DNA of 64,000 nucleotides from Kiritimatiellia bacterium (GTDB lineage: Bacteria > Verrucomicrobiota > Kiritimatiellia > RFP12 > UBA1067): assembly GCA_045537795.1 (NCBI GenBank), contig JAZSQE010000016.1:16968-80967 (forward strand), in the 5' to 3' direction. Below the pieces are notes generated by a model, which was not told where the DNA came from, made no database searches, and saw nothing but the letters and a program-made list of their open reading frames with translations. The position numbers and the translations under genes were made by a program. Positions within the stretch are counted from its first letter, which is position 1. Every line of letters starts with the position of its first letter. Positions 1 to 64,000 of the stretch are shown piece by piece.

Positions 1-810
1 GATTACGCCGCGAGCCGCAAGCAGTTCGGCGTTACGATCGACAGTTTCCCTGCGCTAAGGGATTTGCTGTGCACGATGTCTGTCGAGCTTCAGGCCAGTC
101 GCGCTCTCGCGTATTATTCGTCGAAGTGCGTCGACATGGAGGCGGGCCTTACCCGCAGATTCGAGTCGCTGAAGGGCACGCCCGAAGCGGCCGCCGCGAG
201 AGGACGCATGAAAGCGTACGCGCTTTTCAACAAGATGCTCACGCCCATGGCGAAGTACTACGCTTCCGAGATGTCGATGCGCGCCGCCAACGGCGCCGTT
301 GCCGTACTCGGCGGTTCCGGGTTCATGAAGGATTACCCCGTCGAACGCTATCTGCGCGACAGCCGCATCACTACGATCTACGAAGGAACTTCTCAGCTTC
401 AGGTCATCGCCGCGATCGCTGGCGTGACGGGCGGTCTCGTGAAGGACGTTCTCGCCGACATCATGGCGGGCGTCGAACTTGACGACTGCTTGAAGGCGGC
501 GTACGCCGAGGTCGAGGCGCTCGAGGCCGAACTCGCTTCGGCGGTCGAATTCGTGAAAGCGCACCCCTGCGGCAAAGATTACCACGATCTTCACGCGCGC
601 GAGCTCGTCGATGCGGCGATCGCCGCCATCTGCGGCGCTCTTCTCGTGCGCATCGCCGCGAAGTTCCCGGAAAAGAAGCCCGTGCTCGGGCACTGGCTCG
701 CGAAGGAATTCCCGAAAGTGAAGGGCGATCTTTCCAAAGCGAAGAGCGGTTATACGGCGAGCGTCGACCTCTTCGACTCCCTCGCGCCGATGGTCGAGCC
801 GCTCGACTGA
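1..810 (+). CDS. Acyl-CoA dehydrogenase, C-terminal part (5' end lies outside the window)
   Basis: Frame 1 is open from base 1 ([10 protein letters not shown]). ACAD motifs [39 protein letters not shown]. Confidence 0.92.
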
Positions 811-826
811 AAAAAGGAGTTGTGCG

Positions 827-1870
827 GTGAAGGTTCTCGTCACGGGCGGCAGCGGATTTCTCGGCATAAATCTCATCAGGTTTCTGCGCGGGAAGGGCGT
901 AGAGGAAATACGCGTTCTTGATATCGCGGATTTCGACTATCCCGAGAAGAACGAGCCGTGGCTGAAGTTCACGCTTGGCGATGTGCGCGACATTCCGGCC
1001 GTGGAGAACGTGACGCGGGGCTGCGATGTCGTCGTTCACTGCGCTGCGGCTCTTCCGCTCTACAGCGAAGAGGATATTTTCACGACCGAGGTCGACGGGT
1101 GCAGAAACGTCCTCAACGCCGCGCGCAAGTTCAATCTCGATCGAATGATCCAGATTTCGTCCACGGCGGTGTACGGCGTTCCGAAGAAGCACCCGATCTT
1201 CGAGACCGATCCTCTCGTCGGAGTGGGGCCCTACGGTCAGGCGAAGATCGATGCCGAGAATATATGCCGCGAGGCGATAAAGGACGGCTACTGCGTTTCG
1301 ATCATCCGTCCGAAGTCGTTTGTCGGACCTGAGCGTCTCGGAGTTTTCGCGCTTTTCTACGACTGGGCGTACACGGGACACGGCTTTCCCATGATCGGCA
1401 GCGGCGAGAACCGCTATCAGCTTATGGATGTCGACGATCTTGACCGCGCGATCTGGAGTGCGATGACCGGCGCGAAGGATGTCGTCAATACGGAGTTCAA
1501 CATCGGCGCGAAGGAATTCACGACGATGAAGGAGGATTATCAGGCCGTTCTCGACCGCGCCGGCCACGGCAAGAAGATAAAAGGAATGCCTGTTAAGCCT
1601 CTCATCTTCATTCTTCGCATTCTTGAAAAGCTCCATCTCTCGCCGCTTTATCCCTGGGTCTACGAGACGGCGTCGACCGACAGTTTCGTTTCTATCGAAA
1701 AGGCCGAGAAACTCCTCGGTTACGCGCCGAAATATTCGAACAAGGCCGCTCTCGTGAGAAACTACGACTGGTACGTCGAACATATCGACGAGTTCAAGGG
1801 CAAAAGCGGCGTCAGCCACCGCGTTCCCTGGAAGCAGGGCATGCTCGCGCTCGCGAAGTTTTTCTTTTAA
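827..1870 (+). CDS. NAD-dependent epimerase/dehydratase (extended SDR, 3-beta-HSD-like)
   Basis: [11 protein letters not shown] Rossmann motif, SSTAVYG, catalytic YGQAK (YxxxK). AAGGAG RBS before the GTG. Confidence 0.9.
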
Positions 1871-2668
1871 ATGAAAAAACTCTCCGTCGTAATCCCCACG
1901 CGGAACGAAGAGGCCAATATCGCCGCCTGTATCGGGGCGTTTGGCGCGTTCGGGGACGATGTCGAGATCATCGTTGTCGACAACGCTTCCAGCGACGCGA
2001 CGAAAGAGATAGCCGCGTCGCTCGGCGCCGCCGTTTTCGATCAAGGGCCGGAGCGCTGCGCCCAGCGCAACAAAGGCTGGAGAACGGCGAGGGCGCGGCA
2101 CGTAATGTTCGTGGATGCCGACATGATCGTTCAGGAAGATACCGTGAGGGAGATCCTTTCGTTCGTCGACGAAGATGTCGAGGCCCTGTTCGTGAGAGAG
2201 GTGCGTGCAGGGTCTTCGTTGCGCGTCAAGGCGCGCAATTTCGAGCGTTCTTTCTACGACGGCACTGTGATAGACGCTTTTCGCGTGATTCGCCGCGATC
2301 TTCTTGAGCGTGTCGGCGGGTATGATGAAAATCTCATCGCCTGCGAAGATTGGGATCTCGACAGGCGCCTTTCGGAAATCGGCGTCAGAGGAAAACTTAC
2401 GAAAGGGTATCTGCTTCACAACGAAGCGGGACAGAGTTTAAGGACGCTTCTCGCGAAAAAGGCCTATTATTCAACGTCGGTCGACAGATACCGCATGAAA
2501 TGGAAGGGCGACAAAGCGGCAAGTCTCCAGTTTTCGCCCGTCTACCGTTATTTCGGAGTGTTCGCGGAAAAAGGCGGATGGCGGAAGATTCTTCGCCATC
2601 CCGTCCTTTTCGCGGTTATGATGTTTGAACGCATCGCCGTCGGCATCGTCTATCTTCTGAAGCGCTGA
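1871..2668 (+). CDS. Glycosyltransferase family 2
   Basis: LSVVIPTRNEE, IIVVDNASSD, RNKG, FVDAD (DxD), GGYDE...EDWDL. Confidence 0.92.
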   Translation: MKKLSVVIPTRNEEANIAACIGAFGAFGDDVEIIVVDNASSDATKEIAASLGAAVFDQGPERCAQRNKGWRTARARHVMFVDADMIVQEDTVREILSFVDEDVEALFVREVRAGSSLRVKARNFERSFYDGTVIDAFRVIRRDLLERVGGYDENLIACEDWDLDRRLSEIGVRGKLTKGYLLHNEAGQSLRTLLAKKAYYSTSVDRYRMKWKGDKAASLQFSPVYRYFGVFAEKGGWRKILRHPVLFAVMMFERIAVGIVYLLKR

Positions 2669-2680
2669 CCAAGGGGTGCT

Positions 2681-3472
2681 TCACCTGCCGCCCGTTTCGG
2701 GCAGCGGCTGCGGGTCTGCGGGGCGCAGCAGAAGCGAAGGGTTTTCGTTCAGAGAACGCATCAGTTCCTTTAGGCGGGATGACATGTCCTCCATGTTCTG
2801 GAGGATCGACGCGACTGTCGAGCGTTGTCCTTCGACGAGTGCGTCGGCGTTCGATGCCAGACGGGCGGCGGAAGACGCGACGGTGGTGATGTTGCTCCAC
2901 AATGACATGAAATCCATTTTGTTGAGCTGATTCATGACTTTTGTCGCGGCGTCAGAAAAACTTTCGAGAAGCGACGGCGCCGGCGGTATCACGGCATACT
3001 TGGGACGCCATGAAAGTTTTTCCGCAGCCGGCGGATTTTCAAGGATGTTGAGTTCAATCCGCGAAAGGCCTGTTATGCCGCTCGAGGATACCGTCGCGCG
3101 AAGTCCGCGTTTTACGAATTCATCTACCGCGCGGCGGCACTGTTCTTCGGAAGGGGTGTCGTGTATGTCGATTTTGCGCAGATCGAGAGACATGAGTATC
3201 CTGATGCGCTGCGCGTCGATCGTGCTGATGTCTCCGGCTCTCGGGCCTGCGAGTTTGATGTATTTGACTTCTCCGATCTTGAGGCCTCTGAAGTTGACGG
3301 GACTGCCCGGAGAAAGTCCGTTGACCGGATAGTCGTAATATGTTTCGACGAGGATTTTCGATTTTTCGCCGCCGAGTCCGCCGAGATAGACGAGGCTCGC
3401 CGTTATCGCGGCGACGGCGGCGATCAGTGTGAATCCGATGATGGTGTATTTCGGCTTGTTGTCCTGTGACAT
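2681..3472 (-). CDS. mlaD: MCE/MlaD-family protein
   Basis: N-terminal TM helix, then VNGLSPGSPVNFRGLKIGEV (MCE domain) and SGITG. Last gene of an Mla-type operon. Confidence 0.88.
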   Translation of the reverse strand: MSQDNKPKYTIIGFTLIAAVAAITASLVYLGGLGGEKSKILVETYYDYPVNGLSPGSPVNFRGLKIGEVKYIKLAGPRAGDISTIDAQRIRILMSLDLRKIDIHDTPSEEQCRRAVDEFVKRGLRATVSSSGITGLSRIELNILENPPAAEKLSWRPKYAVIPPAPSLLESFSDAATKVMNQLNKMDFMSLWSNITTVASSAARLASNADALVEGQRSTVASILQNMEDMSSRLKELMRSLNENPSLLLRPADPQPLPETGGR

Positions 3473-3473
3473 G

Positions 3474-4220
3474 TCATGCCCCCCGGTTGAAGAATTTTTT
3501 TACGAAATCGTCGTCGCTCGAGTCCCTGAGCAGAGCGGGTTCTCCGAGCGCTATCATGCCGCGGCGCTCCTTGTCAAACATCGCGCAGCGGTCCGCGATT
3601 TTGAAAATGCTCGGCAGTTCGTGAGTAACCACCACGAACGTCATGGATTTCTCTTTTCTGAGTCTGAGTATGAGATCATCGAGCGCTGCCGACGTTACGG
3701 GGTCGAGCCCCGCGCTCGGTTCGTCAAAGAAAACGACGAGCGGGTCGAGAGCCATCGCGCGCGCGATGGCGACGCGCTTGCGCATGCCGCCGGAGATTTC
3801 TCCCGGCATTTTGTGCGCCGCGTCGGCAAGACCGACCTCGTCGAGAAGCGCGAGCGCTTTTTCGCGGCGGCTGCGCCGTGCGAGCCCGGAAAATTCATCG
3901 AGCGGCAGAAGCACGTTTTCAAGGCACGTCATTGAGCCGAAGAGCGCGCCGCTCTGATACATGACGCCGATGCGGCGGCAGAGGGAGGCGCGCGTGCGCG
4001 AGTTCCAGGTCGTGCCGTTGATCGTCAGTTCTCCGCCGAGAACCGGGTTGAGACCTATCATGTGTTTCATGATCGTCGATTTGCCGCATCCCGAACCTCC
4101 GAGCAGAACGAATATCTCGCCGCGTCGGACGCTGAACGACACGTTTTCCAGAATGACGGCTCCGGGATACCCCGCGTCGACGTTTTTCAGTTCGATAATG
4201 GGTGTCTCGCTCACGCTCAT
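3474..4220 (-). CDS. mlaF: MlaF-type ABC transporter ATP-binding protein
   Basis: Walker A GGSGCGKST, signature ISGGMRKRVAIARA, FFDEPSAGLDP, VTHEL. Start placed at the ATGA overlap with the mlaE stop. Confidence 0.92.
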   Translation of the reverse strand: MSVSETPIIELKNVDAGYPGAVILENVSFSVRRGEIFVLLGGSGCGKSTIMKHMIGLNPVLGGELTINGTTWNSRTRASLCRRIGVMYQSGALFGSMTCLENVLLPLDEFSGLARRSRREKALALLDEVGLADAAHKMPGEISGGMRKRVAIARAMALDPLVVFFDEPSAGLDPVTSAALDDLILRLRKEKSMTFVVVTHELPSIFKIADRCAMFDKERRGMIALGEPALLRDSSDDDFVKKFFNRGA

Positions 4221-5008
4221 ACCCCCCAGATGTAGCACAGCACCGCCAAGACGCCGTCGGCGACGGCGATGGCGATTATCCCCCCGACGACGGCCGAGGT
4301 CGCCGCCGTGCCGACGCCGTCCGCGGTGGATTTCGTGCGAATCCCCGCGCAGCAGCCGACGAGACCGATCAGCAAACCGAAAAGCGCAGCTTTGCCAAGG
4401 CCGAAAAGTATCATGAAGGAGTCCGTGGCCTGCGTGACGTTGTTCCAGTATACGGCGGACGGGACATCCATCAGCCTAAGTACGACAGCGCCGCCTGCAA
4501 GCCCCGCGAGTTCAACGAAAACCGTCAGTACCGGCATCGCGAGAATCGCGGCGACGACACGCGGCATCATGAGGAATCTGACGGGCGGCAGCCCCATTGT
4601 GGTCAAGGCGTCGAGTTCTTCGTCGACTTTCATGGTGCCTATTTCGGCTGCGAAGGCGCTGCCCGAACGGCCGGCGAGAAGGATCGCGGTCACGAGAGGG
4701 CCGAGTTCGCGGAAAAGCGCTATCGCGAGCATGTCGGCGACATACGTCTCCACGCCGAACGTCTTGAGCGCCGCCGCCGATTGGAACGCGAGAATCAGCC
4801 CGAGCAGGAAGCCTACCGCGGCGGATACGGGCAACCCCTCGAACGCGGCCCGCTGGAAGGCGAGCGCCGAATCCGAAAATCGGAATCTTCCCGGTTTGAA
4901 AATCATCATGAAGGCTTCGGCCGCCGTCTCGCCCAGAACGGACATGGCTCCCGCGAAGCCGGAAAGCGCGGCGCAAAACCTCTTGCCGATGTGCGCGAAA
5001 ACGTTCAT
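4217..5008 (-). CDS. mlaE: MlaE-type ABC permease
   Basis: RELGPLVTAILLAGRSGSAFAAEIGTMKVDEELDAL is the MlaE hallmark. Confidence 0.93.
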   Translation of the reverse strand: MNVFAHIGKRFCAALSGFAGAMSVLGETAAEAFMMIFKPGRFRFSDSALAFQRAAFEGLPVSAAVGFLLGLILAFQSAAALKTFGVETYVADMLAIALFRELGPLVTAILLAGRSGSAFAAEIGTMKVDEELDALTTMGLPPVRFLMMPRVVAAILAMPVLTVFVELAGLAGGAVVLRLMDVPSAVYWNNVTQATDSFMILFGLGKAALFGLLIGLVGCCAGIRTKSTADGVGTAATSAVVGGIIAIAVADGVLAVLCYIWGV

Positions 5009-5598
5009 TTGCCGGTTTGCAGCGATTTGACCGCGGAGGCGAGCGCATCGGAGAACGCCTTAGAGAACGGCTCCGAGAATCCTTCGCCGTCGGCGACGGG
5101 TTCGGCGGCTTCGGCGGAGGAAACCGCGATCACGGTTCTGTTTGCTACGGCCGTCAGGGTAAGGGCGACGGATGCGAGGCGTTCGTTTTCTTTGCGGCAG
5201 TCCAGCGCGAGACGTGTCACGGACAGTTCAAGGTTTACGGGGGCGTATGCGCAAGAGGTCGCCGCGAGAGTCTGTCTGAACGCCCGGCTCTCTCTGAGCA
5301 CGTCGAGAGCGGCTCCTTTGAGCAGCGCCGAGGGGTGGTCGGCGAAAACGTTGAACGCGTCGAACGCGATTGAGCCGTCCCGGCGCAGAACCGCCAGACG
5401 CATGCCGTTGTACGGAGATCTGACGTCGACGTGCAGAAGTTTCGCGTCCTTCCCGCGCGCGAGGGTTTCCGCGGTACATGCGGAAGACCTCTTCCATTCT
5501 ATCGTCCAGTTCGTAGGCGCCTTCGGGGCGGAGGTCATGCACCCTGCGGCGAAAAGAGCGAGCGCGTAAAGCGCGTAAATGGAGACGTGTTTTTTCAT
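5005..5598 (-). CDS. ABC-transport auxiliary lipoprotein (PqiC-like)
   Basis: Lipobox-like FAAGC; FDAFNVFADHPSALL resembles the PqiC-type core; first gene of the MCE operon. Confidence 0.7.
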   Translation of the reverse strand: MKKHVSIYALYALALFAAGCMTSAPKAPTNWTIEWKRSSACTAETLARGKDAKLLHVDVRSPYNGMRLAVLRRDGSIAFDAFNVFADHPSALLKGAALDVLRESRAFRQTLAATSCAYAPVNLELSVTRLALDCRKENERLASVALTLTAVANRTVIAVSSAEAAEPVADGEGFSEPFSKAFSDALASAVKSLQTGK

Positions 5599-5605
5599 GG
5601 CTCCA

Positions 5606-5614
5606 ATTATACCA
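5606..5614 (-). promoter_or_regulatory. Extended -10 promoter (TGGTATAAT) of the Mla operon, probably leaderless
   Basis: Reverse complement of ATTATACCA; only 7 nt separate it from the ATG at 5598. Confidence 0.65.
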
Positions 5615-5630
5615 TAAAAAATGAGGAAAA

Positions 5631-5639
5631 TGATATAAT
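5631..5639 (+). promoter_or_regulatory. Extended -10 promoter (TGATATAAT), divergent from the Mla operon
   Basis: Exact TGnTATAAT in an AT-rich intergenic gap; AAAGGAA RBS-like sequence downstream. Confidence 0.65.
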
Positions 5640-5675
5640 ATCCACAACCGCGAAAGGAATTAAAGGAATATCAGC

Positions 5676-6074
5676 ATGACAAGAAGCGATTCATCAAATC
5701 ATCATTTCACGACGAGGTACGGCGGCGTGAGCGCGTGGGACGTCATCTACAGCGAAGCGTCGCCGCTTCTTCAGCAGCAGATCGATACGGGCAACACGTT
5801 CAACACGGGCGAAGACGTCGTCGCGCTTCTGAAGAAATACGCCGGGCGCCATCACTCGCTTCACGCCAAGGAGAACGTTCCCACGATAGACGGCGTGTTC
5901 GGCGTGCCTCCGACGGACGGGGGCCGGTGCGTGCCGTGGGAGGAGACGCTCGCCTTCATGAAGAGCGATTCTTCCTTGAAGTGGTGGGTCGTCGAAGCCG
6001 AGGGCAGGCCGGATACGCTCGTTCCGGCGGTCGAATGCGTCCGCCGGCTCCGGCGATGGAACGCGGCTCTCTGA
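5676..6074 (+). pseudogene. Truncated sugar-phosphate isomerase/epimerase (xylose-isomerase-like TIM barrel), C-terminal half only
   Basis: QQIDTGN, SLHAKE, G..VPW and WWVVEAE match the C-terminal half of the family. The N-terminal half is absent (132 aa). Confidence 0.7.
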
Positions 6075-6105
6075 AGATCCCTGTGCTCTGCAAATCGTCC
6101 GGTTT

Positions 6106-7182
6106 ATGGTCAAATACAGGAAAATCTTCGAGTACCTCCGGCAGCAGTTGCGTGCAGGAGCCTATCCTGCAGGCGTGCCGCTTCCATCGGAGGAGGCGTT
6201 GGTACGAAAATACAAGGTTTCAAGAATCACCGCCGTGCGAGCGATGGACGAATTGGTCAAGTATGGACTCGTTTACCGCAAGCGCGGAGCCGGTACTTTC
6301 GCCTCGAGAATGGCAAGACTTGAATCGGGTCGTCTTGGGTTAATCATGCCTAGTCTTGCGTTCGGCGAGGTCTTTCCAGAGATATGTCAGGCACTCGTGC
6401 ATTGTGCGCGCAAGGATGGGTATTCGCTCGTCCTCGGCGATGTTTCGTCCGATACGCCCTCGAAGCGTGCGATTGAAGCGGCGAGGGTGGCGCGTTCGTT
6501 CGTTGAGCAGGGTGTCGTGGGGGTCTTTTTGCAGCCTCTTGCGTTTCTCAAGACGCCGAATCGCATAACGCGCGAGATTATGGCGCTTTTCGCCGAAGCG
6601 AAGATTCCTGTCGTTCTTATCGACCGTGAAGTCGAATTGCGCGACAATACGATACGTTTCGATTTTGTGGCGATAGACAATTTCTCGGCGGGCAGGATGA
6701 TCGGCGCCCACTTGAAATCGCGCGGTGCCAAACGCGTGCGGTTTTTGATGCGTCCCAATTGCGCTCCAGTGATACGAGACCGCCTTGACGGCGTCGTGAG
6801 CGCGATAGGAGGTTGCTGCGCTGAAGAGGTTGCCATTGTCGCCGAACCAGATGACGTGCGTACGCTTGGGCCGATATTCATGAAGAAAAGGCGTCCTGAT
6901 GCCGTGGTGTGCGAATCCGATTATGTGGCGGCGGTTTTCAGGAACACCCTTGCCGGATTTTCGCTTTCCGTACCCGAAGACGTAATGCTCGCAGGATTCG
7001 ACGACGTGCGTTGTGCCGTTAGCACGATTCCCCCTCTCACAACGATTCATCAGCCGTGCGAAGATATAGCTCTTTTCGCCTATAGGGCGCTGAAAGAGCG
7101 CATTCTCGATCCAGACATTCCGTCCCGGCGCATACAGGTGTCGGCGCCGCTTGTAGTTCGCGGCTCAACTTTGCGCAGGTGA
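6106..7182 (+). CDS. GntR-HTH/LacI-sensor hybrid transcriptional regulator (AraR-like)
   Basis: LPSEEALVRKYKVSRITAVRAM...RKRGAGTF (GntR wHTH) plus PEDVMLAGFDD and PPLTTIHQP (LacI-type sensor). Confidence 0.92.
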   Translation: MVKYRKIFEYLRQQLRAGAYPAGVPLPSEEALVRKYKVSRITAVRAMDELVKYGLVYRKRGAGTFASRMARLESGRLGLIMPSLAFGEVFPEICQALVHCARKDGYSLVLGDVSSDTPSKRAIEAARVARSFVEQGVVGVFLQPLAFLKTPNRITREIMALFAEAKIPVVLIDREVELRDNTIRFDFVAIDNFSAGRMIGAHLKSRGAKRVRFLMRPNCAPVIRDRLDGVVSAIGGCCAEEVAIVAEPDDVRTLGPIFMKKRRPDAVVCESDYVAAVFRNTLAGFSLSVPEDVMLAGFDDVRCAVSTIPPLTTIHQPCEDIALFAYRALKERILDPDIPSRRIQVSAPLVVRGSTLRR

Positions 7183-7191
7183 CTCTGCCAT

Positions 7192-7207
7192 AAAGTTGAC
7201 ATGTCAA
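7192..7207. promoter_or_regulatory. Putative operator AAAGTTGACATGTCAA, copy 1
   Basis: Contains the perfect 12-bp palindrome TTGACATGTCAA; identical 16-mer at 17976-17991. Confidence 0.7.
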
Positions 7208-7230
7208 AACACCTTTCTGATTCGGCGTTG

Positions 7231-7239
7231 TGATATAAT
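7231..7239 (+). promoter_or_regulatory. Extended -10 promoter (TGATATAAT), probably leaderless
   Basis: 7 nt upstream of the ATG at 7247, no SD sequence. Confidence 0.65.
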
Positions 7240-7246
7240 CGAAACC

Positions 7247-8575
7247 ATGAAAAAGCAAATGTTTTCGATTGTGCTGTCGTTGACGGCAACGGTTCTCTTC
7301 GCGCAAATGTCCGCATTCAGGGATGCAAAACTTTCGTTTGTGTCCGACAAGAGCGGTTATTACCGCATAGGCGAAGAGATGAAATTCACCATACGACTCG
7401 ATGGTGTCAATGGCGAGATTCCAGCCGGATGCGCCCTTAGGTGGTTTCGTCGTGGAGATGACCTCGGCGACAAGAACGATGCTTGTGTGAAGCGCGGACG
7501 AATTGCGCTTCCGCTTTCGGAGCCGTGTGTATGGACAACGTCTCTCGATAAGCCGGGTTTTGTCCATTTCGGCGTGTATCTTGTCGATGCGAAAGGTGTG
7601 AAAATAAAAGATGGCCGCGGGCGGAATCTCGAGTTCGAGGGAGGTGCCGGTGCCGGCTGCGATAAGATTGAAGGCGCTGGCGAGCCCGCCGATTTCGATT
7701 CATTCTGGGCGGAGCGCAAGGCGCGCCTTAAGTCCGTGCCCATGATTGTCGACCGCCGCGAGATTTTGTCGAAGGATTCCGGCGTCAAGATATACGCTGT
7801 TTCCGTACGGTGCGCCGGGGCGCGTCCGATGACCGGATATCTCACGATTCCCGCAGCCGCTTCGGAGACGAATCGTTATCCCGCCGAGTGCCGGTACGAT
7901 GGCTATTCGGGCGATATGGTCGATCATCCGCCGACGGGCGGGCCGAAGAACCGTATCTGTCTGCATATCAATGCCCATGGCTGGGAACTAGGCAGGGAAA
8001 AGGAATATTACGCGGAGTTTTACGACTCGATAAAATCCGGCGGACGCGAATATGCACAGGATCCCGCCGCCAACAAAAAAACGCGTACCGCGTATTTTCT
8101 CGGCATGACGTACCGTGTCATGCGATCTGTCGAATATGTGAAGTCTCTGCCGGAATGGGACGGCAAACGTCTTCGCGTCACCGGTGGCAGTCAAGGCGGA
8201 TTGCAAGCTCTATGGGCGGCCGCGCTTGTTCCCGGTGTCACTTTCGCCATGCCGAAGGTTCCGTGGTGCTGTGATCTCGGTTCTCGTTCGCGCTACGGCC
8301 GTATCGGGGGCTGGCGGCCGAATTATTCCGAAGCGATGGCGTATTTCGATCCCGTCAATCTCGCTCGCCGCATTCCGTCGTCCTGCAGAGTGCTCGTGAC
8401 GTGCGGACTCGGAGATTACGTCTGCCCGCCGTCGGGGATGTGCGTTTTGTACAACAACATGAAGTGTCCGAAGAAAATCGTCTGGAATCAAGGGCAACGA
8501 CATGGAGGCCCGCCATTTCCCCGCATACAAGAGTTTTCTTATCAGTCGGATGATTTCAAGGATGGAGAATGGTGA
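7247..8575 (+). CDS. Secreted acetylxylan esterase/cephalosporin-C deacetylase-like (CE7-like alpha/beta hydrolase)
   Basis: Signal peptide MKKQMFSIVLSLTATVLFA; PADFDSFW; nucleophile elbow GGSQGG; YFDPVNLA; GLGDYVCPP. Confidence 0.88.
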   Translation: MKKQMFSIVLSLTATVLFAQMSAFRDAKLSFVSDKSGYYRIGEEMKFTIRLDGVNGEIPAGCALRWFRRGDDLGDKNDACVKRGRIALPLSEPCVWTTSLDKPGFVHFGVYLVDAKGVKIKDGRGRNLEFEGGAGAGCDKIEGAGEPADFDSFWAERKARLKSVPMIVDRREILSKDSGVKIYAVSVRCAGARPMTGYLTIPAAASETNRYPAECRYDGYSGDMVDHPPTGGPKNRICLHINAHGWELGREKEYYAEFYDSIKSGGREYAQDPAANKKTRTAYFLGMTYRVMRSVEYVKSLPEWDGKRLRVTGGSQGGLQALWAAALVPGVTFAMPKVPWCCDLGSRSRYGRIGGWRPNYSEAMAYFDPVNLARRIPSSCRVLVTCGLGDYVCPPSGMCVLYNNMKCPKKIVWNQGQRHGGPPFPRIQEFSYQSDDFKDGEW

Positions 8576-10863
8576 TGTTCGCGTGGGTTCTGGCCGCGGC
8601 CGCTCCAATCGTTACGACGCTTTCCGGAGAATGGTCTTTTTCGCGCGGGACAAATGCGTGGGCAGACGTTCGCGTGCCGCACGACTGGGCGATAGAAGGC
8701 CCTTTCGAGCCCGAGAAAAAGGGGTGGCAGGGAAAACTGCCGTGGAAGGGCGAAGGGCGTTATAAAAGGACGTTTTCTCTCTCTGCGGCGCAGAGAAAAC
8801 TCCTTTCCTCGGGAGGTCGGGCCTATCTTGAGTTCGACGGGGTAATGGCTTCGCCGCGCGTGCGGCTGAACGGCAAGGATTTCGGTGGAGTCGATTACGG
8901 CTATATGAGTTTCTGTCTCGACGTGACGGGCTCGATAAAGTCTGAGGGAAATGTTCTCGAAGTTTCTTGTTCCACGAAGCGGCATTCGTCTCGGTGGTAT
9001 CCCGGGGCGGGGATTTACCGTGACGTGCGGCTGAAGGTTTCTCCCCGCGATCATGTTCTTCCCGGAACAATGCGCATCGTCACCGATGTAGCGCCAGACT
9101 CTCTTTCGGCCGAAGTCTCCGTCAGTTACGTCTCGTCGTCGTCCGGGCCGCAAAAGCGTTCTTTTCAAGTCCGCTCGCCGCGTCTCTGGAGCATTGAAGA
9201 TCCTTTTTTGTACACGCTTGAGGCCGAGGGAGAGTCGTTTCGTTACGGAATACGCTTTTTTAAATTCGATCCAGAGAAGGGGTTCTTTCTCAACGGCAGG
9301 CGCGTGCAACTCAAAGGAGTGAATCTTCATTCCGACCTTGGGCCTCTTGGGATGGCGTACGACCATGACGCGATGATGCGCCAGCTACTCATAATGAAGG
9401 ACATGGGTGTGAACGCGCTACGAACTTCACACAACTGTCCCTGTCCAGATGTGCTCGACCTTTGCGATAAAATGGGCGTTTTCGTCTGGAATGAATGCTT
9501 CGATAATTGGTCGGCGGGCGCGACTGGTCGCGGGGATTCTCCGCTCGAACCGTATGTAGAGTCCAATCTGCGCATGTTCGTGCGCCGCGACCGTAACCAC
9601 CCCTCGGTTTTCGTATGGTCGATCGGCAATGAGCTTCCCGGATGGAGCGACAAAGACGCTTGGCACAGATGCGGAATGAGGCGTGACCGGTTTGAACGAT
9701 TCGCCGCCGCGATAAAAGAGGAGGATGCCACACGTCCCGTTGGAATAGGATGTTGTCATCTCGACACGCTCGAAAACCTCCCAGGACTGTACGAGCCCTT
9801 GGATATCGTCGGATGGAACTACGCCGAAAAATACGTTCCTTTCAGGAAGAAGTATCCCGGCAAGAACGTCCTCTATACCGAGAGCGCGAGCGCGCTTTCG
9901 GAATACGGGTATTACGAATTTCCAGTCGCCACCCACAAAGAGGGATACAGCAGGGATGTGCTTCGCGTAGGGTCGTACGACCATTGCGCCGCGCCGTGGA
10001 GCGACATTCCCGATCATGAATTCGCCAGAATGGAACGCGACGGATATTGCGGCGGCGAATTCGTCTGGACAGGTATAGATTATCTCGGAGAGCCAACTCC
10101 AATCGCTAACGGCGCGAATTTCGGGATATCCACGAACGAGCACGTCCTCGCGAGAAGTTCCTATTTCGGCGCGGTGGATCTTTGTGGATTTCCCAAAGAC
10201 CGCTTTTATCTTTACCGTTCTCTTTGGAATGAGAAATCGGAGACGGTGCACATAGTTCCATGTCACTGGAATTTCGAAGGCGCCGCGCATGCCAGGCCTG
10301 TTTACGTATATACTTCCGGCGACAGCGCGGAAATCTTTCTTGACGGGCGCTCCCTTGGCGTGCGCCGAAAATCTGATCCGCCGCAACGATTCGGCGGATG
10401 CACGAACGGCTATTACGACGTGTGTTCGCGATATCGTCTGAGATGGTTTGACGTGCCTTACTCTCCCGGCGAGTTGAAAGCGGTCGCTCGGCGCGGCGGA
10501 AAAATCATCGCCACGGCGTCGTTGAAGACGGCTGGACGGCCTGTGCGCCTGAGGATGGTCGACGATCCGTACAATCCGCCCGGAGCGCGCACTCGCTTTA
10601 TTCGCGTCGATGTCGCGGATGATGCCGGGGTGCATTGTCCGCATGTGTCAAAGAGAGTGTCGTTCTCCGTTTCGGGTCCGTGTGAGATCGTTTCGCTTGC
10701 CAACGCGAATCCCAAGGGATACGATTCGTTCAAAAACGTAAAATCGCATCCCCTCCATTGCGGACGTTGTTTTGCCGTCGTACGCCGAACGGGACCTGGG
10801 CGGGCCGTGCTTTGCGCTTCTTCCGACGGTCTTGCGCCGGCGGAAATCGAAATTCAAAGATAA
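8569..10863 (+). CDS. Glycoside hydrolase family 2 (beta-galactosidase-like)
   Basis: VPHDWAI, SRWYPGAGIYRDV, LKGVNLHSDLGPLG, RTSHN, RDRNHPSVFVWSIGNE, GEFVWTGIDYLGEPTP. Confidence 0.95.
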   Translation: MVMFAWVLAAAAPIVTTLSGEWSFSRGTNAWADVRVPHDWAIEGPFEPEKKGWQGKLPWKGEGRYKRTFSLSAAQRKLLSSGGRAYLEFDGVMASPRVRLNGKDFGGVDYGYMSFCLDVTGSIKSEGNVLEVSCSTKRHSSRWYPGAGIYRDVRLKVSPRDHVLPGTMRIVTDVAPDSLSAEVSVSYVSSSSGPQKRSFQVRSPRLWSIEDPFLYTLEAEGESFRYGIRFFKFDPEKGFFLNGRRVQLKGVNLHSDLGPLGMAYDHDAMMRQLLIMKDMGVNALRTSHNCPCPDVLDLCDKMGVFVWNECFDNWSAGATGRGDSPLEPYVESNLRMFVRRDRNHPSVFVWSIGNELPGWSDKDAWHRCGMRRDRFERFAAAIKEEDATRPVGIGCCHLDTLENLPGLYEPLDIVGWNYAEKYVPFRKKYPGKNVLYTESASALSEYGYYEFPVATHKEGYSRDVLRVGSYDHCAAPWSDIPDHEFARMERDGYCGGEFVWTGIDYLGEPTPIANGANFGISTNEHVLARSSYFGAVDLCGFPKDRFYLYRSLWNEKSETVHIVPCHWNFEGAAHARPVYVYTSGDSAEIFLDGRSLGVRRKSDPPQRFGGCTNGYYDVCSRYRLRWFDVPYSPGELKAVARRGGKIIATASLKTAGRPVRLRMVDDPYNPPGARTRFIRVDVADDAGVHCPHVSKRVSFSVSGPCEIVSLANANPKGYDSFKNVKSHPLHCGRCFAVVRRTGPGRAVLCASSDGLAPAEIEIQR

Positions 10864-10878
10864 ACAGGGATTAAGTCC

Positions 10879-13800
10879 ATGAAGAAAATGATTGCAGTTC
10901 TGTCGATTGCCGCCGTTTCGGCATGTTCCGTTTTCGAAGCGTTTGCCGAGGAGCCGGCGGTGAAGGGGAAGTGGTGGACGATGAACACGACGAACACTAT
11001 CGGCGGCGTCCACAGGTTGAGGGAGTTTTCCGCCGGAAGGTTCGACGTGTGGGGGCGCCGGGGAAAAGCCCATCTTAAATTTGCGCAGACGGACATCCTT
11101 CGTCGGGTCGACCGCGATATGTGGACGCAGGAGATGTTTGTGTTTTCCTGCAGATCGGCGACGGGGCGTCTGATTCGCGTCACGCCTCTTGTGGAGGTGT
11201 CCTGCGGAAAATCCAACAGGCTGTACCGTGCAGAGAAGATAATTTGGCGCGGCAACCAGTGGCGTAATTTCAGTTTTCCGCTCAACAAGCTTTTCCCGCT
11301 CGGGGACACCGGCGTGAAGGTGACGCGCATGGGATTTACGATCGACGTAGAAAACTGGAACCCGGGCGAGAGAGGATGGGTGGAACTCAAGAACATCCGC
11401 ATCTGCAAGGAGGGAGAGGTTTCGTTTTCCGGCAATGTCGCGGAGGATTTCATAAAGGTCGTTTCGTCGCGTCCACCGCATCGCTTTACAGCGCGTCCCG
11501 GGGCGCTTAAAGTCTTTTTTGCTTTCGACAACGAGGATCTTGTCGATTCCGTGCACGAACGCTCCGGCCGCCGAGATCCCCAGCAGGACGGAGGTTTCCG
11601 CGAGCGTCTACTCGAGCATCTCGACGGAACCATCGCGTGGACGCAAAGACTCGAAGATGCCGATGCGATAGTCTATTCGCGCGCCCGTGCGGATCCTTCC
11701 CTCGCCACGAATATCGTGCGTGCCGTACGAGAAAGAGGCATTCCGCTTTACGCCGCGAGTATTGTCGCAGACCCTGAGATCCGGGCGATATTGCCTTGTT
11801 CTCTCGAGAAGCGCGACCCCGCAGGATTTGCTCCGCGTCGCCGCATCGTCGCGGCAGAGAAGAGCGGTCTTTCCGAGGGGCTTTCGACGGCGACATTTGG
11901 CGTATACCGCTCGTGCACGGCGGCGAAAGATGCAAACGTGCTGCTTTCGTTCGATGACGGCACTCCGGCGCTTCTTGAAGGGCGCTGCGGGAAAGGGCGC
12001 GTCATCTACCAGATGACGGCCATCGGACAGACCTTGCTTCCCGGTAAAAAAGCGTATGACGCGTTTTTCGCCCGTGTCATCGGGCGCATATCCGGGCGAA
12101 TGATACCGGAGGCGCCTTGCAGCGAAAGCGCGTTTGCGTTAGGAGATGGATGGTTTCGGGGTATTGGAGCGGGGACGTTCGGGCGTTTCGGATGGGAGAT
12201 AGGCTCTGGACTTCTTGTGGAGCGCCTCGGGAATACCTTCAGGGTTTCGCATGGCGACAGCGAATATTCATTCCGTTCGCATGCGGACAGAACGGCGTTG
12301 AAACGGGAAATGACTTTTGACGGCGACAGTGTTTCACCTCTCAGTTTCGGCGGAAAAATCGCCGTCAACGGACGCAGCTTCGCGCGTTTCGACGGTTCGC
12401 TGGCATTCCCCGGGACCAGATGGGAAATATATGAAGAGCATATCGACATGGATGTGTCCGGGCCATTGAAGAAGATCGCCGTGCCGACCGTTTCAGGAGT
12501 AGTGGTTGTGGATGCGCTCGAAGGAAAACTTCCGCATCCCTCGCAGTGGAGCGAACCGTGGCTTCTCATGTTCGACGGGACGGAAAAAACGGCTCCTCTG
12601 GCGGTCATTATGTCGAAACGCCCCGATTCCGCTGGAATTATCGTCGAAGATGGTGCGCCGGCGGCCGTTTCGTTTAGACGCAAAGGCGGTGCAGGGACTT
12701 TCGTCACTCTATGGCCCTACGGCGCCGCAACCGTTGATACGTCAGGTTGGGCCGTTCAAGGCGTTTCTTCAGAGGCGCTCGGGCGCATCCGTTTCTGGTG
12801 TCCGCGCGCGTTCTCCTATCCTTACGCGCTCGACGAGAAATTCCGCGTCTCTTCCGACGGAAAGCGTTTCGAGATCGTCGATACGTTTCGCTACCGCAGA
12901 ACGCCGAACGACTGGAATATTGTTCCCGAAGCGTACGCGAGCGTGCCGCCGCTTGCCCGTCTTATGTCCGATATGTTTTTCACGCGGGATCGCGTGGAAC
13001 CGCGTTTTGCCACGAAATTCGGGGATTTCGCAGATGTCGCCGGCAGAGAGTCTGTGACTTGGTCTCTTCCCGTCCCCAGACCCGATCTTTCGCTGCTGCC
13101 GCGTACGCTCGCGTTCGAAAAATACCGGGCGATGGCCGACACCCAGTTCAGGCATGCGGTAAAGTATTCGTGCGGCGGGCGCACTCCGCTCGACGGACGC
13201 ACTCTGGCGTTTCCGCGCGGCCGTCACAAACCGACATCGTACAATCTCGATATGCATACGATGCTCCTCGGTATGTGTCGCTGTCTGCCCAATCCGTATT
13301 CCTACGATGCCGAAAACCGCAAGTCGATGTACCGGCGCGCGAGACTTCGGGAAATGGAGCCGCTCGAGGTCGCGCCGTACAAAATGGCCGTCAGATACAG
13401 ACGCGAGCCTTTTACCGGGTATCCCTACACGATTTACATGCATTCGTGGAGAAACATTATAACTTCGTTCGATCCGCCGAATCTTGGCTCTACTACTATG
13501 TATGGAGATTCCAACGAAACGGTGCGCATGATTCTGGCTACGATGCAGATGTGTGCGGATCGCCACGGACAGCGGGACGCGGTCGTAGCGAACTGGGAGA
13601 CTTTGAGGCGGCTCGTTCCGTCTTACACCTTCGCTCTCGACGACTGGCTCGTAATGTGCGCAGGATGCATAGAAGACTGGGCCGTTTCGGGGATCGACAT
13701 GCTCAATACGGAATACGGAACGATGTGTTCGCTCGCGCGTCTTGCAGAAATCGCCGGAGACAAAGATCTTGAGACCGTCGCGCTATATATGGCCGCACGC

Positions 13801-14436
13801 CGCGCCGTACCCACCCTCGCCCGTTTTCGCCTTCCTGCGTATTTCTTGTCGCGGGGTTTTGTAAAGAATCGCGAACACTTCGCTTATTCCGACGGATTCG
13901 GAGAAACCGGACCGTCCATGCATCAGTGCCGTCCGGGCCGCAGGGTCTGTGAAGTCGATCTTTACGACATGTCGCAGGGGATTCCTCAGGATCTCATATC
14001 GCTTTACGACAGGTACGCGAAGCATGCCATCCGCGACAATTACATACCCGTCGTGCGTGCCGCGACGCGCAAGGAAGGTTTCAACTATATCATGTGCGCC
14101 ATTCTCGCGCTCGGAGGGGACGTCCCCGAAGCTGAAATGATAGAAAAGATGGAGATGGTCGCCGCCGATGCCGGATTCGAACGCTTCCTCCGTTCGGACT
14201 GGCCGGGAATGGATACGGGCAGTTTTCTCGAATTCGTTTTCGCCAAGTACCGTTCGACGCCGCGCATCACCGACTGCCGAGACATGGATCTTCACGACGC
14301 CTGGTACGATCCGGCGAGCGGCATGTTCGGATTCGAGGCGACGGCCGGAGAGTGCGGGGTTCTTGAAATCGGCGGAAAACGGGTGGAAGGTCTCGTTCCG
14401 GGAGTGCGGGTCAGAAAGGAGTTCAAGGTAAAATGA
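10879..14436 (+). CDS. Large secreted hypothetical protein, paralog A (CBM-like + GATase-like + helical C-terminal domain)
   Basis: 1185-aa ORF with a signal peptide, colinear with the next ORF (FAFDNED, YGDSNETVRMI, DMLN.E, DMSQG.PQDL). Confidence 0.85.
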   Translation: MKKMIAVLSIAAVSACSVFEAFAEEPAVKGKWWTMNTTNTIGGVHRLREFSAGRFDVWGRRGKAHLKFAQTDILRRVDRDMWTQEMFVFSCRSATGRLIRVTPLVEVSCGKSNRLYRAEKIIWRGNQWRNFSFPLNKLFPLGDTGVKVTRMGFTIDVENWNPGERGWVELKNIRICKEGEVSFSGNVAEDFIKVVSSRPPHRFTARPGALKVFFAFDNEDLVDSVHERSGRRDPQQDGGFRERLLEHLDGTIAWTQRLEDADAIVYSRARADPSLATNIVRAVRERGIPLYAASIVADPEIRAILPCSLEKRDPAGFAPRRRIVAAEKSGLSEGLSTATFGVYRSCTAAKDANVLLSFDDGTPALLEGRCGKGRVIYQMTAIGQTLLPGKKAYDAFFARVIGRISGRMIPEAPCSESAFALGDGWFRGIGAGTFGRFGWEIGSGLLVERLGNTFRVSHGDSEYSFRSHADRTALKREMTFDGDSVSPLSFGGKIAVNGRSFARFDGSLAFPGTRWEIYEEHIDMDVSGPLKKIAVPTVSGVVVVDALEGKLPHPSQWSEPWLLMFDGTEKTAPLAVIMSKRPDSAGIIVEDGAPAAVSFRRKGGAGTFVTLWPYGAATVDTSGWAVQGVSSEALGRIRFWCPRAFSYPYALDEKFRVSSDGKRFEIVDTFRYRRTPNDWNIVPEAYASVPPLARLMSDMFFTRDRVEPRFATKFGDFADVAGRESVTWSLPVPRPDLSLLPRTLAFEKYRAMADTQFRHAVKYSCGGRTPLDGRTLAFPRGRHKPTSYNLDMHTMLLGMCRCLPNPYSYDAENRKSMYRRARLREMEPLEVAPYKMAVRYRREPFTGYPYTIYMHSWRNIITSFDPPNLGSTTMYGDSNETVRMILATMQMCADRHGQRDAVVANWETLRRLVPSYTFALDDWLVMCAGCIEDWAVSGIDMLNTEYGTMCSLARLAEIAGDKDLETVALYMAARRAVPTLARFRLPAYFLSRGFVKNREHFAYSDGFGETGPSMHQCRPGRRVCEVDLYDMSQGIPQDLISLYDRYAKHAIRDNYIPVVRAATRKEGFNYIMCAILALGGDVPEAEMIEKMEMVAADAGFERFLRSDWPGMDTGSFLEFVFAKYRSTPRITDCRDMDLHDAWYDPASGMFGFEATAGECGVLEIGGKRVEGLVPGVRVRKEFKVK

Positions 14437-17400
14437 AAAAGATGTTTTTCGTTTGCGTCGCGTGCGTTTTCGCGATTGAAACCGTCGCGGCCGGGTTCTG
14501 GCAGCCGTTCCGTCTCAACGGCGGCGGTGCGGATATGCACGTCGAGTCCGTCGATCGCGAATCGTTTTTCATCCGGGGAAAACGGACCGATAAGAAAGTC
14601 GCCAACCCGGGCTGCATCGCGATCGGTACGCTTAATCAGGAGACGTGGACCAATACGCGTCTGGCGATGAGCGTCCGAAGCGAAAATGGCCGCAAAGTCG
14701 CCGTGACGGTCTCCCTGTCGTTCAGACGCGGCAAGGAGGCGTTCACGAAAAGTATGAAATCGTTCACCGTTTCCGGCAAAGGCTGGCGGGAGTTGTCGTG
14801 GTCGCTCGACAACGATTTCGCGCTCGGAGACGGTTCGATCAAGGTTTTCCAGGCGAAGGTCATCGCGTGGATGGGATCGTGGGCAAGCGGCGAAGAAGGT
14901 GGTATCGAGGTCAGGAATTTCCGCATCGCGCAATCTTCCGATGCTGTGCGTTCGTCAAGATGGATAAAAGGCGACCGCTTCGTCAACGTTCCGGCGGAGA
15001 AAAAGTCGCCTCCGGCGCGTTCGCCAGACGCACTTGCTGTCTATTTCGCTTTCGACAACGAAGATGTCGTCCCGCATCCCATAAAAGGATGGAAGGGCGA
15101 GGTCGATCCGCCCCAGTTCGGCGGGTTTCGGGAAATCATGCTGGAGCACACCGATGCGAAGGCGTATGTCGAAACGGATCTTTCGCGTGCCGACGTAATC
15201 GTCTATTCCCGTTGTCGGCCCGATTCTGCACTCGCTTCGAACATCGTCGCCGCAGTACGGGAGCGCGGAGTGCCGCTGTACGCGGCGGGAGAAGTGCGTG
15301 ATCCCGAGATCGACGCGATTCTGCCCTGCGAAATTGGCCGCGAGGAGCTGGAGGATTTGCCGCGGCGCGAGCGGATTGTTCCGGGTAAAGGGTGGCTGTC
15401 GGGGTTGAGCGACGCCGCTTTCGGCATCTACCGCACGATCCGCGCGAAGGACGGCGCGAAAACGTTGCTGTCGTTCGCGGACGGCACGCCGGCTCTCGTC
15501 GCCGGTCGTTGCGGGAAGGGCGTTGTGATGTACAATATGCTTACGATTGGTTCATCGCTCGTTCCGGGGAAGGAGTCTCCCGACGCGTTTTTCATCCGTG
15601 CGATCGGATGGCTATCCCGCCGGAATCTTCCGGAACGCGAGCGCGCTATGCAAAAGCCGGATGCGGAAGGCTGGTACGAAGGTGTCGGTGAAGGCGCCAT
15701 AGGACATTTCGGCTGGAACCGAGGCAGCGAATTACCTGTAGAAAACCTGTCTTCTCGTTTTGTTGTTTCGAAAGGCGAATCGTGGTACGAAATGCACGTT
15801 CCCCGTGAAAAGCCCGATGTTCCCCGCAAGATGACTTTCGTGTGCCGCAATATAGATCAGATGGCATTCGGAGGCGATGTTTCCGTCGAAGGTGAAAAAG
15901 CCTACCGCATTGACGCATCCCTCGCGTATCCCGGCATAAGATGGGATATTTATCGCGGAACGATCGAAGTGTTCATGCGCAACCAGTTCAGCTTTGTGGC
16001 TGTTCCCGGACGAGACGGGATAAGAATCTCTGATTTTACGACGGCGGCGGCCAAAGATATCGCGGTTTCGGATATGTCTGCTCCGTGGATTCTTGTCTAT
16101 AACGGGGATTTTCGTGATTCGCCGCTGTTGCTTGTTTTGCAGAAGAGGCCTGCGAAAGTCGAAGTGATGCGCTCGGGCGTATCTCTTGAAGGACTGCGAA
16201 TTAAGGCTGCCGATCGTAGCGTTGGAGTCGTTGTGCCTACACGAATACACGGTTCCGCGTTCGTTGATACGACGAAATGGACGCGCGAGATTCCTTCGGC
16301 GACGCTCGGACGTATCCGTGAATGGGTGCCGCGCGCGTTCGCATATCCGATTGCTTCGCGCGAAAAGTTCAAAATCGACGAAAAGGCGAAACGCGTAAGA
16401 ATTCGTGATGAATTCTCGTTTCTCTTCTGCCGGGACGATTGGGGAACTCGGCCGCAAAAGTACGCGGCGCTTCCTCCCGTGGCGACGCTTCTTGCAGGGC
16501 GCGGAACGGAACGGGGTGATGTCATCGTTGAAGTAGGCGAGGGTGCGGAAGATTCGCGTCTTGTGACGCGAGCTGGCAATCTCTGGATTCGTCCCGACTC
16601 TTCGATCGTAGAATGGTCAACGCCGCTTTTCAAGCCGGATTTGTCGTTTCTTCCGCATGTCGTTGGAGAGGCGAAAGTGGATGCCGCCGCGAACAAGGAT
16701 TTTTCGCAGGGCGTGAAATATTCGAGCGGAGCGACGCCGATGAACCACAAGGGACAGAAATTCGGGCGTCTGAGAAAAGGAACCTCCACCCATCTCAACA
16801 TGCACGGCATTCTTCTCGGCATGGGCCGCTGCACGCCGAACCCTTACATCTATTCGGAGGAGAACCGCCGGCTGCTGCGACGTCGATTGGCTTGGCGGCT
16901 TCTCGAACCGCTCGAGGTTCTTCAGTACAAAATGGCGGTCGCCTGGCGGCAGGAGCCGTTTTCCGGCTCGCGCTATACCATCTACATGGATTCGCCGCGC
17001 CGCATGGCCAACGAATTCGAGCCTCAGGAATACGGATCGAAGACGATCTACGGCGATTCGAACGAGACCGTGCGCATGATCGCGCACGCGCTGCAGATTG
17101 CCGCCGACCGTTTCGGGCAAAGCGGCCTGATCAAGGCCAACTGGGACGCGATTTCGCGGCACGTCGCCAGTTACGAACTGTTTATCGACGATTGGGGGAT
17201 TCTCGCCAGCGGCTGTCTGGAGCTTGGCGGAAGCGGATCGGTCGATATGCTGAACGGCGAGTTTTCCTGCTGGATGTCGTTTGCACGTCTTGCTGAAATC
17301 GCGGGCGACGAGCCTTTCCGCGCGCAGGCGCTTTACCGTGCGGCGCGACGCATGTGTCCTACTCTCGCGCGTCAGAGGGCGCTTGCGTACTTTAAGGAAA

Positions 17401-17975
17401 ACGCTCTTGCAGAGAACATCGATATGCTGAGGATGTCTGTCGGCTTCGGCGAGGGTGGAGCCGTTTTCCAGCGCAAGACGACACGTATTCTTGATATCGA
17501 TCTTTTCGATATGTCGCAGGGTACCCCGCAGGATTTGGTTTCGCTATACAAGTGGTATGGCTGGGGCGAGATGCGCCGCGACTATTTTCCGTATGTCGCG
17601 GAGAAAACGCCGGCGAACGGCCTGAATTACCTGACGCTTTCTTTCCTGTCGATGGGGTCCGATCTGCCGGATGCCGAAATCCGCTCCCGTCTCGATGCGC
17701 TTGTGGCTCGGACGCTCGAGCGAAAAAAAGAGTGGCGCGACTGGCCGGCGATGGATTCGGGAAGTTTCATCGAATGGACGCTTCACAGGCTCTACCGCTC
17801 GCCGTATGTGACGGATTGCCGCGACGCGTTCGTGCACGACGCCGTGTACGACCCGAAGACGAAGACGGTGACTCTCGATGTCACGCCGGGCGAGCGCTGC
17901 CGGATCGCCGTCGCCGGAAGGGATGTCCCTCTGCGGCCGTCTGTCCGGCAGAGCGTCACGGTGGCGGTGCCGTAG
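14433..17975 (+). CDS. Large secreted hypothetical protein, paralog B
   Basis: 1180-aa ORF with a signal peptide and an ATGA-like overlap with paralog A (4 bp); same motif order. Confidence 0.85.
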   Translation: MKKMFFVCVACVFAIETVAAGFWQPFRLNGGGADMHVESVDRESFFIRGKRTDKKVANPGCIAIGTLNQETWTNTRLAMSVRSENGRKVAVTVSLSFRRGKEAFTKSMKSFTVSGKGWRELSWSLDNDFALGDGSIKVFQAKVIAWMGSWASGEEGGIEVRNFRIAQSSDAVRSSRWIKGDRFVNVPAEKKSPPARSPDALAVYFAFDNEDVVPHPIKGWKGEVDPPQFGGFREIMLEHTDAKAYVETDLSRADVIVYSRCRPDSALASNIVAAVRERGVPLYAAGEVRDPEIDAILPCEIGREELEDLPRRERIVPGKGWLSGLSDAAFGIYRTIRAKDGAKTLLSFADGTPALVAGRCGKGVVMYNMLTIGSSLVPGKESPDAFFIRAIGWLSRRNLPERERAMQKPDAEGWYEGVGEGAIGHFGWNRGSELPVENLSSRFVVSKGESWYEMHVPREKPDVPRKMTFVCRNIDQMAFGGDVSVEGEKAYRIDASLAYPGIRWDIYRGTIEVFMRNQFSFVAVPGRDGIRISDFTTAAAKDIAVSDMSAPWILVYNGDFRDSPLLLVLQKRPAKVEVMRSGVSLEGLRIKAADRSVGVVVPTRIHGSAFVDTTKWTREIPSATLGRIREWVPRAFAYPIASREKFKIDEKAKRVRIRDEFSFLFCRDDWGTRPQKYAALPPVATLLAGRGTERGDVIVEVGEGAEDSRLVTRAGNLWIRPDSSIVEWSTPLFKPDLSFLPHVVGEAKVDAAANKDFSQGVKYSSGATPMNHKGQKFGRLRKGTSTHLNMHGILLGMGRCTPNPYIYSEENRRLLRRRLAWRLLEPLEVLQYKMAVAWRQEPFSGSRYTIYMDSPRRMANEFEPQEYGSKTIYGDSNETVRMIAHALQIAADRFGQSGLIKANWDAISRHVASYELFIDDWGILASGCLELGGSGSVDMLNGEFSCWMSFARLAEIAGDEPFRAQALYRAARRMCPTLARQRALAYFKENALAENIDMLRMSVGFGEGGAVFQRKTTRILDIDLFDMSQGTPQDLVSLYKWYGWGEMRRDYFPYVAEKTPANGLNYLTLSFLSMGSDLPDAEIRSRLDALVARTLERKKEWRDWPAMDSGSFIEWTLHRLYRSPYVTDCRDAFVHDAVYDPKTKTVTLDVTPGERCRIAVAGRDVPLRPSVRQSVTVAVP

Positions 17976-17991
17976 AAAGTTGACATGTCAA
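17976..17991. promoter_or_regulatory. Putative operator AAAGTTGACATGTCAA, copy 2
   Basis: Identical to 7192-7207; followed by the extended -10 TGGTAAAAT at 18014-18022. Confidence 0.7.
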
Positions 17992-18052
17992 TTCGCTCGG
18001 GAACTTGTTTTGATGGTAAAATAAAGAAAGCAAATTGCAAATAAGGAGTTCT

Positions 18053-20263
18053 ATGAAGAAATACCCACTCGCAACTCGCACCGTTTGTGTTTTTGCTTCG
18101 GCCGTTGCTCTTTCAATAAGGGCGACAGGTGCCACGTTTACGGGACCGGGGCTTTTTACCGATCAGTCAAAATGGAGTGACGGTACGTTGCCGAAGATCA
18201 GTGAGGGAATAAATGAATTCATCAAAGGTCTTTGCGGAGCGACAAACGAGGCCGCGCGGCTTGAAGGCGGAAGATGGTTTCATCTGGGATGCAATGCTTC
18301 CGGGTGGCTGGAAGTAAAGGACTGCGATTTTTATTTTAGTGATTTCCGCCTTGGGAAAGCAGGATATACGGGTATATACAGGCAAAACGGAGGTTCTCTG
18401 TGGTTATCGAGCGACTCTACGGCACTTGGATACGAGAGCGGGTATCTAGAGGCGGGGATGATTCTCGAAAACGTCGCCGTGACTAACAAGGCGATCAAAA
18501 TCGGAAACACGGCTCCGAAGAACAACTGTCGGGGGAGCGCCTACTTATCCGCGACAAATTCGTCGTTCAAGTCGTCCGGGATAATTTCGACGGCGAATGG
18601 CGGGTGCGGCATCTTTGACGACTGCCGGATAACGGGCGGATACTTGCGCCCGAGCAACGGATCGATCGCTTTGATCGGCAGTGTGTTCACCAGCGGAAGT
18701 GACGGGGCTCTTTATCCGGGAGCGTCGGCCGGCGGCGTCGGTACGCTTGCCGTCACCAATTCCGTTTTGGATTTCGGGGAGAAAACCTATCTGGGCGGCG
18801 CCAATGGCGCCTGCGGTGAACTGGATCTGTCGGGATCGTTCTGGACGAACAAATATCAGGTGTATGTCGGAAACGTTGCAGGATCTGCAGGTGTTGTCCG
18901 CGCGGTCGATTCCACAATCAGTCTGAACAACCAGCTTGAGATCGGTTATGCGAACGAGAGTCGCGGTGAAGTCGTTTTCGGACCTGGAACGAAAGTTAAA
19001 CTCTCCAATTACTGCTATATCGGGAAAGGGTCGAATGCTGTCGGCCGTCTTGTGTTTGACGGCCTCGAGTGGGCGGATGTGTCGCATCCTTCCGGCTATC
19101 GCATCGCCGACGGATATGGTTCTGTCGGATCTATCGTGTATAAAGATATTCCCGGCGTGCGGGCTTACACGCTCGCGATCGTGTATAATTCCGGCAACAC
19201 AAACGGCTATGCGGAAACCGTCATTGACAACACGCATTATATGAATACGGCAAGTACGTACTTTGATGCAGGGAAGCGCCGGCAGCATGTCGTCGTCTGC
19301 AACGGCGCGACCTTCGATGTGTCAAGGAACGATACCGTATGGATGCCGAATGCGGCCGGTGCCAGCGCATCGTTTTTCGTGACGAATTCGCCGCTTTTCC
19401 GCCTTCAGGCGAACAAGTTGAAGCACGAGAAGGATCAAGCCCAGCTTCATCTGACGTTCCACGATTCGACGGCGCTGATCTGCACGAATTCGACATTCCT
19501 GATGGCACAGGGGGCCGGCTCTAAAGCGTCGATCACGCTTTCCGGCGCATCCTCGGTGCTGATTGATACGGTCGAGTGCTACACCGCGGGCGAGAGCGTG
19601 TTCGCGCTCAACGGCGGCACCTTGACCTTGGGCCGCGTGACCCAGGGTGCTCCCGTGTTCCAGTTCAACGGCGGTACGCTCAGGTCGAAATGGGCGACAA
19701 GTTCTTGGATTCCCGCCGCGTCCGACTGCACCGTTCTCGAGGGCGGTGCGGTTCTGGAGACCCGTCATGCGATGACGTTTCCCGCCGCTCTCGCGCACGG
19801 CGGGGAGGCCGCGAAAGACGGCGGTCTCGTGAAGAAAGGAGCCGGCACGCTGAAACTCACGGCGGCGGCGCACAGCTTTACCGGCGACATCACGGTGGAG
19901 GACGGCGTTCTCGATCTGACGGCCATTTCCGGCTGGACGCTCGCCGCGGGGCAGAAGATCGGCGGCGCGGGGACTCTCAAGGTGGCGGATGGATTCACCG
20001 CTGGCGGCATAAGTTACACCGCAGGCCAGTCGGCTCCGCTTACCGTGGACGGAGCAGTCTCTTTCGCGCCGGATTCGACCGTCGAGCTTTCGGGTGTCGA
20101 AGATGTCCCCGAGAAAAGCGGTTTCATCTTGCTTAAGGCCGATTCGATTGCCGGGGCGCAGAACATCTCCGCCCAGGGAATGCCGAAAGGTTGGACCATC
20201 CTCGTGAAGGATACGTACGTAAAGGCGGTCAGAAACACCGGTATGAGATTGATTATCAGATGA
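18053..20263 (+). CDS. Secreted beta-helical passenger-like protein with an autotransporter-associated beta-strand repeat, no beta-barrel
   Basis: AAGGAG RBS, signal peptide, Gly/Ser/Thr/Asn-rich repeats, FNGGTL, GGLVKKGAGTLKLTAAAHSFTGDITVEDGVL; ends GMRLIIR. Confidence 0.82.
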   Translation: MKKYPLATRTVCVFASAVALSIRATGATFTGPGLFTDQSKWSDGTLPKISEGINEFIKGLCGATNEAARLEGGRWFHLGCNASGWLEVKDCDFYFSDFRLGKAGYTGIYRQNGGSLWLSSDSTALGYESGYLEAGMILENVAVTNKAIKIGNTAPKNNCRGSAYLSATNSSFKSSGIISTANGGCGIFDDCRITGGYLRPSNGSIALIGSVFTSGSDGALYPGASAGGVGTLAVTNSVLDFGEKTYLGGANGACGELDLSGSFWTNKYQVYVGNVAGSAGVVRAVDSTISLNNQLEIGYANESRGEVVFGPGTKVKLSNYCYIGKGSNAVGRLVFDGLEWADVSHPSGYRIADGYGSVGSIVYKDIPGVRAYTLAIVYNSGNTNGYAETVIDNTHYMNTASTYFDAGKRRQHVVVCNGATFDVSRNDTVWMPNAAGASASFFVTNSPLFRLQANKLKHEKDQAQLHLTFHDSTALICTNSTFLMAQGAGSKASITLSGASSVLIDTVECYTAGESVFALNGGTLTLGRVTQGAPVFQFNGGTLRSKWATSSWIPAASDCTVLEGGAVLETRHAMTFPAALAHGGEAAKDGGLVKKGAGTLKLTAAAHSFTGDITVEDGVLDLTAISGWTLAAGQKIGGAGTLKVADGFTAGGISYTAGQSAPLTVDGAVSFAPDSTVELSGVEDVPEKSGFILLKADSIAGAQNISAQGMPKGWTILVKDTYVKAVRNTGMRLIIR

Positions 20264-20282
20264 AGAAATGCGGGAGCTAACC

Positions 20283-22940
20283 ATGAAGGTTTTGTCTTTT
20301 TGTCTTTTTGGCGCGCTTTGCGCATATAGAGTCGCAGGTGCGGAATTTCCGCTTGGAGATTTCACGACGCAACCCTTCAAATACAGCAAACTGCATCTTC
20401 AGGGAATAGCGTGCGACGAGACGGGGATTTATTATGGTTTTGCGGATGGCGTCACTAAAACCGATTGGACGGGCAAGGTTTTGGCGCAGGGTGCGAGTGT
20501 CTATGGTTCGTCCGGTCATATCGGTGACGTGTGTCTTCATAACGGACTTCTCTATGCGACGAGTTGGCGGACCAAGCCGGGAACGGCGAAACCCGGCGGC
20601 GCGCCGGGATCTGAGAATTCCGGCAGAGAAGGACTGATACAGGTTTTCAATTCCGCCGATCTTGTGATGGTTCCGGAGAAAAACAGAGTATTGCCGTATT
20701 CGACGGACGGGATCGAATTTTACGACGGGGCGTTTTGGATCGGACTGCCATATTCGGGGCCTTATCCGCATACTAATATGACAATCGCGGTATGGAACGA
20801 GGATTTTTCCAAAGAGCTTTCTCGTCCCGTGCATTATTCGGACGGCACAAAACTCCTTTATACTATGCAGACTCTCGCTGAGATGGACGGCCTTCTCTGG
20901 CATGGTTGCTATGTCGACGAGAATTGGTACAGGGCCAGGAAACTTCCGGTGCCTGCGAACAGGACGTATCTAACGGACAAGATGGGGAATATCGTCTACG
21001 CGACATCCGTCTGGACGGCCACGGGAATCGCCATGGTGCCCGAATCGCTTTCCCGTGGTCGCCGGCTTATCATTACCGCTGGTGACGCGAAGTCGGGGGG
21101 AGCCCGTGTGGATGTCCGCTTTTGGGAATGGCTCAACGGAGAGCTTGTTCCCTACAGGCCGGTAAATTCGTTTTCCGGCGCGAGCGATCTGTTTTTCCTT
21201 TGTGAATCCTCGGCATACGGACTGACCCGTGACGATGAATGGCAGCTTGGTCTCAAATACCGTGTCGGGCGGCCAGAGACAATATGCTCGACACTCGCAG
21301 ACTCCATGCGCTGCGTGCGCAATGGATGCCTTGACGGATTCGCGGCGCGCACGGTCGCGTTGGCGGCGGGGGCTGCGGATGTGTCCGACGTCGCGCATGA
21401 CGCTCTCGTCGCGCGAATGGAGGATCTTGTCCGGCTCGTACGCGCGAAGCAGCCGTCGGCGAACATTCTCCTTGCCTCCGTCGCGGCCAATGATGACATC
21501 AGAGGCACACGACGCTTGAACCGGCGGCTCTACGCCCTCGCAAAAAAACACGGAGCGGACTTCATTGATTGCGTGCCGGATGAACTCTTCGCATACTGCG
21601 AGTCGCGCTCGCGCATACGTTACGGACGCTGGTTGAACAGTTATCACGATGCCATTGTGTATAAAATCGGCCTCAAAGGAAAGCATCTCAAAAAGCCTTA
21701 CACGACGATGGACGAGGCTATGGGGATCATTTCCAAAGTGCGCGATTATTCCGGCGGTATGCGTCAGATCGTCTATCTTTGCGGCTGGCAGTTTGATGGA
21801 CATGATTCGAAATATCCGTCGTGGTCGCAGGTCGGTGAGCATGTGGATTACGCCGAAGAGAAAACGCCGCTTCTCGCGCTTAGGCGTTTCATCCGCGATG
21901 CACGCTCCCTTGGCGCCGACGTTTCGCTGCATGTCAACATGAACGATGCCTACACGAACGCCCCCGACTGGAAGGCGTACGCGGATGCGGATGCGATATG
22001 CCGGATGAAAGACGGTTCTCTGCAGCCGTATCAAGTGTTCGACGGAGAACAGAGTTATCAGATCAACCATGAGAAAGAATGGAATAGCGGGCTCGCGCGC
22101 AAGCGCATAGACGCGCTTCTTGATATGATTCCGGAATTGCTCGAGTCGAAGACGATACACATCGATGCCTTTTTCGGAGACGCTTCGCCGTATCACGGGC
22201 TCGGATACAAGGATGATATGAAGTGGTGCGATAGAATCGTCGATTACTGGCGAGAGAAGGGAATGGACGTTACCACAGAGCTGTTGAGCGACGTGGATCA
22301 GATTGGATATTTTCCGATGGTCTACCACCATAATATCGACGAGCGCCACCGTGTCGCGGTAGATCAGCGCGTCCTGTGCGGCGGCGACGGCGAATGGAGC
22401 GTGCGTAATATGAATTTCTATTCGTTCGATGATGCCTGGAAAGCGCGCACTCCAGACGCCGGCGTGGTTTATCCGGAAGCGTGGGGAGAAGGTCATTTTG
22501 CGGATATACGCAGACATCGCATGGCGGACGACGAGACGTTTCTTTCGAAACTCGTGCGTACGACGATGTTGAACGCTTGGTACAACAAGTTCCGCCCCGT
22601 CCGGCATACCGTCGATGCCGCTGTCTATCGTGTCGAATGGACGATGGATGTTCTTTCCGAGGTGCGGTTGTCGAATCGTCGGCTGACCGTGACGCAGCGG
22701 GGCCGGACGGTGGTGGAGAACGGGAATTATTTTCTCGATTATCCCGACGGAAAACTCGTCGTGTATTCGACGGACGGCGGTCGTTTGACGTTTATGCTGC
22801 CGCCGCTCCTGCAGTCGGAGCGTGTTTTTCGCGGTCGTACGTGGCCGTCGGGGAAAAGCGTGCAGGCGGATAGTGAAGCGGGCCGGCTGACGCTTGAACT
22901 CCGAAAGGGGACGGCGGTCGTGCTTTTTCCCGAGGAATGA
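20283..22940 (+). CDS. Multidomain secreted protein with a C-terminal endo-alpha-N-acetylgalactosaminidase-like (GH101-like) domain
   Basis: Signal peptide; HLQGIA..HIGD N-terminal beta-rich module; SGNH-like middle (LVRAKQPSANILL); YLCGWQFDGHDSKYP, VSLHVNMNDAY, TIHIDAF. Confidence 0.7.
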   Translation: MKVLSFCLFGALCAYRVAGAEFPLGDFTTQPFKYSKLHLQGIACDETGIYYGFADGVTKTDWTGKVLAQGASVYGSSGHIGDVCLHNGLLYATSWRTKPGTAKPGGAPGSENSGREGLIQVFNSADLVMVPEKNRVLPYSTDGIEFYDGAFWIGLPYSGPYPHTNMTIAVWNEDFSKELSRPVHYSDGTKLLYTMQTLAEMDGLLWHGCYVDENWYRARKLPVPANRTYLTDKMGNIVYATSVWTATGIAMVPESLSRGRRLIITAGDAKSGGARVDVRFWEWLNGELVPYRPVNSFSGASDLFFLCESSAYGLTRDDEWQLGLKYRVGRPETICSTLADSMRCVRNGCLDGFAARTVALAAGAADVSDVAHDALVARMEDLVRLVRAKQPSANILLASVAANDDIRGTRRLNRRLYALAKKHGADFIDCVPDELFAYCESRSRIRYGRWLNSYHDAIVYKIGLKGKHLKKPYTTMDEAMGIISKVRDYSGGMRQIVYLCGWQFDGHDSKYPSWSQVGEHVDYAEEKTPLLALRRFIRDARSLGADVSLHVNMNDAYTNAPDWKAYADADAICRMKDGSLQPYQVFDGEQSYQINHEKEWNSGLARKRIDALLDMIPELLESKTIHIDAFFGDASPYHGLGYKDDMKWCDRIVDYWREKGMDVTTELLSDVDQIGYFPMVYHHNIDERHRVAVDQRVLCGGDGEWSVRNMNFYSFDDAWKARTPDAGVVYPEAWGEGHFADIRRHRMADDETFLSKLVRTTMLNAWYNKFRPVRHTVDAAVYRVEWTMDVLSEVRLSNRRLTVTQRGRTVVENGNYFLDYPDGKLVVYSTDGGRLTFMLPPLLQSERVFRGRTWPSGKSVQADSEAGRLTLELRKGTAVVLFPEE

Positions 22941-22964
22941 CGCTTGCGAAAGGGAAATGCCAGA

Positions 22965-23975
22965 ATGAACAGACGGGAATTTGTGACACTCGGCACAGCC
23001 AGTGCATTCGTCGGTGCGGCGGGAGCCTCTGCGGAAAAAGCACTCCGGCCGCGTCCGTGCGATGCGTTCGATGCCGCGGTCGCGACGATCGACGCCACCA
23101 CCCCGGGCGATGAGGTCGCGCGCAAGGATGCGTTGGCCGTGATACAACGCGAGATAGCGGCGATGGGGCGCAAGGAACCATATAATGCGTTTCTGCGCGG
23201 CGGGCTTGCGCTCCCTGCGGAAGAGGTGGCTGCCATTCACGCCGCTTATCCACCGCTCAAATGGTACGATCATGCGTTTGATAAGGTTCTCCGAGAGTTT
23301 CAGGAGACGAAAGTTGACGGGGATATTCCGGCTGTGTGGTATGTCTACAACATGGGTATCGTTGTCAAAACGGCCGAAAGCGCGTTTTCTATTGATCTCT
23401 GCCACCGCAAAGCGCCGCATTTTGCACCGTTTCTCGATTTCGCGCTGATTACCCATAATCACGGCGATCATTTCACGCAGGCGTTCGTCTCGGCGATGGG
23501 GCGAGCAAAGAAGCCCGTGATGAGCAATTTCATCTTGATGTGGGACAGTTACAGCCGGCTTGAACGGGAGACGAAAAAATTCAAGAATGTTACCGTCACC
23601 GGCATTGCGGCCGATCACAACAAACATCTCCCCAAGGCGGTGACATGTTTCGAATGCCGGATGCCGAAGCGCGATGGAGGCGAATTCACGCTTTTCCATT
23701 CTGGCGACTGCTGCAGAGCCGACCACCTCGCTCCGTCGGTGAAGGAGCCGGACATTTATTTCGGGCATTGCGCCATAGGTCTGGATTTCAAGACGGCGTG
23801 GAAAACGACGATGCCCGCGAAACTGATGGTGCCTCTCCACCATCAGGAACTCGGGCATCTCGGCGGCCCGTGGAGGTGTGTTGGATTTGATCAGGAGCCG
23901 CGACATGTAATCGATGCGCTGCGTCCGTTAGGAGCGCGTGTCATGATGCCGGTGTGGGGCGACAGGATCGTGTGA
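22965..23975 (+). CDS. Tat-exported MBL-fold metallo-hydrolase
   Basis: MNRREFVTLG twin-arginine signal; THNHGDH (HxHxDH); FHSGD; PLHH. Confidence 0.85.
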   Translation: MNRREFVTLGTASAFVGAAGASAEKALRPRPCDAFDAAVATIDATTPGDEVARKDALAVIQREIAAMGRKEPYNAFLRGGLALPAEEVAAIHAAYPPLKWYDHAFDKVLREFQETKVDGDIPAVWYVYNMGIVVKTAESAFSIDLCHRKAPHFAPFLDFALITHNHGDHFTQAFVSAMGRAKKPVMSNFILMWDSYSRLERETKKFKNVTVTGIAADHNKHLPKAVTCFECRMPKRDGGEFTLFHSGDCCRADHLAPSVKEPDIYFGHCAIGLDFKTAWKTTMPAKLMVPLHHQELGHLGGPWRCVGFDQEPRHVIDALRPLGARVMMPVWGDRIV

Positions 23976-23976
23976 T

Positions 23977-26900
23977 ATGACGCTCTGTGCACTTTTGCTG
24001 GCGACGCTCGTTCCGGGCGTCAAGATTAACGGCGTCTGGCATGATTCCCGCTTGGCGGACGCGAACGGGCTCGTTCTGTCGGAAGCCGACGGACGTGTCA
24101 TCCTTGAAAACCGAAGTTCCCGATCTGTGCGCCTGCAGGAACTGGGGTGGCGCAAAGAGGCGCGGGACGAATTCGATGTCGCGGGGCTGAAAGTCTATCT
24201 CGAAGGCTGGCAGATGGCTTCTCCGTGCGGCGTCAGGGGGTTTGATGACGAACCATTCGATTATTCCGCGGAGTATCTTCATAATTGCATCTCCACTCCT
24301 TCGGATTTCCGTCCCGGTGAACGAGGGCGATTCCTCTCCGATCATCAGTGTTGTTTTCGCAGACCGGACGGGAGGATGAGGCTGTATGGTTTTACCACTG
24401 GAAAAGATATGTTTGGACATTTCCGCATGAAGCTCGATAAGGATGGTGTTCGCGAGTTTTACGCTCTTTCGGCATGCGACGGGGCTGTGCTTTCTCCCGG
24501 TGGCAGAATCGTGTCCGAACGCCTTGTAACGATGGAGGGGGTCGACACGGAGGAGCTGTTCGGCCGTTTCGCCGACCGCTGGGCGGCCGACTCCGGCGCT
24601 CGCCGCTGTTTTGCGCCGCCCGTCGGCTGGTGCAGTTGGTACTATTATTTCGACAAGGTTGCGTTGTCGGATGTTCTGGAAAACGCCGATTGGCTGAGGG
24701 AGCACCGTGCGGACGGATTTGAGAGCGTCAAAGTCATTCAGCTGGACGATGGTTATCAGACGGCGCTTGGAGATTGGTTGTCGACGAACGAAAAGTTTCC
24801 TGGCGGATTGCGGCGTTTCGCAGCCGAGGTGAAAGCTCGCGGTTTCATTCCTGCTGTATGGGTCGGGCCTTTCATGGCAGAGGAGAATTCCCGTCTTTTC
24901 GCGGAGCATCCAGACTGGATGGTCAAGGGGCCTGACGGCAGGCCGTTTTCTCCTCTCGGTTGGAGAAAGAACCATAAGGTGTATGCGCTGGACGGCACCA
25001 ACCCGGCGGTGCAGGATCATCTACGCACCTTGTTCAGAACCCTGAGGGGCTACGGCATAGATTACGTGAAACTTGATTTCTGCATGATTGCCTCATCTGT
25101 GCGGGGAGCGCGTTATCACGATTCTTCCGCTACGCGTGCGCAGGCTCTCCGCCGCGCGTTCGAGGCGATCCGCGAAGGCTTTGGCGAAGACGGTTTCATT
25201 CTCGGCTGCACGGCGCCGTTCGGTCCTCTTGTCGGAATAGTAGACGCGATGCGCTCTTCAACGGATATTACTCCGTATTGGGCGCCGGAGGGGAAGTGGC
25301 ATGCCGAAGCCCCGACTGTGCCGAACGTCTGCCGCAACATCATCAGCCACAATTACATGAATGGACGGCTTTGGATCAATGATCCAGATACGCTTATCGT
25401 CAGGGACGATGCGACAAAACTCGTGAAAAACGAAGTCGAGCTATGGGCCGAGGCCGTCGCGCGGGTAGGAGGGTCGCTTATGCTGTCGGACCGTTTTTCG
25501 ACTCTTTCGCAGGAACGTCTGTCTCTCGCCAGAAAAGTCGTCGATAGGATGGGTGCGTATATTGGGACTTTTCCGGCCGACCGCTGGGAACGAACGGTTC
25601 CTGCCGTGTGGCGTTCCGTGCGTGACGGCCGCCGCACGGACGCGATATTCGATTTCGACAAAACGCATACCGTGAACGTTTCGGTAACGAAAGGATATTG
25701 GCGCGAAGAGGCGGGTATACGCAAATATGCGGTTGGTCGCGATCCGGCGACAAGCGAGGCGGAGTCGAAGTCTGCGTATGAAAGACCCGTCGGCGGAAAG
25801 GTTTGGAAAATAACTTCCTCAATGACGCTTGACGACGTGAACGCACTGAACGTTCTGCCTGGGGACAAGGTGCTTTTCGAGAGGGGGAACGTTTGGCGAG
25901 GACAGCTTCAGCCGCGTTCGGGAAAGCCCGGTCACCCGGTTATGTACGGCGCCTGCGGAGAAGGTCCGAAACCCGTGATACAGTCAAGTTATCCGCGGAG
26001 CCGTCCGCGTGACTGGAGAAGAGCGCAAGATTGCGGAAAAAACGTGTGGATGACGCAAAGCGATGTCGCGACAGATGTCGGCAACGTTGTCCTCGTAAAA
26101 CGCGGCGGCCGTGTCGTGTGCGCGTTCAGAATGGCGAAGAAAGACGATCTCTCCGCCGATCTCGATTATTGGTACGATCCCGTCACGTATGCGGTGTATC
26201 TAGTATCGAAAGAAAATCCGGCCAGGCGCTTCGAGTCAATAGAATTGTGCGAAAAAGCCCATTGCGTTGAACATGCGAAAATGCACGATGTCGTTTATGA
26301 CGGGCTTGCTTTCAGGTATTCGGCGGCTCACGGCATTGGCGGCGATGGCGTCAAACGCATCACGATCAAGAATTGCGATATTTCGTACATAGGAGGAGGG
26401 TATCTTTATTTCGACAAGAAAGGCAACGGTGTTCGCTACGGAAACGGCATAGAGTTGTGGGCGGATTGCGAGGACGTGCTCGTCGTGTCAAACAATGTCT
26501 GGGAATGTTGGGACGCGGCGCTCACGAACCAGTCAAACGAGGATGGCGTCGTACAGCGCAATATCGTATGGCGCGGCAATGAGGTCCGCAACTGCGAATA
26601 TTCGTACGAATACTGGCAGCAAGGTGAACGCGCCCGCACTGAGAACGTTATTGTTGAGAATAACTGTTTCTACGATGCGGGCAAGGGCTGGGGACACCGT
26701 CAGCGTTGGAATCCGAACGCGGCGCATCTTATGTTCTACGATTCGACAGCGCATACCGAGGGTTTTGTAATACGGAACAATCTTTTTTCGCGGTCGGAAA
26801 ACACTGTGTTTAGGCTCTTCAACGACATGCTGGAAAGCCTCGTCTTCTACGGGAACGAATGGGTCGCCGGGAGGGGAACGTTGTGTCGTTTCCACGGGAG

Positions 26901-27054
26901 ACCGACGAAAAATCTCCTTTATCACTATCCCGACAGACTCGATCAGATGCACGATGACAATCTCGCGGAAATAGAATCGCAAACCGTTGCGCGTCCGCGT
27001 GTTTTCGCATCCTGGCAGATCGCGGAATTCAAGCGGTTCATAAACTCCCGGTAA
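23977..27054 (+). CDS. GH36-type alpha-galactosidase fused to a right-handed beta-helix domain
   Basis: GWCSWYYYF, QLDDGYQ, KFPGG, YVKLDF, WINDPD (GH36); then LPGDKVLFERGNVWRGQL, RYGNGIELW and parallel beta-helix repeats. Confidence 0.85.
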   Translation: MTLCALLLATLVPGVKINGVWHDSRLADANGLVLSEADGRVILENRSSRSVRLQELGWRKEARDEFDVAGLKVYLEGWQMASPCGVRGFDDEPFDYSAEYLHNCISTPSDFRPGERGRFLSDHQCCFRRPDGRMRLYGFTTGKDMFGHFRMKLDKDGVREFYALSACDGAVLSPGGRIVSERLVTMEGVDTEELFGRFADRWAADSGARRCFAPPVGWCSWYYYFDKVALSDVLENADWLREHRADGFESVKVIQLDDGYQTALGDWLSTNEKFPGGLRRFAAEVKARGFIPAVWVGPFMAEENSRLFAEHPDWMVKGPDGRPFSPLGWRKNHKVYALDGTNPAVQDHLRTLFRTLRGYGIDYVKLDFCMIASSVRGARYHDSSATRAQALRRAFEAIREGFGEDGFILGCTAPFGPLVGIVDAMRSSTDITPYWAPEGKWHAEAPTVPNVCRNIISHNYMNGRLWINDPDTLIVRDDATKLVKNEVELWAEAVARVGGSLMLSDRFSTLSQERLSLARKVVDRMGAYIGTFPADRWERTVPAVWRSVRDGRRTDAIFDFDKTHTVNVSVTKGYWREEAGIRKYAVGRDPATSEAESKSAYERPVGGKVWKITSSMTLDDVNALNVLPGDKVLFERGNVWRGQLQPRSGKPGHPVMYGACGEGPKPVIQSSYPRSRPRDWRRAQDCGKNVWMTQSDVATDVGNVVLVKRGGRVVCAFRMAKKDDLSADLDYWYDPVTYAVYLVSKENPARRFESIELCEKAHCVEHAKMHDVVYDGLAFRYSAAHGIGGDGVKRITIKNCDISYIGGGYLYFDKKGNGVRYGNGIELWADCEDVLVVSNNVWECWDAALTNQSNEDGVVQRNIVWRGNEVRNCEYSYEYWQQGERARTENVIVENNCFYDAGKGWGHRQRWNPNAAHLMFYDSTAHTEGFVIRNNLFSRSENTVFRLFNDMLESLVFYGNEWVAGRGTLCRFHGRPTKNLLYHYPDRLDQMHDDNLAEIESQTVARPRVFASWQIAEFKRFINSR

Positions 27055-27200
27055 CGCCTGCATCTCTTTTCCGTCTCTCGGATGAAGCGCGAAGAATGAT
27101 TTTTTTTCGAGACGGACGTTTTTTTCATCCGTTTACATTCGCTTAACAATCGGATGTTACAATTCGCGGTGAAAACTCAACACGACAAGGAGGAAAAACC

Positions 27201-28055
27201 ATGAACAAAAAGAAAACGTCCGTTATACTGTTCGCCGGTTTTGCGACAGCCTTCGCCTTTGCGCTGGCCGCCGTCGGTTCGTCGGCGCAGGCCAAGGACC
27301 GCTCGTCCAAGACGGCGCAGTCGTCCGTCACCACAAACGAGAACGGCTCCGTGAGCCGCACGTTCGTCGAGTCGACGCTTTCCACCAACGGCAACATGGT
27401 TACGGAGCACCGTCGCGAAACGCGCACCACCATGGATATGACGGGCAACGTTCTCGAGACGTCCACGAGCGAATACACGCAGACCTATCCCGCAGGCAGT
27501 TTCTTCGATACCCCGGCGCGCGAGATCGCGGGGATGGACAAAAAAGAGCCCGTCAAGACGGATTCTTTCCTGTCGCTCAAATTCGGGGAAAAGTTCTCTT
27601 CCACGAATTTCGTGGCGGAGGCGGGCGAGAGTTCGTTTCTGCGCGCGAAGTTCACACCTTCGAAGCCTCTCGCGGGGTTCGACGACTACTACGTCTACGT
27701 TACCCCGAAAACGCACCGCGTGGCGAAGATTTACGCGTGCGCGAAAAAAGCCGTAGACCCGGGCGTAAGCTGGAGGCGTCACTATCTCATCGAAGCGCTC
27801 GAGAAACGTTACCGCACTTGGGCGAGGCTTTGCAGCTACAGCCGTCCCGCGTACACATTCGATCTCGGCGATTCGCGCCACGTGACGGCGTGTCTCGACA
27901 GAGCGTCGACGGATTATCCGACGATCATCGCCGCGTGGGACGACGCCGTATGCGAGGAGGCTTCGCGCGAGCGCGAAAAACTCGACGAGGAAGAGCGCCG
28001 TAAAGAGGTCGAAAAGAGACTGCTTCGCGTAGAGGCCGCGTCCGATGCGTTTTGA
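27201..28055 (+). CDS. Hypothetical exported protein
   Basis: AAGGAGG RBS, signal peptide, Ser/Thr-rich N-terminal region; extended -10 TGTTACAAT at 27155-27163. Confidence 0.75.
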   Translation: MNKKKTSVILFAGFATAFAFALAAVGSSAQAKDRSSKTAQSSVTTNENGSVSRTFVESTLSTNGNMVTEHRRETRTTMDMTGNVLETSTSEYTQTYPAGSFFDTPAREIAGMDKKEPVKTDSFLSLKFGEKFSSTNFVAEAGESSFLRAKFTPSKPLAGFDDYYVYVTPKTHRVAKIYACAKKAVDPGVSWRRHYLIEALEKRYRTWARLCSYSRPAYTFDLGDSRHVTACLDRASTDYPTIIAAWDDAVCEEASREREKLDEEERRKEVEKRLLRVEAASDAF

Positions 28056-28075
28056 GGCGGATATACGGTTTTTTA

Positions 28076-28084
28076 TGATATAAT
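28076..28084 (+). promoter_or_regulatory. Extended -10 promoter (TGATATAAT) of the GldA/F/G-like operon
   Basis: Exact motif in the intergenic region. Confidence 0.6.
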
Positions 28085-28156
28085 ACGACGAAACGGATGT
28101 CCGGACCCGTGTGGGCCGGATATCGCGGCGAGTCAGGAAACAAGGAAGAAAAAGAA

Positions 28157-28882
28157 ATGCTGAAAGTCGAAAATCTCAAGAAGAACTTCGGCGCTTTTCA
28201 GGCGGTGAAGGGGATTTCCTTCTCCGTCTCGAAAGGCGAAGTGCTCGGGTTTCTCGGGCCTAACGGCGCTGGCAAGTCAACGACGATGCGCATGATCACA
28301 GGCTTCATTCCGCCGACGGCCGGAACTGCCTCGATCTGCGGGCACGACATAATCACCGATCCCGTCGCGGCGAAGGCGTCGTTCGGGTATCTGCCGGAAA
28401 ACGCGCCGAGCTACCGCTCGATGACCGTGGAGGATTTTCTCTCGTTCACGGCCGCGGTTCGCGGATTTCGCGGCAAGGCCGGCAGGGAGAAGGTCGAAGC
28501 GGTGATAGAAAAGGCGAAACTTTCCGGCGTGGCGAAACAGACGATAGAAACCCTCTCCAAGGGCTATCGCCAGCGCACCTGCTTCGCGCAGGCGATCATC
28601 CACGACCCGAAGGTGCTCATCATGGACGAGCCGACCGACGGGCTCGACCCGAACCAGAAGTTCGTCGTGCGCGAGATGATCAAGGAGATGTCGGCGGAGA
28701 AGGCGATCATCATCTCCACGCACATTCTCGAAGAGGTCGATGCCGTCTGCACCCGCGCGATCGTAATCGCCGGCGGTGAACTGAAAGCCGACGGCACGCC
28801 CGCCGAACTCAAAGCCATGGACCCCGGCGGCAGACTCGACAGGGTCTTCCGCAATCTCACGATGCAAGAGGAGACCAAGTGA
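28157..28882 (+). CDS. ABC transporter ATP-binding protein (GldA-like)
   Basis: GPNGAGKSTTMRMITG, LSKGYRQR, MDEPTDGLDPNQ, STHILEEV. Confidence 0.92.
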   Translation: MLKVENLKKNFGAFQAVKGISFSVSKGEVLGFLGPNGAGKSTTMRMITGFIPPTAGTASICGHDIITDPVAAKASFGYLPENAPSYRSMTVEDFLSFTAAVRGFRGKAGREKVEAVIEKAKLSGVAKQTIETLSKGYRQRTCFAQAIIHDPKVLIMDEPTDGLDPNQKFVVREMIKEMSAEKAIIISTHILEEVDAVCTRAIVIAGGELKADGTPAELKAMDPGGRLDRVFRNLTMQEETK

Positions 28883-29622
28883 TGTTAAAGAACGTAAAAA
28901 CCGTCTTCGCGCGCGAATTCAAGAGCTACTTCGACTCTCCCGTCGCGTATGTGTTTCTCGTGGCGTTTCTGGTGCTCACGGGATTTCTGACGTTCGCCGT
29001 GGCGATGTTCTACGAGCGCCGTCAGGCGGATCTCACGCCGTTCTTTTTCTGGCACCCGTGGGTGTATCTCCTTCTGGTGCCCGCTTCGACGATGGGTTCG
29101 TGGGCGGATGAGAGACGCAATGGCACGATCGAACTTCTTCTGACGCTGCCGATCACGCTCAGGGAGGCGCTCGTCGGCAAGTTTCTCGCCGCGTGGGCGT
29201 TCATCGCTCTCGCTCTCGCTTCGACGTTCCCGGTCGTCGTTACGACGGCGTGGCTGGGCGATCCTGACGCGGGGGCCGTTTTCTGCGGATACTTGGGCAG
29301 TTTTCTGCTGGCCGGAGCCGCGACGGCGATAGGCGTTTTCGCTTCATCCCTCTCCCGCAGCCAGGTGATCGGTTTCGTGACGGCGCTAGCGCTCATGTTC
29401 GCGATGCTCATAATCGGCTTCGATCCCGTGATCAATGCCGTTTCGGGCTGGGGCGTTCCCGGGGCGATAGTCGACGCGGTCGCGTCCTGCTCGCTTCTGT
29501 CGCACTTCGAATCGATGCGCCGCGGCGTTGTCGACTTCGCCGATATCGGCTATTACATCGGAGTTGTCGTGTTCATGCTGGCGGCGGCCGAGGTCGTCAC
29601 CGAAGGGCGCAAGGCGAACTGA
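28879..29622 (+). CDS. ABC-2 permease (GldF-like)
   Basis: REFKSYFDSPVAY, WADERRNGTIELLLTLP, GKFLA; multiple TM helices. Confidence 0.9.
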   Translation: MMLKNVKTVFAREFKSYFDSPVAYVFLVAFLVLTGFLTFAVAMFYERRQADLTPFFFWHPWVYLLLVPASTMGSWADERRNGTIELLLTLPITLREALVGKFLAAWAFIALALASTFPVVVTTAWLGDPDAGAVFCGYLGSFLLAGAATAIGVFASSLSRSQVIGFVTALALMFAMLIIGFDPVINAVSGWGVPGAIVDAVASCSLLSHFESMRRGVVDFADIGYYIGVVVFMLAAAEVVTEGRKAN

Positions 29623-29661
29623 CGAGCGTCAAAACCAACAAGTTTGAAAGGATTTAATACA

Positions 29662-31530
29662 ATGAACGGTAAAATGAAAGGTGTCGTCGCGCTTGCGCTT
29701 CTCGCGGCGGTCATCGGCGCGGCGAATCTCATTCTCTCCAATCTGCCGCTCAGAATCGACATGACGGCGGAGAAGCTTTACACGCTCTCCGACGGCTCCA
29801 AGGCTGTTCTCTCGAAGCTTGAGGAGGATGTGACGCTTAAGTTGTACTTCTCGCAGTCGTCCGAAGAGATGCCCATGGCGCTCAAGACGTACGCGCAGCA
29901 GGTCAAGAATCTCATAAAGGAATACGCCCTCGCCGGGGGCGGGCGTGTGGTTCTCGAGGCCTACGATCCGAAGCCCGATTCGGATGCCGAGGAGTGGGCG
30001 CAGCGTTACGGCGTCGAGCCGCAGAACGTCACGCCTTTCGGGCAGAGCGTTTATTTCGGTCTCGTCGCGGTGTGCGGCGACCGTGAAGAGACGCTGAGCG
30101 CGATTTCGCCTGCGATGGAGTCTACTCTTGAATACGACATTACCCGTCTCATCACGCGCGTGGCGTGGCCGGAGCGCCCCGTCATCGGTGTGATGACCTC
30201 TCTTCAGGGGGTTCTCGGCCGGATGCCCGATCAGATGATGATGATGCAGGGGCAGAGGCCCGACCCCGGCTGGGCGGCGTTCTCGGAACTCAAGAAAGAC
30301 TACGACGTGAGACCCGTCGACGCGTCGGCGGAGAAGATCGACGACGACATCAAGACGCTCGTCCTCGTCCATGCGAAGAATCTCACCGAAAAGACCCTCT
30401 TCGCGATCGATCAGTTCGTCATGCGCGGCGGGCGTCTTATCGCGTGTGTCGACCCGATGAGCGTGATGGATTTGATATCTTCCCGCCAGGGGCAGAATCC
30501 GATGATGGGGCAGGCTCCGCAGGACGGTCCTTCCACGCTCGGCTCGCTGTTCGGCGCGTGGGGGATTTCGTTCGACACTTCGAAGGTGACGTGCGATCTC
30601 GCCGCCGCGACGAAACTCAATGTCGGTCAGGGCCGCGCGGAAGACAATCCCGCCTTTCTTTCTCTCGACAAGGCCAATGTCGCGCCGGACGATCTCGTCG
30701 TGGGTTCTCTTACGCAGGTGATGCTGCCGTTCGCGGGTGCGCTCGACATCAAGGCCGTAGACGCTCTCGAAGTGAAGCCTCTTCTTTTCACGTCGAAGGA
30801 GCATTCGTGCGAAGTGCCGAGACAGAGCGCGCAGTTCGGCATGGGGGCGATGACAGGTTCGCTCGTCAGCGACGGCAGGAGCCGCGTTCTCGCCGTGAGG
30901 ATTACCGGCGAATTCAAGACGGCTTACCCCGTCGGGCCCGATTTCAAGGAAGGATCGACGAACGCTCCTCCCGCCGTCGTCAAGAGCGGCAAGGGCGCCG
31001 TCGTCGTCTTCGCCGATTCCGACTTTCTCGCCGATCAGTTCTGCGTCAGAGTGTCGAACACGATTTTCGGCCGTGTCGTCCAGCCGATCAACGACAACCT
31101 CGTTCTTTTCGCGAACATCATCGAACAGTACGCCGGGCGCGAGGAACTCATCGGCGTCAGATCGCGCGGCGCGTCGAACCGTCCTTTCATCAAGGTCGAC
31201 GAACTTGAAGCGAAGGCGATGTCCAAGTGGCAGCAGAAGCAGGTCGAGCTCGAGGGGGCCCTCAGAGACACACAGCAGCGTCTTGCCGAGCTCCAGAAAG
31301 GCAAGAGCGGAGGAGAGCGGATGCTTCTCTCCCGCGAGCAGCAGGAGGAAATCGTCAAGTTCCGCAAGATACAGGCCGATACGCGCCGTCAGCTCAAGGA
31401 CGTGCGCAAAGAGCTTACCTCCGACATCGACGCTTTGGGGACACTCCTCAAGACCGTCAATATCGTCCTTATGCCGGTGCTGATCGCGGCGCTCGGCATC
31501 TGGTACGGACTGCGTCGCCGCCGCCGCTGA
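29662..31530 (+). CDS. GldG-family ABC-associated periplasmic protein
   Basis: RIDMTAEKLYTLSDGS, LEYDITRLI, AIDQFVMRGG, VFADSDFL; N- and C-terminal TM helices. Confidence 0.9.
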   Translation: MNGKMKGVVALALLAAVIGAANLILSNLPLRIDMTAEKLYTLSDGSKAVLSKLEEDVTLKLYFSQSSEEMPMALKTYAQQVKNLIKEYALAGGGRVVLEAYDPKPDSDAEEWAQRYGVEPQNVTPFGQSVYFGLVAVCGDREETLSAISPAMESTLEYDITRLITRVAWPERPVIGVMTSLQGVLGRMPDQMMMMQGQRPDPGWAAFSELKKDYDVRPVDASAEKIDDDIKTLVLVHAKNLTEKTLFAIDQFVMRGGRLIACVDPMSVMDLISSRQGQNPMMGQAPQDGPSTLGSLFGAWGISFDTSKVTCDLAAATKLNVGQGRAEDNPAFLSLDKANVAPDDLVVGSLTQVMLPFAGALDIKAVDALEVKPLLFTSKEHSCEVPRQSAQFGMGAMTGSLVSDGRSRVLAVRITGEFKTAYPVGPDFKEGSTNAPPAVVKSGKGAVVVFADSDFLADQFCVRVSNTIFGRVVQPINDNLVLFANIIEQYAGREELIGVRSRGASNRPFIKVDELEAKAMSKWQQKQVELEGALRDTQQRLAELQKGKSGGERMLLSREQQEEIVKFRKIQADTRRQLKDVRKELTSDIDALGTLLKTVNIVLMPVLIAALGIWYGLRRRRR

Positions 31531-31552
31531 TCAAACGAAAGGATATTCTGTC

Positions 31553-32599
31553 ATGACAACGAAAAGTCTCTTGATTCTCGCAGGTACCGCCGCCGTACTC
31601 GGAGCCGGAGCCTGGTTCACGTCCTCCGGCTCGCGCGTGCGAGCGCCCGCGCTCAACGGCAAGCGCGTCGTTGCGGATTTCAACGTCGCCGACGTGGCAT
31701 GCGTCGAAATCGCCGGCAAGATGAAAGTCTCGGCCGGTGAAAAGGGCTGGACGCTCGACACGAAATATTCCTATCCCGCTTCGGTGGACAAGATCCGAGA
31801 AAACGTGCTCAAGCTCCACGACCTCAAGATCGGGCAGGTGGCGCGCGGACGCAAGACGGGCGCGATCGTCAAAGTGGAGGTCAAAGACGCTTCGGGCAAG
31901 GCTCTCGCCGCCGTGGAGCTCGGCGACAAACGCTTGTCGAAACCTCGCGGACAGATGGCGATGTTCGGCGGAGGATATCCCGACGCGCGGTATCTGAAAT
32001 TCGGGGGTGAGACGGTTCTCGTGAAGGACCCTCTGACGGCGTTCGACGGAGATTTCAGGCAGTGGGTCGACACGCGCATCTGCGAAGTGCCGTCGGCGGA
32101 TGTCACGGCCGTCTCGTTCTCGTCCGGCAAGGAGAAGCCTCTCGAACTTCTCAAGAAGGATTCTTCCTGGACGCTTTCGGGGCTTTCTCCGAAGGAGGAA
32201 CTGGATGCTTCCAAGACGTATTCGCTCGACAGCGCTCTTTCGTATCTCGACTTTACCGACATTGCCGATCCCGCGCTTACCGAAGCCGAGCTCGGATTCG
32301 CGACGGGCGCCGTTTACACGGTCTCGCTCGGCGACGGGAGAAGCTACACGGCGAAGATCGGCGCCGCGGCGCCGGGCGGGAGCGAGCGTTATTTCAAGAT
32401 TTCGTCGTCGTTCAGACCTGCGGGCACCAACGCCGCGGAAAACGCCGCCATCGAGAAAGGTGTCGCCGCGTTCAACGCGCGCGTTTCGAAATGGACCTAC
32501 CTCGTCGCTTCCTACAGCGCAGGACAGATGATCAAGACCCGCAAGGATCTCGTCAAGGCCAAGGAAGAGCCGAAGAAGGACGACGCCAGGAAGAAATAA
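31553..32599 (+). CDS. DUF4340-like membrane-anchored protein
   Basis: N-terminal TM; W..YPA...; position after GldG is typical of this family. Confidence 0.7.
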   Translation: MTTKSLLILAGTAAVLGAGAWFTSSGSRVRAPALNGKRVVADFNVADVACVEIAGKMKVSAGEKGWTLDTKYSYPASVDKIRENVLKLHDLKIGQVARGRKTGAIVKVEVKDASGKALAAVELGDKRLSKPRGQMAMFGGGYPDARYLKFGGETVLVKDPLTAFDGDFRQWVDTRICEVPSADVTAVSFSSGKEKPLELLKKDSSWTLSGLSPKEELDASKTYSLDSALSYLDFTDIADPALTEAELGFATGAVYTVSLGDGRSYTAKIGAAAPGGSERYFKISSSFRPAGTNAAENAAIEKGVAAFNARVSKWTYLVASYSAGQMIKTRKDLVKAKEEPKKDDARKK

Positions 32600-32617
32600 C
32601 CGGTATATCCGCGGCGG

Positions 32618-33814
32618 ATGAGCGGAGAATCGAATTGCAGCTGTGACTGCGGACGTTGCGCGCGCAAGACGGCCTGTCCTGCGCGCACGGCGTCGCTTCG
32701 GGCGCCCGTGACGCTCTCCGGAGGAGGCGTCTTCGGTTCTTCCCGCACCGACCGCGGTTTCGCTTTCGCGGCAGATGTCGGCAGCACCACTCTCGCGCTC
32801 GGCGTGTACGATTTGGCTACCGGCGAAGAACTTGCGGCGGGAGGTGCGCGCAATCCGCAGGCCGATGTCGCCGTCGATATCGTCGGACGCATTGTCGCGG
32901 CCGGTTCGCCCGACGGATTGTCGCGCATGAAAAGTCTTGTCTCGGATGCGCTCGCGGAACTTCTCGCGCGCACGTGCGGCAATGCCGGGATCTCCCCGCG
33001 GGACATGTCAGACGGGGTTGTCACCGGCAACACGCTCATGCTTCATCTGCTTACAGGACGTTCGCCGGCGGCGCTCGCCCGCGCTCCGTTCAAAGCGGAC
33101 TGGCTCGCCGGGTGCGAAGAAACCGTCTGCGGATGCAGGGTTCTGCTCCCGCCGGCGATCGGAGCGTTTGCCGGAGCGGATCTTACGTGCGCGATGATAT
33201 CGGCGGCGTTCGATGCGCCGGGGCCTGTTTCTCTTTTGCTCGATATCGGCACGAACGCCGAAATCGCATTGCGTTCGAATTCGCTCGTTTACGTGGCCAG
33301 CGCGGCTGCGGGAAGCGCTTTTGAAGGCGTAGGGGACGGATCTGTCGGGTCGGAACTCATCAAAGCGGTGGCGGCATACGTTCGCGGCGGAGAAATAGCG
33401 CCTTCAGGCATCCCGGTTTCGCGGAGTCTGCCTCTGCGAAACGGCGGGACGCTTTCGCCGCAGGACATATCCGCGATTCAGACGGCGAAGGCCGCGGTGG
33501 CCGCGGGGGTGTCCGTTATCCTCGAATCGGCGGGGGTGGAAGAGTCGCAGATAGAAGAGGTGTTTCTCGCGGGCGGATTCGGCTGCGCCCTCGATGCAGA
33601 CGACGCCGTCGATCTCGGCATGCTCCCTCGTGTGCCGGGAGTGAAGACGCTGTCGATGGGCAACGCGGCTCTTACGGGGGCGGCGCAGATCCTTCTGCAT
33701 CCCGGCAAGCGGGCGGCGGCGTCGGACCTCGCCGCGCGCGCGCGCGTCGTCCGGCTTGGCGGCGAAGACGTTTTTTCGAAACGATTCATCGACATGCTGC
33801 CTTTCCGGAGCTGA
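32618..33814 (+). CDS. ASKHA/DUF4445 (RACo/RamA-like) ATP-dependent activator, shortened
   Basis: ADVGSTT, NPQ, GNTLMLHLL, FAGAD, LDIGTNAEI, AGSAFEG, QTAKAA, LAGGFG, GNAALTGA. Confidence 0.82.
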   Translation: MSGESNCSCDCGRCARKTACPARTASLRAPVTLSGGGVFGSSRTDRGFAFAADVGSTTLALGVYDLATGEELAAGGARNPQADVAVDIVGRIVAAGSPDGLSRMKSLVSDALAELLARTCGNAGISPRDMSDGVVTGNTLMLHLLTGRSPAALARAPFKADWLAGCEETVCGCRVLLPPAIGAFAGADLTCAMISAAFDAPGPVSLLLDIGTNAEIALRSNSLVYVASAAAGSAFEGVGDGSVGSELIKAVAAYVRGGEIAPSGIPVSRSLPLRNGGTLSPQDISAIQTAKAAVAAGVSVILESAGVEESQIEEVFLAGGFGCALDADDAVDLGMLPRVPGVKTLSMGNAALTGAAQILLHPGKRAAASDLAARARVVRLGGEDVFSKRFIDMLPFRS

Positions 33815-33885
33815 TCTCAGCACGGTCGCCGCGTTGCGTTTTTTGCCCATGAGTCCCCCGGCGAATATGATATAATATAAGTATC

Positions 33886-35598
33886 ATGAAATGGACCAAA
33901 ACGCTCATACAGACGCTGCGTGAAAATCCGCAGGACGCCGAAATCGATTCGCACAAGCTTTTGATGCGCGCGGGGCTTTGCCGCAAGACCGCCGCCGGGC
34001 TTTTCACTTTCATGCCGCTGGGGATGCGCTCGCTCAAAAAGATTGAGGATATCGTGCGCGAAGAGATGGATGCGGCGGGTGCCAACGAAATACTCATGCC
34101 CGCGCTTCAGCCCTCCGAACTGTGGCGCAAGACCGGCCGCTGGGACTCGATGGGCGCGAACATGTTTCGCCTCAAGGACCGTGCCGAACACGAGTTCGCC
34201 ATGGGGCCGACGGCCGAAGAGGAAGTGACCGATCTCATGACGAACGTCATTTCGTCCTACCGTCAACTGCCGCTCAACGTCTATCAGATCCAGACGAAAT
34301 TCCGCGACGAGACGCGTCCGCGCTTCGGCCTCATGCGCTCGAAGGAATTCATCATGAAAGACGGCTACAGTTTCGATGTCGACGCCGAGGCCGCAGACAA
34401 GACTTATTGGACGATGTACCACGCGTACGAGCGCATTTTCGCGCGATGCGGTCTCAAGGCCACGCCCGTTTCCGCCGACGGCGGCGATATGGGCGACTCC
34501 ATGACGCATGAATTCCATGCGCTCGCCGACGCTGGCGAGGACGCGATCGCGTTCTGCGACGGCTGCGGATACGCGGCGAACACCGAAAAAGCCGAGCGCG
34601 TCGCGAAGGGCGTTTTCGAAAAGGTCGATTCTCCCGCCGAAGAGGTGGCGACTCCGGGCGCCAAAACGATCGCCGAAGTCGCCTCTTTCATGAACCTCCC
34701 CGCGGACGCTTTCGTCAAGTCTCTTGTCTACGTCGCTGACGGCGAATGCGTGATGGTGTGCGTGCCGGGCGACCGCGACGTCAACGAAGTGAAACTCAAA
34801 CGCCGTCTCGGCGCGAAGACTCTCGAAATGGCCGATTATGCGACCGTAAGGGAAGTGACCGGCGCTGGTGTCGGTTCGGTCGGGCCCGTCAATCCTCTCA
34901 AGGCCGACATCCGCATCGTCGCCGACTCTTCGCTCGAAGGTGCGTCGGGTCGCATCGTCGGCGCGAACAAAGACGATTATCATCTCAAGAATGTCGATTT
35001 CGCGCGCGACGCGAAAATCGCGATTTACGCCGATATCGTCGTGGTGCGCGACGGCGATGTCTGTGCGAAATGCGGCAAGACGATTTCTCTCAAACGCGGC
35101 ATTGAAGTGGGGCAGGTCTTCAAACTCGGGACGAAATATTCGAAGGCGTTCAATACCGTCTACAAGGACGAGAACGCCGTCGAAACGCTCTGCATCATGG
35201 GATGCTACGGCGTTGGAGTCACGCGCACGCTTCAGGCCGTCATCGAACAGAGCCACGATAAGGACGGCATCGTTTGGCCCGCGTCGGTAGCGCCGTATCA
35301 GGTCGTCATCGAAAATCTCGATCCGGCCGTTGAAGAGGTGACGAAGGTCGCCGACGATCTCGAGGCGGCGCTTGAGGCGAAGGGCATAGACGTTATCGTC
35401 GACGATCGCGAAGAGCGGCCCGGCGTCAAGTTCAAAGACGCCGATCTCATCGGCTTTCCTGTCAGGGTCGTCGTGGGCGCGAAGGGGCTCGCGAACGGCG
35501 GCGTTGAAGTGAAACGCCGCGCCGACGACAAGTCGAAGACGAAGATTGTTCCCGTGGCCGAAGCGGCGGAAGCGGTCGCCGTGGTGCTGGCGCAATAA
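33886..35598 (+). CDS. proS: Proline--tRNA ligase (bacterial type with INS editing domain)
   Basis: SHKLLMRAG, GPTAEE, QTKFRDETRPRFGLMRSKEFIMKDGYSF, GIEVGQVFKLGTKYS, MGCYGVG. TGATATAAT at 33868-33876. Confidence 0.98.
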   Translation: MKWTKTLIQTLRENPQDAEIDSHKLLMRAGLCRKTAAGLFTFMPLGMRSLKKIEDIVREEMDAAGANEILMPALQPSELWRKTGRWDSMGANMFRLKDRAEHEFAMGPTAEEEVTDLMTNVISSYRQLPLNVYQIQTKFRDETRPRFGLMRSKEFIMKDGYSFDVDAEAADKTYWTMYHAYERIFARCGLKATPVSADGGDMGDSMTHEFHALADAGEDAIAFCDGCGYAANTEKAERVAKGVFEKVDSPAEEVATPGAKTIAEVASFMNLPADAFVKSLVYVADGECVMVCVPGDRDVNEVKLKRRLGAKTLEMADYATVREVTGAGVGSVGPVNPLKADIRIVADSSLEGASGRIVGANKDDYHLKNVDFARDAKIAIYADIVVVRDGDVCAKCGKTISLKRGIEVGQVFKLGTKYSKAFNTVYKDENAVETLCIMGCYGVGVTRTLQAVIEQSHDKDGIVWPASVAPYQVVIENLDPAVEEVTKVADDLEAALEAKGIDVIVDDREERPGVKFKDADLIGFPVRVVVGAKGLANGGVEVKRRADDKSKTKIVPVAEAAEAVAVVLAQ

Positions 35599-35611
35599 GA
35601 TGGGAGGGGGT

Positions 35612-37081
35612 ATGGCAGTTCTTCTGGGCGGGATACTGTTTCTCGTTCTCGGGTATTTTCTCTACGGCGCTTTCGTGGAGAAAATCCTGAACCCCGACGA
35701 CAGGGCAACACCTGCCGTGGCCAATCCTGACGGGGTCGACTACGTGCCCCTTGCCAAGTGGAAGAATATGCTTATCCAGCTTCTCAACATCGCGGGCGTC
35801 GGTCCCGTGATCGGAGTGATAGCGGGGATAAAATTCGGAAAAATCGCGCTTTTCATCATCCCCGTGGGTTGCATTTTTCTCGGCGCCGTGCACGATTTCG
35901 TCGGCGGGATGATGTCGCTTCGGTCGAACGGCGCGAATCTGCCCAAGATGATCCGAGATCATCTCGGGCAGGGTTATGCGGCCGTTTTTTCATGGATGAT
36001 GCTCGTTCTTCTTCTTCTGGTTGTCGCCGTTTTCATCAATGTTCCGGCCAATCTCATCGACCGCGGCGTTTTTCCCGGGATGAATTTCTTCTGGTGGGCG
36101 GTCGTGATCATATTCGCCTATTACATCGTCGCGACGCTTTTTCCCGTGGATAAGATAATCGGCAGCATCTATCCCGTGTTCGGACTTTTTCTGATCGTCG
36201 GGTCGGTCGCGATTTTCTGCGCGCTTCTTTTCTGCGCTTTCAAGGATCCCGCGATTCTCGGCGAGAGCGAAGCGTTTCTCGAATTCCGGGAGAACGTTTT
36301 CGACAAGGACGGCTGCAGTCCCGTTTTTCCGCTTCTTTTCGTCACTATCGCCTGCGGCATCATCTCGGGCTTTCACGCGACGCAGTCGCCGATAGTCGCG
36401 CGCACCATGAAATCCGAGCGTGAGGCGCGGATCACCTTTTACGGCATGATGACGGCCGAGGGCGTTATAGCGATGATCTGGGCCGCGGCGGGGCTTGCCA
36501 TATACAATATCGCTCCCGAAAACCTCTCTCTCTCGCCTGCCGCCGTCCTCGGCAACATTACGTCGAGATTCCTCGGGCCGTGGATGGGCGCCGTCACCGT
36601 TTTCGCGATCGTCATTCTGGCGATAACGAGCGGAGATACCGCCTTGAGAAGCGCGAGGTTGAGTCTCTCGGAAATGTTAGGTATCGACCAGAAGCGGATC
36701 GTTTTGCGTTTTGTGATATGCGTGCCGCTCATTATATGCGTGTCGCTGCTTCTGTGGTGGTCGAATTCCAGCGCGAAAAGTTTCGCGCACCTCTGGAATT
36801 ATTTCGCGTGGGGCAATCAGATGCTCTCCGCCTCGACTTTGATGGCCGCCAGCGTGTGGCTTCTCAAGGGCGGCAAGGGCGTGAAAGTTCTCGTGGCGCT
36901 TTTGCCCGGGATGTTCATGACCAGTGTGGTCACGACGTTCATACTCTGGACTTCAGTCGACAAGGGTGGTCCCTGGGGGATAGTCCCCGGCGGGCTTTCG
37001 CTCGGCGTTTCGATCGCGCTGTCCGCGGTTGCGGCGCTCGCTTTCGCCGCGTTCGTTTTCAAAAGAGCCCGTTGCCGATAA
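35612..37081 (+). CDS. Carbon starvation CstA-family transporter
   Basis: DGVDYVP, QLLNIAGVGP, GAVHDF, TIACGIISGFHATQSP, TSGDTALRSARL. GGAGG RBS. Confidence 0.92.
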   Translation: MAVLLGGILFLVLGYFLYGAFVEKILNPDDRATPAVANPDGVDYVPLAKWKNMLIQLLNIAGVGPVIGVIAGIKFGKIALFIIPVGCIFLGAVHDFVGGMMSLRSNGANLPKMIRDHLGQGYAAVFSWMMLVLLLLVVAVFINVPANLIDRGVFPGMNFFWWAVVIIFAYYIVATLFPVDKIIGSIYPVFGLFLIVGSVAIFCALLFCAFKDPAILGESEAFLEFRENVFDKDGCSPVFPLLFVTIACGIISGFHATQSPIVARTMKSEREARITFYGMMTAEGVIAMIWAAAGLAIYNIAPENLSLSPAAVLGNITSRFLGPWMGAVTVFAIVILAITSGDTALRSARLSLSEMLGIDQKRIVLRFVICVPLIICVSLLLWWSNSSAKSFAHLWNYFAWGNQMLSASTLMAASVWLLKGGKGVKVLVALLPGMFMTSVVTTFILWTSVDKGGPWGIVPGGLSLGVSIALSAVAALAFAAFVFKRARCR

Positions 37082-37098
37082 GATTTTCCGGAGATTGT

Positions 37099-37136
37099 AA
37101 AAAAAAGAACCGGGCCGTCAAAGCCCGGTTCTTTTT
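37099..37136. terminator. Bidirectional intrinsic terminator between the cstA-like gene and rplT
   Basis: AAAAAGAACCGGGC-7 nt loop-GCCCGGTTCTTTTT, with A and T tails, between convergent genes. Confidence 0.88.
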
Positions 37137-37154
37137 CGTTTCTGCGCTGACGCC

Positions 37155-37502
37155 TTACGCGTTCTTTGCGATCTCTACGATGGCCTTGAAGCCGGCGGGA
37201 TCCTGAATCGCGATCTCGGAGAGCATCTTGCGGTTGAGCGTCACGCCCGCCTTGGTGAGACCGGCGATGAATTTCGAGTAGCTCATGCCTTCGGCGCGGG
37301 TCGCCGCGTTGATGCGGGCGATCCAAAGCTGACGGAAATCGCGTTTTTTGAGCTTGCGGTGCTCGGTCGAAAGGCGCATGGCGCGATCGACGGCCTCGGT
37401 GGCGATACGGAAAAGTTTGCTGCGGCTGCCGCGGAAACCTTTCGCCAACTCAAGACGGCGACGGCGACGTTCGCGGGAAGCGGGTGCATTTGTAACACGC
37501 AT
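37155..37502 (-). CDS. rplT: 50S ribosomal protein L20
   Basis: AKGFRGSRSKLFR, KKRDFRQLWIARINAA, SYSKFI, LNRKMLSEIA. Confidence 0.98.
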   Translation of the reverse strand: MRVTNAPASRERRRRRLELAKGFRGSRSKLFRIATEAVDRAMRLSTEHRKLKKRDFRQLWIARINAATRAEGMSYSKFIAGLTKAGVTLNRKMLSEIAIQDPAGFKAIVEIAKNA

Positions 37503-37520
37503 TGTTATTACCTCCTTGTA

Positions 37521-37718
37521 TTAGCGACCCTGAAGCGCACGCGCGTAGGTCTTGGTGATGGATTTGTCGGCAACGGTCGTGCCGCGGAGGTTGCGCTTGC
37601 GGGAACGAGTCTTCCCGTTGTTGAGGTGGGCCTTGCCACCCTGCGAGCGTATTACCTTGCCCGTGGCCGACGTTTTCATGCGCTTGACCGCGCACTTTTT
37701 GGTTTTCATCTTAGGCAT
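37521..37718 (-). CDS. rpmI: 50S ribosomal protein L35
   Basis: MPKMKTKK..VKRMKTSATGKV...H; directly upstream of rplT. Confidence 0.95.
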   Translation of the reverse strand: MPKMKTKKCAVKRMKTSATGKVIRSQGGKAHLNNGKTRSRKRNLRGTTVADKSITKTYARALQGR

Positions 37719-37793
37719 TTTTCTGTTCCTTTGTTTTCTTCCTTACCGTTCGGGCAGTCGGTTATTCGCCCGATCCAGACGGAATGAACGCGT

Positions 37794-37823
37794 ATTATAC
37801 TATTTTTGATTGTTAGACGTCAA
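37794..37823 (-). promoter_or_regulatory. Sigma70 promoter of rpmI-rplT
   Basis: TTGACG-N18-TATAAT on the minus strand. Confidence 0.7.
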
Positions 37824-37847
37824 CCCCAAGGATTTTGAATTTCCCCC

Positions 37848-37903
37848 TTGCCAAAACCCAAGATATAGTGTATCATATCGCGGTAAACCACAATAGGCAG
37901 TAA
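37848..37903 (+). promoter_or_regulatory. nrdD promoter with NrdR box(es)
   Basis: TTGCCA-N17-TATCAT. ACCCAAGATATAGTGT (37856-37871) fits the NrdR consensus acaCwAtATaTwGtgt; a weaker box lies 32 bp downstream (37888-37903). Confidence 0.7.
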
Positions 37904-37935
37904 AAACGGCATAGCGCCCAATGGAGGAAAGTCTT

Positions 37936-40173
37936 ATGAAACAGATGAAAATCATCAAGCGTAGCGGTGAAGAGAAGGATTTTGACATCTCCAAAATCGA
38001 AAACGCCATCCGCAAGGCGAGTCAGGCGGTCGATTATAAGAGTGCTTTGTCCGAAGGGCGAATAAAACTCATCGCCGAAGAAGTGGCAGGCGTCTGCGCC
38101 GCGCGCGACAGGGCGATGACGGTCGAAGAGATTCAGGATGTTGTCGAGACGAAGATCATGGAGATGGGCGCGCACGAAGTCGCCAAGAAGTACATCACCT
38201 ACCGCTACAAACAGAATCTCCTGCGGCAGGCGAACACGACCGACCAGCAGATCATGTCGCTCATAGAATGCAACAACGAGGACGTCAAGCAGGAGAACTC
38301 CAACAAGAATCCGACGATCAACTCCGTGCAGCGCGACTACATGGCGGGCGAAGTCTCGAAGGACGTCGCCTCGCGCCTTCTCCTGCCCGCCGATGTCGTC
38401 CAGGCCCACAAGGAGGGCATAATCCACTTCCACGACATGGATTACTACGCGCAGCACATGCACAACTGCGACCTCGTCAATCTCGAAGACATGCTCCAGA
38501 ACGGGACGGTCATCTCGGGGACCATGATCGAAAAGCCCAAGAGTTTCTCGACGGCATGCAACATCGCCACCCAGATCATCGCGCAGGTCGCGTCGAACCA
38601 GTACGGCGGCCAGTCCATCTCGCTTACGCATCTCGCGCCGTTCGTCGAAGTTTCGCGTCAGGCCATCCGCAAGGAACTCAAGGACGAATACGCCGAAACG
38701 GGCGCCGTGATTTCGGAAGAGGCGTTCGACAAGATTGTCGAAAAGCGCGTAAGAAAGGAGATTCAGAAGGGTGTGCAGACGATCCAGTATCAGGTCGTCA
38801 CGCTCATGACCACCAACGGACAGGCTCCTTTCGTCACCGTCTTCATGTATCTCGGCGAGGCGCGCAGCGAGGCGGAACGCAAGGATCTCGCGCTTATTAT
38901 CGAAGAGGTCCTTCAGGAGCGTATTCGCGGCGTGAAGAACGAGCAGGGCGTCTACGTGACCCCGGCCTTTCCCAAACTCATCTACGTTCTCGAAGAGCAG
39001 AACATCAAGGCGGGCACGCCCTACTGGTATCTTACCGAGCTTTCGGCGAAATGCACCGCCAAGCGTATGGTGCCGGACTACATCTCCGAGAAGAAGATGC
39101 GCGAGTACAAGCTCTCCACCGGTCAGAGCGTCGGGAACGGAGACTGCTATACCTGCATGGGTTGCCGTTCGTTCCTCACGCCGGACCGCTCCGAAGGCGG
39201 CTACGGCAATGTCTCCAACGCGCTCAATTACGAGCCCGGCAAACCCAAGTACTACGGCCGTTTCAACCAGGGAGTCGTAACGATAAACCTCGTGGACGTC
39301 GCGCTTTCAGCGCAAGGCGACATCGATAAATTCTGGCGCATCTTCGACGAGCGCTGCGAACTTTGCCACAAGGCTCTCCGGTGCCGCCACGAGCGCCTCA
39401 AGGGGACGACCTCCGACGCCGCGCCCATTCTCTGGCAGTATGGAGCGCTGGCGCGTCTCAAGAAGGGCGAGAAGATCGACAACCTTCTCTACGGCGGGTA
39501 TTCGACGATTTCGCTCGGCTACGCGGGGCTCTGGGAGTGCGTCTTCGCCCTGAACGGCAAGAAGCTCACCGAGCCCGATGGCGAAGCTCTCGGCCTCGAG
39601 ATCATGAAGAAACTCAATGAGTATACCGCGAAGTGGAAGGCCGCCGAGAATATCGACTATTCGCTTTACGGCACTCCAATCGAGTCGACGACCTACCGCT
39701 TCTCGAAGTGCCTGCAGCAGCGTTTCGGAGTCATCAAGGGCGTCACCGACCGCAACTACATCACCAACTCCTATCACATCCACGTGACAGAACCGATCGA
39801 CGCGTTCACGAAACTTTCGACCGAGGCGAAGTTCCAGCAGCTTTCTCCCGGAGGCGCGATTTCGTACGTCGAGGTGCCGAATATGCAGCAGAACCTGCCG
39901 GCCGTGCTCGCGATCATGCAGTACATCTACGACAACATCATGTACGCCGAGCTGAACACGAAGAGCGACTACTGTCAGGTGTGCGGTTTCGACGGGGAGA
40001 TCGAGATCGTCAAGGACGAGAGCGGCAAGCTCATCTGGAAGTGTCCGAAGTGCGGCAATGCCGACGAATCGAAACTCAATGTCGCCCGTCGCACGTGCGG
40101 CTACATCGGCAGCCAGTTCTGGAATCAGGGCCGCACTCAGGAAATCAAGGAGCGCGTCCTTCACGTTTCGTGA
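37936..40173 (+). CDS. nrdD: Anaerobic (class III) ribonucleoside-triphosphate reductase
   Basis: ATP cone (IIKRSG), ENSNK, HFHDMDY, HNCDL, QYGGQS, MGCRSFL, GRFNQGVVTIN, CxxC...CxxC, glycyl-radical RRTCGYIG. Confidence 0.97.
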   Translation: MKQMKIIKRSGEEKDFDISKIENAIRKASQAVDYKSALSEGRIKLIAEEVAGVCAARDRAMTVEEIQDVVETKIMEMGAHEVAKKYITYRYKQNLLRQANTTDQQIMSLIECNNEDVKQENSNKNPTINSVQRDYMAGEVSKDVASRLLLPADVVQAHKEGIIHFHDMDYYAQHMHNCDLVNLEDMLQNGTVISGTMIEKPKSFSTACNIATQIIAQVASNQYGGQSISLTHLAPFVEVSRQAIRKELKDEYAETGAVISEEAFDKIVEKRVRKEIQKGVQTIQYQVVTLMTTNGQAPFVTVFMYLGEARSEAERKDLALIIEEVLQERIRGVKNEQGVYVTPAFPKLIYVLEEQNIKAGTPYWYLTELSAKCTAKRMVPDYISEKKMREYKLSTGQSVGNGDCYTCMGCRSFLTPDRSEGGYGNVSNALNYEPGKPKYYGRFNQGVVTINLVDVALSAQGDIDKFWRIFDERCELCHKALRCRHERLKGTTSDAAPILWQYGALARLKKGEKIDNLLYGGYSTISLGYAGLWECVFALNGKKLTEPDGEALGLEIMKKLNEYTAKWKAAENIDYSLYGTPIESTTYRFSKCLQQRFGVIKGVTDRNYITNSYHIHVTEPIDAFTKLSTEAKFQQLSPGGAISYVEVPNMQQNLPAVLAIMQYIYDNIMYAELNTKSDYCQVCGFDGEIEIVKDESGKLIWKCPKCGNADESKLNVARRTCGYIGSQFWNQGRTQEIKERVLHVS

Positions 40174-40242
40174 AGCGGCGCGCCGTCGCCAAGCGAGACA
40201 TTGCGTGTTTGTGCAGCGGTAAAACGGGAAAGGATTGAAGAA

Positions 40243-41643
40243 ATGAAGATAACCTTCCTTGGGGCAGCCCACACGACGACGGGGTCGATGCATCTCGTCG
40301 AAGCGAACGGCAAGCGCATTCTTCTCGACTGCGGGCTTTATCAGGGCCGCAGAAAGGAGGCCTTCGAGAAGAACCGCAATCTGCCCGTGGACGCGAAGAC
40401 GATAGATTATGTTATCCTTTCTCATGCGCACATCGATCATTCGGGGAATCTGCCGCAGCTTGTGAGGCAGGGGTTTCGCGGCCGCATTTTCGCGAGGCAG
40501 GCGACGTGCGAACTCTGCGATGTGATGCTGCGCGATTCGTGCTTTCTGCAGAAGCGCGATCTGGAGTACGTCAACAAAAAGCGCCGCCGCGACGGCAAGG
40601 TCCTCTTCGAGCCGCTTTACGACGAGAAAGACGTCGATGTGACGATGCAGCTTTTCACGCCGCTGCACATGCACGAGCCGCGCGAAATCGCCCGCGGCAT
40701 CACGCTCGAATTTTTCAATGCGGGGCACATTCTCGGCTCTGCGCTCGTCCAGCTCGATGTCCGGCAGGATCACGGCCGCAGTCACAGACTGCTGTTCTCC
40801 GGAGATCTCGGACAGCCGAACCAGCCGATTCTGCGCCATCACGAATATCCTTCGGGCGCTGACATACTTCTTCTGGAGTCGACCTACGCCGACAGATACC
40901 ACCCGAATGCGGACGACGTCGAATTGAGGCTCGAGAAGCTGCTTAAATACATCGACAGGCGCAATTCCAAACTGCTTATCCCGGCGTTTTCCGTCGGGCG
41001 CACGCAGCAGATCATATATTATCTGAACCGTCTCGCCGCGAAGGGCAAAGTGCCGCGTGAAGTGAAGGTTTACATCGATTCGCCTCTTTCGCGCAAGGCG
41101 ACGGGCATATACGCTTCGCACAGAGAGGTATACAACGCCGAAGCCAAGCGCATGCTCGCCTCCGGGCAGGACCCGCTGATGTTCCCGGGGATGACGTTCG
41201 TCGGAACGCCCGAAGAGTCGATGGCTCTCAACGACGCTCCGGGGCCGATGATCATCATCGCGGCGAGCGGCATGTGCGAAGGCGGGCGCGTCGTGCATCA
41301 TCTCAAGAACTGCGTGCAAAATCCCGACAACGTGGTGCTTATCGTCGGCTATCAGGCAGAGAACACTCTCGGCCGGCGCGTCGTCGAAAAGATCTCGCCG
41401 CTTCGCATTCTCGGTGAAGAGGTTGAGCTTAAAGCGCAGGTCGAGGTCATCAACGCTCTGTCGGCGCACGCAGACCGCGCGGGTCTTTCGCACTGGCTCG
41501 ATGAAGTCAAGGACAATGTCCGGCACGCTTTCGCCGTCCACGGCGAAGAAGAGAAGGTGGCGGCAATGGTTGAACTCATGAAGGAGCGAGGCATCCCGAA
41601 CGCCGTGGCGCCGAAGCCGGGAGAGATTTACAAGTTCGATTGA
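40243..41643 (+). CDS. MBL-fold/beta-CASP ribonuclease
   Basis: ITFLGAA, LDCGLYQG, SHAHIDHSG, AGHILGS, FSGDLG, ESTY, ASGMCEGGR, SAHAD, VHGE. Confidence 0.93.
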   Translation: MKITFLGAAHTTTGSMHLVEANGKRILLDCGLYQGRRKEAFEKNRNLPVDAKTIDYVILSHAHIDHSGNLPQLVRQGFRGRIFARQATCELCDVMLRDSCFLQKRDLEYVNKKRRRDGKVLFEPLYDEKDVDVTMQLFTPLHMHEPREIARGITLEFFNAGHILGSALVQLDVRQDHGRSHRLLFSGDLGQPNQPILRHHEYPSGADILLLESTYADRYHPNADDVELRLEKLLKYIDRRNSKLLIPAFSVGRTQQIIYYLNRLAAKGKVPREVKVYIDSPLSRKATGIYASHREVYNAEAKRMLASGQDPLMFPGMTFVGTPEESMALNDAPGPMIIIAASGMCEGGRVVHHLKNCVQNPDNVVLIVGYQAENTLGRRVVEKISPLRILGEEVELKAQVEVINALSAHADRAGLSHWLDEVKDNVRHAFAVHGEEEKVAAMVELMKERGIPNAVAPKPGEIYKFD

Positions 41644-41666
41644 AAGCGAAAGGAAGCATCAAAGAC

Positions 41667-42569
41667 ATGAAACCTTCATTGGTCGTTTTGGCGGCGGGCA
41701 TGGGCTCGCGTTACGGCGGGCTCAAACAGGTCGACCCCGTGGGACCTTCAGGAGAGGCGATTCTCGATTATTCCGTTTTCGACGCGGTGCGCGGCGGCTT
41801 CGGCAAGATCGTTTTCGTCATCCGCCGCGATTTCGAGGCGGAATTCAAGGAGAAGGTCGGACGCAAGTACGAAGGGATGATACCCGTCGAATACTGCTAT
41901 CAGGACATAAACGACCTCCCCGAGCCGTACAAGGTGCCCGTCGCCCGCGCGAAGCCATGGGGTACGGCGCACGCGACGCGAGCTGCGCGCGGCATCGTAA
42001 AGGAGCCTTTCGCCGTCATCAACGCCGACGACTTCTACGGGCGCGACGCGTTCGCGAAGTTAGGGGCTTTCCTCATGGCCGCCAAACCCATGGAGTTCGC
42101 GATGGTCGGCTACAGGCTCGATCTTACGCTTTCCGAAAACGGCTCCGTCGCGCGCGGCATCTGCAAGGTGTCTGCCGACGGCTCTCTCGAGGGCGTCACC
42201 GAAATGACGAAACTCGTCAAAGCCGGCGATACGGCCGAGAACCTCGAAGACCCCGCTTCCCCCGTGAAGGTGCCGCTTGACGCGCGCGTTTCAATGAATC
42301 TCTGGGGTTTCACGCCCGAGCTCTTCGATGAACTTGAAAGACGCTTTCCGCTATGGCTCGCCGAAAACGGCGCGAAGGAGAAGAGCGAGTGGTACATTCC
42401 GTTCGTCGTCGACGAGCTCGTCAAAGAAGGTAGGGCGACATGCAGAGTGCTGCCGACCGATTCGAGCTGGTTCGGCGTCACGTACCGGGAAGACAAGCCT
42501 TATGTCACCGCCGAGATCGCCAAACTCGTCTCGGCCGGAGAGTATCCGGGGAATCTTCTTTCCAAGTGA
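41667..42569 (+). CDS. Sugar-phosphate nucleotidyltransferase-family protein
   Basis: LAAGMGSRYGGLKQ, KPWGTAHA, VINADDFYG, SMNLWGF. Confidence 0.9.
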   Translation: MKPSLVVLAAGMGSRYGGLKQVDPVGPSGEAILDYSVFDAVRGGFGKIVFVIRRDFEAEFKEKVGRKYEGMIPVEYCYQDINDLPEPYKVPVARAKPWGTAHATRAARGIVKEPFAVINADDFYGRDAFAKLGAFLMAAKPMEFAMVGYRLDLTLSENGSVARGICKVSADGSLEGVTEMTKLVKAGDTAENLEDPASPVKVPLDARVSMNLWGFTPELFDELERRFPLWLAENGAKEKSEWYIPFVVDELVKEGRATCRVLPTDSSWFGVTYREDKPYVTAEIAKLVSAGEYPGNLLSK

Positions 42570-42580
42570 GCGTCACGGAG

Positions 42581-43303
42581 ATGTGGTCGCGCGTTCTTGA
42601 TTTCATCTGGCCGCGCGACTGCGAAATCTGCGGTGAGAGTGCGGACCGCCCCGCGCGGTATGTCTGTTCGGCGTGTCTCGAGCGTATTCCTTTCGTGCCT
42701 GTCGAAGGGTGCTGCCGCAGCTGCGGCAGGGACGTGCCGAAATTCACGGGCGAGTTCGTCTGCGAGGATTGCAAAATCCACAAGCCTTCGTTCGATCGGG
42801 CCGCGTCGGCTCTGCGTTTCGAAGGCGAGGCGAGGCGGATGATGCTCGACTTCAAATACCGCCGTCATCTGTGGCTGAAGGAAGATTTCGCCGACTGGCT
42901 CGAGGGTGCGGCCCGCTCGCGTTTCAAGGTGGGCGAGATCGACGCCGTCGTCGCGATGCCGGCGCGGCGTCTTCACCGCTTTCTCAGAGGGTACAACCAG
43001 TGCGATATCATCGCGCATGCCCTCGCCCGCCGACTCGGCGCGCCTCTCGCGAAGGGGCTTGTGAAGTTTTCGGGCATGACGAAACGTCAGGCCGATCTCG
43101 ACGAGGACGAACGGCGCGCCAACATGAAAGGGGCGTTCGCCGCGACGGCGCGAGCGGCGCGTTATTCCGGCAAAACCGTCATTCTCGTCGACGACGTGAT
43201 GACGACGGGCGCCACGCTTTCGGAGTGCTCGGCGGCGCTCAAAAAAGCGGGTGTCGCGCGAGTGTGGGCGCTGAGCCTCCTCAGATCCGTCAAAGACAGG
43301 TAG
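42581..43303 (+). CDS. comF: ComF-family amidophosphoribosyltransferase-like protein
   Basis: N-terminal CxxC zinc ribbons, RGYNQ, ILVDDVMTTGATL. Confidence 0.92.
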   Translation: MWSRVLDFIWPRDCEICGESADRPARYVCSACLERIPFVPVEGCCRSCGRDVPKFTGEFVCEDCKIHKPSFDRAASALRFEGEARRMMLDFKYRRHLWLKEDFADWLEGAARSRFKVGEIDAVVAMPARRLHRFLRGYNQCDIIAHALARRLGAPLAKGLVKFSGMTKRQADLDEDERRANMKGAFAATARAARYSGKTVILVDDVMTTGATLSECSAALKKAGVARVWALSLLRSVKDR

Positions 43304-43327
43304 GCGCACGGAAAGAAGGTGCCGCGA

Positions 43328-43909
43328 ATGAAATACAAGATCGTAGAGATTTTCGAGTCGTTGCAGGGCGAAGGCCGCAATACGGGCCGCCCGGTCGTTT
43401 TCGTCAGGTTCGCGGGATGCAATCTCAGCTGCCCATGGTGCGATACGGACGTCTCGGTAAGATTCGAGGCGACGCTCGAAGAAATCTTGTCCGAAGTTTC
43501 TTCGTACAGGGCGAAAAGCGTCATCCTCACCGGCGGAGAGCCTGCCGCGGCGGAAGGGGTCGAGTCGCTCGTCTCGGCCTTGAAGGAGGCCGGTTTCTGG
43601 ATCGGCGTGGAGACGAACGGGACGATCGATGCGGGGTGGTTCGCTTTCGTCGATTATCTTGCGGTGAGTCCCAAGCGCGGCGCGCCGATAGCCGTCGATC
43701 GCGCCGACGAAGTGCGTGTAGTCGCGGAGGACTGCGACACGGCTCTTTTCTGCGAAAAGGTACGCGCTTCGATAAAGGCCCGCGATTATTACGTATCACC
43801 CTGCGACCGGGACGGAGAAATGGATTTTGCGACCGCAAAGTCGGTTCTCTCCAGACTTGAAGGATGGTCTCTTTCGGTGCAGCTTCACAAAATATTGGGG
43901 TTCAGATGA
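43328..43909 (+). CDS. queE: 7-carboxy-7-deazaguanine synthase QueE-like radical SAM protein
   Basis: EIFESLQGEG, FVRFAGCNLSCPWCDT, LTGGEP, ETNG, SPK, LSVQLHK. Confidence 0.88.
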   Translation: MKYKIVEIFESLQGEGRNTGRPVVFVRFAGCNLSCPWCDTDVSVRFEATLEEILSEVSSYRAKSVILTGGEPAAAEGVESLVSALKEAGFWIGVETNGTIDAGWFAFVDYLAVSPKRGAPIAVDRADEVRVVAEDCDTALFCEKVRASIKARDYYVSPCDRDGEMDFATAKSVLSRLEGWSLSVQLHKILGFR

Positions 43910-44649
43910 ACGACGTAAAGGTGATGGGAATCGTCAACGTCACGCCCGATTCTTTTTCGGACGGCGGGATGTATTACAGGACTTCGGAGGCGGTGCGCCG
44001 CGCCGAGAAAATGATCGAAGAGGGCGCCGACATGGTGGATATCGGCGGAGAGTCGACGAGACCCGGCGCGCAGGCGATCGAATGGAGCGAAGAGTGGAGC
44101 CGCATAGCCGGGGTTCTCGCCGCGCTCGCGTCTTCATCCGTGCCAGTAAGCGTCGATACGTATCATCCTGAAACGGCCCGAAGGGCTCTCGATGTCGGCG
44201 CGAAAATCGTGAACTGCGTAAAACGCGAGGCCGTCCCCGGGATGCTTGCTCTTCTTGAAGAATACAAAGACGCCTCTCTCGTCGCCGACGCCGCTTTCTG
44301 GGGGCTTTCTCCGTTTCGGGACGAAAGCGAAGCGCGCCTCGGGGAACTTGAAACGTTCGGCGCTCGGGTATGGCTCGATCCTATGATAGGGTTTTCGACG
44401 ACGCGTGAAGAAGATCTCGCTCTTATCCGTCATGTTCCGCGCCTTGCGGCGCACGGTCCTGTCCTCGTAGGAGCGAGCCGCAAGCGCATAGTCAAAAAGC
44501 TGACGGGTGAAAAGGTGACAGGCAAGAACCTCGGCGGCAACCTCGCCATCGCCGCCTGGTGCGCGATGAACGGCGCCTCGGCGATACGCGTCCACGACGT
44601 TGCCGAGACCGTGCAGATGCTCAAGACGATGCGTTGTCTCGAAGCGTGA
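43906..44649 (+). CDS. folP: Dihydropteroate synthase
   Basis: MGIVNVTPDSFSDGG, DIGGESTRPGA, SVDTY, GASRKR, IRVHDV. Confidence 0.95.
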   Translation: MNDVKVMGIVNVTPDSFSDGGMYYRTSEAVRRAEKMIEEGADMVDIGGESTRPGAQAIEWSEEWSRIAGVLAALASSSVPVSVDTYHPETARRALDVGAKIVNCVKREAVPGMLALLEEYKDASLVADAAFWGLSPFRDESEARLGELETFGARVWLDPMIGFSTTREEDLALIRHVPRLAAHGPVLVGASRKRIVKKLTGEKVTGKNLGGNLAIAAWCAMNGASAIRVHDVAETVQMLKTMRCLEA

Positions 44650-44728
44650 CGGGGCGCGAGAGTCTCTGTGCAATTTGATATAATGTGCCTTCGCCAATCT
44701 TGAATTCCGCGCCCATCTTTGCAAGGAT

Positions 44729-45313
44729 GTGATGTATCCGCGCGGCGGCTGCGTGAATCTCCAGAATTCCTCCCGCGCAATCGTGCGCGATTCGCAGTTC
44801 TGCCTTGATGATAATGTCGGCGACACGGTTTTGGGCAAGTCTCTCCAGCCAAATCCGTGCCATACGGTCGGTCTTATGATGTCGGGCGATCAGAACGACA
44901 ATCAGGTCATCGACAACGTCGCCGTGCAGGGTTTTCGCTATGGCCTTGTTCTCGGCGAACATATCGTCGCCAATTACCTTTATGTGCACAACTGCGAGGA
45001 GGGGGTTGTCTTTCACGACGCGACGCATTTATCCAGTATCGGTCATATCGTCGCCCAGCACAACCGCGTAATTCTTTCGACGACGACGACAAATCTTTTC
45101 GGGCACGGGCGTTCGCCATGCTATGTCGAGGTCGGAGCGGTAAATTATGAGAGCGGCAGAAAATTGCTGCCGGTCGTCTCGCGTCTCGTGACGGCGGTAT
45201 ATGACCCCGAAAACCGGCTTCACGGCACTCTGAAATGGCATCAGCCGTGGGGAGACGGGCAATTTCCTGTCATTGGCGCGAAAAATTTCAAAATCACCAG
45301 ATTCGCGCAGTGA
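44729..45313 (+). pseudogene. Probable 5'-truncated beta-helix (pectin-lyase-like) gene remnant
   Basis: Beta-helix-like strands (IDNVAVQGFRYGLVLGEH, YVHNCEEGV). The frame stays open upstream (FANLEFRAH) up to a TAA inside a promoter motif; no signal peptide or RBS. Confidence 0.5.
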
Positions 45314-45317
45314 CGCG

Positions 45318-46529
45318 TCAAAGCGCATCGGCCTGATGGCGATGAGGCTTCCGGTGAGATGATCGCAAGCGGCTGCGGCGCCATTTTTCCGGAGTGGTGC
45401 CGAAATGGGCGGCGAACATGTGCGCAAAGTACTGAGGCGAGGGATACCCGCATCTGGCGGCTATTTCCGCGGCCGTAAGAGATGTGTCCTTAAGAAGCCT
45501 GCATGCCGATTCGCGCCGGTATCTTATGATTTCCTGCTGGACGCTCAAGCCGAGCTCCCTGCGGAAAACTTTGCCGACGGTTGTGTGGGAATACCCGAGA
45601 TGCGCGATCACGTCGTTCGCCGATATGCCGTCGCCGATATGCCGGCGAATGTACACGAGCGCGTCGGACAGCCACGGTGTCCGGGTGGGATAGAAGGCGG
45701 TTGACGTCCGTTCGATGACGCCTGCCGGTTTGTGCATCGTGGCCATGGGCGGAACGCAAGAAGGGTTTGAAAGCATCAGGTCCAGGGCTTTCGCGGCGTT
45801 CTGTCCGAGAGCGAACGAATCGGTGTCTATGCTCGACAGCGGAGGGTTGGAGAACGTGCAGAGAACCTTGTCGTTATCGACTCCGAGAACAGACACTTCC
45901 TGCGGCACTTTTATTTTTGCTTCGTTGCATGCTTTCAGAAAATGAAACGCCCGCATGTCGTTGCAGCAGAATACCGATATCGGTTTCGGCAGCGACTTCG
46001 CCCATTTCCGCAGTGCCGTGCAATCGGAGCAAACATCCATCCGTTCGTTCCGCACGGACGTTTCTTTCAGAGGTCCGCCGCCTCCGTCGTACATTATGCA
46101 TGACATGCCGAAACCGGCCACGGCTTTTTTAAAGGCTTTGCCCCTCGCTTCGGAAAAACGCAGCCCCGGGAATCCGCAGAAAGCGTAATCGGTGAATTTG
46201 TGCTCGCGGAAAAATTTCGCGGCGCATTCCGCTATCGCGACGTCGTCGAGCCGGATAAAAGGTATCTTGCCGGCATCGTTTTTTCCGTATGTGTCTATCG
46301 CCGGCTTTTTTGTTTTGATGAGCTCCTTGGCGGTCGTATCGTCCATCACGCGCACGATGAAGCCGCTGAATCGCTTTGTGTTCGCGGAATTCGCGAGGCT
46401 CTTCAGGTCTATGCTTTCCAATCGCCAGTCGGTGTTGAGAAGCGCGTAATCGGCGATGCCTTCGATCATCGAGCGCCCGTGCGCACGGTTGGTTTCCACT
46501 TGAACGGCGATGATGGTCTCTTTTTTCAT
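45318..46529 (-). CDS. XylR-type regulator (LacI-like sensor + C-terminal AraC HTH)
   Basis: GRSMIEGIADY, LPKPISVFCCND, VPQEVSVLGVDND, PPLSSID, EIAARCGYPSPQYFAHMF. Confidence 0.92.
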   Translation of the reverse strand: MKKETIIAVQVETNRAHGRSMIEGIADYALLNTDWRLESIDLKSLANSANTKRFSGFIVRVMDDTTAKELIKTKKPAIDTYGKNDAGKIPFIRLDDVAIAECAAKFFREHKFTDYAFCGFPGLRFSEARGKAFKKAVAGFGMSCIMYDGGGGPLKETSVRNERMDVCSDCTALRKWAKSLPKPISVFCCNDMRAFHFLKACNEAKIKVPQEVSVLGVDNDKVLCTFSNPPLSSIDTDSFALGQNAAKALDLMLSNPSCVPPMATMHKPAGVIERTSTAFYPTRTPWLSDALVYIRRHIGDGISANDVIAHLGYSHTTVGKVFRRELGLSVQQEIIRYRRESACRLLKDTSLTAAEIAARCGYPSPQYFAHMFAAHFGTTPEKWRRSRLRSSHRKPHRHQADAL

Positions 46530-46552
46530 TGTAGACAAGGATACCAAACGGT

Positions 46553-46617
46553 TTCAGAAAAAGCAATCGAAAACTTCAGATATGGCAATATACTTCAGAC
46601 GTGCCGAGTGTTATACT
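46553..46617 (+). promoter_or_regulatory. Direct-repeat operator and extended -10 of the GH88 operon
   Basis: TTCAGA-N4-GCAAT at 46553 and 46575 (22-bp period), a third TTCAGA at 46594, and TGTTATACT at 46609-46617. Confidence 0.6.
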
Positions 46618-46674
46618 TAAAGAGCACGCTCAATAAAGAAAAATCAATGAAGAAAAAGCAAGGGAGTTATATCC

Positions 46675-47877
46675 ATGAAAAAAAGACTGTTTCTTATCGG
46701 TTCCGTTTTGACGTTATCCGGCATTGCGCAAGACTGCGCGACGGCGGATCTGAAAGGCCGGTTGCCTGAAATCTTTTCGAAGTGCGCGGCGCACTACAAG
46801 GCGTTGGACGCGGCGGTAACCCCGCTCATGAAGAATTCGAAAGGACAGACGATGCTTCCGCATGGGTACAAGCGCGGCAAGAAGATGTATGACATGCGCA
46901 GAATCGAGTGGTGGACATCCGGGCATTTTCCGGGTTCGCTCTGGTATCTCTACGAGGCTACGGGAGACGGCTTTTTCAAGGAGCGCGCGAGCGTCTGGAC
47001 GGAAAACCTCAAGCCGATTTCGACGTTCAAGGGGAATCATGACATCGGCTTTATGATGTACTGCTCGTTCGGCAACGCCCGACGTCTCCTCAAGACGGAG
47101 AAATATGATCATCTTCTCGTTGAAGCGGCAAATACGCTCTGCCTTCGCTTTAATCCGAAACTCGGTCTCATTCGCAGCTGGGGGAAGTCTGACGACAAGA
47201 AGGACTTTCTTGTCATACCCGACAACATGATGAACCTCGAACTTCTCGAATGGGCGGCAAAAGCGAAGAACGGCGAAAAGCGCTTCGCGGAGGTGGCGCG
47301 TTCACATGCGGACGTCACGATGAAGAATCATTTCCGCGCGGACGGCGGCACGTATCACGTGCTCAACTATTCGCAGAAGGACGGCCGTGTTCAGGAAATT
47401 CGCCGCGGACAGGGCGCGAGCTGTTTCACCGCATGGAGCCGCGGGCAGAGCTGGGCGATCTACGGCTATACGATGATGTACCGCGAGTCCGGCAACAAGG
47501 CGTATCTCGACTTCGCGCAGAAGGTGGCGGATTTCGCGATCAACCATCCGAACATGCCGGAGGACGGCATTCCGTACTGGGACTATGGTGCGCCCGGCGA
47601 GGAGCGCGATTCATCGGCAGGGGCGATCATGGCGTCGGGGCTTCTGGAGCTTTCGAAGTCTGTCGATGCGAAGAAGGGCGCGATATACCGCGATTTTGCC
47701 GTAAAGCAGCTCGTCTCGCTCGCATCGCCCGCCTATTTCTCCGAAGGAGACGAGGTCGGTCATTTTCTCTTGAAGCACGGTGTCGGACACAAGCCCGGCA
47801 ACAGCGAGATCGACACGCCTCTCAACTACGGCGACTACTACTTCCTCGAAGCGCTCGTACGAGTCCGCGATATGTAG
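46675..47877 (+). CDS. Unsaturated glucuronyl hydrolase (GH88)
   Basis: Signal peptide; WTSGHFPGSLW, HDIGF, DNMMNLELL, WSRGQSWAIYG, RDSSAGAI, YGDYYFLEAL. Confidence 0.95.
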   Translation: MKKRLFLIGSVLTLSGIAQDCATADLKGRLPEIFSKCAAHYKALDAAVTPLMKNSKGQTMLPHGYKRGKKMYDMRRIEWWTSGHFPGSLWYLYEATGDGFFKERASVWTENLKPISTFKGNHDIGFMMYCSFGNARRLLKTEKYDHLLVEAANTLCLRFNPKLGLIRSWGKSDDKKDFLVIPDNMMNLELLEWAAKAKNGEKRFAEVARSHADVTMKNHFRADGGTYHVLNYSQKDGRVQEIRRGQGASCFTAWSRGQSWAIYGYTMMYRESGNKAYLDFAQKVADFAINHPNMPEDGIPYWDYGAPGEERDSSAGAIMASGLLELSKSVDAKKGAIYRDFAVKQLVSLASPAYFSEGDEVGHFLLKHGVGHKPGNSEIDTPLNYGDYYFLEALVRVRDM

Positions 47878-47925
47878 TTCCCGCCGCCGGTGAATTGCGC
47901 GGCGCCGTATGAAATTAAAATTGTC

Positions 47926-49293
47926 ATGAAAGAAATATTCGCATATATCATAGGTCTCGGTGCGGCGGTGATGATGCCCGTCATCTTCTCCGTGCTTGGG
48001 ATGTGTATCGGAATCAAGCCGGCAAGGGCCGTGAAGAGCGGCCTTTTGGTCGGTGTGGGCTTTGTGGGGCTGGGTGTAGTCACTGCGCTTCTGACGACAA
48101 ATCTCGGTCCTGCGCTCAAGGGAATGACGCAGCTGTATCAGCTCAACCTTCCTTTCTTCGACCTTGGATGGCCCGCCGCCGCGGCTGTCGCCTATTCCTG
48201 CGCCGTAGGGGCGTTCATCATCCCCGTGTGCCTTGGCGTGAATGTCCTCATGCTCGTCATCGGCGTTACGCGCACGGTCAACATCGACCTCTGGAACTAC
48301 TGGCACTTCGCCTTTCTCGGCGCGATGGTGTTCTTCGCCACCGGTTCGCTCGCCTGGGCGTTCTACGCGGCGATCATGCTGTACATAATCACGATGTGCA
48401 TGGCCGACTTCACCGCGAAGGGGTTCCAGACCTATTACAAGGACATGGAGGGTATCTCCATCCCGCAGCCGTTCTGCCAGAGCTTTACGCCGTTCGCCGT
48501 CATGGTGGGCTGGCTTCTTGACCGCATCCCCGGATTCGAAAAGCTCAACATCGACGCGGAAGGTCTCCGCAGGAAGTTCGGTCTTCTCGGTGAGCCGCTC
48601 TTCCTCGGCGTCGTGATCGGTTGCGGAATCGGTGCGCTCAGATGCGATTCGCTCAAGGGTGCGGTCGAATCAATCCCGTCCATCCTCAAGCTTGGCGTGA
48701 CGGTCGGCGCGGTCATGGAGCTCATCCCGCGCATCACCGCGCTTTTCATCGAGGGACTGAAGCCGATCTGCGAACAGACGCGCGGTTTCGTGGAGAAGCG
48801 CTTCTCCGGACTGAAGGGGCTTTCGATCGGCATGTCGCCCGCGCTCGTAATCGGACATCCGACGACGCTTGTGGTGTCGATCCTTCTCATCCCCGTCATT
48901 CTCTTCCTTTCCGTCGTGCTGCCCGGAAACAAGTTTCTGCCGCTCGCGTCGCTGGCGGGAATGTTCTATCTCTTCCCGTGCGTGCTTCCCGTCACGAAGG
49001 GCAATGTCGCGAAGACCTTCATCGTCGGACTCGTCGCGCTTGTCTGCGGACTGTATTTCGTGACAGACTTGACGCCCGCGTTCTCCAAGGCGATTGCCGC
49101 CGCGAATGTGGACGGAATCACCGTTCCGCAGGGGTTTGAAGGCGGGGCGTCCATCGATTTCGCCGCCGCTTTCTGGTGCTGGACGCTCTTCCACCTGACA
49201 GTCACGTTCAAGTGGGTAGGCGCGGCGGTTTTGGCTCTGATCGCCGCCGCCATGTGCGCAATCAATTTCATCCGTATCCGAAGGAGCCGCTAA
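47926..49293 (+). CDS. Stand-alone PTS galactitol-family EIIC (GatC-like) membrane transporter
   Basis: LGAAVMMP, DLGWP, TRTVNIDLWNYWH, EGLKPI; many TM helices; no EIIA/EIIB gene nearby. Confidence 0.88.
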   Translation: MKEIFAYIIGLGAAVMMPVIFSVLGMCIGIKPARAVKSGLLVGVGFVGLGVVTALLTTNLGPALKGMTQLYQLNLPFFDLGWPAAAAVAYSCAVGAFIIPVCLGVNVLMLVIGVTRTVNIDLWNYWHFAFLGAMVFFATGSLAWAFYAAIMLYIITMCMADFTAKGFQTYYKDMEGISIPQPFCQSFTPFAVMVGWLLDRIPGFEKLNIDAEGLRRKFGLLGEPLFLGVVIGCGIGALRCDSLKGAVESIPSILKLGVTVGAVMELIPRITALFIEGLKPICEQTRGFVEKRFSGLKGLSIGMSPALVIGHPTTLVVSILLIPVILFLSVVLPGNKFLPLASLAGMFYLFPCVLPVTKGNVAKTFIVGLVALVCGLYFVTDLTPAFSKAIAAANVDGITVPQGFEGGASIDFAAAFWCWTLFHLTVTFKWVGAAVLALIAAAMCAINFIRIRRSR

Positions 49294-49294
49294 A

Positions 49295-50218
49295 ATGACA
49301 TCATTCATATTCTCCGCCTTGCTCGCCGCCGTATCCGCATATCCGTTCTGCAATGCGGAGGTCTGTCCGGAGCGTCGGGACGATTTCGTGTGGGAGAACG
49401 ACAAGTTCGGCATGCGGGCGTACGGACCGAGGGATGTCAACAAGTGGTCGGGATTCGACGTGTTCAACAAGTCCAATCCGTCCAACGTGTGCCTCAAATG
49501 GTGCCACAGGATAGACAAGGGCAATTTTCACAAGAACCGTGGGGAGGGGATGGACAACTACGCTGTCGGACCTTCCCGCGGTGTCGGCGGCATTGCGGTC
49601 TTCGGCGACGGCGAATGGAAGACTTATCCGAACTGGATATACAGCCGGGTACTCCATGCCGGTCCGGACTACTGTCAGTTTGAACTGGTGTATCCGGCGT
49701 GCTCCAAGGCCGGGAAGATGACGTGCCGCATCACTCTCAGGCGCGGCGAACATTTCTTCCGCAACGATGTGACGTTCGAGAACAAGTTCCCGATAGGGTT
49801 TCTGGCGGGACCGGGACTCGACCTCAATCCGCAGCGAGGACACGCAGGCGATCTGCTCGAAGAGCCTGGAGTCGTATCTCTTTTCGAGAATCCGAAGGGC
49901 GAAGGCGGTGCGGACGGTTCAACAATGACCGCGATATTCGTCTCCCCGGAGGATGCCGACGTGGTGAAGTTCCTGACAGACCATACGGGAAGCAGGGTGA
50001 TTGCGTTCGGCCGCAACAGCTTTACGTATTGGGCTGGCGCAAGCTGGTCGCTGGCCGGGGAGATCGCAGACGCCGCTTCGTGGCATGAAACGGTGCGCAG
50101 GTTTCGGAAACGTGTTCGCCATAACATGGCCGGCAATGGAAAGGCGATTGCGGAAGTGTGTGACGACGTGCATGGAATGCAGGTTGCGGATTTCCGAAAA
50201 ACGGGACAAAATCCATAG
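49295..50218 (+). CDS. DUF4861-family exported protein
   Basis: PERRDDFVWENDKFGMRAYGP, SGFDVFNK, H...GEGMDNYAVGPSRGVGG. Confidence 0.8.
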   Translation: MTSFIFSALLAAVSAYPFCNAEVCPERRDDFVWENDKFGMRAYGPRDVNKWSGFDVFNKSNPSNVCLKWCHRIDKGNFHKNRGEGMDNYAVGPSRGVGGIAVFGDGEWKTYPNWIYSRVLHAGPDYCQFELVYPACSKAGKMTCRITLRRGEHFFRNDVTFENKFPIGFLAGPGLDLNPQRGHAGDLLEEPGVVSLFENPKGEGGADGSTMTAIFVSPEDADVVKFLTDHTGSRVIAFGRNSFTYWAGASWSLAGEIADAASWHETVRRFRKRVRHNMAGNGKAIAEVCDDVHGMQVADFRKTGQNP

Positions 50219-50264
50219 AGGTGGTTTTGGCTGCCTCTCTAACAAAAACAAAAGGGAGCCTGAT

Positions 50265-52091
50265 ATGATGGACAGGTTGCAGTCTCGAAAGTTTCTGGGC
50301 GGAGGTCGTGCCGTGCGCGGCATTCTGCTGGCTTTGACGTGTGGCGTGTGCGTATGCGCATTGGCGTCGCCGCTTGACGGATTGCGTCCGCATCCGCGGC
50401 TCTTCACGGATGAAGCAGGCTTTCGGGACATCAAATCCCGCATGTCCGGAGATGAAGTGCTCGCCGGTTGCGCCGCCGGGGTGAAAAAAGCGGCAGATGA
50501 TTTTCTCAAGGTGGAACTTCCTGTCAGGCGCATAAAAGACGGACGGCGCCTGGCGCCGATCCATACGGATGTGCTCAAGCAAGTGACGGCCCTGTCGATG
50601 GCGTATCGTCTTTTCGGAGATGCGAAACATCTTGAAAAAGCTCAAGCCATCATGTGTGCAGCTGCGCGTTTTTCGGATTGGAACCCTTCGCATTTTCTGG
50701 ATACGGCGGAATTGTCCTTCGCGCTCGCATTGGGGTACGACTGGCTCTATTCCGATCTTGCACCCGACGCCAGAAGGCAAATCCGCGCCGCAATCGTGGA
50801 AAAGGGCCTTGACGCCTCGATTGCGGTTCCCGAGCCACGCAGGAGTCTGAGCAATTGGGGACAGGTGTGTTCCGGGGGGATTGTGGCGGCGGCACTGGCT
50901 GTGGCGGAAGACGAACGCGAGAAATGCGAAGGTATTCTCGCAGATGTCAAAAAATGGATGCCGGAAATCATGAAGATGTATCTTCCCAACGGCTCCTATC
51001 CGGAAGGTCCGGAGTATTGGAGGTACGGTACCGGATACAATGTGATCTTGATTGCCGTTCTTGAGAGCGCGCTCGGAACGGATTTTGGATTTGCTTCGAT
51101 GCCCGCGTTCGAGATGACGGGTTCGTATCCAGATCTGCTTACGGGACCTGCGGGCGAATTTTACAATTACTCAGACAACAGGGTGAAGCGCATCCCGTCC
51201 TGGTATGTCTGGTGGTTCGCACAGCGTTACGGCAAACCGGGCATGGTGGATCTGTTCGAAAGGGCTGCGCTCGAGAAATGCCTCGCCCGGCAGGAGGCGG
51301 ATACTGTTTCCCCGATGATGTTGTTCTGCTATTTCCCCCGGAAGGGGACGCCGGCGGTGGATCTGCCGTTGGCCTGGAGGGCGGGCGGAGAGACCGATCT
51401 TTCCGTCCAGCGCTCTTCATGGAATGCCGATGCGCGTTATGCCGCGATCAAAGGCGGGAAAACAGTCAGCCCTCACGGGCACATGGATGGTGGGTCGTTC
51501 ATCTACGAATCGAAAGGCGTTCGCTGGGCCTGCGATCTTGGGCGTGAAGAATACGCAAAAGCCGAGCATGCCATTGGCATGGAATTCTGGCGATACAAGG
51601 AAGGGTCTGGCCGCTATAAAGTGTTCCGTTTGAGCGCAAATGCGCACAATACGCTTGTGCTGGACGGCAGTGCGCATTGCGCGACCGGTGAAGCGAGAGT
51701 TGTCTCCCTCACTCAAGGGCCTCTGTCGGAATCGGTTGTCGACATGTCGGAGCTGTTCACCAATGCCACCAAGGTCGTCCGGAAGGGGATTATGCTTGAG
51801 GATGGCTACCGGGTGGAAGATAGGGTGGAGGGGCTTCGCGCAGGTGCGCCAATCAGGTGGTCTATGTACACCAAGGCGAAAGTTGAATGCAAAGGCGACC
51901 GTCTCGTACTGAAAGAGCGTGGACAGACGCTTGAAATGACGAGAGGAACACCTTCCGGCGCTTCCGCATGGAAGGTGGAGAAGGCGCCGCGCGGAGCGGA
52001 TTGGGAAACCCCAAACGACGGATTTTCGAGGATATCGTTTGTCGTACCCTCCAATCCGCGAGGTACGGATTTCAGTGTTACATTCAAATAG
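50265..52091 (+). CDS. Heparinase II/III-like polysaccharide lyase (PL35-like)
   Basis: HPRLF, WNPSHFLDTAE, NWGQVC, YPEGPEYWRYG, HGHMDGGSF, AHNTL. Confidence 0.85.
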   Translation: MMDRLQSRKFLGGGRAVRGILLALTCGVCVCALASPLDGLRPHPRLFTDEAGFRDIKSRMSGDEVLAGCAAGVKKAADDFLKVELPVRRIKDGRRLAPIHTDVLKQVTALSMAYRLFGDAKHLEKAQAIMCAAARFSDWNPSHFLDTAELSFALALGYDWLYSDLAPDARRQIRAAIVEKGLDASIAVPEPRRSLSNWGQVCSGGIVAAALAVAEDEREKCEGILADVKKWMPEIMKMYLPNGSYPEGPEYWRYGTGYNVILIAVLESALGTDFGFASMPAFEMTGSYPDLLTGPAGEFYNYSDNRVKRIPSWYVWWFAQRYGKPGMVDLFERAALEKCLARQEADTVSPMMLFCYFPRKGTPAVDLPLAWRAGGETDLSVQRSSWNADARYAAIKGGKTVSPHGHMDGGSFIYESKGVRWACDLGREEYAKAEHAIGMEFWRYKEGSGRYKVFRLSANAHNTLVLDGSAHCATGEARVVSLTQGPLSESVVDMSELFTNATKVVRKGIMLEDGYRVEDRVEGLRAGAPIRWSMYTKAKVECKGDRLVLKERGQTLEMTRGTPSGASAWKVEKAPRGADWETPNDGFSRISFVVPSNPRGTDFSVTFK

Positions 52092-52124
52092 GCATTTAAA
52101 GCAGGACATTAAAGGAACAAAATC

Positions 52125-55100
52125 ATGATAAGAGTAGATGACATCAGCGCGGAAAAAAGGAATGGTATGCGTGCATTCGCGGGGCGAATGACGCATATTG
52201 CGGGGATTGTCGCGGCCTCTGGACTTCTTGCGGCGGGGATGTCCGCTTCCGCGTCTGCGGCGGAAGTTCGCTGGACGGCGCAAGGTGGAAGCCGGGCGAT
52301 GTCGGATTCTATGAACTGGGCTACCGCCGTAAATTTTGGAGACGGAACGGATACTGTAGTTTTTGGAGATGCCGGAAACCTGGCGCAGGCCGATAACCAT
52401 GTTTTGCTCAAGGGCTTGAAATTTGATATCGCAAACGCTTTTGAGCTTTCGGCGACGGATGGAGGCTCTGTCACGCTTGGAGAGGGCGGCATCACGGCGG
52501 GCAATCAGAAGGGGTACAAGATTTCGGCCCCCGTCAATATTGCGGCCAATCAAACGTGGTCTCTCGGAGATAAAGAGTATCCGGGGTTTTTGGTGTCGGG
52601 ACCGCTGAATTCGACGTGGAGTTTTTCGTTGACGAAAACGGGGAATGGGACGCTTGCTGTCTCCGGCGGCGGCACGTACACTGGCGATATCCGTCTTGAC
52701 GGGGGCTCGATCCTGCTTCGCGGTGAAAATCCCTTTGGTTCGGGTGAGGGCACCTTGCATATTGCATCCCACCGAACCTTGATATTGGAAAGCGCAAAGG
52801 TCAACAAAAAGATCGAGTTTGCCTGCCCCACTGGTACTGATTACAGCTCGGATACCGTATTGAGCGTGTCCGGGACTGGAGACTCTGTACTGGAATCGGG
52901 TTTGTCGTTCACTGGCAGCAACTACTTGCGGATAAACTCCTACAACAAAGAAAGCCGCTTGACGATCAAGTCGGGGGTGTCTGGGAGCGGAGTCCTATCG
53001 ATGTATCCCGTTAAAGGGGCTTCGTATGTGTTTGATGCTCCTGTGAGATTGGAAAAAAACTTGGTGTTTCATGTCTATAACCCTGAAAACAACAGGGGGT
53101 CGGACGGTTTTATCGGACTTTACGAATTTGCGGCGGAAGGTAATACGATGCCAGCGTTTGGCCATGCTGACAGCGACAAGCGTTTTACCTGCAGCAAACT
53201 GAGCACGACGGTTGATTGGGCGTTTGACAATGCCGATATGAAGATGGTATTTGGATACGGTTCCGTCTGGGATCTCTGCGGCACGTCCCAGCGTGTCGGT
53301 CGATTGGATTTCTACAGTGGCGCTGGAGCTGATTCGATAATAACCAACTCCTCCGCAGTCAACGCCAAACTTTATCTCGTGCCTAATGCCAATAAGACTC
53401 CGTCGGTTGTATTCGGTGGCTATCTGTCGGTTGATATCACGGCCAGCGCTGATTCCGTAACGACCATTCTGACAAATGCAATGACGGCCACGGGAGAGTT
53501 GAGCATCGGCAAAGGAACGCTCGCATTCGATTTCGACGGTTCCTGGACGCAGGCATTGAAGGTGACTGTTGCATCCGGAGCGGCGCTGCGTTTCGGCGCG
53601 AAAAATGTTTTTGGTGAAGGCACTGAACTTGTCCTTGGGAGAGATGCCAATTTGCTGTTCCCCGTAGCAGGTGACGGATCGGTAGTTACTCAGAAGGTTG
53701 GGTTCCTTTCGAAAGACGGAACTTCCATGCCGCGCGGCTTCTATGAATTTGACGGAGGCGTGCTGAAAGTCGAGTATTCGGGACGGAAAGACATTGTTGC
53801 TGGAGAGCTTGCTCTTTCAGCAGGGGAAAGTTTCACTCTTGATGAATCTGTTCGCTGCGAAAAGTTCGATAAAATCACTCTTGGCGACAGATCACGCCTC
53901 GAGATGACGACATCCGCCTTTTTCAAAGACAATGCGGAGTTTATTCTGACATTGGGCGAAGGGAGCGTTCTCGATCTTTTGGAGAACGTCGATCTGTATG
54001 CGGTGTCCGTCACGGTGAACGGGGTTTCGATAGTGCCCGGAAGCTATACTGCGGCCAATGCCTCTTGGATTTCCGGTGAGGGACACGTGTTCATTCCGTA
54101 CGGAACAATTACGGGAAGCAACGTCGAATGGACGGCACAAGGGGCTGACGATTTGATGTCCACGCCTGAGAATTGGGCGTCTCCAGTCAATCTTGCGGAC
54201 GGATCGCTTTATGGCGTTTTCGGGAAAGGCGAATCGGCAGCCATTTCGGGCGAAAAGTTCCTGAACGGCATGTCGTTCTGCTCCGGCGGGGATTTTTCGA
54301 TAGCGCCCACGGACGGCACCGCTCTTCTGAAATTGGCGACAGGCGGCATTTCCGTGACCGGGAATGGAGCGGTCTCGCTTTCCGTCCCGGTTTGTATAGA
54401 CGGTACCCAAATCTGGTGCGCTGATGCTGATCTTATGGTTTCCTCTCCGGTGGATTCCGATTCTCTTGCCCGGTATTCGATCAGAAAAACCGGTGACGGG
54501 AAACTGTCGCTTTGGGGTGGTGGCAGTTTCGCCGGTGACATTCACTACGATGGCGGAAATCTCGAATTCGGCGGAGATACGGTGTTCGGTGACTCCAAAG
54601 CCGGGGGGACTGTTTACGTCTCGCCTCTGAAAGATCTTGTGCTGAACGGATGCGTCCTCAATAAATCTGTAATGTTCAATATCGACAACCATACCCAATG
54701 GGCTGGACATTCGCTTTCTTTTGGGAAGGGGGGAAATACGGTATCCGGCAAGGTTTCGTTCGGGAACAGAAATTTATGGATCAATTTGAAGAGCGGTTCC
54801 GATTCCGTGCTGTCTGGTGGATTGGAGGATAAAAATCCATCTGATGTTGGCTATGTATATATCTTTGCATATTCGGGTGGCAGACTGACAATTGCGGACA
54901 AGCCTGTGCGTACGGTGAACATGAGATACAAAGTCGATTTGAATAAACCCGATCTCGACAAGGACGGATATTCTGGTTATCTGACGTTCGCCGTCGCAGG
55001 CAACAGAATATCGCAGCTTGGTCGTAGAGACGGTGGTGAAACTCTAAACTACTGTTTTTTGAGTACGACTGTCGACTGGGCGTTTGACAATCCCGGCATG

Positions 55101-55649
55101 AAAATGGTTTTCGGACGCAATTCCGTATGGGATATGTGCGGCACATCCCAGCGCGTGGGACATCTTGATACAGTGCAGCCGAGTTACAATTGGGAGAAAT
55201 TGACGGTGATCACTAATTCCGCTGAAACTGCCGCAACGTTATATTCGACGCCAAGTGCCGATTCTACACTGTTTGTCCGTATGGGCGGCAAACTCTCCGT
55301 GGCTTTTTCGGGCGACAAGAAAACCGTTGTCGCACATGCAATGGAGGCTCAGGGCGCTCTCTGTGTGGATGGAGGAAATCTCGAATTCGCCTCTGGCGGT
55401 TCCTGGCGTCAGGCAACGGATGTTGCGGTGAGGGGGTCCGGCAAGATTACGCTTGCGACCAGTCGCGTGTTCGACAAGAAAGTGCGCATGGAACTGGATT
55501 CGATGGATTCTTTGGATATCGCATCGGGAATCGGTGTGCGTGTCGCTTCGCTCGTTGTGGGCGGAGTCGAAATGCCGTCGGGCGACTATCCCGCAGGAAG
55601 CGGTACGTTGTCCGTCGGGACGGTGGCCATGCGCATTATCGTGCGCTGA
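52125..55649 (+). CDS. Large secreted passenger-like protein with autotransporter-associated repeats and an internal duplication
   Basis: Signal peptide (start may be 52167 or 52188); LTKTGNGTLAVSGGGTYTGDI and IRKTGDGKLSLWGGGSFAGDI; no barrel; ends AMRIIVR. Confidence 0.82.
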   Translation: MIRVDDISAEKRNGMRAFAGRMTHIAGIVAASGLLAAGMSASASAAEVRWTAQGGSRAMSDSMNWATAVNFGDGTDTVVFGDAGNLAQADNHVLLKGLKFDIANAFELSATDGGSVTLGEGGITAGNQKGYKISAPVNIAANQTWSLGDKEYPGFLVSGPLNSTWSFSLTKTGNGTLAVSGGGTYTGDIRLDGGSILLRGENPFGSGEGTLHIASHRTLILESAKVNKKIEFACPTGTDYSSDTVLSVSGTGDSVLESGLSFTGSNYLRINSYNKESRLTIKSGVSGSGVLSMYPVKGASYVFDAPVRLEKNLVFHVYNPENNRGSDGFIGLYEFAAEGNTMPAFGHADSDKRFTCSKLSTTVDWAFDNADMKMVFGYGSVWDLCGTSQRVGRLDFYSGAGADSIITNSSAVNAKLYLVPNANKTPSVVFGGYLSVDITASADSVTTILTNAMTATGELSIGKGTLAFDFDGSWTQALKVTVASGAALRFGAKNVFGEGTELVLGRDANLLFPVAGDGSVVTQKVGFLSKDGTSMPRGFYEFDGGVLKVEYSGRKDIVAGELALSAGESFTLDESVRCEKFDKITLGDRSRLEMTTSAFFKDNAEFILTLGEGSVLDLLENVDLYAVSVTVNGVSIVPGSYTAANASWISGEGHVFIPYGTITGSNVEWTAQGADDLMSTPENWASPVNLADGSLYGVFGKGESAAISGEKFLNGMSFCSGGDFSIAPTDGTALLKLATGGISVTGNGAVSLSVPVCIDGTQIWCADADLMVSSPVDSDSLARYSIRKTGDGKLSLWGGGSFAGDIHYDGGNLEFGGDTVFGDSKAGGTVYVSPLKDLVLNGCVLNKSVMFNIDNHTQWAGHSLSFGKGGNTVSGKVSFGNRNLWINLKSGSDSVLSGGLEDKNPSDVGYVYIFAYSGGRLTIADKPVRTVNMRYKVDLNKPDLDKDGYSGYLTFAVAGNRISQLGRRDGGETLNYCFLSTTVDWAFDNPGMKMVFGRNSVWDMCGTSQRVGHLDTVQPSYNWEKLTVITNSAETAATLYSTPSADSTLFVRMGGKLSVAFSGDKKTVVAHAMEAQGALCVDGGNLEFASGGSWRQATDVAVRGSGKITLATSRVFDKKVRMELDSMDSLDIASGIGVRVASLVVGGVEMPSGDYPAGSGTLSVGTVAMRIIVR

Positions 55650-55716
55650 CGGCGCAGCGCAGACTCGATTTATGAGGCAAACCAATAAAAATTGAAACAA
55701 ATAAGGATCAAGGAAA

Positions 55717-56841
55717 ATGCGAAAGTTGTTGATTGTTCTGGCGGCGGCGTTCTGTGTGTTGGCGGTGTGTGCGGCTGAAAGGTGCGAAGAGGCGCAGTAT
55801 TGGGATCACAGCGTGGATGAATTTCCGGCGCTGCCCGGCGAGACCGACGACCAACCGCGCCTCCAGCGGGCCGTGTACGCTTGCGCCAACAAGGTGCTGT
55901 TCGTGCCGGCCGGCGACTACAAGTTCGACAAGACACTCATCGTCACAAACTTCTGCTCCGTGCTGATGCACAAGCGTGCGCGTTTTATCGCGGAAAAGCC
56001 CATGGAGTATGTTGTAAAGGTGAACTTCTCGCCGCTCTACAAGCCGGTGTTCAAGCCGTGGGAAATCATGGACTTCGGAAATTTCTTCAAAGGCGGTCGG
56101 ATCGACGGACGCGGAATCGCCTCCTGCATGTCAATCCATGGCTACTTCCATTTTACGCTCCGCGATGTCTGCTTCCACAACGGCAAGGTGTTCGGACTGC
56201 GCGTGAAGGGCGATTCCGGGCCGGGCGGCTGCGAACTGAACGCAAGCAATCTCCATTTCGTGAACAAGGTGAAGGGGAATGCCGGCAATACTGCGATAAA
56301 GGTGACGGGATGCGACGACCACTTCACCGACTGCTGGTCGATGGACTACACCGTGGGCTTCGACATTGAGGGCAGTTCCAACTTCCTGACGCGTTGTCAT
56401 GCATACGGCGGCGTCATGCCGGCGCCCACTCCCGGCGAGATGCCTGAATACCTCAAGGATTCGATTGGCTTTAGAATCCGCCATTCGAGCAACGTTCTTC
56501 TGCGCGACTGCTATTCCGACACCGCCAGCACGGGCTATCTTGTCGAAGGATGGGAAGTGCGCATTCTCGGATGCTGCTACTTCTACAACGGGGGCATGAT
56601 CAAGAAGGTGAAGCCGGAGAACCGCGACAAGTTCGTGGTGTTCAAGCAGCCGGTAGGAACGATGCTCGTGGCAGACGGCATGGTTGTCAAGAACCTTAAG
56701 GATACCGTCATTTACGATGGGAACGGGAATGCCCGCTTCCGCGATATGGTCTATTGCGGCAAGGGTCTTGTGAAGGGTGAGGACCGCCCGGGCGAGTGTG
56801 TTTTCAAAACGGAGAATGTGAGAGATGTCAAACTGCTGTGA
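55717..56841 (+). CDS. Secreted pectin-lyase-like right-handed beta-helix protein
   Basis: Signal peptide; GETDDQPRLQRAV...LFVPAGDY (pectate_lyase_3-type cap); GGRIDG. Confidence 0.75.
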   Translation: MRKLLIVLAAAFCVLAVCAAERCEEAQYWDHSVDEFPALPGETDDQPRLQRAVYACANKVLFVPAGDYKFDKTLIVTNFCSVLMHKRARFIAEKPMEYVVKVNFSPLYKPVFKPWEIMDFGNFFKGGRIDGRGIASCMSIHGYFHFTLRDVCFHNGKVFGLRVKGDSGPGGCELNASNLHFVNKVKGNAGNTAIKVTGCDDHFTDCWSMDYTVGFDIEGSSNFLTRCHAYGGVMPAPTPGEMPEYLKDSIGFRIRHSSNVLLRDCYSDTASTGYLVEGWEVRILGCCYFYNGGMIKKVKPENRDKFVVFKQPVGTMLVADGMVVKNLKDTVIYDGNGNARFRDMVYCGKGLVKGEDRPGECVFKTENVRDVKLL

Positions 56842-59800
56842 GTCTATCGCCGGACGCTTTGGCGTCCTGTTTTCAACGCTTTTTGCCGCTTCAGCCGCAT
56901 TTGCGGCTCCTGATTGCGGACAGGAGGCGAAGCTTCGAGAGATGCTGCCGGAGGTGTTTGCGAAATGCGCCGCGCACTATCGTGCGCTCGACGCAGCCGC
57001 AACGCCGCTCATGAATTCGGGCGATCCGGAGATGACGGTCCCTCGCGGCGACAAGCCCCATGGAGAGCGTCTTGTCCCCCATGGGTGGAACGCGAAGACG
57101 GACAAGCTCGATATGCGCTCCATCTACTGGTGGACGTCGGGGCACTTCCCCGGTTCGCTCTGGTATCTTTACGAGGCGACCGGTGACGGGTTCTTCAGGG
57201 AACGTGCTACGGTTTGGACGGAGTCTGTTGCGCCAAACTCAAAAGTGTCCGACAACCATGATGTGGGGTTCATCATGTACTGTTCGTTCGGCAATGCCCG
57301 CAGACTTCTGAATACAGACAAGTACGATGATCTCCTCCGCGAGACGGCGTCTTCGCTCTCAAAACGGTTCAACGACCGTTTGGGGTTAATCCGGAGCTGG
57401 GGTGAACTTGATGAGAGGAAGGACTTTTTTGTCATTCCGGACAACATGATGAATCTGGAACTTCTCGAGTGGGCTTCGAAACATCCTTCGCCAAAGGCTG
57501 CGGCCCCCAAGGAACAGTCGTCGCGGTTCGACCGGATCGCGCGTTCGCATGCGACGAATACGATGAAGCACCACTTTCGTGCGGAGGGCGGCACGTACCA
57601 TGTCCTCAATTACGATCAGAAGACCCTGCGCGTAAAGGCGATCTTGCGCGGACAGGGCGCAAGCTGCGAGACGGCGTGGAGCCGCGGCCAGAGTTGGGCG
57701 ATATACGGCTATACGATGATGTACCGGGAAACCGGAGATAGGGCATATCTCGATTTCGCGCAGAAGGTTTCGGACTATGCCATCAACCATCCGAACATGC
57801 CGGAGGACGGGATTCCGTACTGGGACTTTGGCGCTCCTGGCGAGGAACGCGATTCCTCCGCCGGGGCGATCATGGCTTCGGGACTTCTTGAGCTTGCAAG
57901 ATACGTCGATGCCAAGAAGGGGGAGTTGTACCGCAGTTTTGCCGTCAAACAGTTGCTCTCGCTTTCTTCCCCTGCGTACTTCTCCGATGGCGACGAAATC
58001 GGCCATTTCCTGCTCAAGCATGGAGTCGGGCACAAACCGGGGGGAAGCGAGGTCGACACTCCTCTCGATTACGGCGACTACTATTTTCTGGAGGCGTTGC
58101 TTCGCTTCAGGGATTTTGCCGGCGTTTCGGCGTGCCCTCCCCGGAATTGCGAACGCGGCGCGGAACGCTTGCGCATAGGCGACTCCTCCTCCGGCGTTTC
58201 GAAGTCTGCCTATCTCGATCTCATGGAAGCGGCCGTCCGGGCCTACTCCGACGAGCGGTTGGTTTCGTATCAGGCCGAGGCTGAGCGCGACGGGGTGCAG
58301 GAGCATGGCTTTCCGCGGCTTACGGCAAACCTGGCGATTCTCGTCGCCAACGGACGGCTTTCGGAAAAGCGCGAACTCGCGAAGAAGATGATGGATGTTG
58401 CGTGCAGAGACGCAAGGAAGGGCAGGATGCCGCCGAAATCGGGCGGAAACGAATTTTCCGTGAAGGAGCTTTCGATAGCGCTGGTGGAGCTTGAAAAGCG
58501 CCGGACGTACCCCAAGACCGTGACGGACTCATGGCGAAAGTCCCTCAGTGAGGTCGATGCCGAGAAATGCTATTCCACTGGACGCAGGAACGTAGATCTT
58601 CCGAAGGCCGGCAATTGGGTCATCTTTGCCGGTGCCAGCGAGCAAGCGCGTCTGCGGCGAGGCTTAGGGGGAAATCCCGGTTTCGTGGAGAAGTATGTGG
58701 CCGATCAGCTCAGGTGGTTTGACTCCTCCGGAATGTACAGGGATCCCTTCCAGCCGATGGTTTACGATATTGTTACAAGGCTTCAGTTTGCACAGATTCT
58801 GAGCGACGGATTCTCCGGACCGTCACGCGCAAAGCTGGAGGGCTGCATGGACCTTTCGGCCGAACCTACGCTTAAGCTCTTGTCCGCTTGCGGCGAGATA
58901 CCCTATGGCGGACGCAGCAACCAGTTCCTGCACAACAACACGTTCTATTCCGCGCTTTGCGAATGGTATGCCGCCCGCTTTGCGGACAGGGGCGACATGG
59001 CGAAGGCCGCGGAGTTTCGCAGGGCTGCCGCGGATTCGGTGGACGCAATGCGCGTTTGGCTCGCGGAACGTCCTGTCAGCCATGTGAAGAACCGCTATCC
59101 CCGCGAATCGGGCAAGGGCGTGTATTCCGAAAAGGCGGATATCGGATGCGAAAGGTACGCCTACTTCGACAAGTACATGATCACAATGGGTTCCTGGGCG
59201 ATGCTTGGATGGTATTTCGCCGACGAGACGATCCCTGCCGCAGGCTACGTGCCGGCGAAACCGGATGTGTTCCTTCTCTCGCCGACATTCCATCAGGCGT
59301 TGATGTATGCCGGAGAGTATTCGGCCCAGTTCGATTACTGCGCCAACGGGCATTACGACTGCAACGGCCTTGGCCGTCTGCATCGCCGAGGTGCGCCTTC
59401 GCAGATATGCCTTTCCGTTCCTTGCGCCAAGTCGCCGAACTACCGTTTGCCTGAGCCTAACATCTCCACGCTTTCGATCCGCCCGGTGGTGGCGGAGAAT
59501 GCCGGCTGGAATATCCTGCATGAGGCGAAGACCGCGAAATACGCCCTGACGCAGTGGAAGGTTGGCAACATGAACTGGGAATGCCGGCTTTCAGCCGACG
59601 GCATGGAGATGGATCTGTCCGGAGAAGGAGAGGTAGCGATGGATCTTCCCGCCTTTGAATTCGACGGCAGGGATTCCACTCGCATTTCCCATGACGGGAA
59701 CTCACTGTCGGTGGTCTATCGCGGATGGGTGTGCCGCTACCGCACGGACGGGCGCATTGCGCCCACGGGCATGGTTGCGCACAACCGCAACGGACGCTAT

Positions 59801-59863
59801 GCGGCGTTCCGTGCGACAGGCGACAAGAGACTCAAGGTGCGGATATCAATAGAGAAAGAGTGA
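56825..59863 (+). CDS. GH88 fused to an uncharacterised C-terminal domain
   Basis: N-terminal part is a close paralog of 46675-47877 (to about 58110); C-terminal part has EHGFPRLTAN, GNEFSVKE, GMYRDP, GEIPYGGRSNQF. Confidence 0.88.
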   Translation: MSNCCESIAGRFGVLFSTLFAASAAFAAPDCGQEAKLREMLPEVFAKCAAHYRALDAAATPLMNSGDPEMTVPRGDKPHGERLVPHGWNAKTDKLDMRSIYWWTSGHFPGSLWYLYEATGDGFFRERATVWTESVAPNSKVSDNHDVGFIMYCSFGNARRLLNTDKYDDLLRETASSLSKRFNDRLGLIRSWGELDERKDFFVIPDNMMNLELLEWASKHPSPKAAAPKEQSSRFDRIARSHATNTMKHHFRAEGGTYHVLNYDQKTLRVKAILRGQGASCETAWSRGQSWAIYGYTMMYRETGDRAYLDFAQKVSDYAINHPNMPEDGIPYWDFGAPGEERDSSAGAIMASGLLELARYVDAKKGELYRSFAVKQLLSLSSPAYFSDGDEIGHFLLKHGVGHKPGGSEVDTPLDYGDYYFLEALLRFRDFAGVSACPPRNCERGAERLRIGDSSSGVSKSAYLDLMEAAVRAYSDERLVSYQAEAERDGVQEHGFPRLTANLAILVANGRLSEKRELAKKMMDVACRDARKGRMPPKSGGNEFSVKELSIALVELEKRRTYPKTVTDSWRKSLSEVDAEKCYSTGRRNVDLPKAGNWVIFAGASEQARLRRGLGGNPGFVEKYVADQLRWFDSSGMYRDPFQPMVYDIVTRLQFAQILSDGFSGPSRAKLEGCMDLSAEPTLKLLSACGEIPYGGRSNQFLHNNTFYSALCEWYAARFADRGDMAKAAEFRRAAADSVDAMRVWLAERPVSHVKNRYPRESGKGVYSEKADIGCERYAYFDKYMITMGSWAMLGWYFADETIPAAGYVPAKPDVFLLSPTFHQALMYAGEYSAQFDYCANGHYDCNGLGRLHRRGAPSQICLSVPCAKSPNYRLPEPNISTLSIRPVVAENAGWNILHEAKTAKYALTQWKVGNMNWECRLSADGMEMDLSGEGEVAMDLPAFEFDGRDSTRISHDGNSLSVVYRGWVCRYRTDGRIAPTGMVAHNRNGRYAAFRATGDKRLKVRISIEKE

Positions 59864-59899
59864 TTTCCAGTTTAAACAATAACAAAGAAAGAGAAACAG

Positions 59900-60844
59900 A
59901 TGAAGAAACATGCAATCATTGCGTTGGCGGCGTTGCCTATCGCATTTGCGGCTTCGGCCGAAATCAACTACAAGGTCCAGGCCGCTTCGCACCCGGATGA
60001 TTTCAAGACGTTCGACACCGCGAAGATCCGCGAGCGTTTCGTGATGGAGAAGGTCATGTCGCCAGATGAGATAAACCTCACATACACGATGTACGACCGT
60101 CTCGTGTACGGAGGCGCGATGCCGGTCACCAAGGCGCTTGATCTTGAGACGTTTCTTGAACTCAAGGCCGAGAACTTTCTCGACCGGCGCGAACTTGGCG
60201 TAATCAACGTCGGCGGCCCCGGCGTTGTTACCGTTGACGGCGAAGAGTATGCTCTCGACTTTAAGGAGGCGCTCTATGTCGGTTGCGGCAAGAGGAAGGT
60301 CGTATTCAGGTCGAACGATTCGAAGAATCCCGCCAAGTTCTACCTCAACTCCGCTCCGGCGTACAGGGAGTACGTGACGCAACGCATCACGAGCGACCAG
60401 AACTGCAAGAAGCCCGGCTACACCATCGGCAACTACATCAAGGCCGGTTCGCTCAAGGAGTCGAACGCGCGCTGCATCAATCAGCTCATCGTACAGAAGG
60501 TGCTCGCCAAGAAGCCGGGCGGCGGATGCTGTCAGCTTCAGGTGGGCCTTACGGAGCTTGAGGAAGGCAGCGTGTGGAACACGATGCCGCAGCATACGCA
60601 CAACCGCCGCATGGAGGCGTACTTCTACTTCAACGTCCCGAAGGGGCAGGCGATCTGCCATCAGATGGGCCGTCCGCAGGAGCAGGGTCTTGTGTGGCTG
60701 CACAACGACCAGGCCATCACCTCGCCGGAGTGGAGCGTCCACCCCGCCGCCGGAACATCGAACTATATGTTCATCTGGGGCATGGCGGGCGAGAACCTAG
60801 ACTATGGCGACATGGACAAGATTCCCGTCACCGAAATGCGATAA
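59900..60844 (+). CDS. kduI: 4-deoxy-L-threo-5-hexosulose-uronate ketol-isomerase with an N-terminal signal peptide
   Basis: [63 protein letters not shown]. Confidence 0.95.
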
Positions 60845-60856
60845 GGGAGCAACTCC

Positions 60857-63800
60857 GTGTCGAAGGTGAATGTTCTGTTGCTGACGCTTACGCTGGGAGT
60901 GTTGCCTTCCGTTGCGGACGGGCTCGTCCGGTTCACGGATGAGTACCGCACGACCGGCCGCAATGCCGCGTTCGCGAACGCAAGGAAATGCGCGGACGCC
61001 ATCCTTGCCGCGAACGATGCCAATGTATTGCCCGATGACCTCGCCGCTCTGCTGGAGCTTTCGCGCTATGTCGAAGCGACGGCGCGGGACCGTTACCGTG
61101 CGTTTGTCGCGGCACGGGTTCCGTCGCGGTCGGACGGAGCGTCTGCGGCTATGGAGAAGGTCTTTGCCCAGCAGGACATCATTCGCCAGATAGATAGAGA
61201 CATTGCGGATGTGCTTCGGAATCTTCCGCCGCGTGCCGGACTTCTTGGTTCTGACCGGGCGGAATGGAAAAAGCTTGCGTTGCGTCCAGATGCCGCACGT
61301 GTCGTAGCCGAGGCGGAAACGCTGCTCGGCAAGCCTATCCCGGAGACGCCTGACTCCCTTTATGTGGAGTTCTGGACAACCGGGAACCGTTCAAACTATC
61401 AGAAGCCGTATTTTAGGCGACTGTCCCGTCTGGTGAAACTGACGGTTGCGGAGTCGGTTGAGCGCAAAGGGCGTTTCCTTCCGTCGCTTCTTGCGACAAT
61501 AGATGCCATCTGCTCCATGAAGTCGTGGGTTTTACCCGCCCATGACAGGACGGACAACAAGGGCGGCAATCTGCGCGGGACGGTGACGTCCGTCGATCTT
61601 TTTTCCTCGCAGCTGGCCTCGCATCTCGCCTGTACCGTGGACTTCCTCGGCGACGATCTTCCATCTGAGGTGGTTGGGAAAATCCGCGCTGAAATCGAGC
61701 GACGCATTTTTGCCCCTCTCAGGCTTTCGTATGCCCATGCGGACAGGGATGGTTGTGTCCGCAGGAGGTGTGATCCGTTGTTGAACTGGTGGATATGCGG
61801 CGTAAACAACTGGAACGCCGTGTGTCACGACAATGTCGTCACAACCGCCCTCGCGCTGCTGGACGACCCTCGTGAACGTGCGTTCTTTGTCGCGCGGGCG
61901 CTTCGTGGACTTCGGTTCTACGCGAAGGGAGGTTTTGCCCTTGACGGATACTGCTCGGAGGGAATGGGGTATTGGAACTACGGATATGGTCACCTCCTGA
62001 TGCTGGGTCTGACGCTGCGGGACCTGACGGCTGGAAAGATAGATGTTTTCGAAGAACCCATCTATCGCAAGGCTGCGGAATACGCCTACAGCTATCAGCT
62101 TGAGCGCAATGTTTCGCCGGCCTTTGCAGACGGCAACGGCGCGCCGTTGCCGGCGAATCTTGCGCTTGTGAGCCGGGTCTGGCCGGATCTTGCCTGCCGT
62201 GCCTCGGAGACCGCATCCCCGTTCGACTTGAAAGGCGCTAGTCCGATGAGCATATGCATTGACCGATACTTGTCTCTGTTGGGGCTCAGGGAATGCCCTC
62301 CGCCATCGGTTGCGCAGGGCGCAGAAACCTTGCCTCTCCGTTCGGAGTTCCCGGTTGGGCAGGTTTGGCTGATGCGCGCCGGAAGGGACATGTCCGTCGC
62401 CGTCAAAGGCGGACACAACGGTGAGCTCCACAACCATAACGATGTGGGTTCCTATTATCTGGTCTCCGAAGGCAAACTTCTTTCCGGAGACCCTGGCGGC
62501 GAAGAGTATACGGCCCGGACGTTCTCTGCGCGCCGCTACGAATCGAAGGTCATCAATTCCTATGCGCATCCGGTGCCGGTGGTGGACGGGAGACTTCAGT
62601 CCTGCGGACGAGATTTCGCGGCGAAAGTCCTCAAGAAGGAGTTTACCGATGCATGTGACACCGTCGTTCTGGACATTTCGGGTGCGTATGAAGTGCCGCA
62701 CCTCCTTTCGCTGGTGCGCACATTCAGGTTTGACCGTGCAAAGAAGGCGTTTTCCGTTACCGACGCCGTGAAGTTCTCAAAGCCGTCGGCATTCGAGGAG
62801 GTGTACACTACATTTGCAGGAGAAAAGTTCGGTACGCCTGTCGTCTCTGTCTCGGTGTCGAAGGGCGGACGGACCGTGCGGAGTTCCGAACACATATCAA
62901 ATCCGGGGAAGATTGAGCCGACACGCCATTCACTCGCATTCGAGAGTCCCGTAACCGAGGCGGAGATCACCCTGACCTTCACGGTCGCCGAGCCGATTCC
63001 GTCTGCTTCGCATTTCCGGTCGCGCCCGGACTGCCGCGGTATTTTAGGGCGCTTTTGGGGAAATGACGCCGCTCCAGGCCAGGCAGCCGCAGACCGTGCG
63101 GCGGCAGGCGAAGTCATGGTCGTAAATGTGCCGTGGTCATTCCCTTCGAACAGGATCGACTGGCTGTTCAATCCCACCGAAGGGAGGGGGGCGTTCAACC
63201 CGGAATGGACTTGGCAACTGAACCGCATGCCATTCTGGCTTGCGCTTGCAGAGGCGTACCGCAAGACGGGAGACGAGAAATACGCGCGCGCATTCGTGCG
63301 GCAGTTTTCGGACTGGTTGGCGCAGACTGGCGGCGTTCCGCCCGAAAAAGGGTACAGGTCGGTCGGATCGCCATGGCGCACGATTGAGGAGGGACTTCGC
63401 CTTCTTGGTTCCTGGAGTGTCGCGTTCGAGACGTTCCGCAAGTCTCCGGCTTTCACCGACGAGCTTCTGCTTGCGTTCGTCCGCAGTGCCCACGCACAGG
63501 CGAAACATCTCCTTGCTCACGGAACGAAGGGCAATTGGCTGCTTATGGAGATGACGGGCGCCTATGTGTTCGCAGTGCAGTTCCCTGAATTTCCGGATGC
63601 GGCGGCAATGCGCACGGAAGCGCTGCGCCGTTTCACCGCCGCTGCCAGCGCACAGCTTCTGCCAGACGGTCTGCATGACGAACTTTCTCCGGATTACCAC
63701 AATGTATTCTACTCGACGGTCTCCCGCATCTTTCGCCTTGCGGCGGCCAACGGGCTTGACGGCGAACTGCCTCCGGTGTTCAGGGACCTTCTCCGCCGCG

Positions 63801-64000
63801 GCGCAGAAGGTCCTCTTGCGATGATGACGCCCGGATTTGTGCAGCCACGGTTCAATGACTGCTTTACCGTTCCGGTATCCGCCGTGATGCGCAATGCGCT
63901 TGCCGTATTCCCCGACCGCGAGGATTTCCGATGGGCATTGAGCAAGGGGCTTGAAGGCCGGCCTCCGGCGGGAGAGACGCCATCGCGTTTTTTGCCTTAT
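60857..64000 (+). CDS. Tandem double heparinase II/III-like lyase (PL33-like + PL12-like), runs off the window end
   Basis: GTG start after GGGAG; signal peptide; frame appears open for 1048 codons. Module 1: SWVLPAH, NNWNAVC, EGMGYWNYG, KGGHNGELHNHNDVG. Module 2: EWTWQLNR, WRTIEEGLR, NWLLME, DGLHDELSPDYH. Confidence 0.85.
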   Translation, partial: MSKVNVLLLTLTLGVLPSVADGLVRFTDEYRTTGRNAAFANARKCADAILAANDANVLPDDLAALLELSRYVEATARDRYRAFVAARVPSRSDGASAAMEKVFAQQDIIRQIDRDIADVLRNLPPRAGLLGSDRAEWKKLALRPDAARVVAEAETLLGKPIPETPDSLYVEFWTTGNRSNYQKPYFRRLSRLVKLTVAESVERKGRFLPSLLATIDAICSMKSWVLPAHDRTDNKGGNLRGTVTSVDLFSSQLASHLACTVDFLGDDLPSEVVGKIRAEIERRIFAPLRLSYAHADRDGCVRRRCDPLLNWWICGVNNWNAVCHDNVVTTALALLDDPRERAFFVARALRGLRFYAKGGFALDGYCSEGMGYWNYGYGHLLMLGLTLRDLTAGKIDVFEEPIYRKAAEYAYSYQLERNVSPAFADGNGAPLPANLALVSRVWPDLACRASETASPFDLKGASPMSICIDRYLSLLGLRECPPPSVAQGAETLPLRSEFPVGQVWLMRAGRDMSVAVKGGHNGELHNHNDVGSYYLVSEGKLLSGDPGGEEYTARTFSARRYESKVINSYAHPVPVVDGRLQSCGRDFAAKVLKKEFTDACDTVVLDISGAYEVPHLLSLVRTFRFDRAKKAFSVTDAVKFSKPSAFEEVYTTFAGEKFGTPVVSVSVSKGGRTVRSSEHISNPGKIEPTRHSLAFESPVTEAEITLTFTVAEPIPSASHFRSRPDCRGILGRFWGNDAAPGQAAADRAAAGEVMVVNVPWSFPSNRIDWLFNPTEGRGAFNPEWTWQLNRMPFWLALAEAYRKTGDEKYARAFVRQFSDWLAQTGGVPPEKGYRSVGSPWRTIEEGLRLLGSWSVAFETFRKSPAFTDELLLAFVRSAHAQAKHLLAHGTKGNWLLMEMTGAYVFAVQFPEFPDAAAMRTEALRRFTAAASAQLLPDGLHDELSPDYHNVFYSTVSRIFRLAAANGLDGELPPVFRDLLRRGAEGPLAMMTPGFVQPRFNDCFTVPVSAVMRNALAVFPDREDFRWALSKGLEGRPPAGETPSRFLPY

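Follow-up and report, generated by a model that had tools for sequence, protein, structure and literature searches.

Introduction

To our knowledge, the bacterial C-terminal sorting signals described so far are of two kinds: tripartite signals (motif, membrane helix and basic tail), each served by a sortase-type enzyme in the membrane, and entire folded domains, as in the C-terminal domain (CTD) of type IX secretion systems (T9SS). The PEP-CTERM signal (PF07589, TIGR02595) and its exosortase (PF09721) represent the tripartite kind; the signal forms the very end of Sec-exported PVC-group proteins, often ones with a beta-helix or PATR repeats, and joins the PEP motif to a helix of about 20 residues and an Arg cluster. 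The T9SS CTD (type A, PF18962) is a folded domain of 70–100 amino acids marking large secreted glycan-active proteins, and its last strand is hydrophobic with basic residues. Type Va autotransporters carry a C-terminal beta-barrel translocator of about 300 amino acids. The beta-signal of outer-membrane proteins (OMPs), recognized by BamA/BamD, is a short C-terminal motif that reportedly follows the consensus G-x-x-hydrophobic-x-hydrophobic and of which lineage-specific variants are known. In the eukaryotic PTS1 (-SKL) and KDEL signals, and in C-terminal recognition by bacterial PDZ proteases, a few residues and the free carboxylate make up the whole signal.

T9SS CTDs and LPS anchoring form at least part of the subject of PMC12860637. 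Our full-text literature search found no description of a tag such as the one reported here, and no co-mention of 'PEP-CTERM' and 'Kiritimatiell*'.

Results

Two exported proteins of the window share a C-terminal tag

The window, that is the whole stretch of 64,000 nucleotides that was analysed, belongs to a 2.36-Mb, gut-type Kiritimatiellia MAG that is 91% complete (G000, hereafter the host genome). Two of its genes encode the exported proteins 1 and 2 (Table 1), which had been seen, from the sequence alone, to end alike and to differ over most of their length. Translation of the ORFs reproduced both ends, ...VRNTGMRLIIR-stop for protein 1 (GMRLIIR-stop at 20240-20263) and ...GTVAMRIIVR-stop for protein 2 (AMRIIVR-stop at 55626-55649), and no other ORF of the window, as taken from a crude gene list, had such a tail. 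The two proteins are otherwise dissimilar, with a best BLASTP E-value of 0.16 that is limited to the PATR repeat. The gene following that of protein 1 starts 4 nt downstream.

Table 1. Coordinates in the window of the genes for proteins 1 and 2 and of their C-terminal tags.
Feature	Position	Strand	Description
Protein 1 gene	18053..20263	+	ORF and translation; 736 aa; exported beta-solenoid with one PATR repeat
Protein 1 probable Sec signal peptide	18053..18133	+	MKKYPLATRTVCVFASAVALSIRATGA; identified by eye from the translation
Protein 1 tag	20240..20260	+	G-M-R-L-I-I-R; stop TGA at 20261-20263
Protein 2 gene	52125..55649	+	ORF; 1174 aa; exported PATR-repeat protein
Protein 2 tag	55626..55646	+	A-M-R-I-I-V-R; stop TGA at 55647-55649

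Both are PATR proteins, with at least one repeat scoring above the cut-off of PF12951 or TIGR02601. In protein 1, residues 591–622 match both PF12951 (E = 2.8e-7, 30.9 bits; cut-off 27) and TIGR02601 (E = 8.9e-10, 38.2 bits; cut-off 19.85). In protein 2, residues 168–198 match TIGR02601 above its cut-off (E = 6.2e-6, 25.9 bits) and score 21.5 bits with the Pfam PATR model, below the cut-off of 27. These are the sole Pfam or NCBIfam matches of the two proteins.

The tag is locked to the C-terminus of exported proteins

The tail is a real motif locked to the C-terminal position. The strict pattern G[LIVFM][RK][LIVF]3R was terminal six times among the 3420 stop-to-stop frames of at least 200 aa in the host genome, and occurred internally seven times in 1,354,665 positions. 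With a relaxed pattern, 52 of 8702 frames of at least 100 aa had a terminal match, where 8.2 were expected from the internal frequency. About 35–41 proteins of this genome, or about 2%, end in G-[FLM]-x-[ILV]-[IF]-[VIL]-R-stop. Among the 35 tagged proteins of at least 300 aa, position -7 is G in 32, position -6 is F, L or M in all, position -5 is variable, position -4 is I, L or V in all, position -3 has I in 25 proteins and F in six, position -2 is V, I or L in all, and the last residue is R in 33 proteins, with K in the other two. The consensus first proposed, MR(L/I)I(I/V)R, was too narrow for this profile, and for the Q-ending and GT-starting forms that are found in relatives (below). Seven copies of the tag are followed by three different stop codons (TAA three times, TGA three times, TAG once), and their codons and downstream DNA also differ; stop-codon read-through and a shared DNA element or repeat are therefore ruled out.

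Most of the tagged proteins in the host genome have signal peptides. The enrichment that the original prediction called for was found, with 23 of 30 tagged proteins positive by a crude signal-peptide rule, several of the seven misses having visible signal peptides, against 323 of 948 in the background. The tagged proteins are exported and otherwise unrelated, and the sequence ahead of the tag varies by family. The tag had been linked to autotransporter-like proteins; it extends well beyond them, to LamG proteins, DUF5123/pectate-lyase-like proteins and many unannotated ones.

Comparison with known C-terminal signals

In line with the original view, Pfam and NCBIfam scans of tagged proteins turned up no domain at the C-terminus that could account for the tail, be it a barrel, a CTD or another. 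These scans detected no C-terminal barrel in proteins 1 and 2, and the AF2 model of protein 1 is a soluble solenoid. PATR repeats and a passenger-like beta-solenoid recall type Va autotransporters and two-partner secretion, from which the proteins of the window differ in having neither a C-terminal barrel nor a TPS domain and in a genome that has no second Omp85. The assembled 91% of the host genome gives a single PF01103 (Omp85) match, BamA, so that no TpsB partner was found, as had been suspected from the neighbouring genes; PF01103 is found once per genome across family f1. Like the T9SS CTD, the tag marks large secreted glycan-active proteins, but it has seven residues and no Pfam match, and none of the 12 tagged proteins scanned matched PF18962 or TIGR04183. 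It shares with the OMP beta-signal a short C-terminal motif of Gly and alternating hydrophobic residues; its hosts, however, are soluble solenoids rather than barrels, and the aromatic last residue is absent, being R (33/35) or K (2/35) in the host genome and Q in genome G197, whereas genuine OMP-like proteins of the host genome end in F, W or Y.

The tag resembles PEP-CTERM in layout, with a start near a Gly, a hydrophobic run and a basic end. Its hydrophobic run, however, is five residues long and is closed by one R, K or Q, with neither a helix of about 20 residues nor an Arg-rich cluster, and it has no PEP. Proteins 1 and 2 matched neither PF07589 nor TIGR02595 in the Pfam and NCBIfam scans; none of the 35 tagged proteins had a P-E-P motif among its 12 C-terminal residues, where positions -8 to -10 are variable, and the motif was likewise missing from the linkers of 77 tagged representatives of a second family (below). 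Signature motifs and transmembrane helices of the LPXTG, GlyGly-CTERM and MYXO-CTERM types were likewise absent from proteins 1 and 2 and from the 35-protein set.

The AF2 model of protein 1 (mean pLDDT 88.9; below 50 for residues 1–24) is an all-beta solenoid up to residue 727 of 736, with its last predicted strands at 714–718 and 722–727. The model shows residues 728–736 as coil, and mean pLDDT is 47 in the final block of 10 residues. Fold comparison gave only weak matches with the passengers of autotransporters, Ag43 among them (best E = 1.7e-3, TM 0.19–0.24). The model of a second tagged family, represented by a 510-aa protein, has a pLDDT of 73.8 that falls below 50 for residues 490–510; it says little on the tail because the whole of the last 45 residues is poorly modelled. 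The tag is thus predicted to lie outside the fold in two families. The proposal that the tail forms a beta-strand is unsupported, since the AF2 models leave it unstructured.

Conservation, lineage-specific forms and exchange with sorting modules

The tag was kept in 16/16 homologues of protein 1 that were fetched and ended 15 of the 16 relatives listed for protein 2, the query included; orthologues retain it down to about 30% identity, with positions -5 and -3 drifting while the tag persists. The Ala at -7 in protein 2 is a local variant: relatives at up to 46% identity have G, with tails such as GFKMIVR, GMTMSVR, GLQVLVR, GMVVSFR, GVMLIFR and GYIMIVR.

Other genomes use other forms. The host genome has 39 matches to the G-hydrophobic...R pattern against three for the reversed control; G197, a one-contig genome of the same family, has 34 matches to G-T-M-I-x-F-Q (control, eight), and G007 has 47 to GT-hydrophobic(4)-R (control, one). 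At the ORF level, 15 of 16 loci fetched from G197 were ORFs of at least 400 aa, the complete ones having signal peptides, and seven of eight loci checked in G007 were long ORFs. Some genomes are mixed, among them G074 with 22 G-hydrophobic...R and 30 GT...R matches and G197 with nine GT...R matches beside its Q form. Apparent excesses in G008 (17 versus 7) and G088 (20 versus 7) dissolved into chance matches in frames of 8–103 aa (0/7 and 0/8 real), so the pattern counts of genomes that have no ORF-level check are provisional, and there is no confirmed case of the tag outside the class. The concerted form of the tag in each genome is what a shared reader would be expected to produce.

The ends of homologues of the tagged 510-aa protein were compared in its best 150 representatives at 50% identity, and assigned to classes by regular expressions of our own. 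The tag ends 77 of the 150; in 71 of these 77 it comes after a cap motif, D-x-G-[CA]-[YF]-E, from which 4–6 linker residues separate it in 68 of the 71. Eight of the 150 have ends that these expressions label T9SS-CTD-like and four have dockerin-like ends. Representative P0064 has a PEP-CTERM-like end directly after the same cap motif, VPEP-G-MLLLL..., with its Gly aligned to that of the tag. At the tag slot of protein 1, a PATR protein of the tag-less genome G035 has IPEP, a hydrophobic helix and a basic tail; a search with profile A1 in five tag-less genomes returned only one PATR match. Judged by sequence, the tag takes the place at which homologues carry known sorting modules.

Exosortase, PEP-CTERM proteins and the search for a reader

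Exosortase (PF09721) was found in 22 of 25 genomes, including all 11 tagged genomes, the host genome among them, and 10 tag-less ones. One tagged gene of the host genome has an exosortase-EpsI gene 2 kb upstream of it. PF07589 gave 0–8 matches per genome in the 11 tagged genomes and 1, 5, 6, 16, 16, 17, 21, 28, 33 and 115 in the 10 tag-less genomes with exosortase; PEP-CTERM abundance thus runs opposite to the tag. Kinship confounds this contrast, and G053 (1), G014 (5) and G113 (6) are exceptions to it. The tagged genome G164 has no PEP-CTERM protein at E <= 0.01. A conserved PEP-CTERM frame of about 170–210 aa is found repeatedly in these genomes and is a possible substrate of the exosortase itself.

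A search for co-occurring outer-membrane proteins or proteases had been suggested as a way to the machinery for the tag; the distribution of secretins, Omp85, exosortase and S41 proteases does not follow the tag. No reader was found among gene neighbours, these four groups and three further outer-membrane candidates. When 187 neighbours of the tagged genes, 35 in number, were compared with one another by all-against-all BLAST, only families of 2–3 members emerged, and no neighbour family stood beside more than three of the 35. The host genome has four secretins and every genome searched has 2–11 matches, of orthologue types that are not split by the tag; a dedicated Omp85/TpsB is set aside with one Omp85 per genome in family f1, exosortase with its equal presence in genomes with and without the tag, and the S41 tail-specific protease with its presence everywhere. 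Of the three outer-membrane candidates of the host genome, two are encoded beside secretins, one being an unknown 453-aa protein and the other a DUF481 protein, and the third is a BBP2_2 porin; since all have clear orthologues in the tag-less G053, none suits the part of a dedicated reader. The C-terminus of BamA does not co-vary consistently with tag form: it is GYDF in R-form genomes and in the tag-less G053, GFE in G083, G197 and G041, and GFD in G007. A complex prediction for BamA residues 340–782 with protein 1 residues 640–736, run without controls, gave no support for a contact (score 0.00) and counts neither for nor against one.

Discussion

From its position, its concerted conservation and its exchange with sorting modules, we infer that the tail is an export or anchoring signal. 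The reading we prefer, to which we give a rough probability of 50%, is that the tag is an address or docking label on Sec-exported proteins that is read in trans and does here the job of PEP-CTERM, the T9SS CTD or dockerins. Proteins 1 and 2 would be Sec-exported beta-solenoids with a free-hanging tag of seven residues, composed of Gly, five mostly hydrophobic residues and a last Arg, for which other lineages have Gln or Lys. A component of the envelope would recognize the tag by its free C-terminus and its hydrophobic stretch, and would then either move these large proteins, which bind or cut glycans, across the outer membrane or keep them at the cell surface. Reading in trans may involve docking of the tag as a strand, with the surface as the probable destination. 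In these Kiritimatiellia the tag would replace the PEP-CTERM signals, T9SS C-terminal domains or dockerins of homologues elsewhere. The systems of PTS1, KDEL and PDZ recognition are analogous in that the strict terminal position of the tag suggests its residues and free carboxylate as the signal; they differ in compartment, sequence and receptors, and the analysis brought up no PDZ or TPR reader. A more specific form of this reading is tentative: a minimal tag in the style of KDEL or PTS1 (seven residues and the free carboxylate, with interchangeable R, Q and GT...R forms), with a receptor in the envelope, would deliver dozens of large, folded glycan-active proteins to the surface or tether them there, replacing PEP-CTERM and exosortase.

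Several other accounts of the tag have to be weighed against trans reading. The hydrophobic heptapeptides, with Gly at one end and a polar or charged residue at the other, could zip with like tails or with a surface nucleator and so cluster the approximately 35 proteins into multi-enzyme assemblies; no dedicated sorting machine would be needed, and the tag would act as a dockerin does and not as an export signal. Tails that are alike within a genome and change together between genera are what such like-with-like contact would demand; the tail sequence is strongly beta-prone, the searches made gave no reader gene, and some homologues have dockerin-like ends in its place. However, a zipper would not need a strict C-terminal lock, and the mixed forms within G074 and G197 also count against it; we regard self-association as unlikely. 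Less likely again is that the tail mimics an OMP's final strand, with a polar residue added, and docks on BamA or the open edge of another barrel, either to cross the outer membrane with no barrel of its own or to remain attached there. The register of G(-7), hydrophobic(-4) and hydrophobic(-2) resembles the reported beta-signal, the Q form less its last residue (GTMISF) ends in Phe as some OMPs of the host genome do, and the hosts are passenger-like solenoids with neither barrel nor TpsB. Against this stand the missing terminal aromatic residue that defines the signal, a length of seven residues that is too short to span a membrane, the equal presence of BamA in tag-less genomes and the independence of its C-terminus from the tag form.

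More doubtful still is a degenerate PEP-CTERM signal, which would have lost the PEP motif and most of the helix and would yet be handled by exosortase. It has in its favour the end of P0064, with its aligned Gly after the shared cap motif, the presence of exosortase in all 11 tagged genomes despite their few PEP-CTERM proteins (none in G164), and the exosortase-EpsI gene near a tagged gene; the lack of both a PEP motif and a membrane-spanning stretch argues against it, exosortase is no less present where the tag is lacking, and the recurrent PEP-CTERM frame could itself be what exosortase acts on. Least probable of all, and quite improbable, is that nothing reads the tail and that it merely caps the open edge of solenoid or sandwich domains as a shielding strand. 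The constant linker after the cap motif and the strand-turn that precedes it would allow a hairpin, but AF2 leaves the tail unpacked, the tag sits on unrelated folds, whole genomes differ in having R or Q as its last residue, and homologues exchange it for sorting modules or lack it.

If the tag is indeed read in trans, a signal of seven residues on about 2% of the proteome would be far smaller than those described; in the more specific, KDEL-style form of this reading it would amount to a new sorting route, or a new last step of one, in diderm bacteria that needs neither a transmembrane segment nor a folded signal domain. The R, Q and GT-R forms, together with the tag-less sister genus G053, are natural contrasts for a reader hunt, and a very short display tag is a possible engineering use. 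Knowledge of the tag would permit exported surface proteins to be predicted from sequence in these bacteria. It would also account for the placement of passenger-like proteins that have no barrel and of lyase-like beta-helices, and would point to a new reader in uncultured polysaccharide degraders of the gut and rumen.

The tail on the two proteins of the window

Translation of both ORFs confirmed the C-terminal tails assigned by the original prediction to proteins 1 and 2, encoded on contig C16 of the source genome G000 (2.36 Mb, 77 contigs, 56.8% G+C). One close homologue is recorded from a Kiritimatiellae MAG. The two had been described as mostly different, and they have nothing significant in common beyond one PATR repeat (BLASTP E = 0.16), PATR/TIGR02601 being their sole domain match in Pfam and NCBIfam; nor did any other ORF in a crude gene list of the window end in this way, again as claimed. 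By eye, protein 2 looks like a ~580-aa unit duplicated in tandem, with each half beginning ...V-[RE]-W-T-A-Q-G...NWA and containing ...STTVDWAFDN..MKMVFG..SVWD.CGTSQRVG.LD. The gene for protein 1 is probably co-transcribed with the next one, because of the 4-nt gap. Large exported proteins without the tag surround both tagged genes (e.g. 10879-14436, 14433-17975 and 50001-52091), so that in these loci the tag marks a subset of exported proteins.

Features of G000 discussed in the text
Feature	Location	Length	Remarks
Protein 1	window 18053-20263 (+)	736 aa	ORF; ends GMRLIIR-stop
Protein 2	window 52125-55649 (+)	1174 aa	ORF; ends AMRIIVR-stop
Signal-peptide protein	window 20268-22940	890 aa	start 4 nt past protein 1 stop
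Giant protein	C71:9277-27774, outside window	6165 aa	ends GFYRIVVDVE
Exosortase-EpsI-like gene	C5:35637-37277		tagged gene lies 2 kb downstream

A terminal motif of exported proteins

The consensus first proposed, MR(L/I)I(I/V)R, was real on both proteins but too narrow: in the form M[RK][LIVF]3[RK] it ends these two alone in the whole genome, and relaxing position -6 raises the number to 7. G[LIVFM][RK][LIVF]3R closes 6 of 3420 long frames, and its internal matches number only 7 in 1.35 million positions; with any residue at -5 and -3, 52 terminal matches were found among 8702 frames (8.2 expected). A crude set of 1978 G000 genes contained 41 flagged as tagged, 35 of them encoding at least 300 aa. 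The strict profile of these 35 has G at -7 (32/35), F, L or M at -6, I, L or V at -4, I at -3 (25/35), V, I or L at -2 and R at -1 (33/35). Copies differ in codons, stop codons and downstream DNA; the tag is therefore conserved at the protein level, and origin by DNA repeat or read-through is ruled out.

The expected enrichment among signal-peptide proteins was borne out by a crude rule, applied to tagged proteins with complete N-termini (23/30 versus 323/948 others; Fisher p = 5e-6), and several of the seven that it missed have plain signal peptides visible by eye. The carriers are diverse, including PATR solenoids, LamG, DUF5123/pectate-lyase-like proteins and weak Chlam_PMP matches; most match no Pfam family.

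Conservation and position relative to the fold

The 16 homologues of protein 1 fetched, at identities of 27-88%, all have the ending G-hydrophobic-x-hydrophobic-x-hydrophobic-[RK], with drift at -5 and -3 (GLRLIVR, GFIFVIR, GFSLVFK, GLTVSIR). Among the relatives of protein 2 listed, 15 of 16 (query counted) have the tag; only the closest of them have Ala at -7, and the remaining ones have Gly. The AF2 model of protein 1 (alignment of 13 sequences) is a confident beta-solenoid (pLDDT 88.9) with final strands at 714-718 and 722-727, residues 728-736 as coil and a last block of pLDDT 47. That of a second tagged protein, of 510 aa and DUF5123-like, is weaker (pLDDT 73.8), with all 45 C-terminal residues poor, residues 490-510 below 50 and the tail unplaced. 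In these models, the second being the weaker, the tag stays outside the predicted folds of two families.

The term autotransporter-like was upheld in part: PATR repeats and the predicted solenoid of protein 1 agree with it, but in a Foldseek search of the PDB autotransporter passengers were only weakly alike (Ag43, E = 1.7e-3, TM about 0.2), so 'passenger-like' is a loose label.

Exchange with other C-terminal modules

HMMER searching of 1.84 billion representatives (clustered at 50% identity) with the 510-aa protein gave 4761 matches. Of the best 150, the tag closes 77: 31 have G-hydrophobic...R, 25 have GT...R, and the others are variants with K, Q or x. A cap motif, D-x-G-[CA]-[YF]-E, precedes the tag in 71 of the 77, with a linker of 4-6 residues in 68 of the 71. 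The 73 others, labelled by our own regexes with no HMM behind them, comprised 8 T9SS-CTD-like, 4 dockerin-like, 12 with an F-Y-R-[IL]-type strand, 4 acidic ends, 1 PEP-CTERM (P0064) and 44 unclassified. P0064 carries VPEP-G-MLLLL...RR directly behind the same cap motif. Likewise, a PATR protein of the tag-less genome G035 has ...IYLTYSA-IPEP-helix-basic in place of ...TYVKAVRNT-GMRLIIR of protein 1.

A second recurring ending, ...G-F-Y-[RK]-[IV]-x-V, frequently with a few acidic residues behind it, was seen on giant proteins (1000-7600 aa), in no fewer than 12 of the 150 representatives (including P0036, P0045 and P0046) and in several giants of G053, a tag-less relative in the family of G000 (loci L081, L082, L088, L097); a different C-terminal module may have this ending as its final strand.

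Lineage-specific forms

In one tagged family, homologues from relatives end GGTLVTFQ, PGTMLKIQ or PSLFIIR. Back-translated patterns were counted in each genome against a reversed-pattern control. The G-hydrophobic...R form was in excess in G000 (39 v 3), G068 (24 v 3), G074 (22 v 6), G152 (20 v 4), G164 (16 v 2) and G194 (27 v 1), all of family f1; the Q form in G197, a one-contig genome (34 v 8), and G083 (16 v 9). Counts for GT...R were 47 v 1 in G007, 31 v 0 in G194, 30 v 0 in G074, 14 v 0 in G068, 9 v 1 in G197, 8 v 0 in G134, 7 v 0 in G083 and 0 v 1 in G000. At ORF level, paralogues in G041 bear both forms, 15 of 16 G197 loci were frames of at least 400 aa ending G-T-[MIVL]-I-x-F-Q (the other a 103-aa frame), the complete ORFs having signal peptides, and 7 of 8 G007 loci were frames of 518 to >1000 aa.

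Thirteen of 151 genomes sampled across the class had at least 4 GT...R matches (control never >2), two of these being, by pattern-level counts, in other families (G226, 29; G260, 8). The excess in G008 and G088 proved false at ORF level (0/7 and 0/8 loci), and no occurrence beyond the class was confirmed there. Family f3, G053 and the one-contig G023 gave control-level counts for all three patterns, and none of the 189 long frames in 331 kb of G053 had a convincing tag. Together, these counts, the ORF checks and the tag-less G053 and f3 indicate from sequence that the form of the tag is common to whole genomes and differs between sister genera, and that some lineages have no tag at all.

The search for a reader

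Profiling for co-occurring outer-membrane proteins or proteases, as had been suggested, was unsuccessful: the presence of secretins, Omp85, the S41 peptidase and three outer-membrane protein candidates does not follow the tag, exosortase is found equally in genomes without the tag, and nothing in the neighbourhoods of tagged genes follows it.

G000 has four secretin genes (C12, C13, C37, C71; loci L002-L006), of which two each lie next to a gene for an outer-membrane beta-barrel, in one case a DUF481 protein and in the other an unannotated protein of 453 aa. PF03572 (S41, tail-specific protease family) has a single match in 10 of 11 tagged genomes; a second, in a ~1100-1500-aa frame, occurs in tag-less genomes of the order (G053, four of f3) and in G197, which may reflect chance, kinship or loss of a protease that would attack hydrophobic C-termini.

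Possible function of the tag

We found no description of the tag in the literature outside subscription-journal papers and supplements. As originally argued, known systems do not fit: tagged proteins have no barrel or TPS domain (Omp85 is single in G000 and throughout f1), no PEP motif or helix and no T9SS CTD. That the tag is an element for self-association is unlikely, and that it mimics a beta-signal at BamA or another barrel still less likely; the outer-membrane-protein-like proteins of G000 finish in F, W or Y, unlike the tag. Tag-like ends in W, Y or H (GLVILLW, GLLLLVY, GLQILVW and GMLFVVH among P0084, P0106, P0111 and P0134) do occur behind the same cap motif and thus look nearer to beta-signals. 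The BamA C-terminus itself varies unusually within the order (...GYDF, ...GFE, ...GFD, ...GF, ...GVD/GID, ...GFDN at L001, L054, L055, L046, L053 and L057-L059), several BamAs therefore lacking a terminal aromatic residue; at these loci it does not track the form of the tag.

That the tag is a degenerate PEP-CTERM on which exosortase still acts is improbable, given the exosortases of tag-less genomes. PF07589 (PEP-CTERM) matches numbered 1, 2, 7, 3, 0, 6, 1, 6, 5, 2 and 8 in 11 tagged genomes and 1, 5, 6, 16, 16, 17, 21, 28, 33 and 115 in 10 tag-less exosortase genomes, an inverse relation that is a tendency and no test, as the genomes are kin; G000 has one PEP-CTERM-like protein (C39:5075-5671). 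Its exosortase, with a fused C-terminal part that we take to be EpsI-like, lies in a row (L015, C5:30819-41430) after a ~1355-aa multi-pass and a 308-aa membrane protein and before a membrane protein that by eye is glycosyl-phosphate-transferase-like, followed by a tagged, Gly-rich protein of 705 aa. A purely structural end-piece is the least probable of all.

That the tag is a signal read in trans via its free C-terminus is suggested by its restriction to the very end of the protein, by forms that change in concert between lineages and by the sorting or docking modules that homologues carry in its place. The hydrophobic stretch between Gly and the long polar residue would be suited to docking in a receptor groove or on a sheet edge. 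The likeliest outcome, and the reading to which we give a probability of about one half, would be delivery to, or retention at, the cell surface, because the tag is carried by large exported proteins of glycan-binding or lyase-like type and the modules swapped with it (PEP-CTERM, T9SS CTD, dockerin) all serve this purpose.
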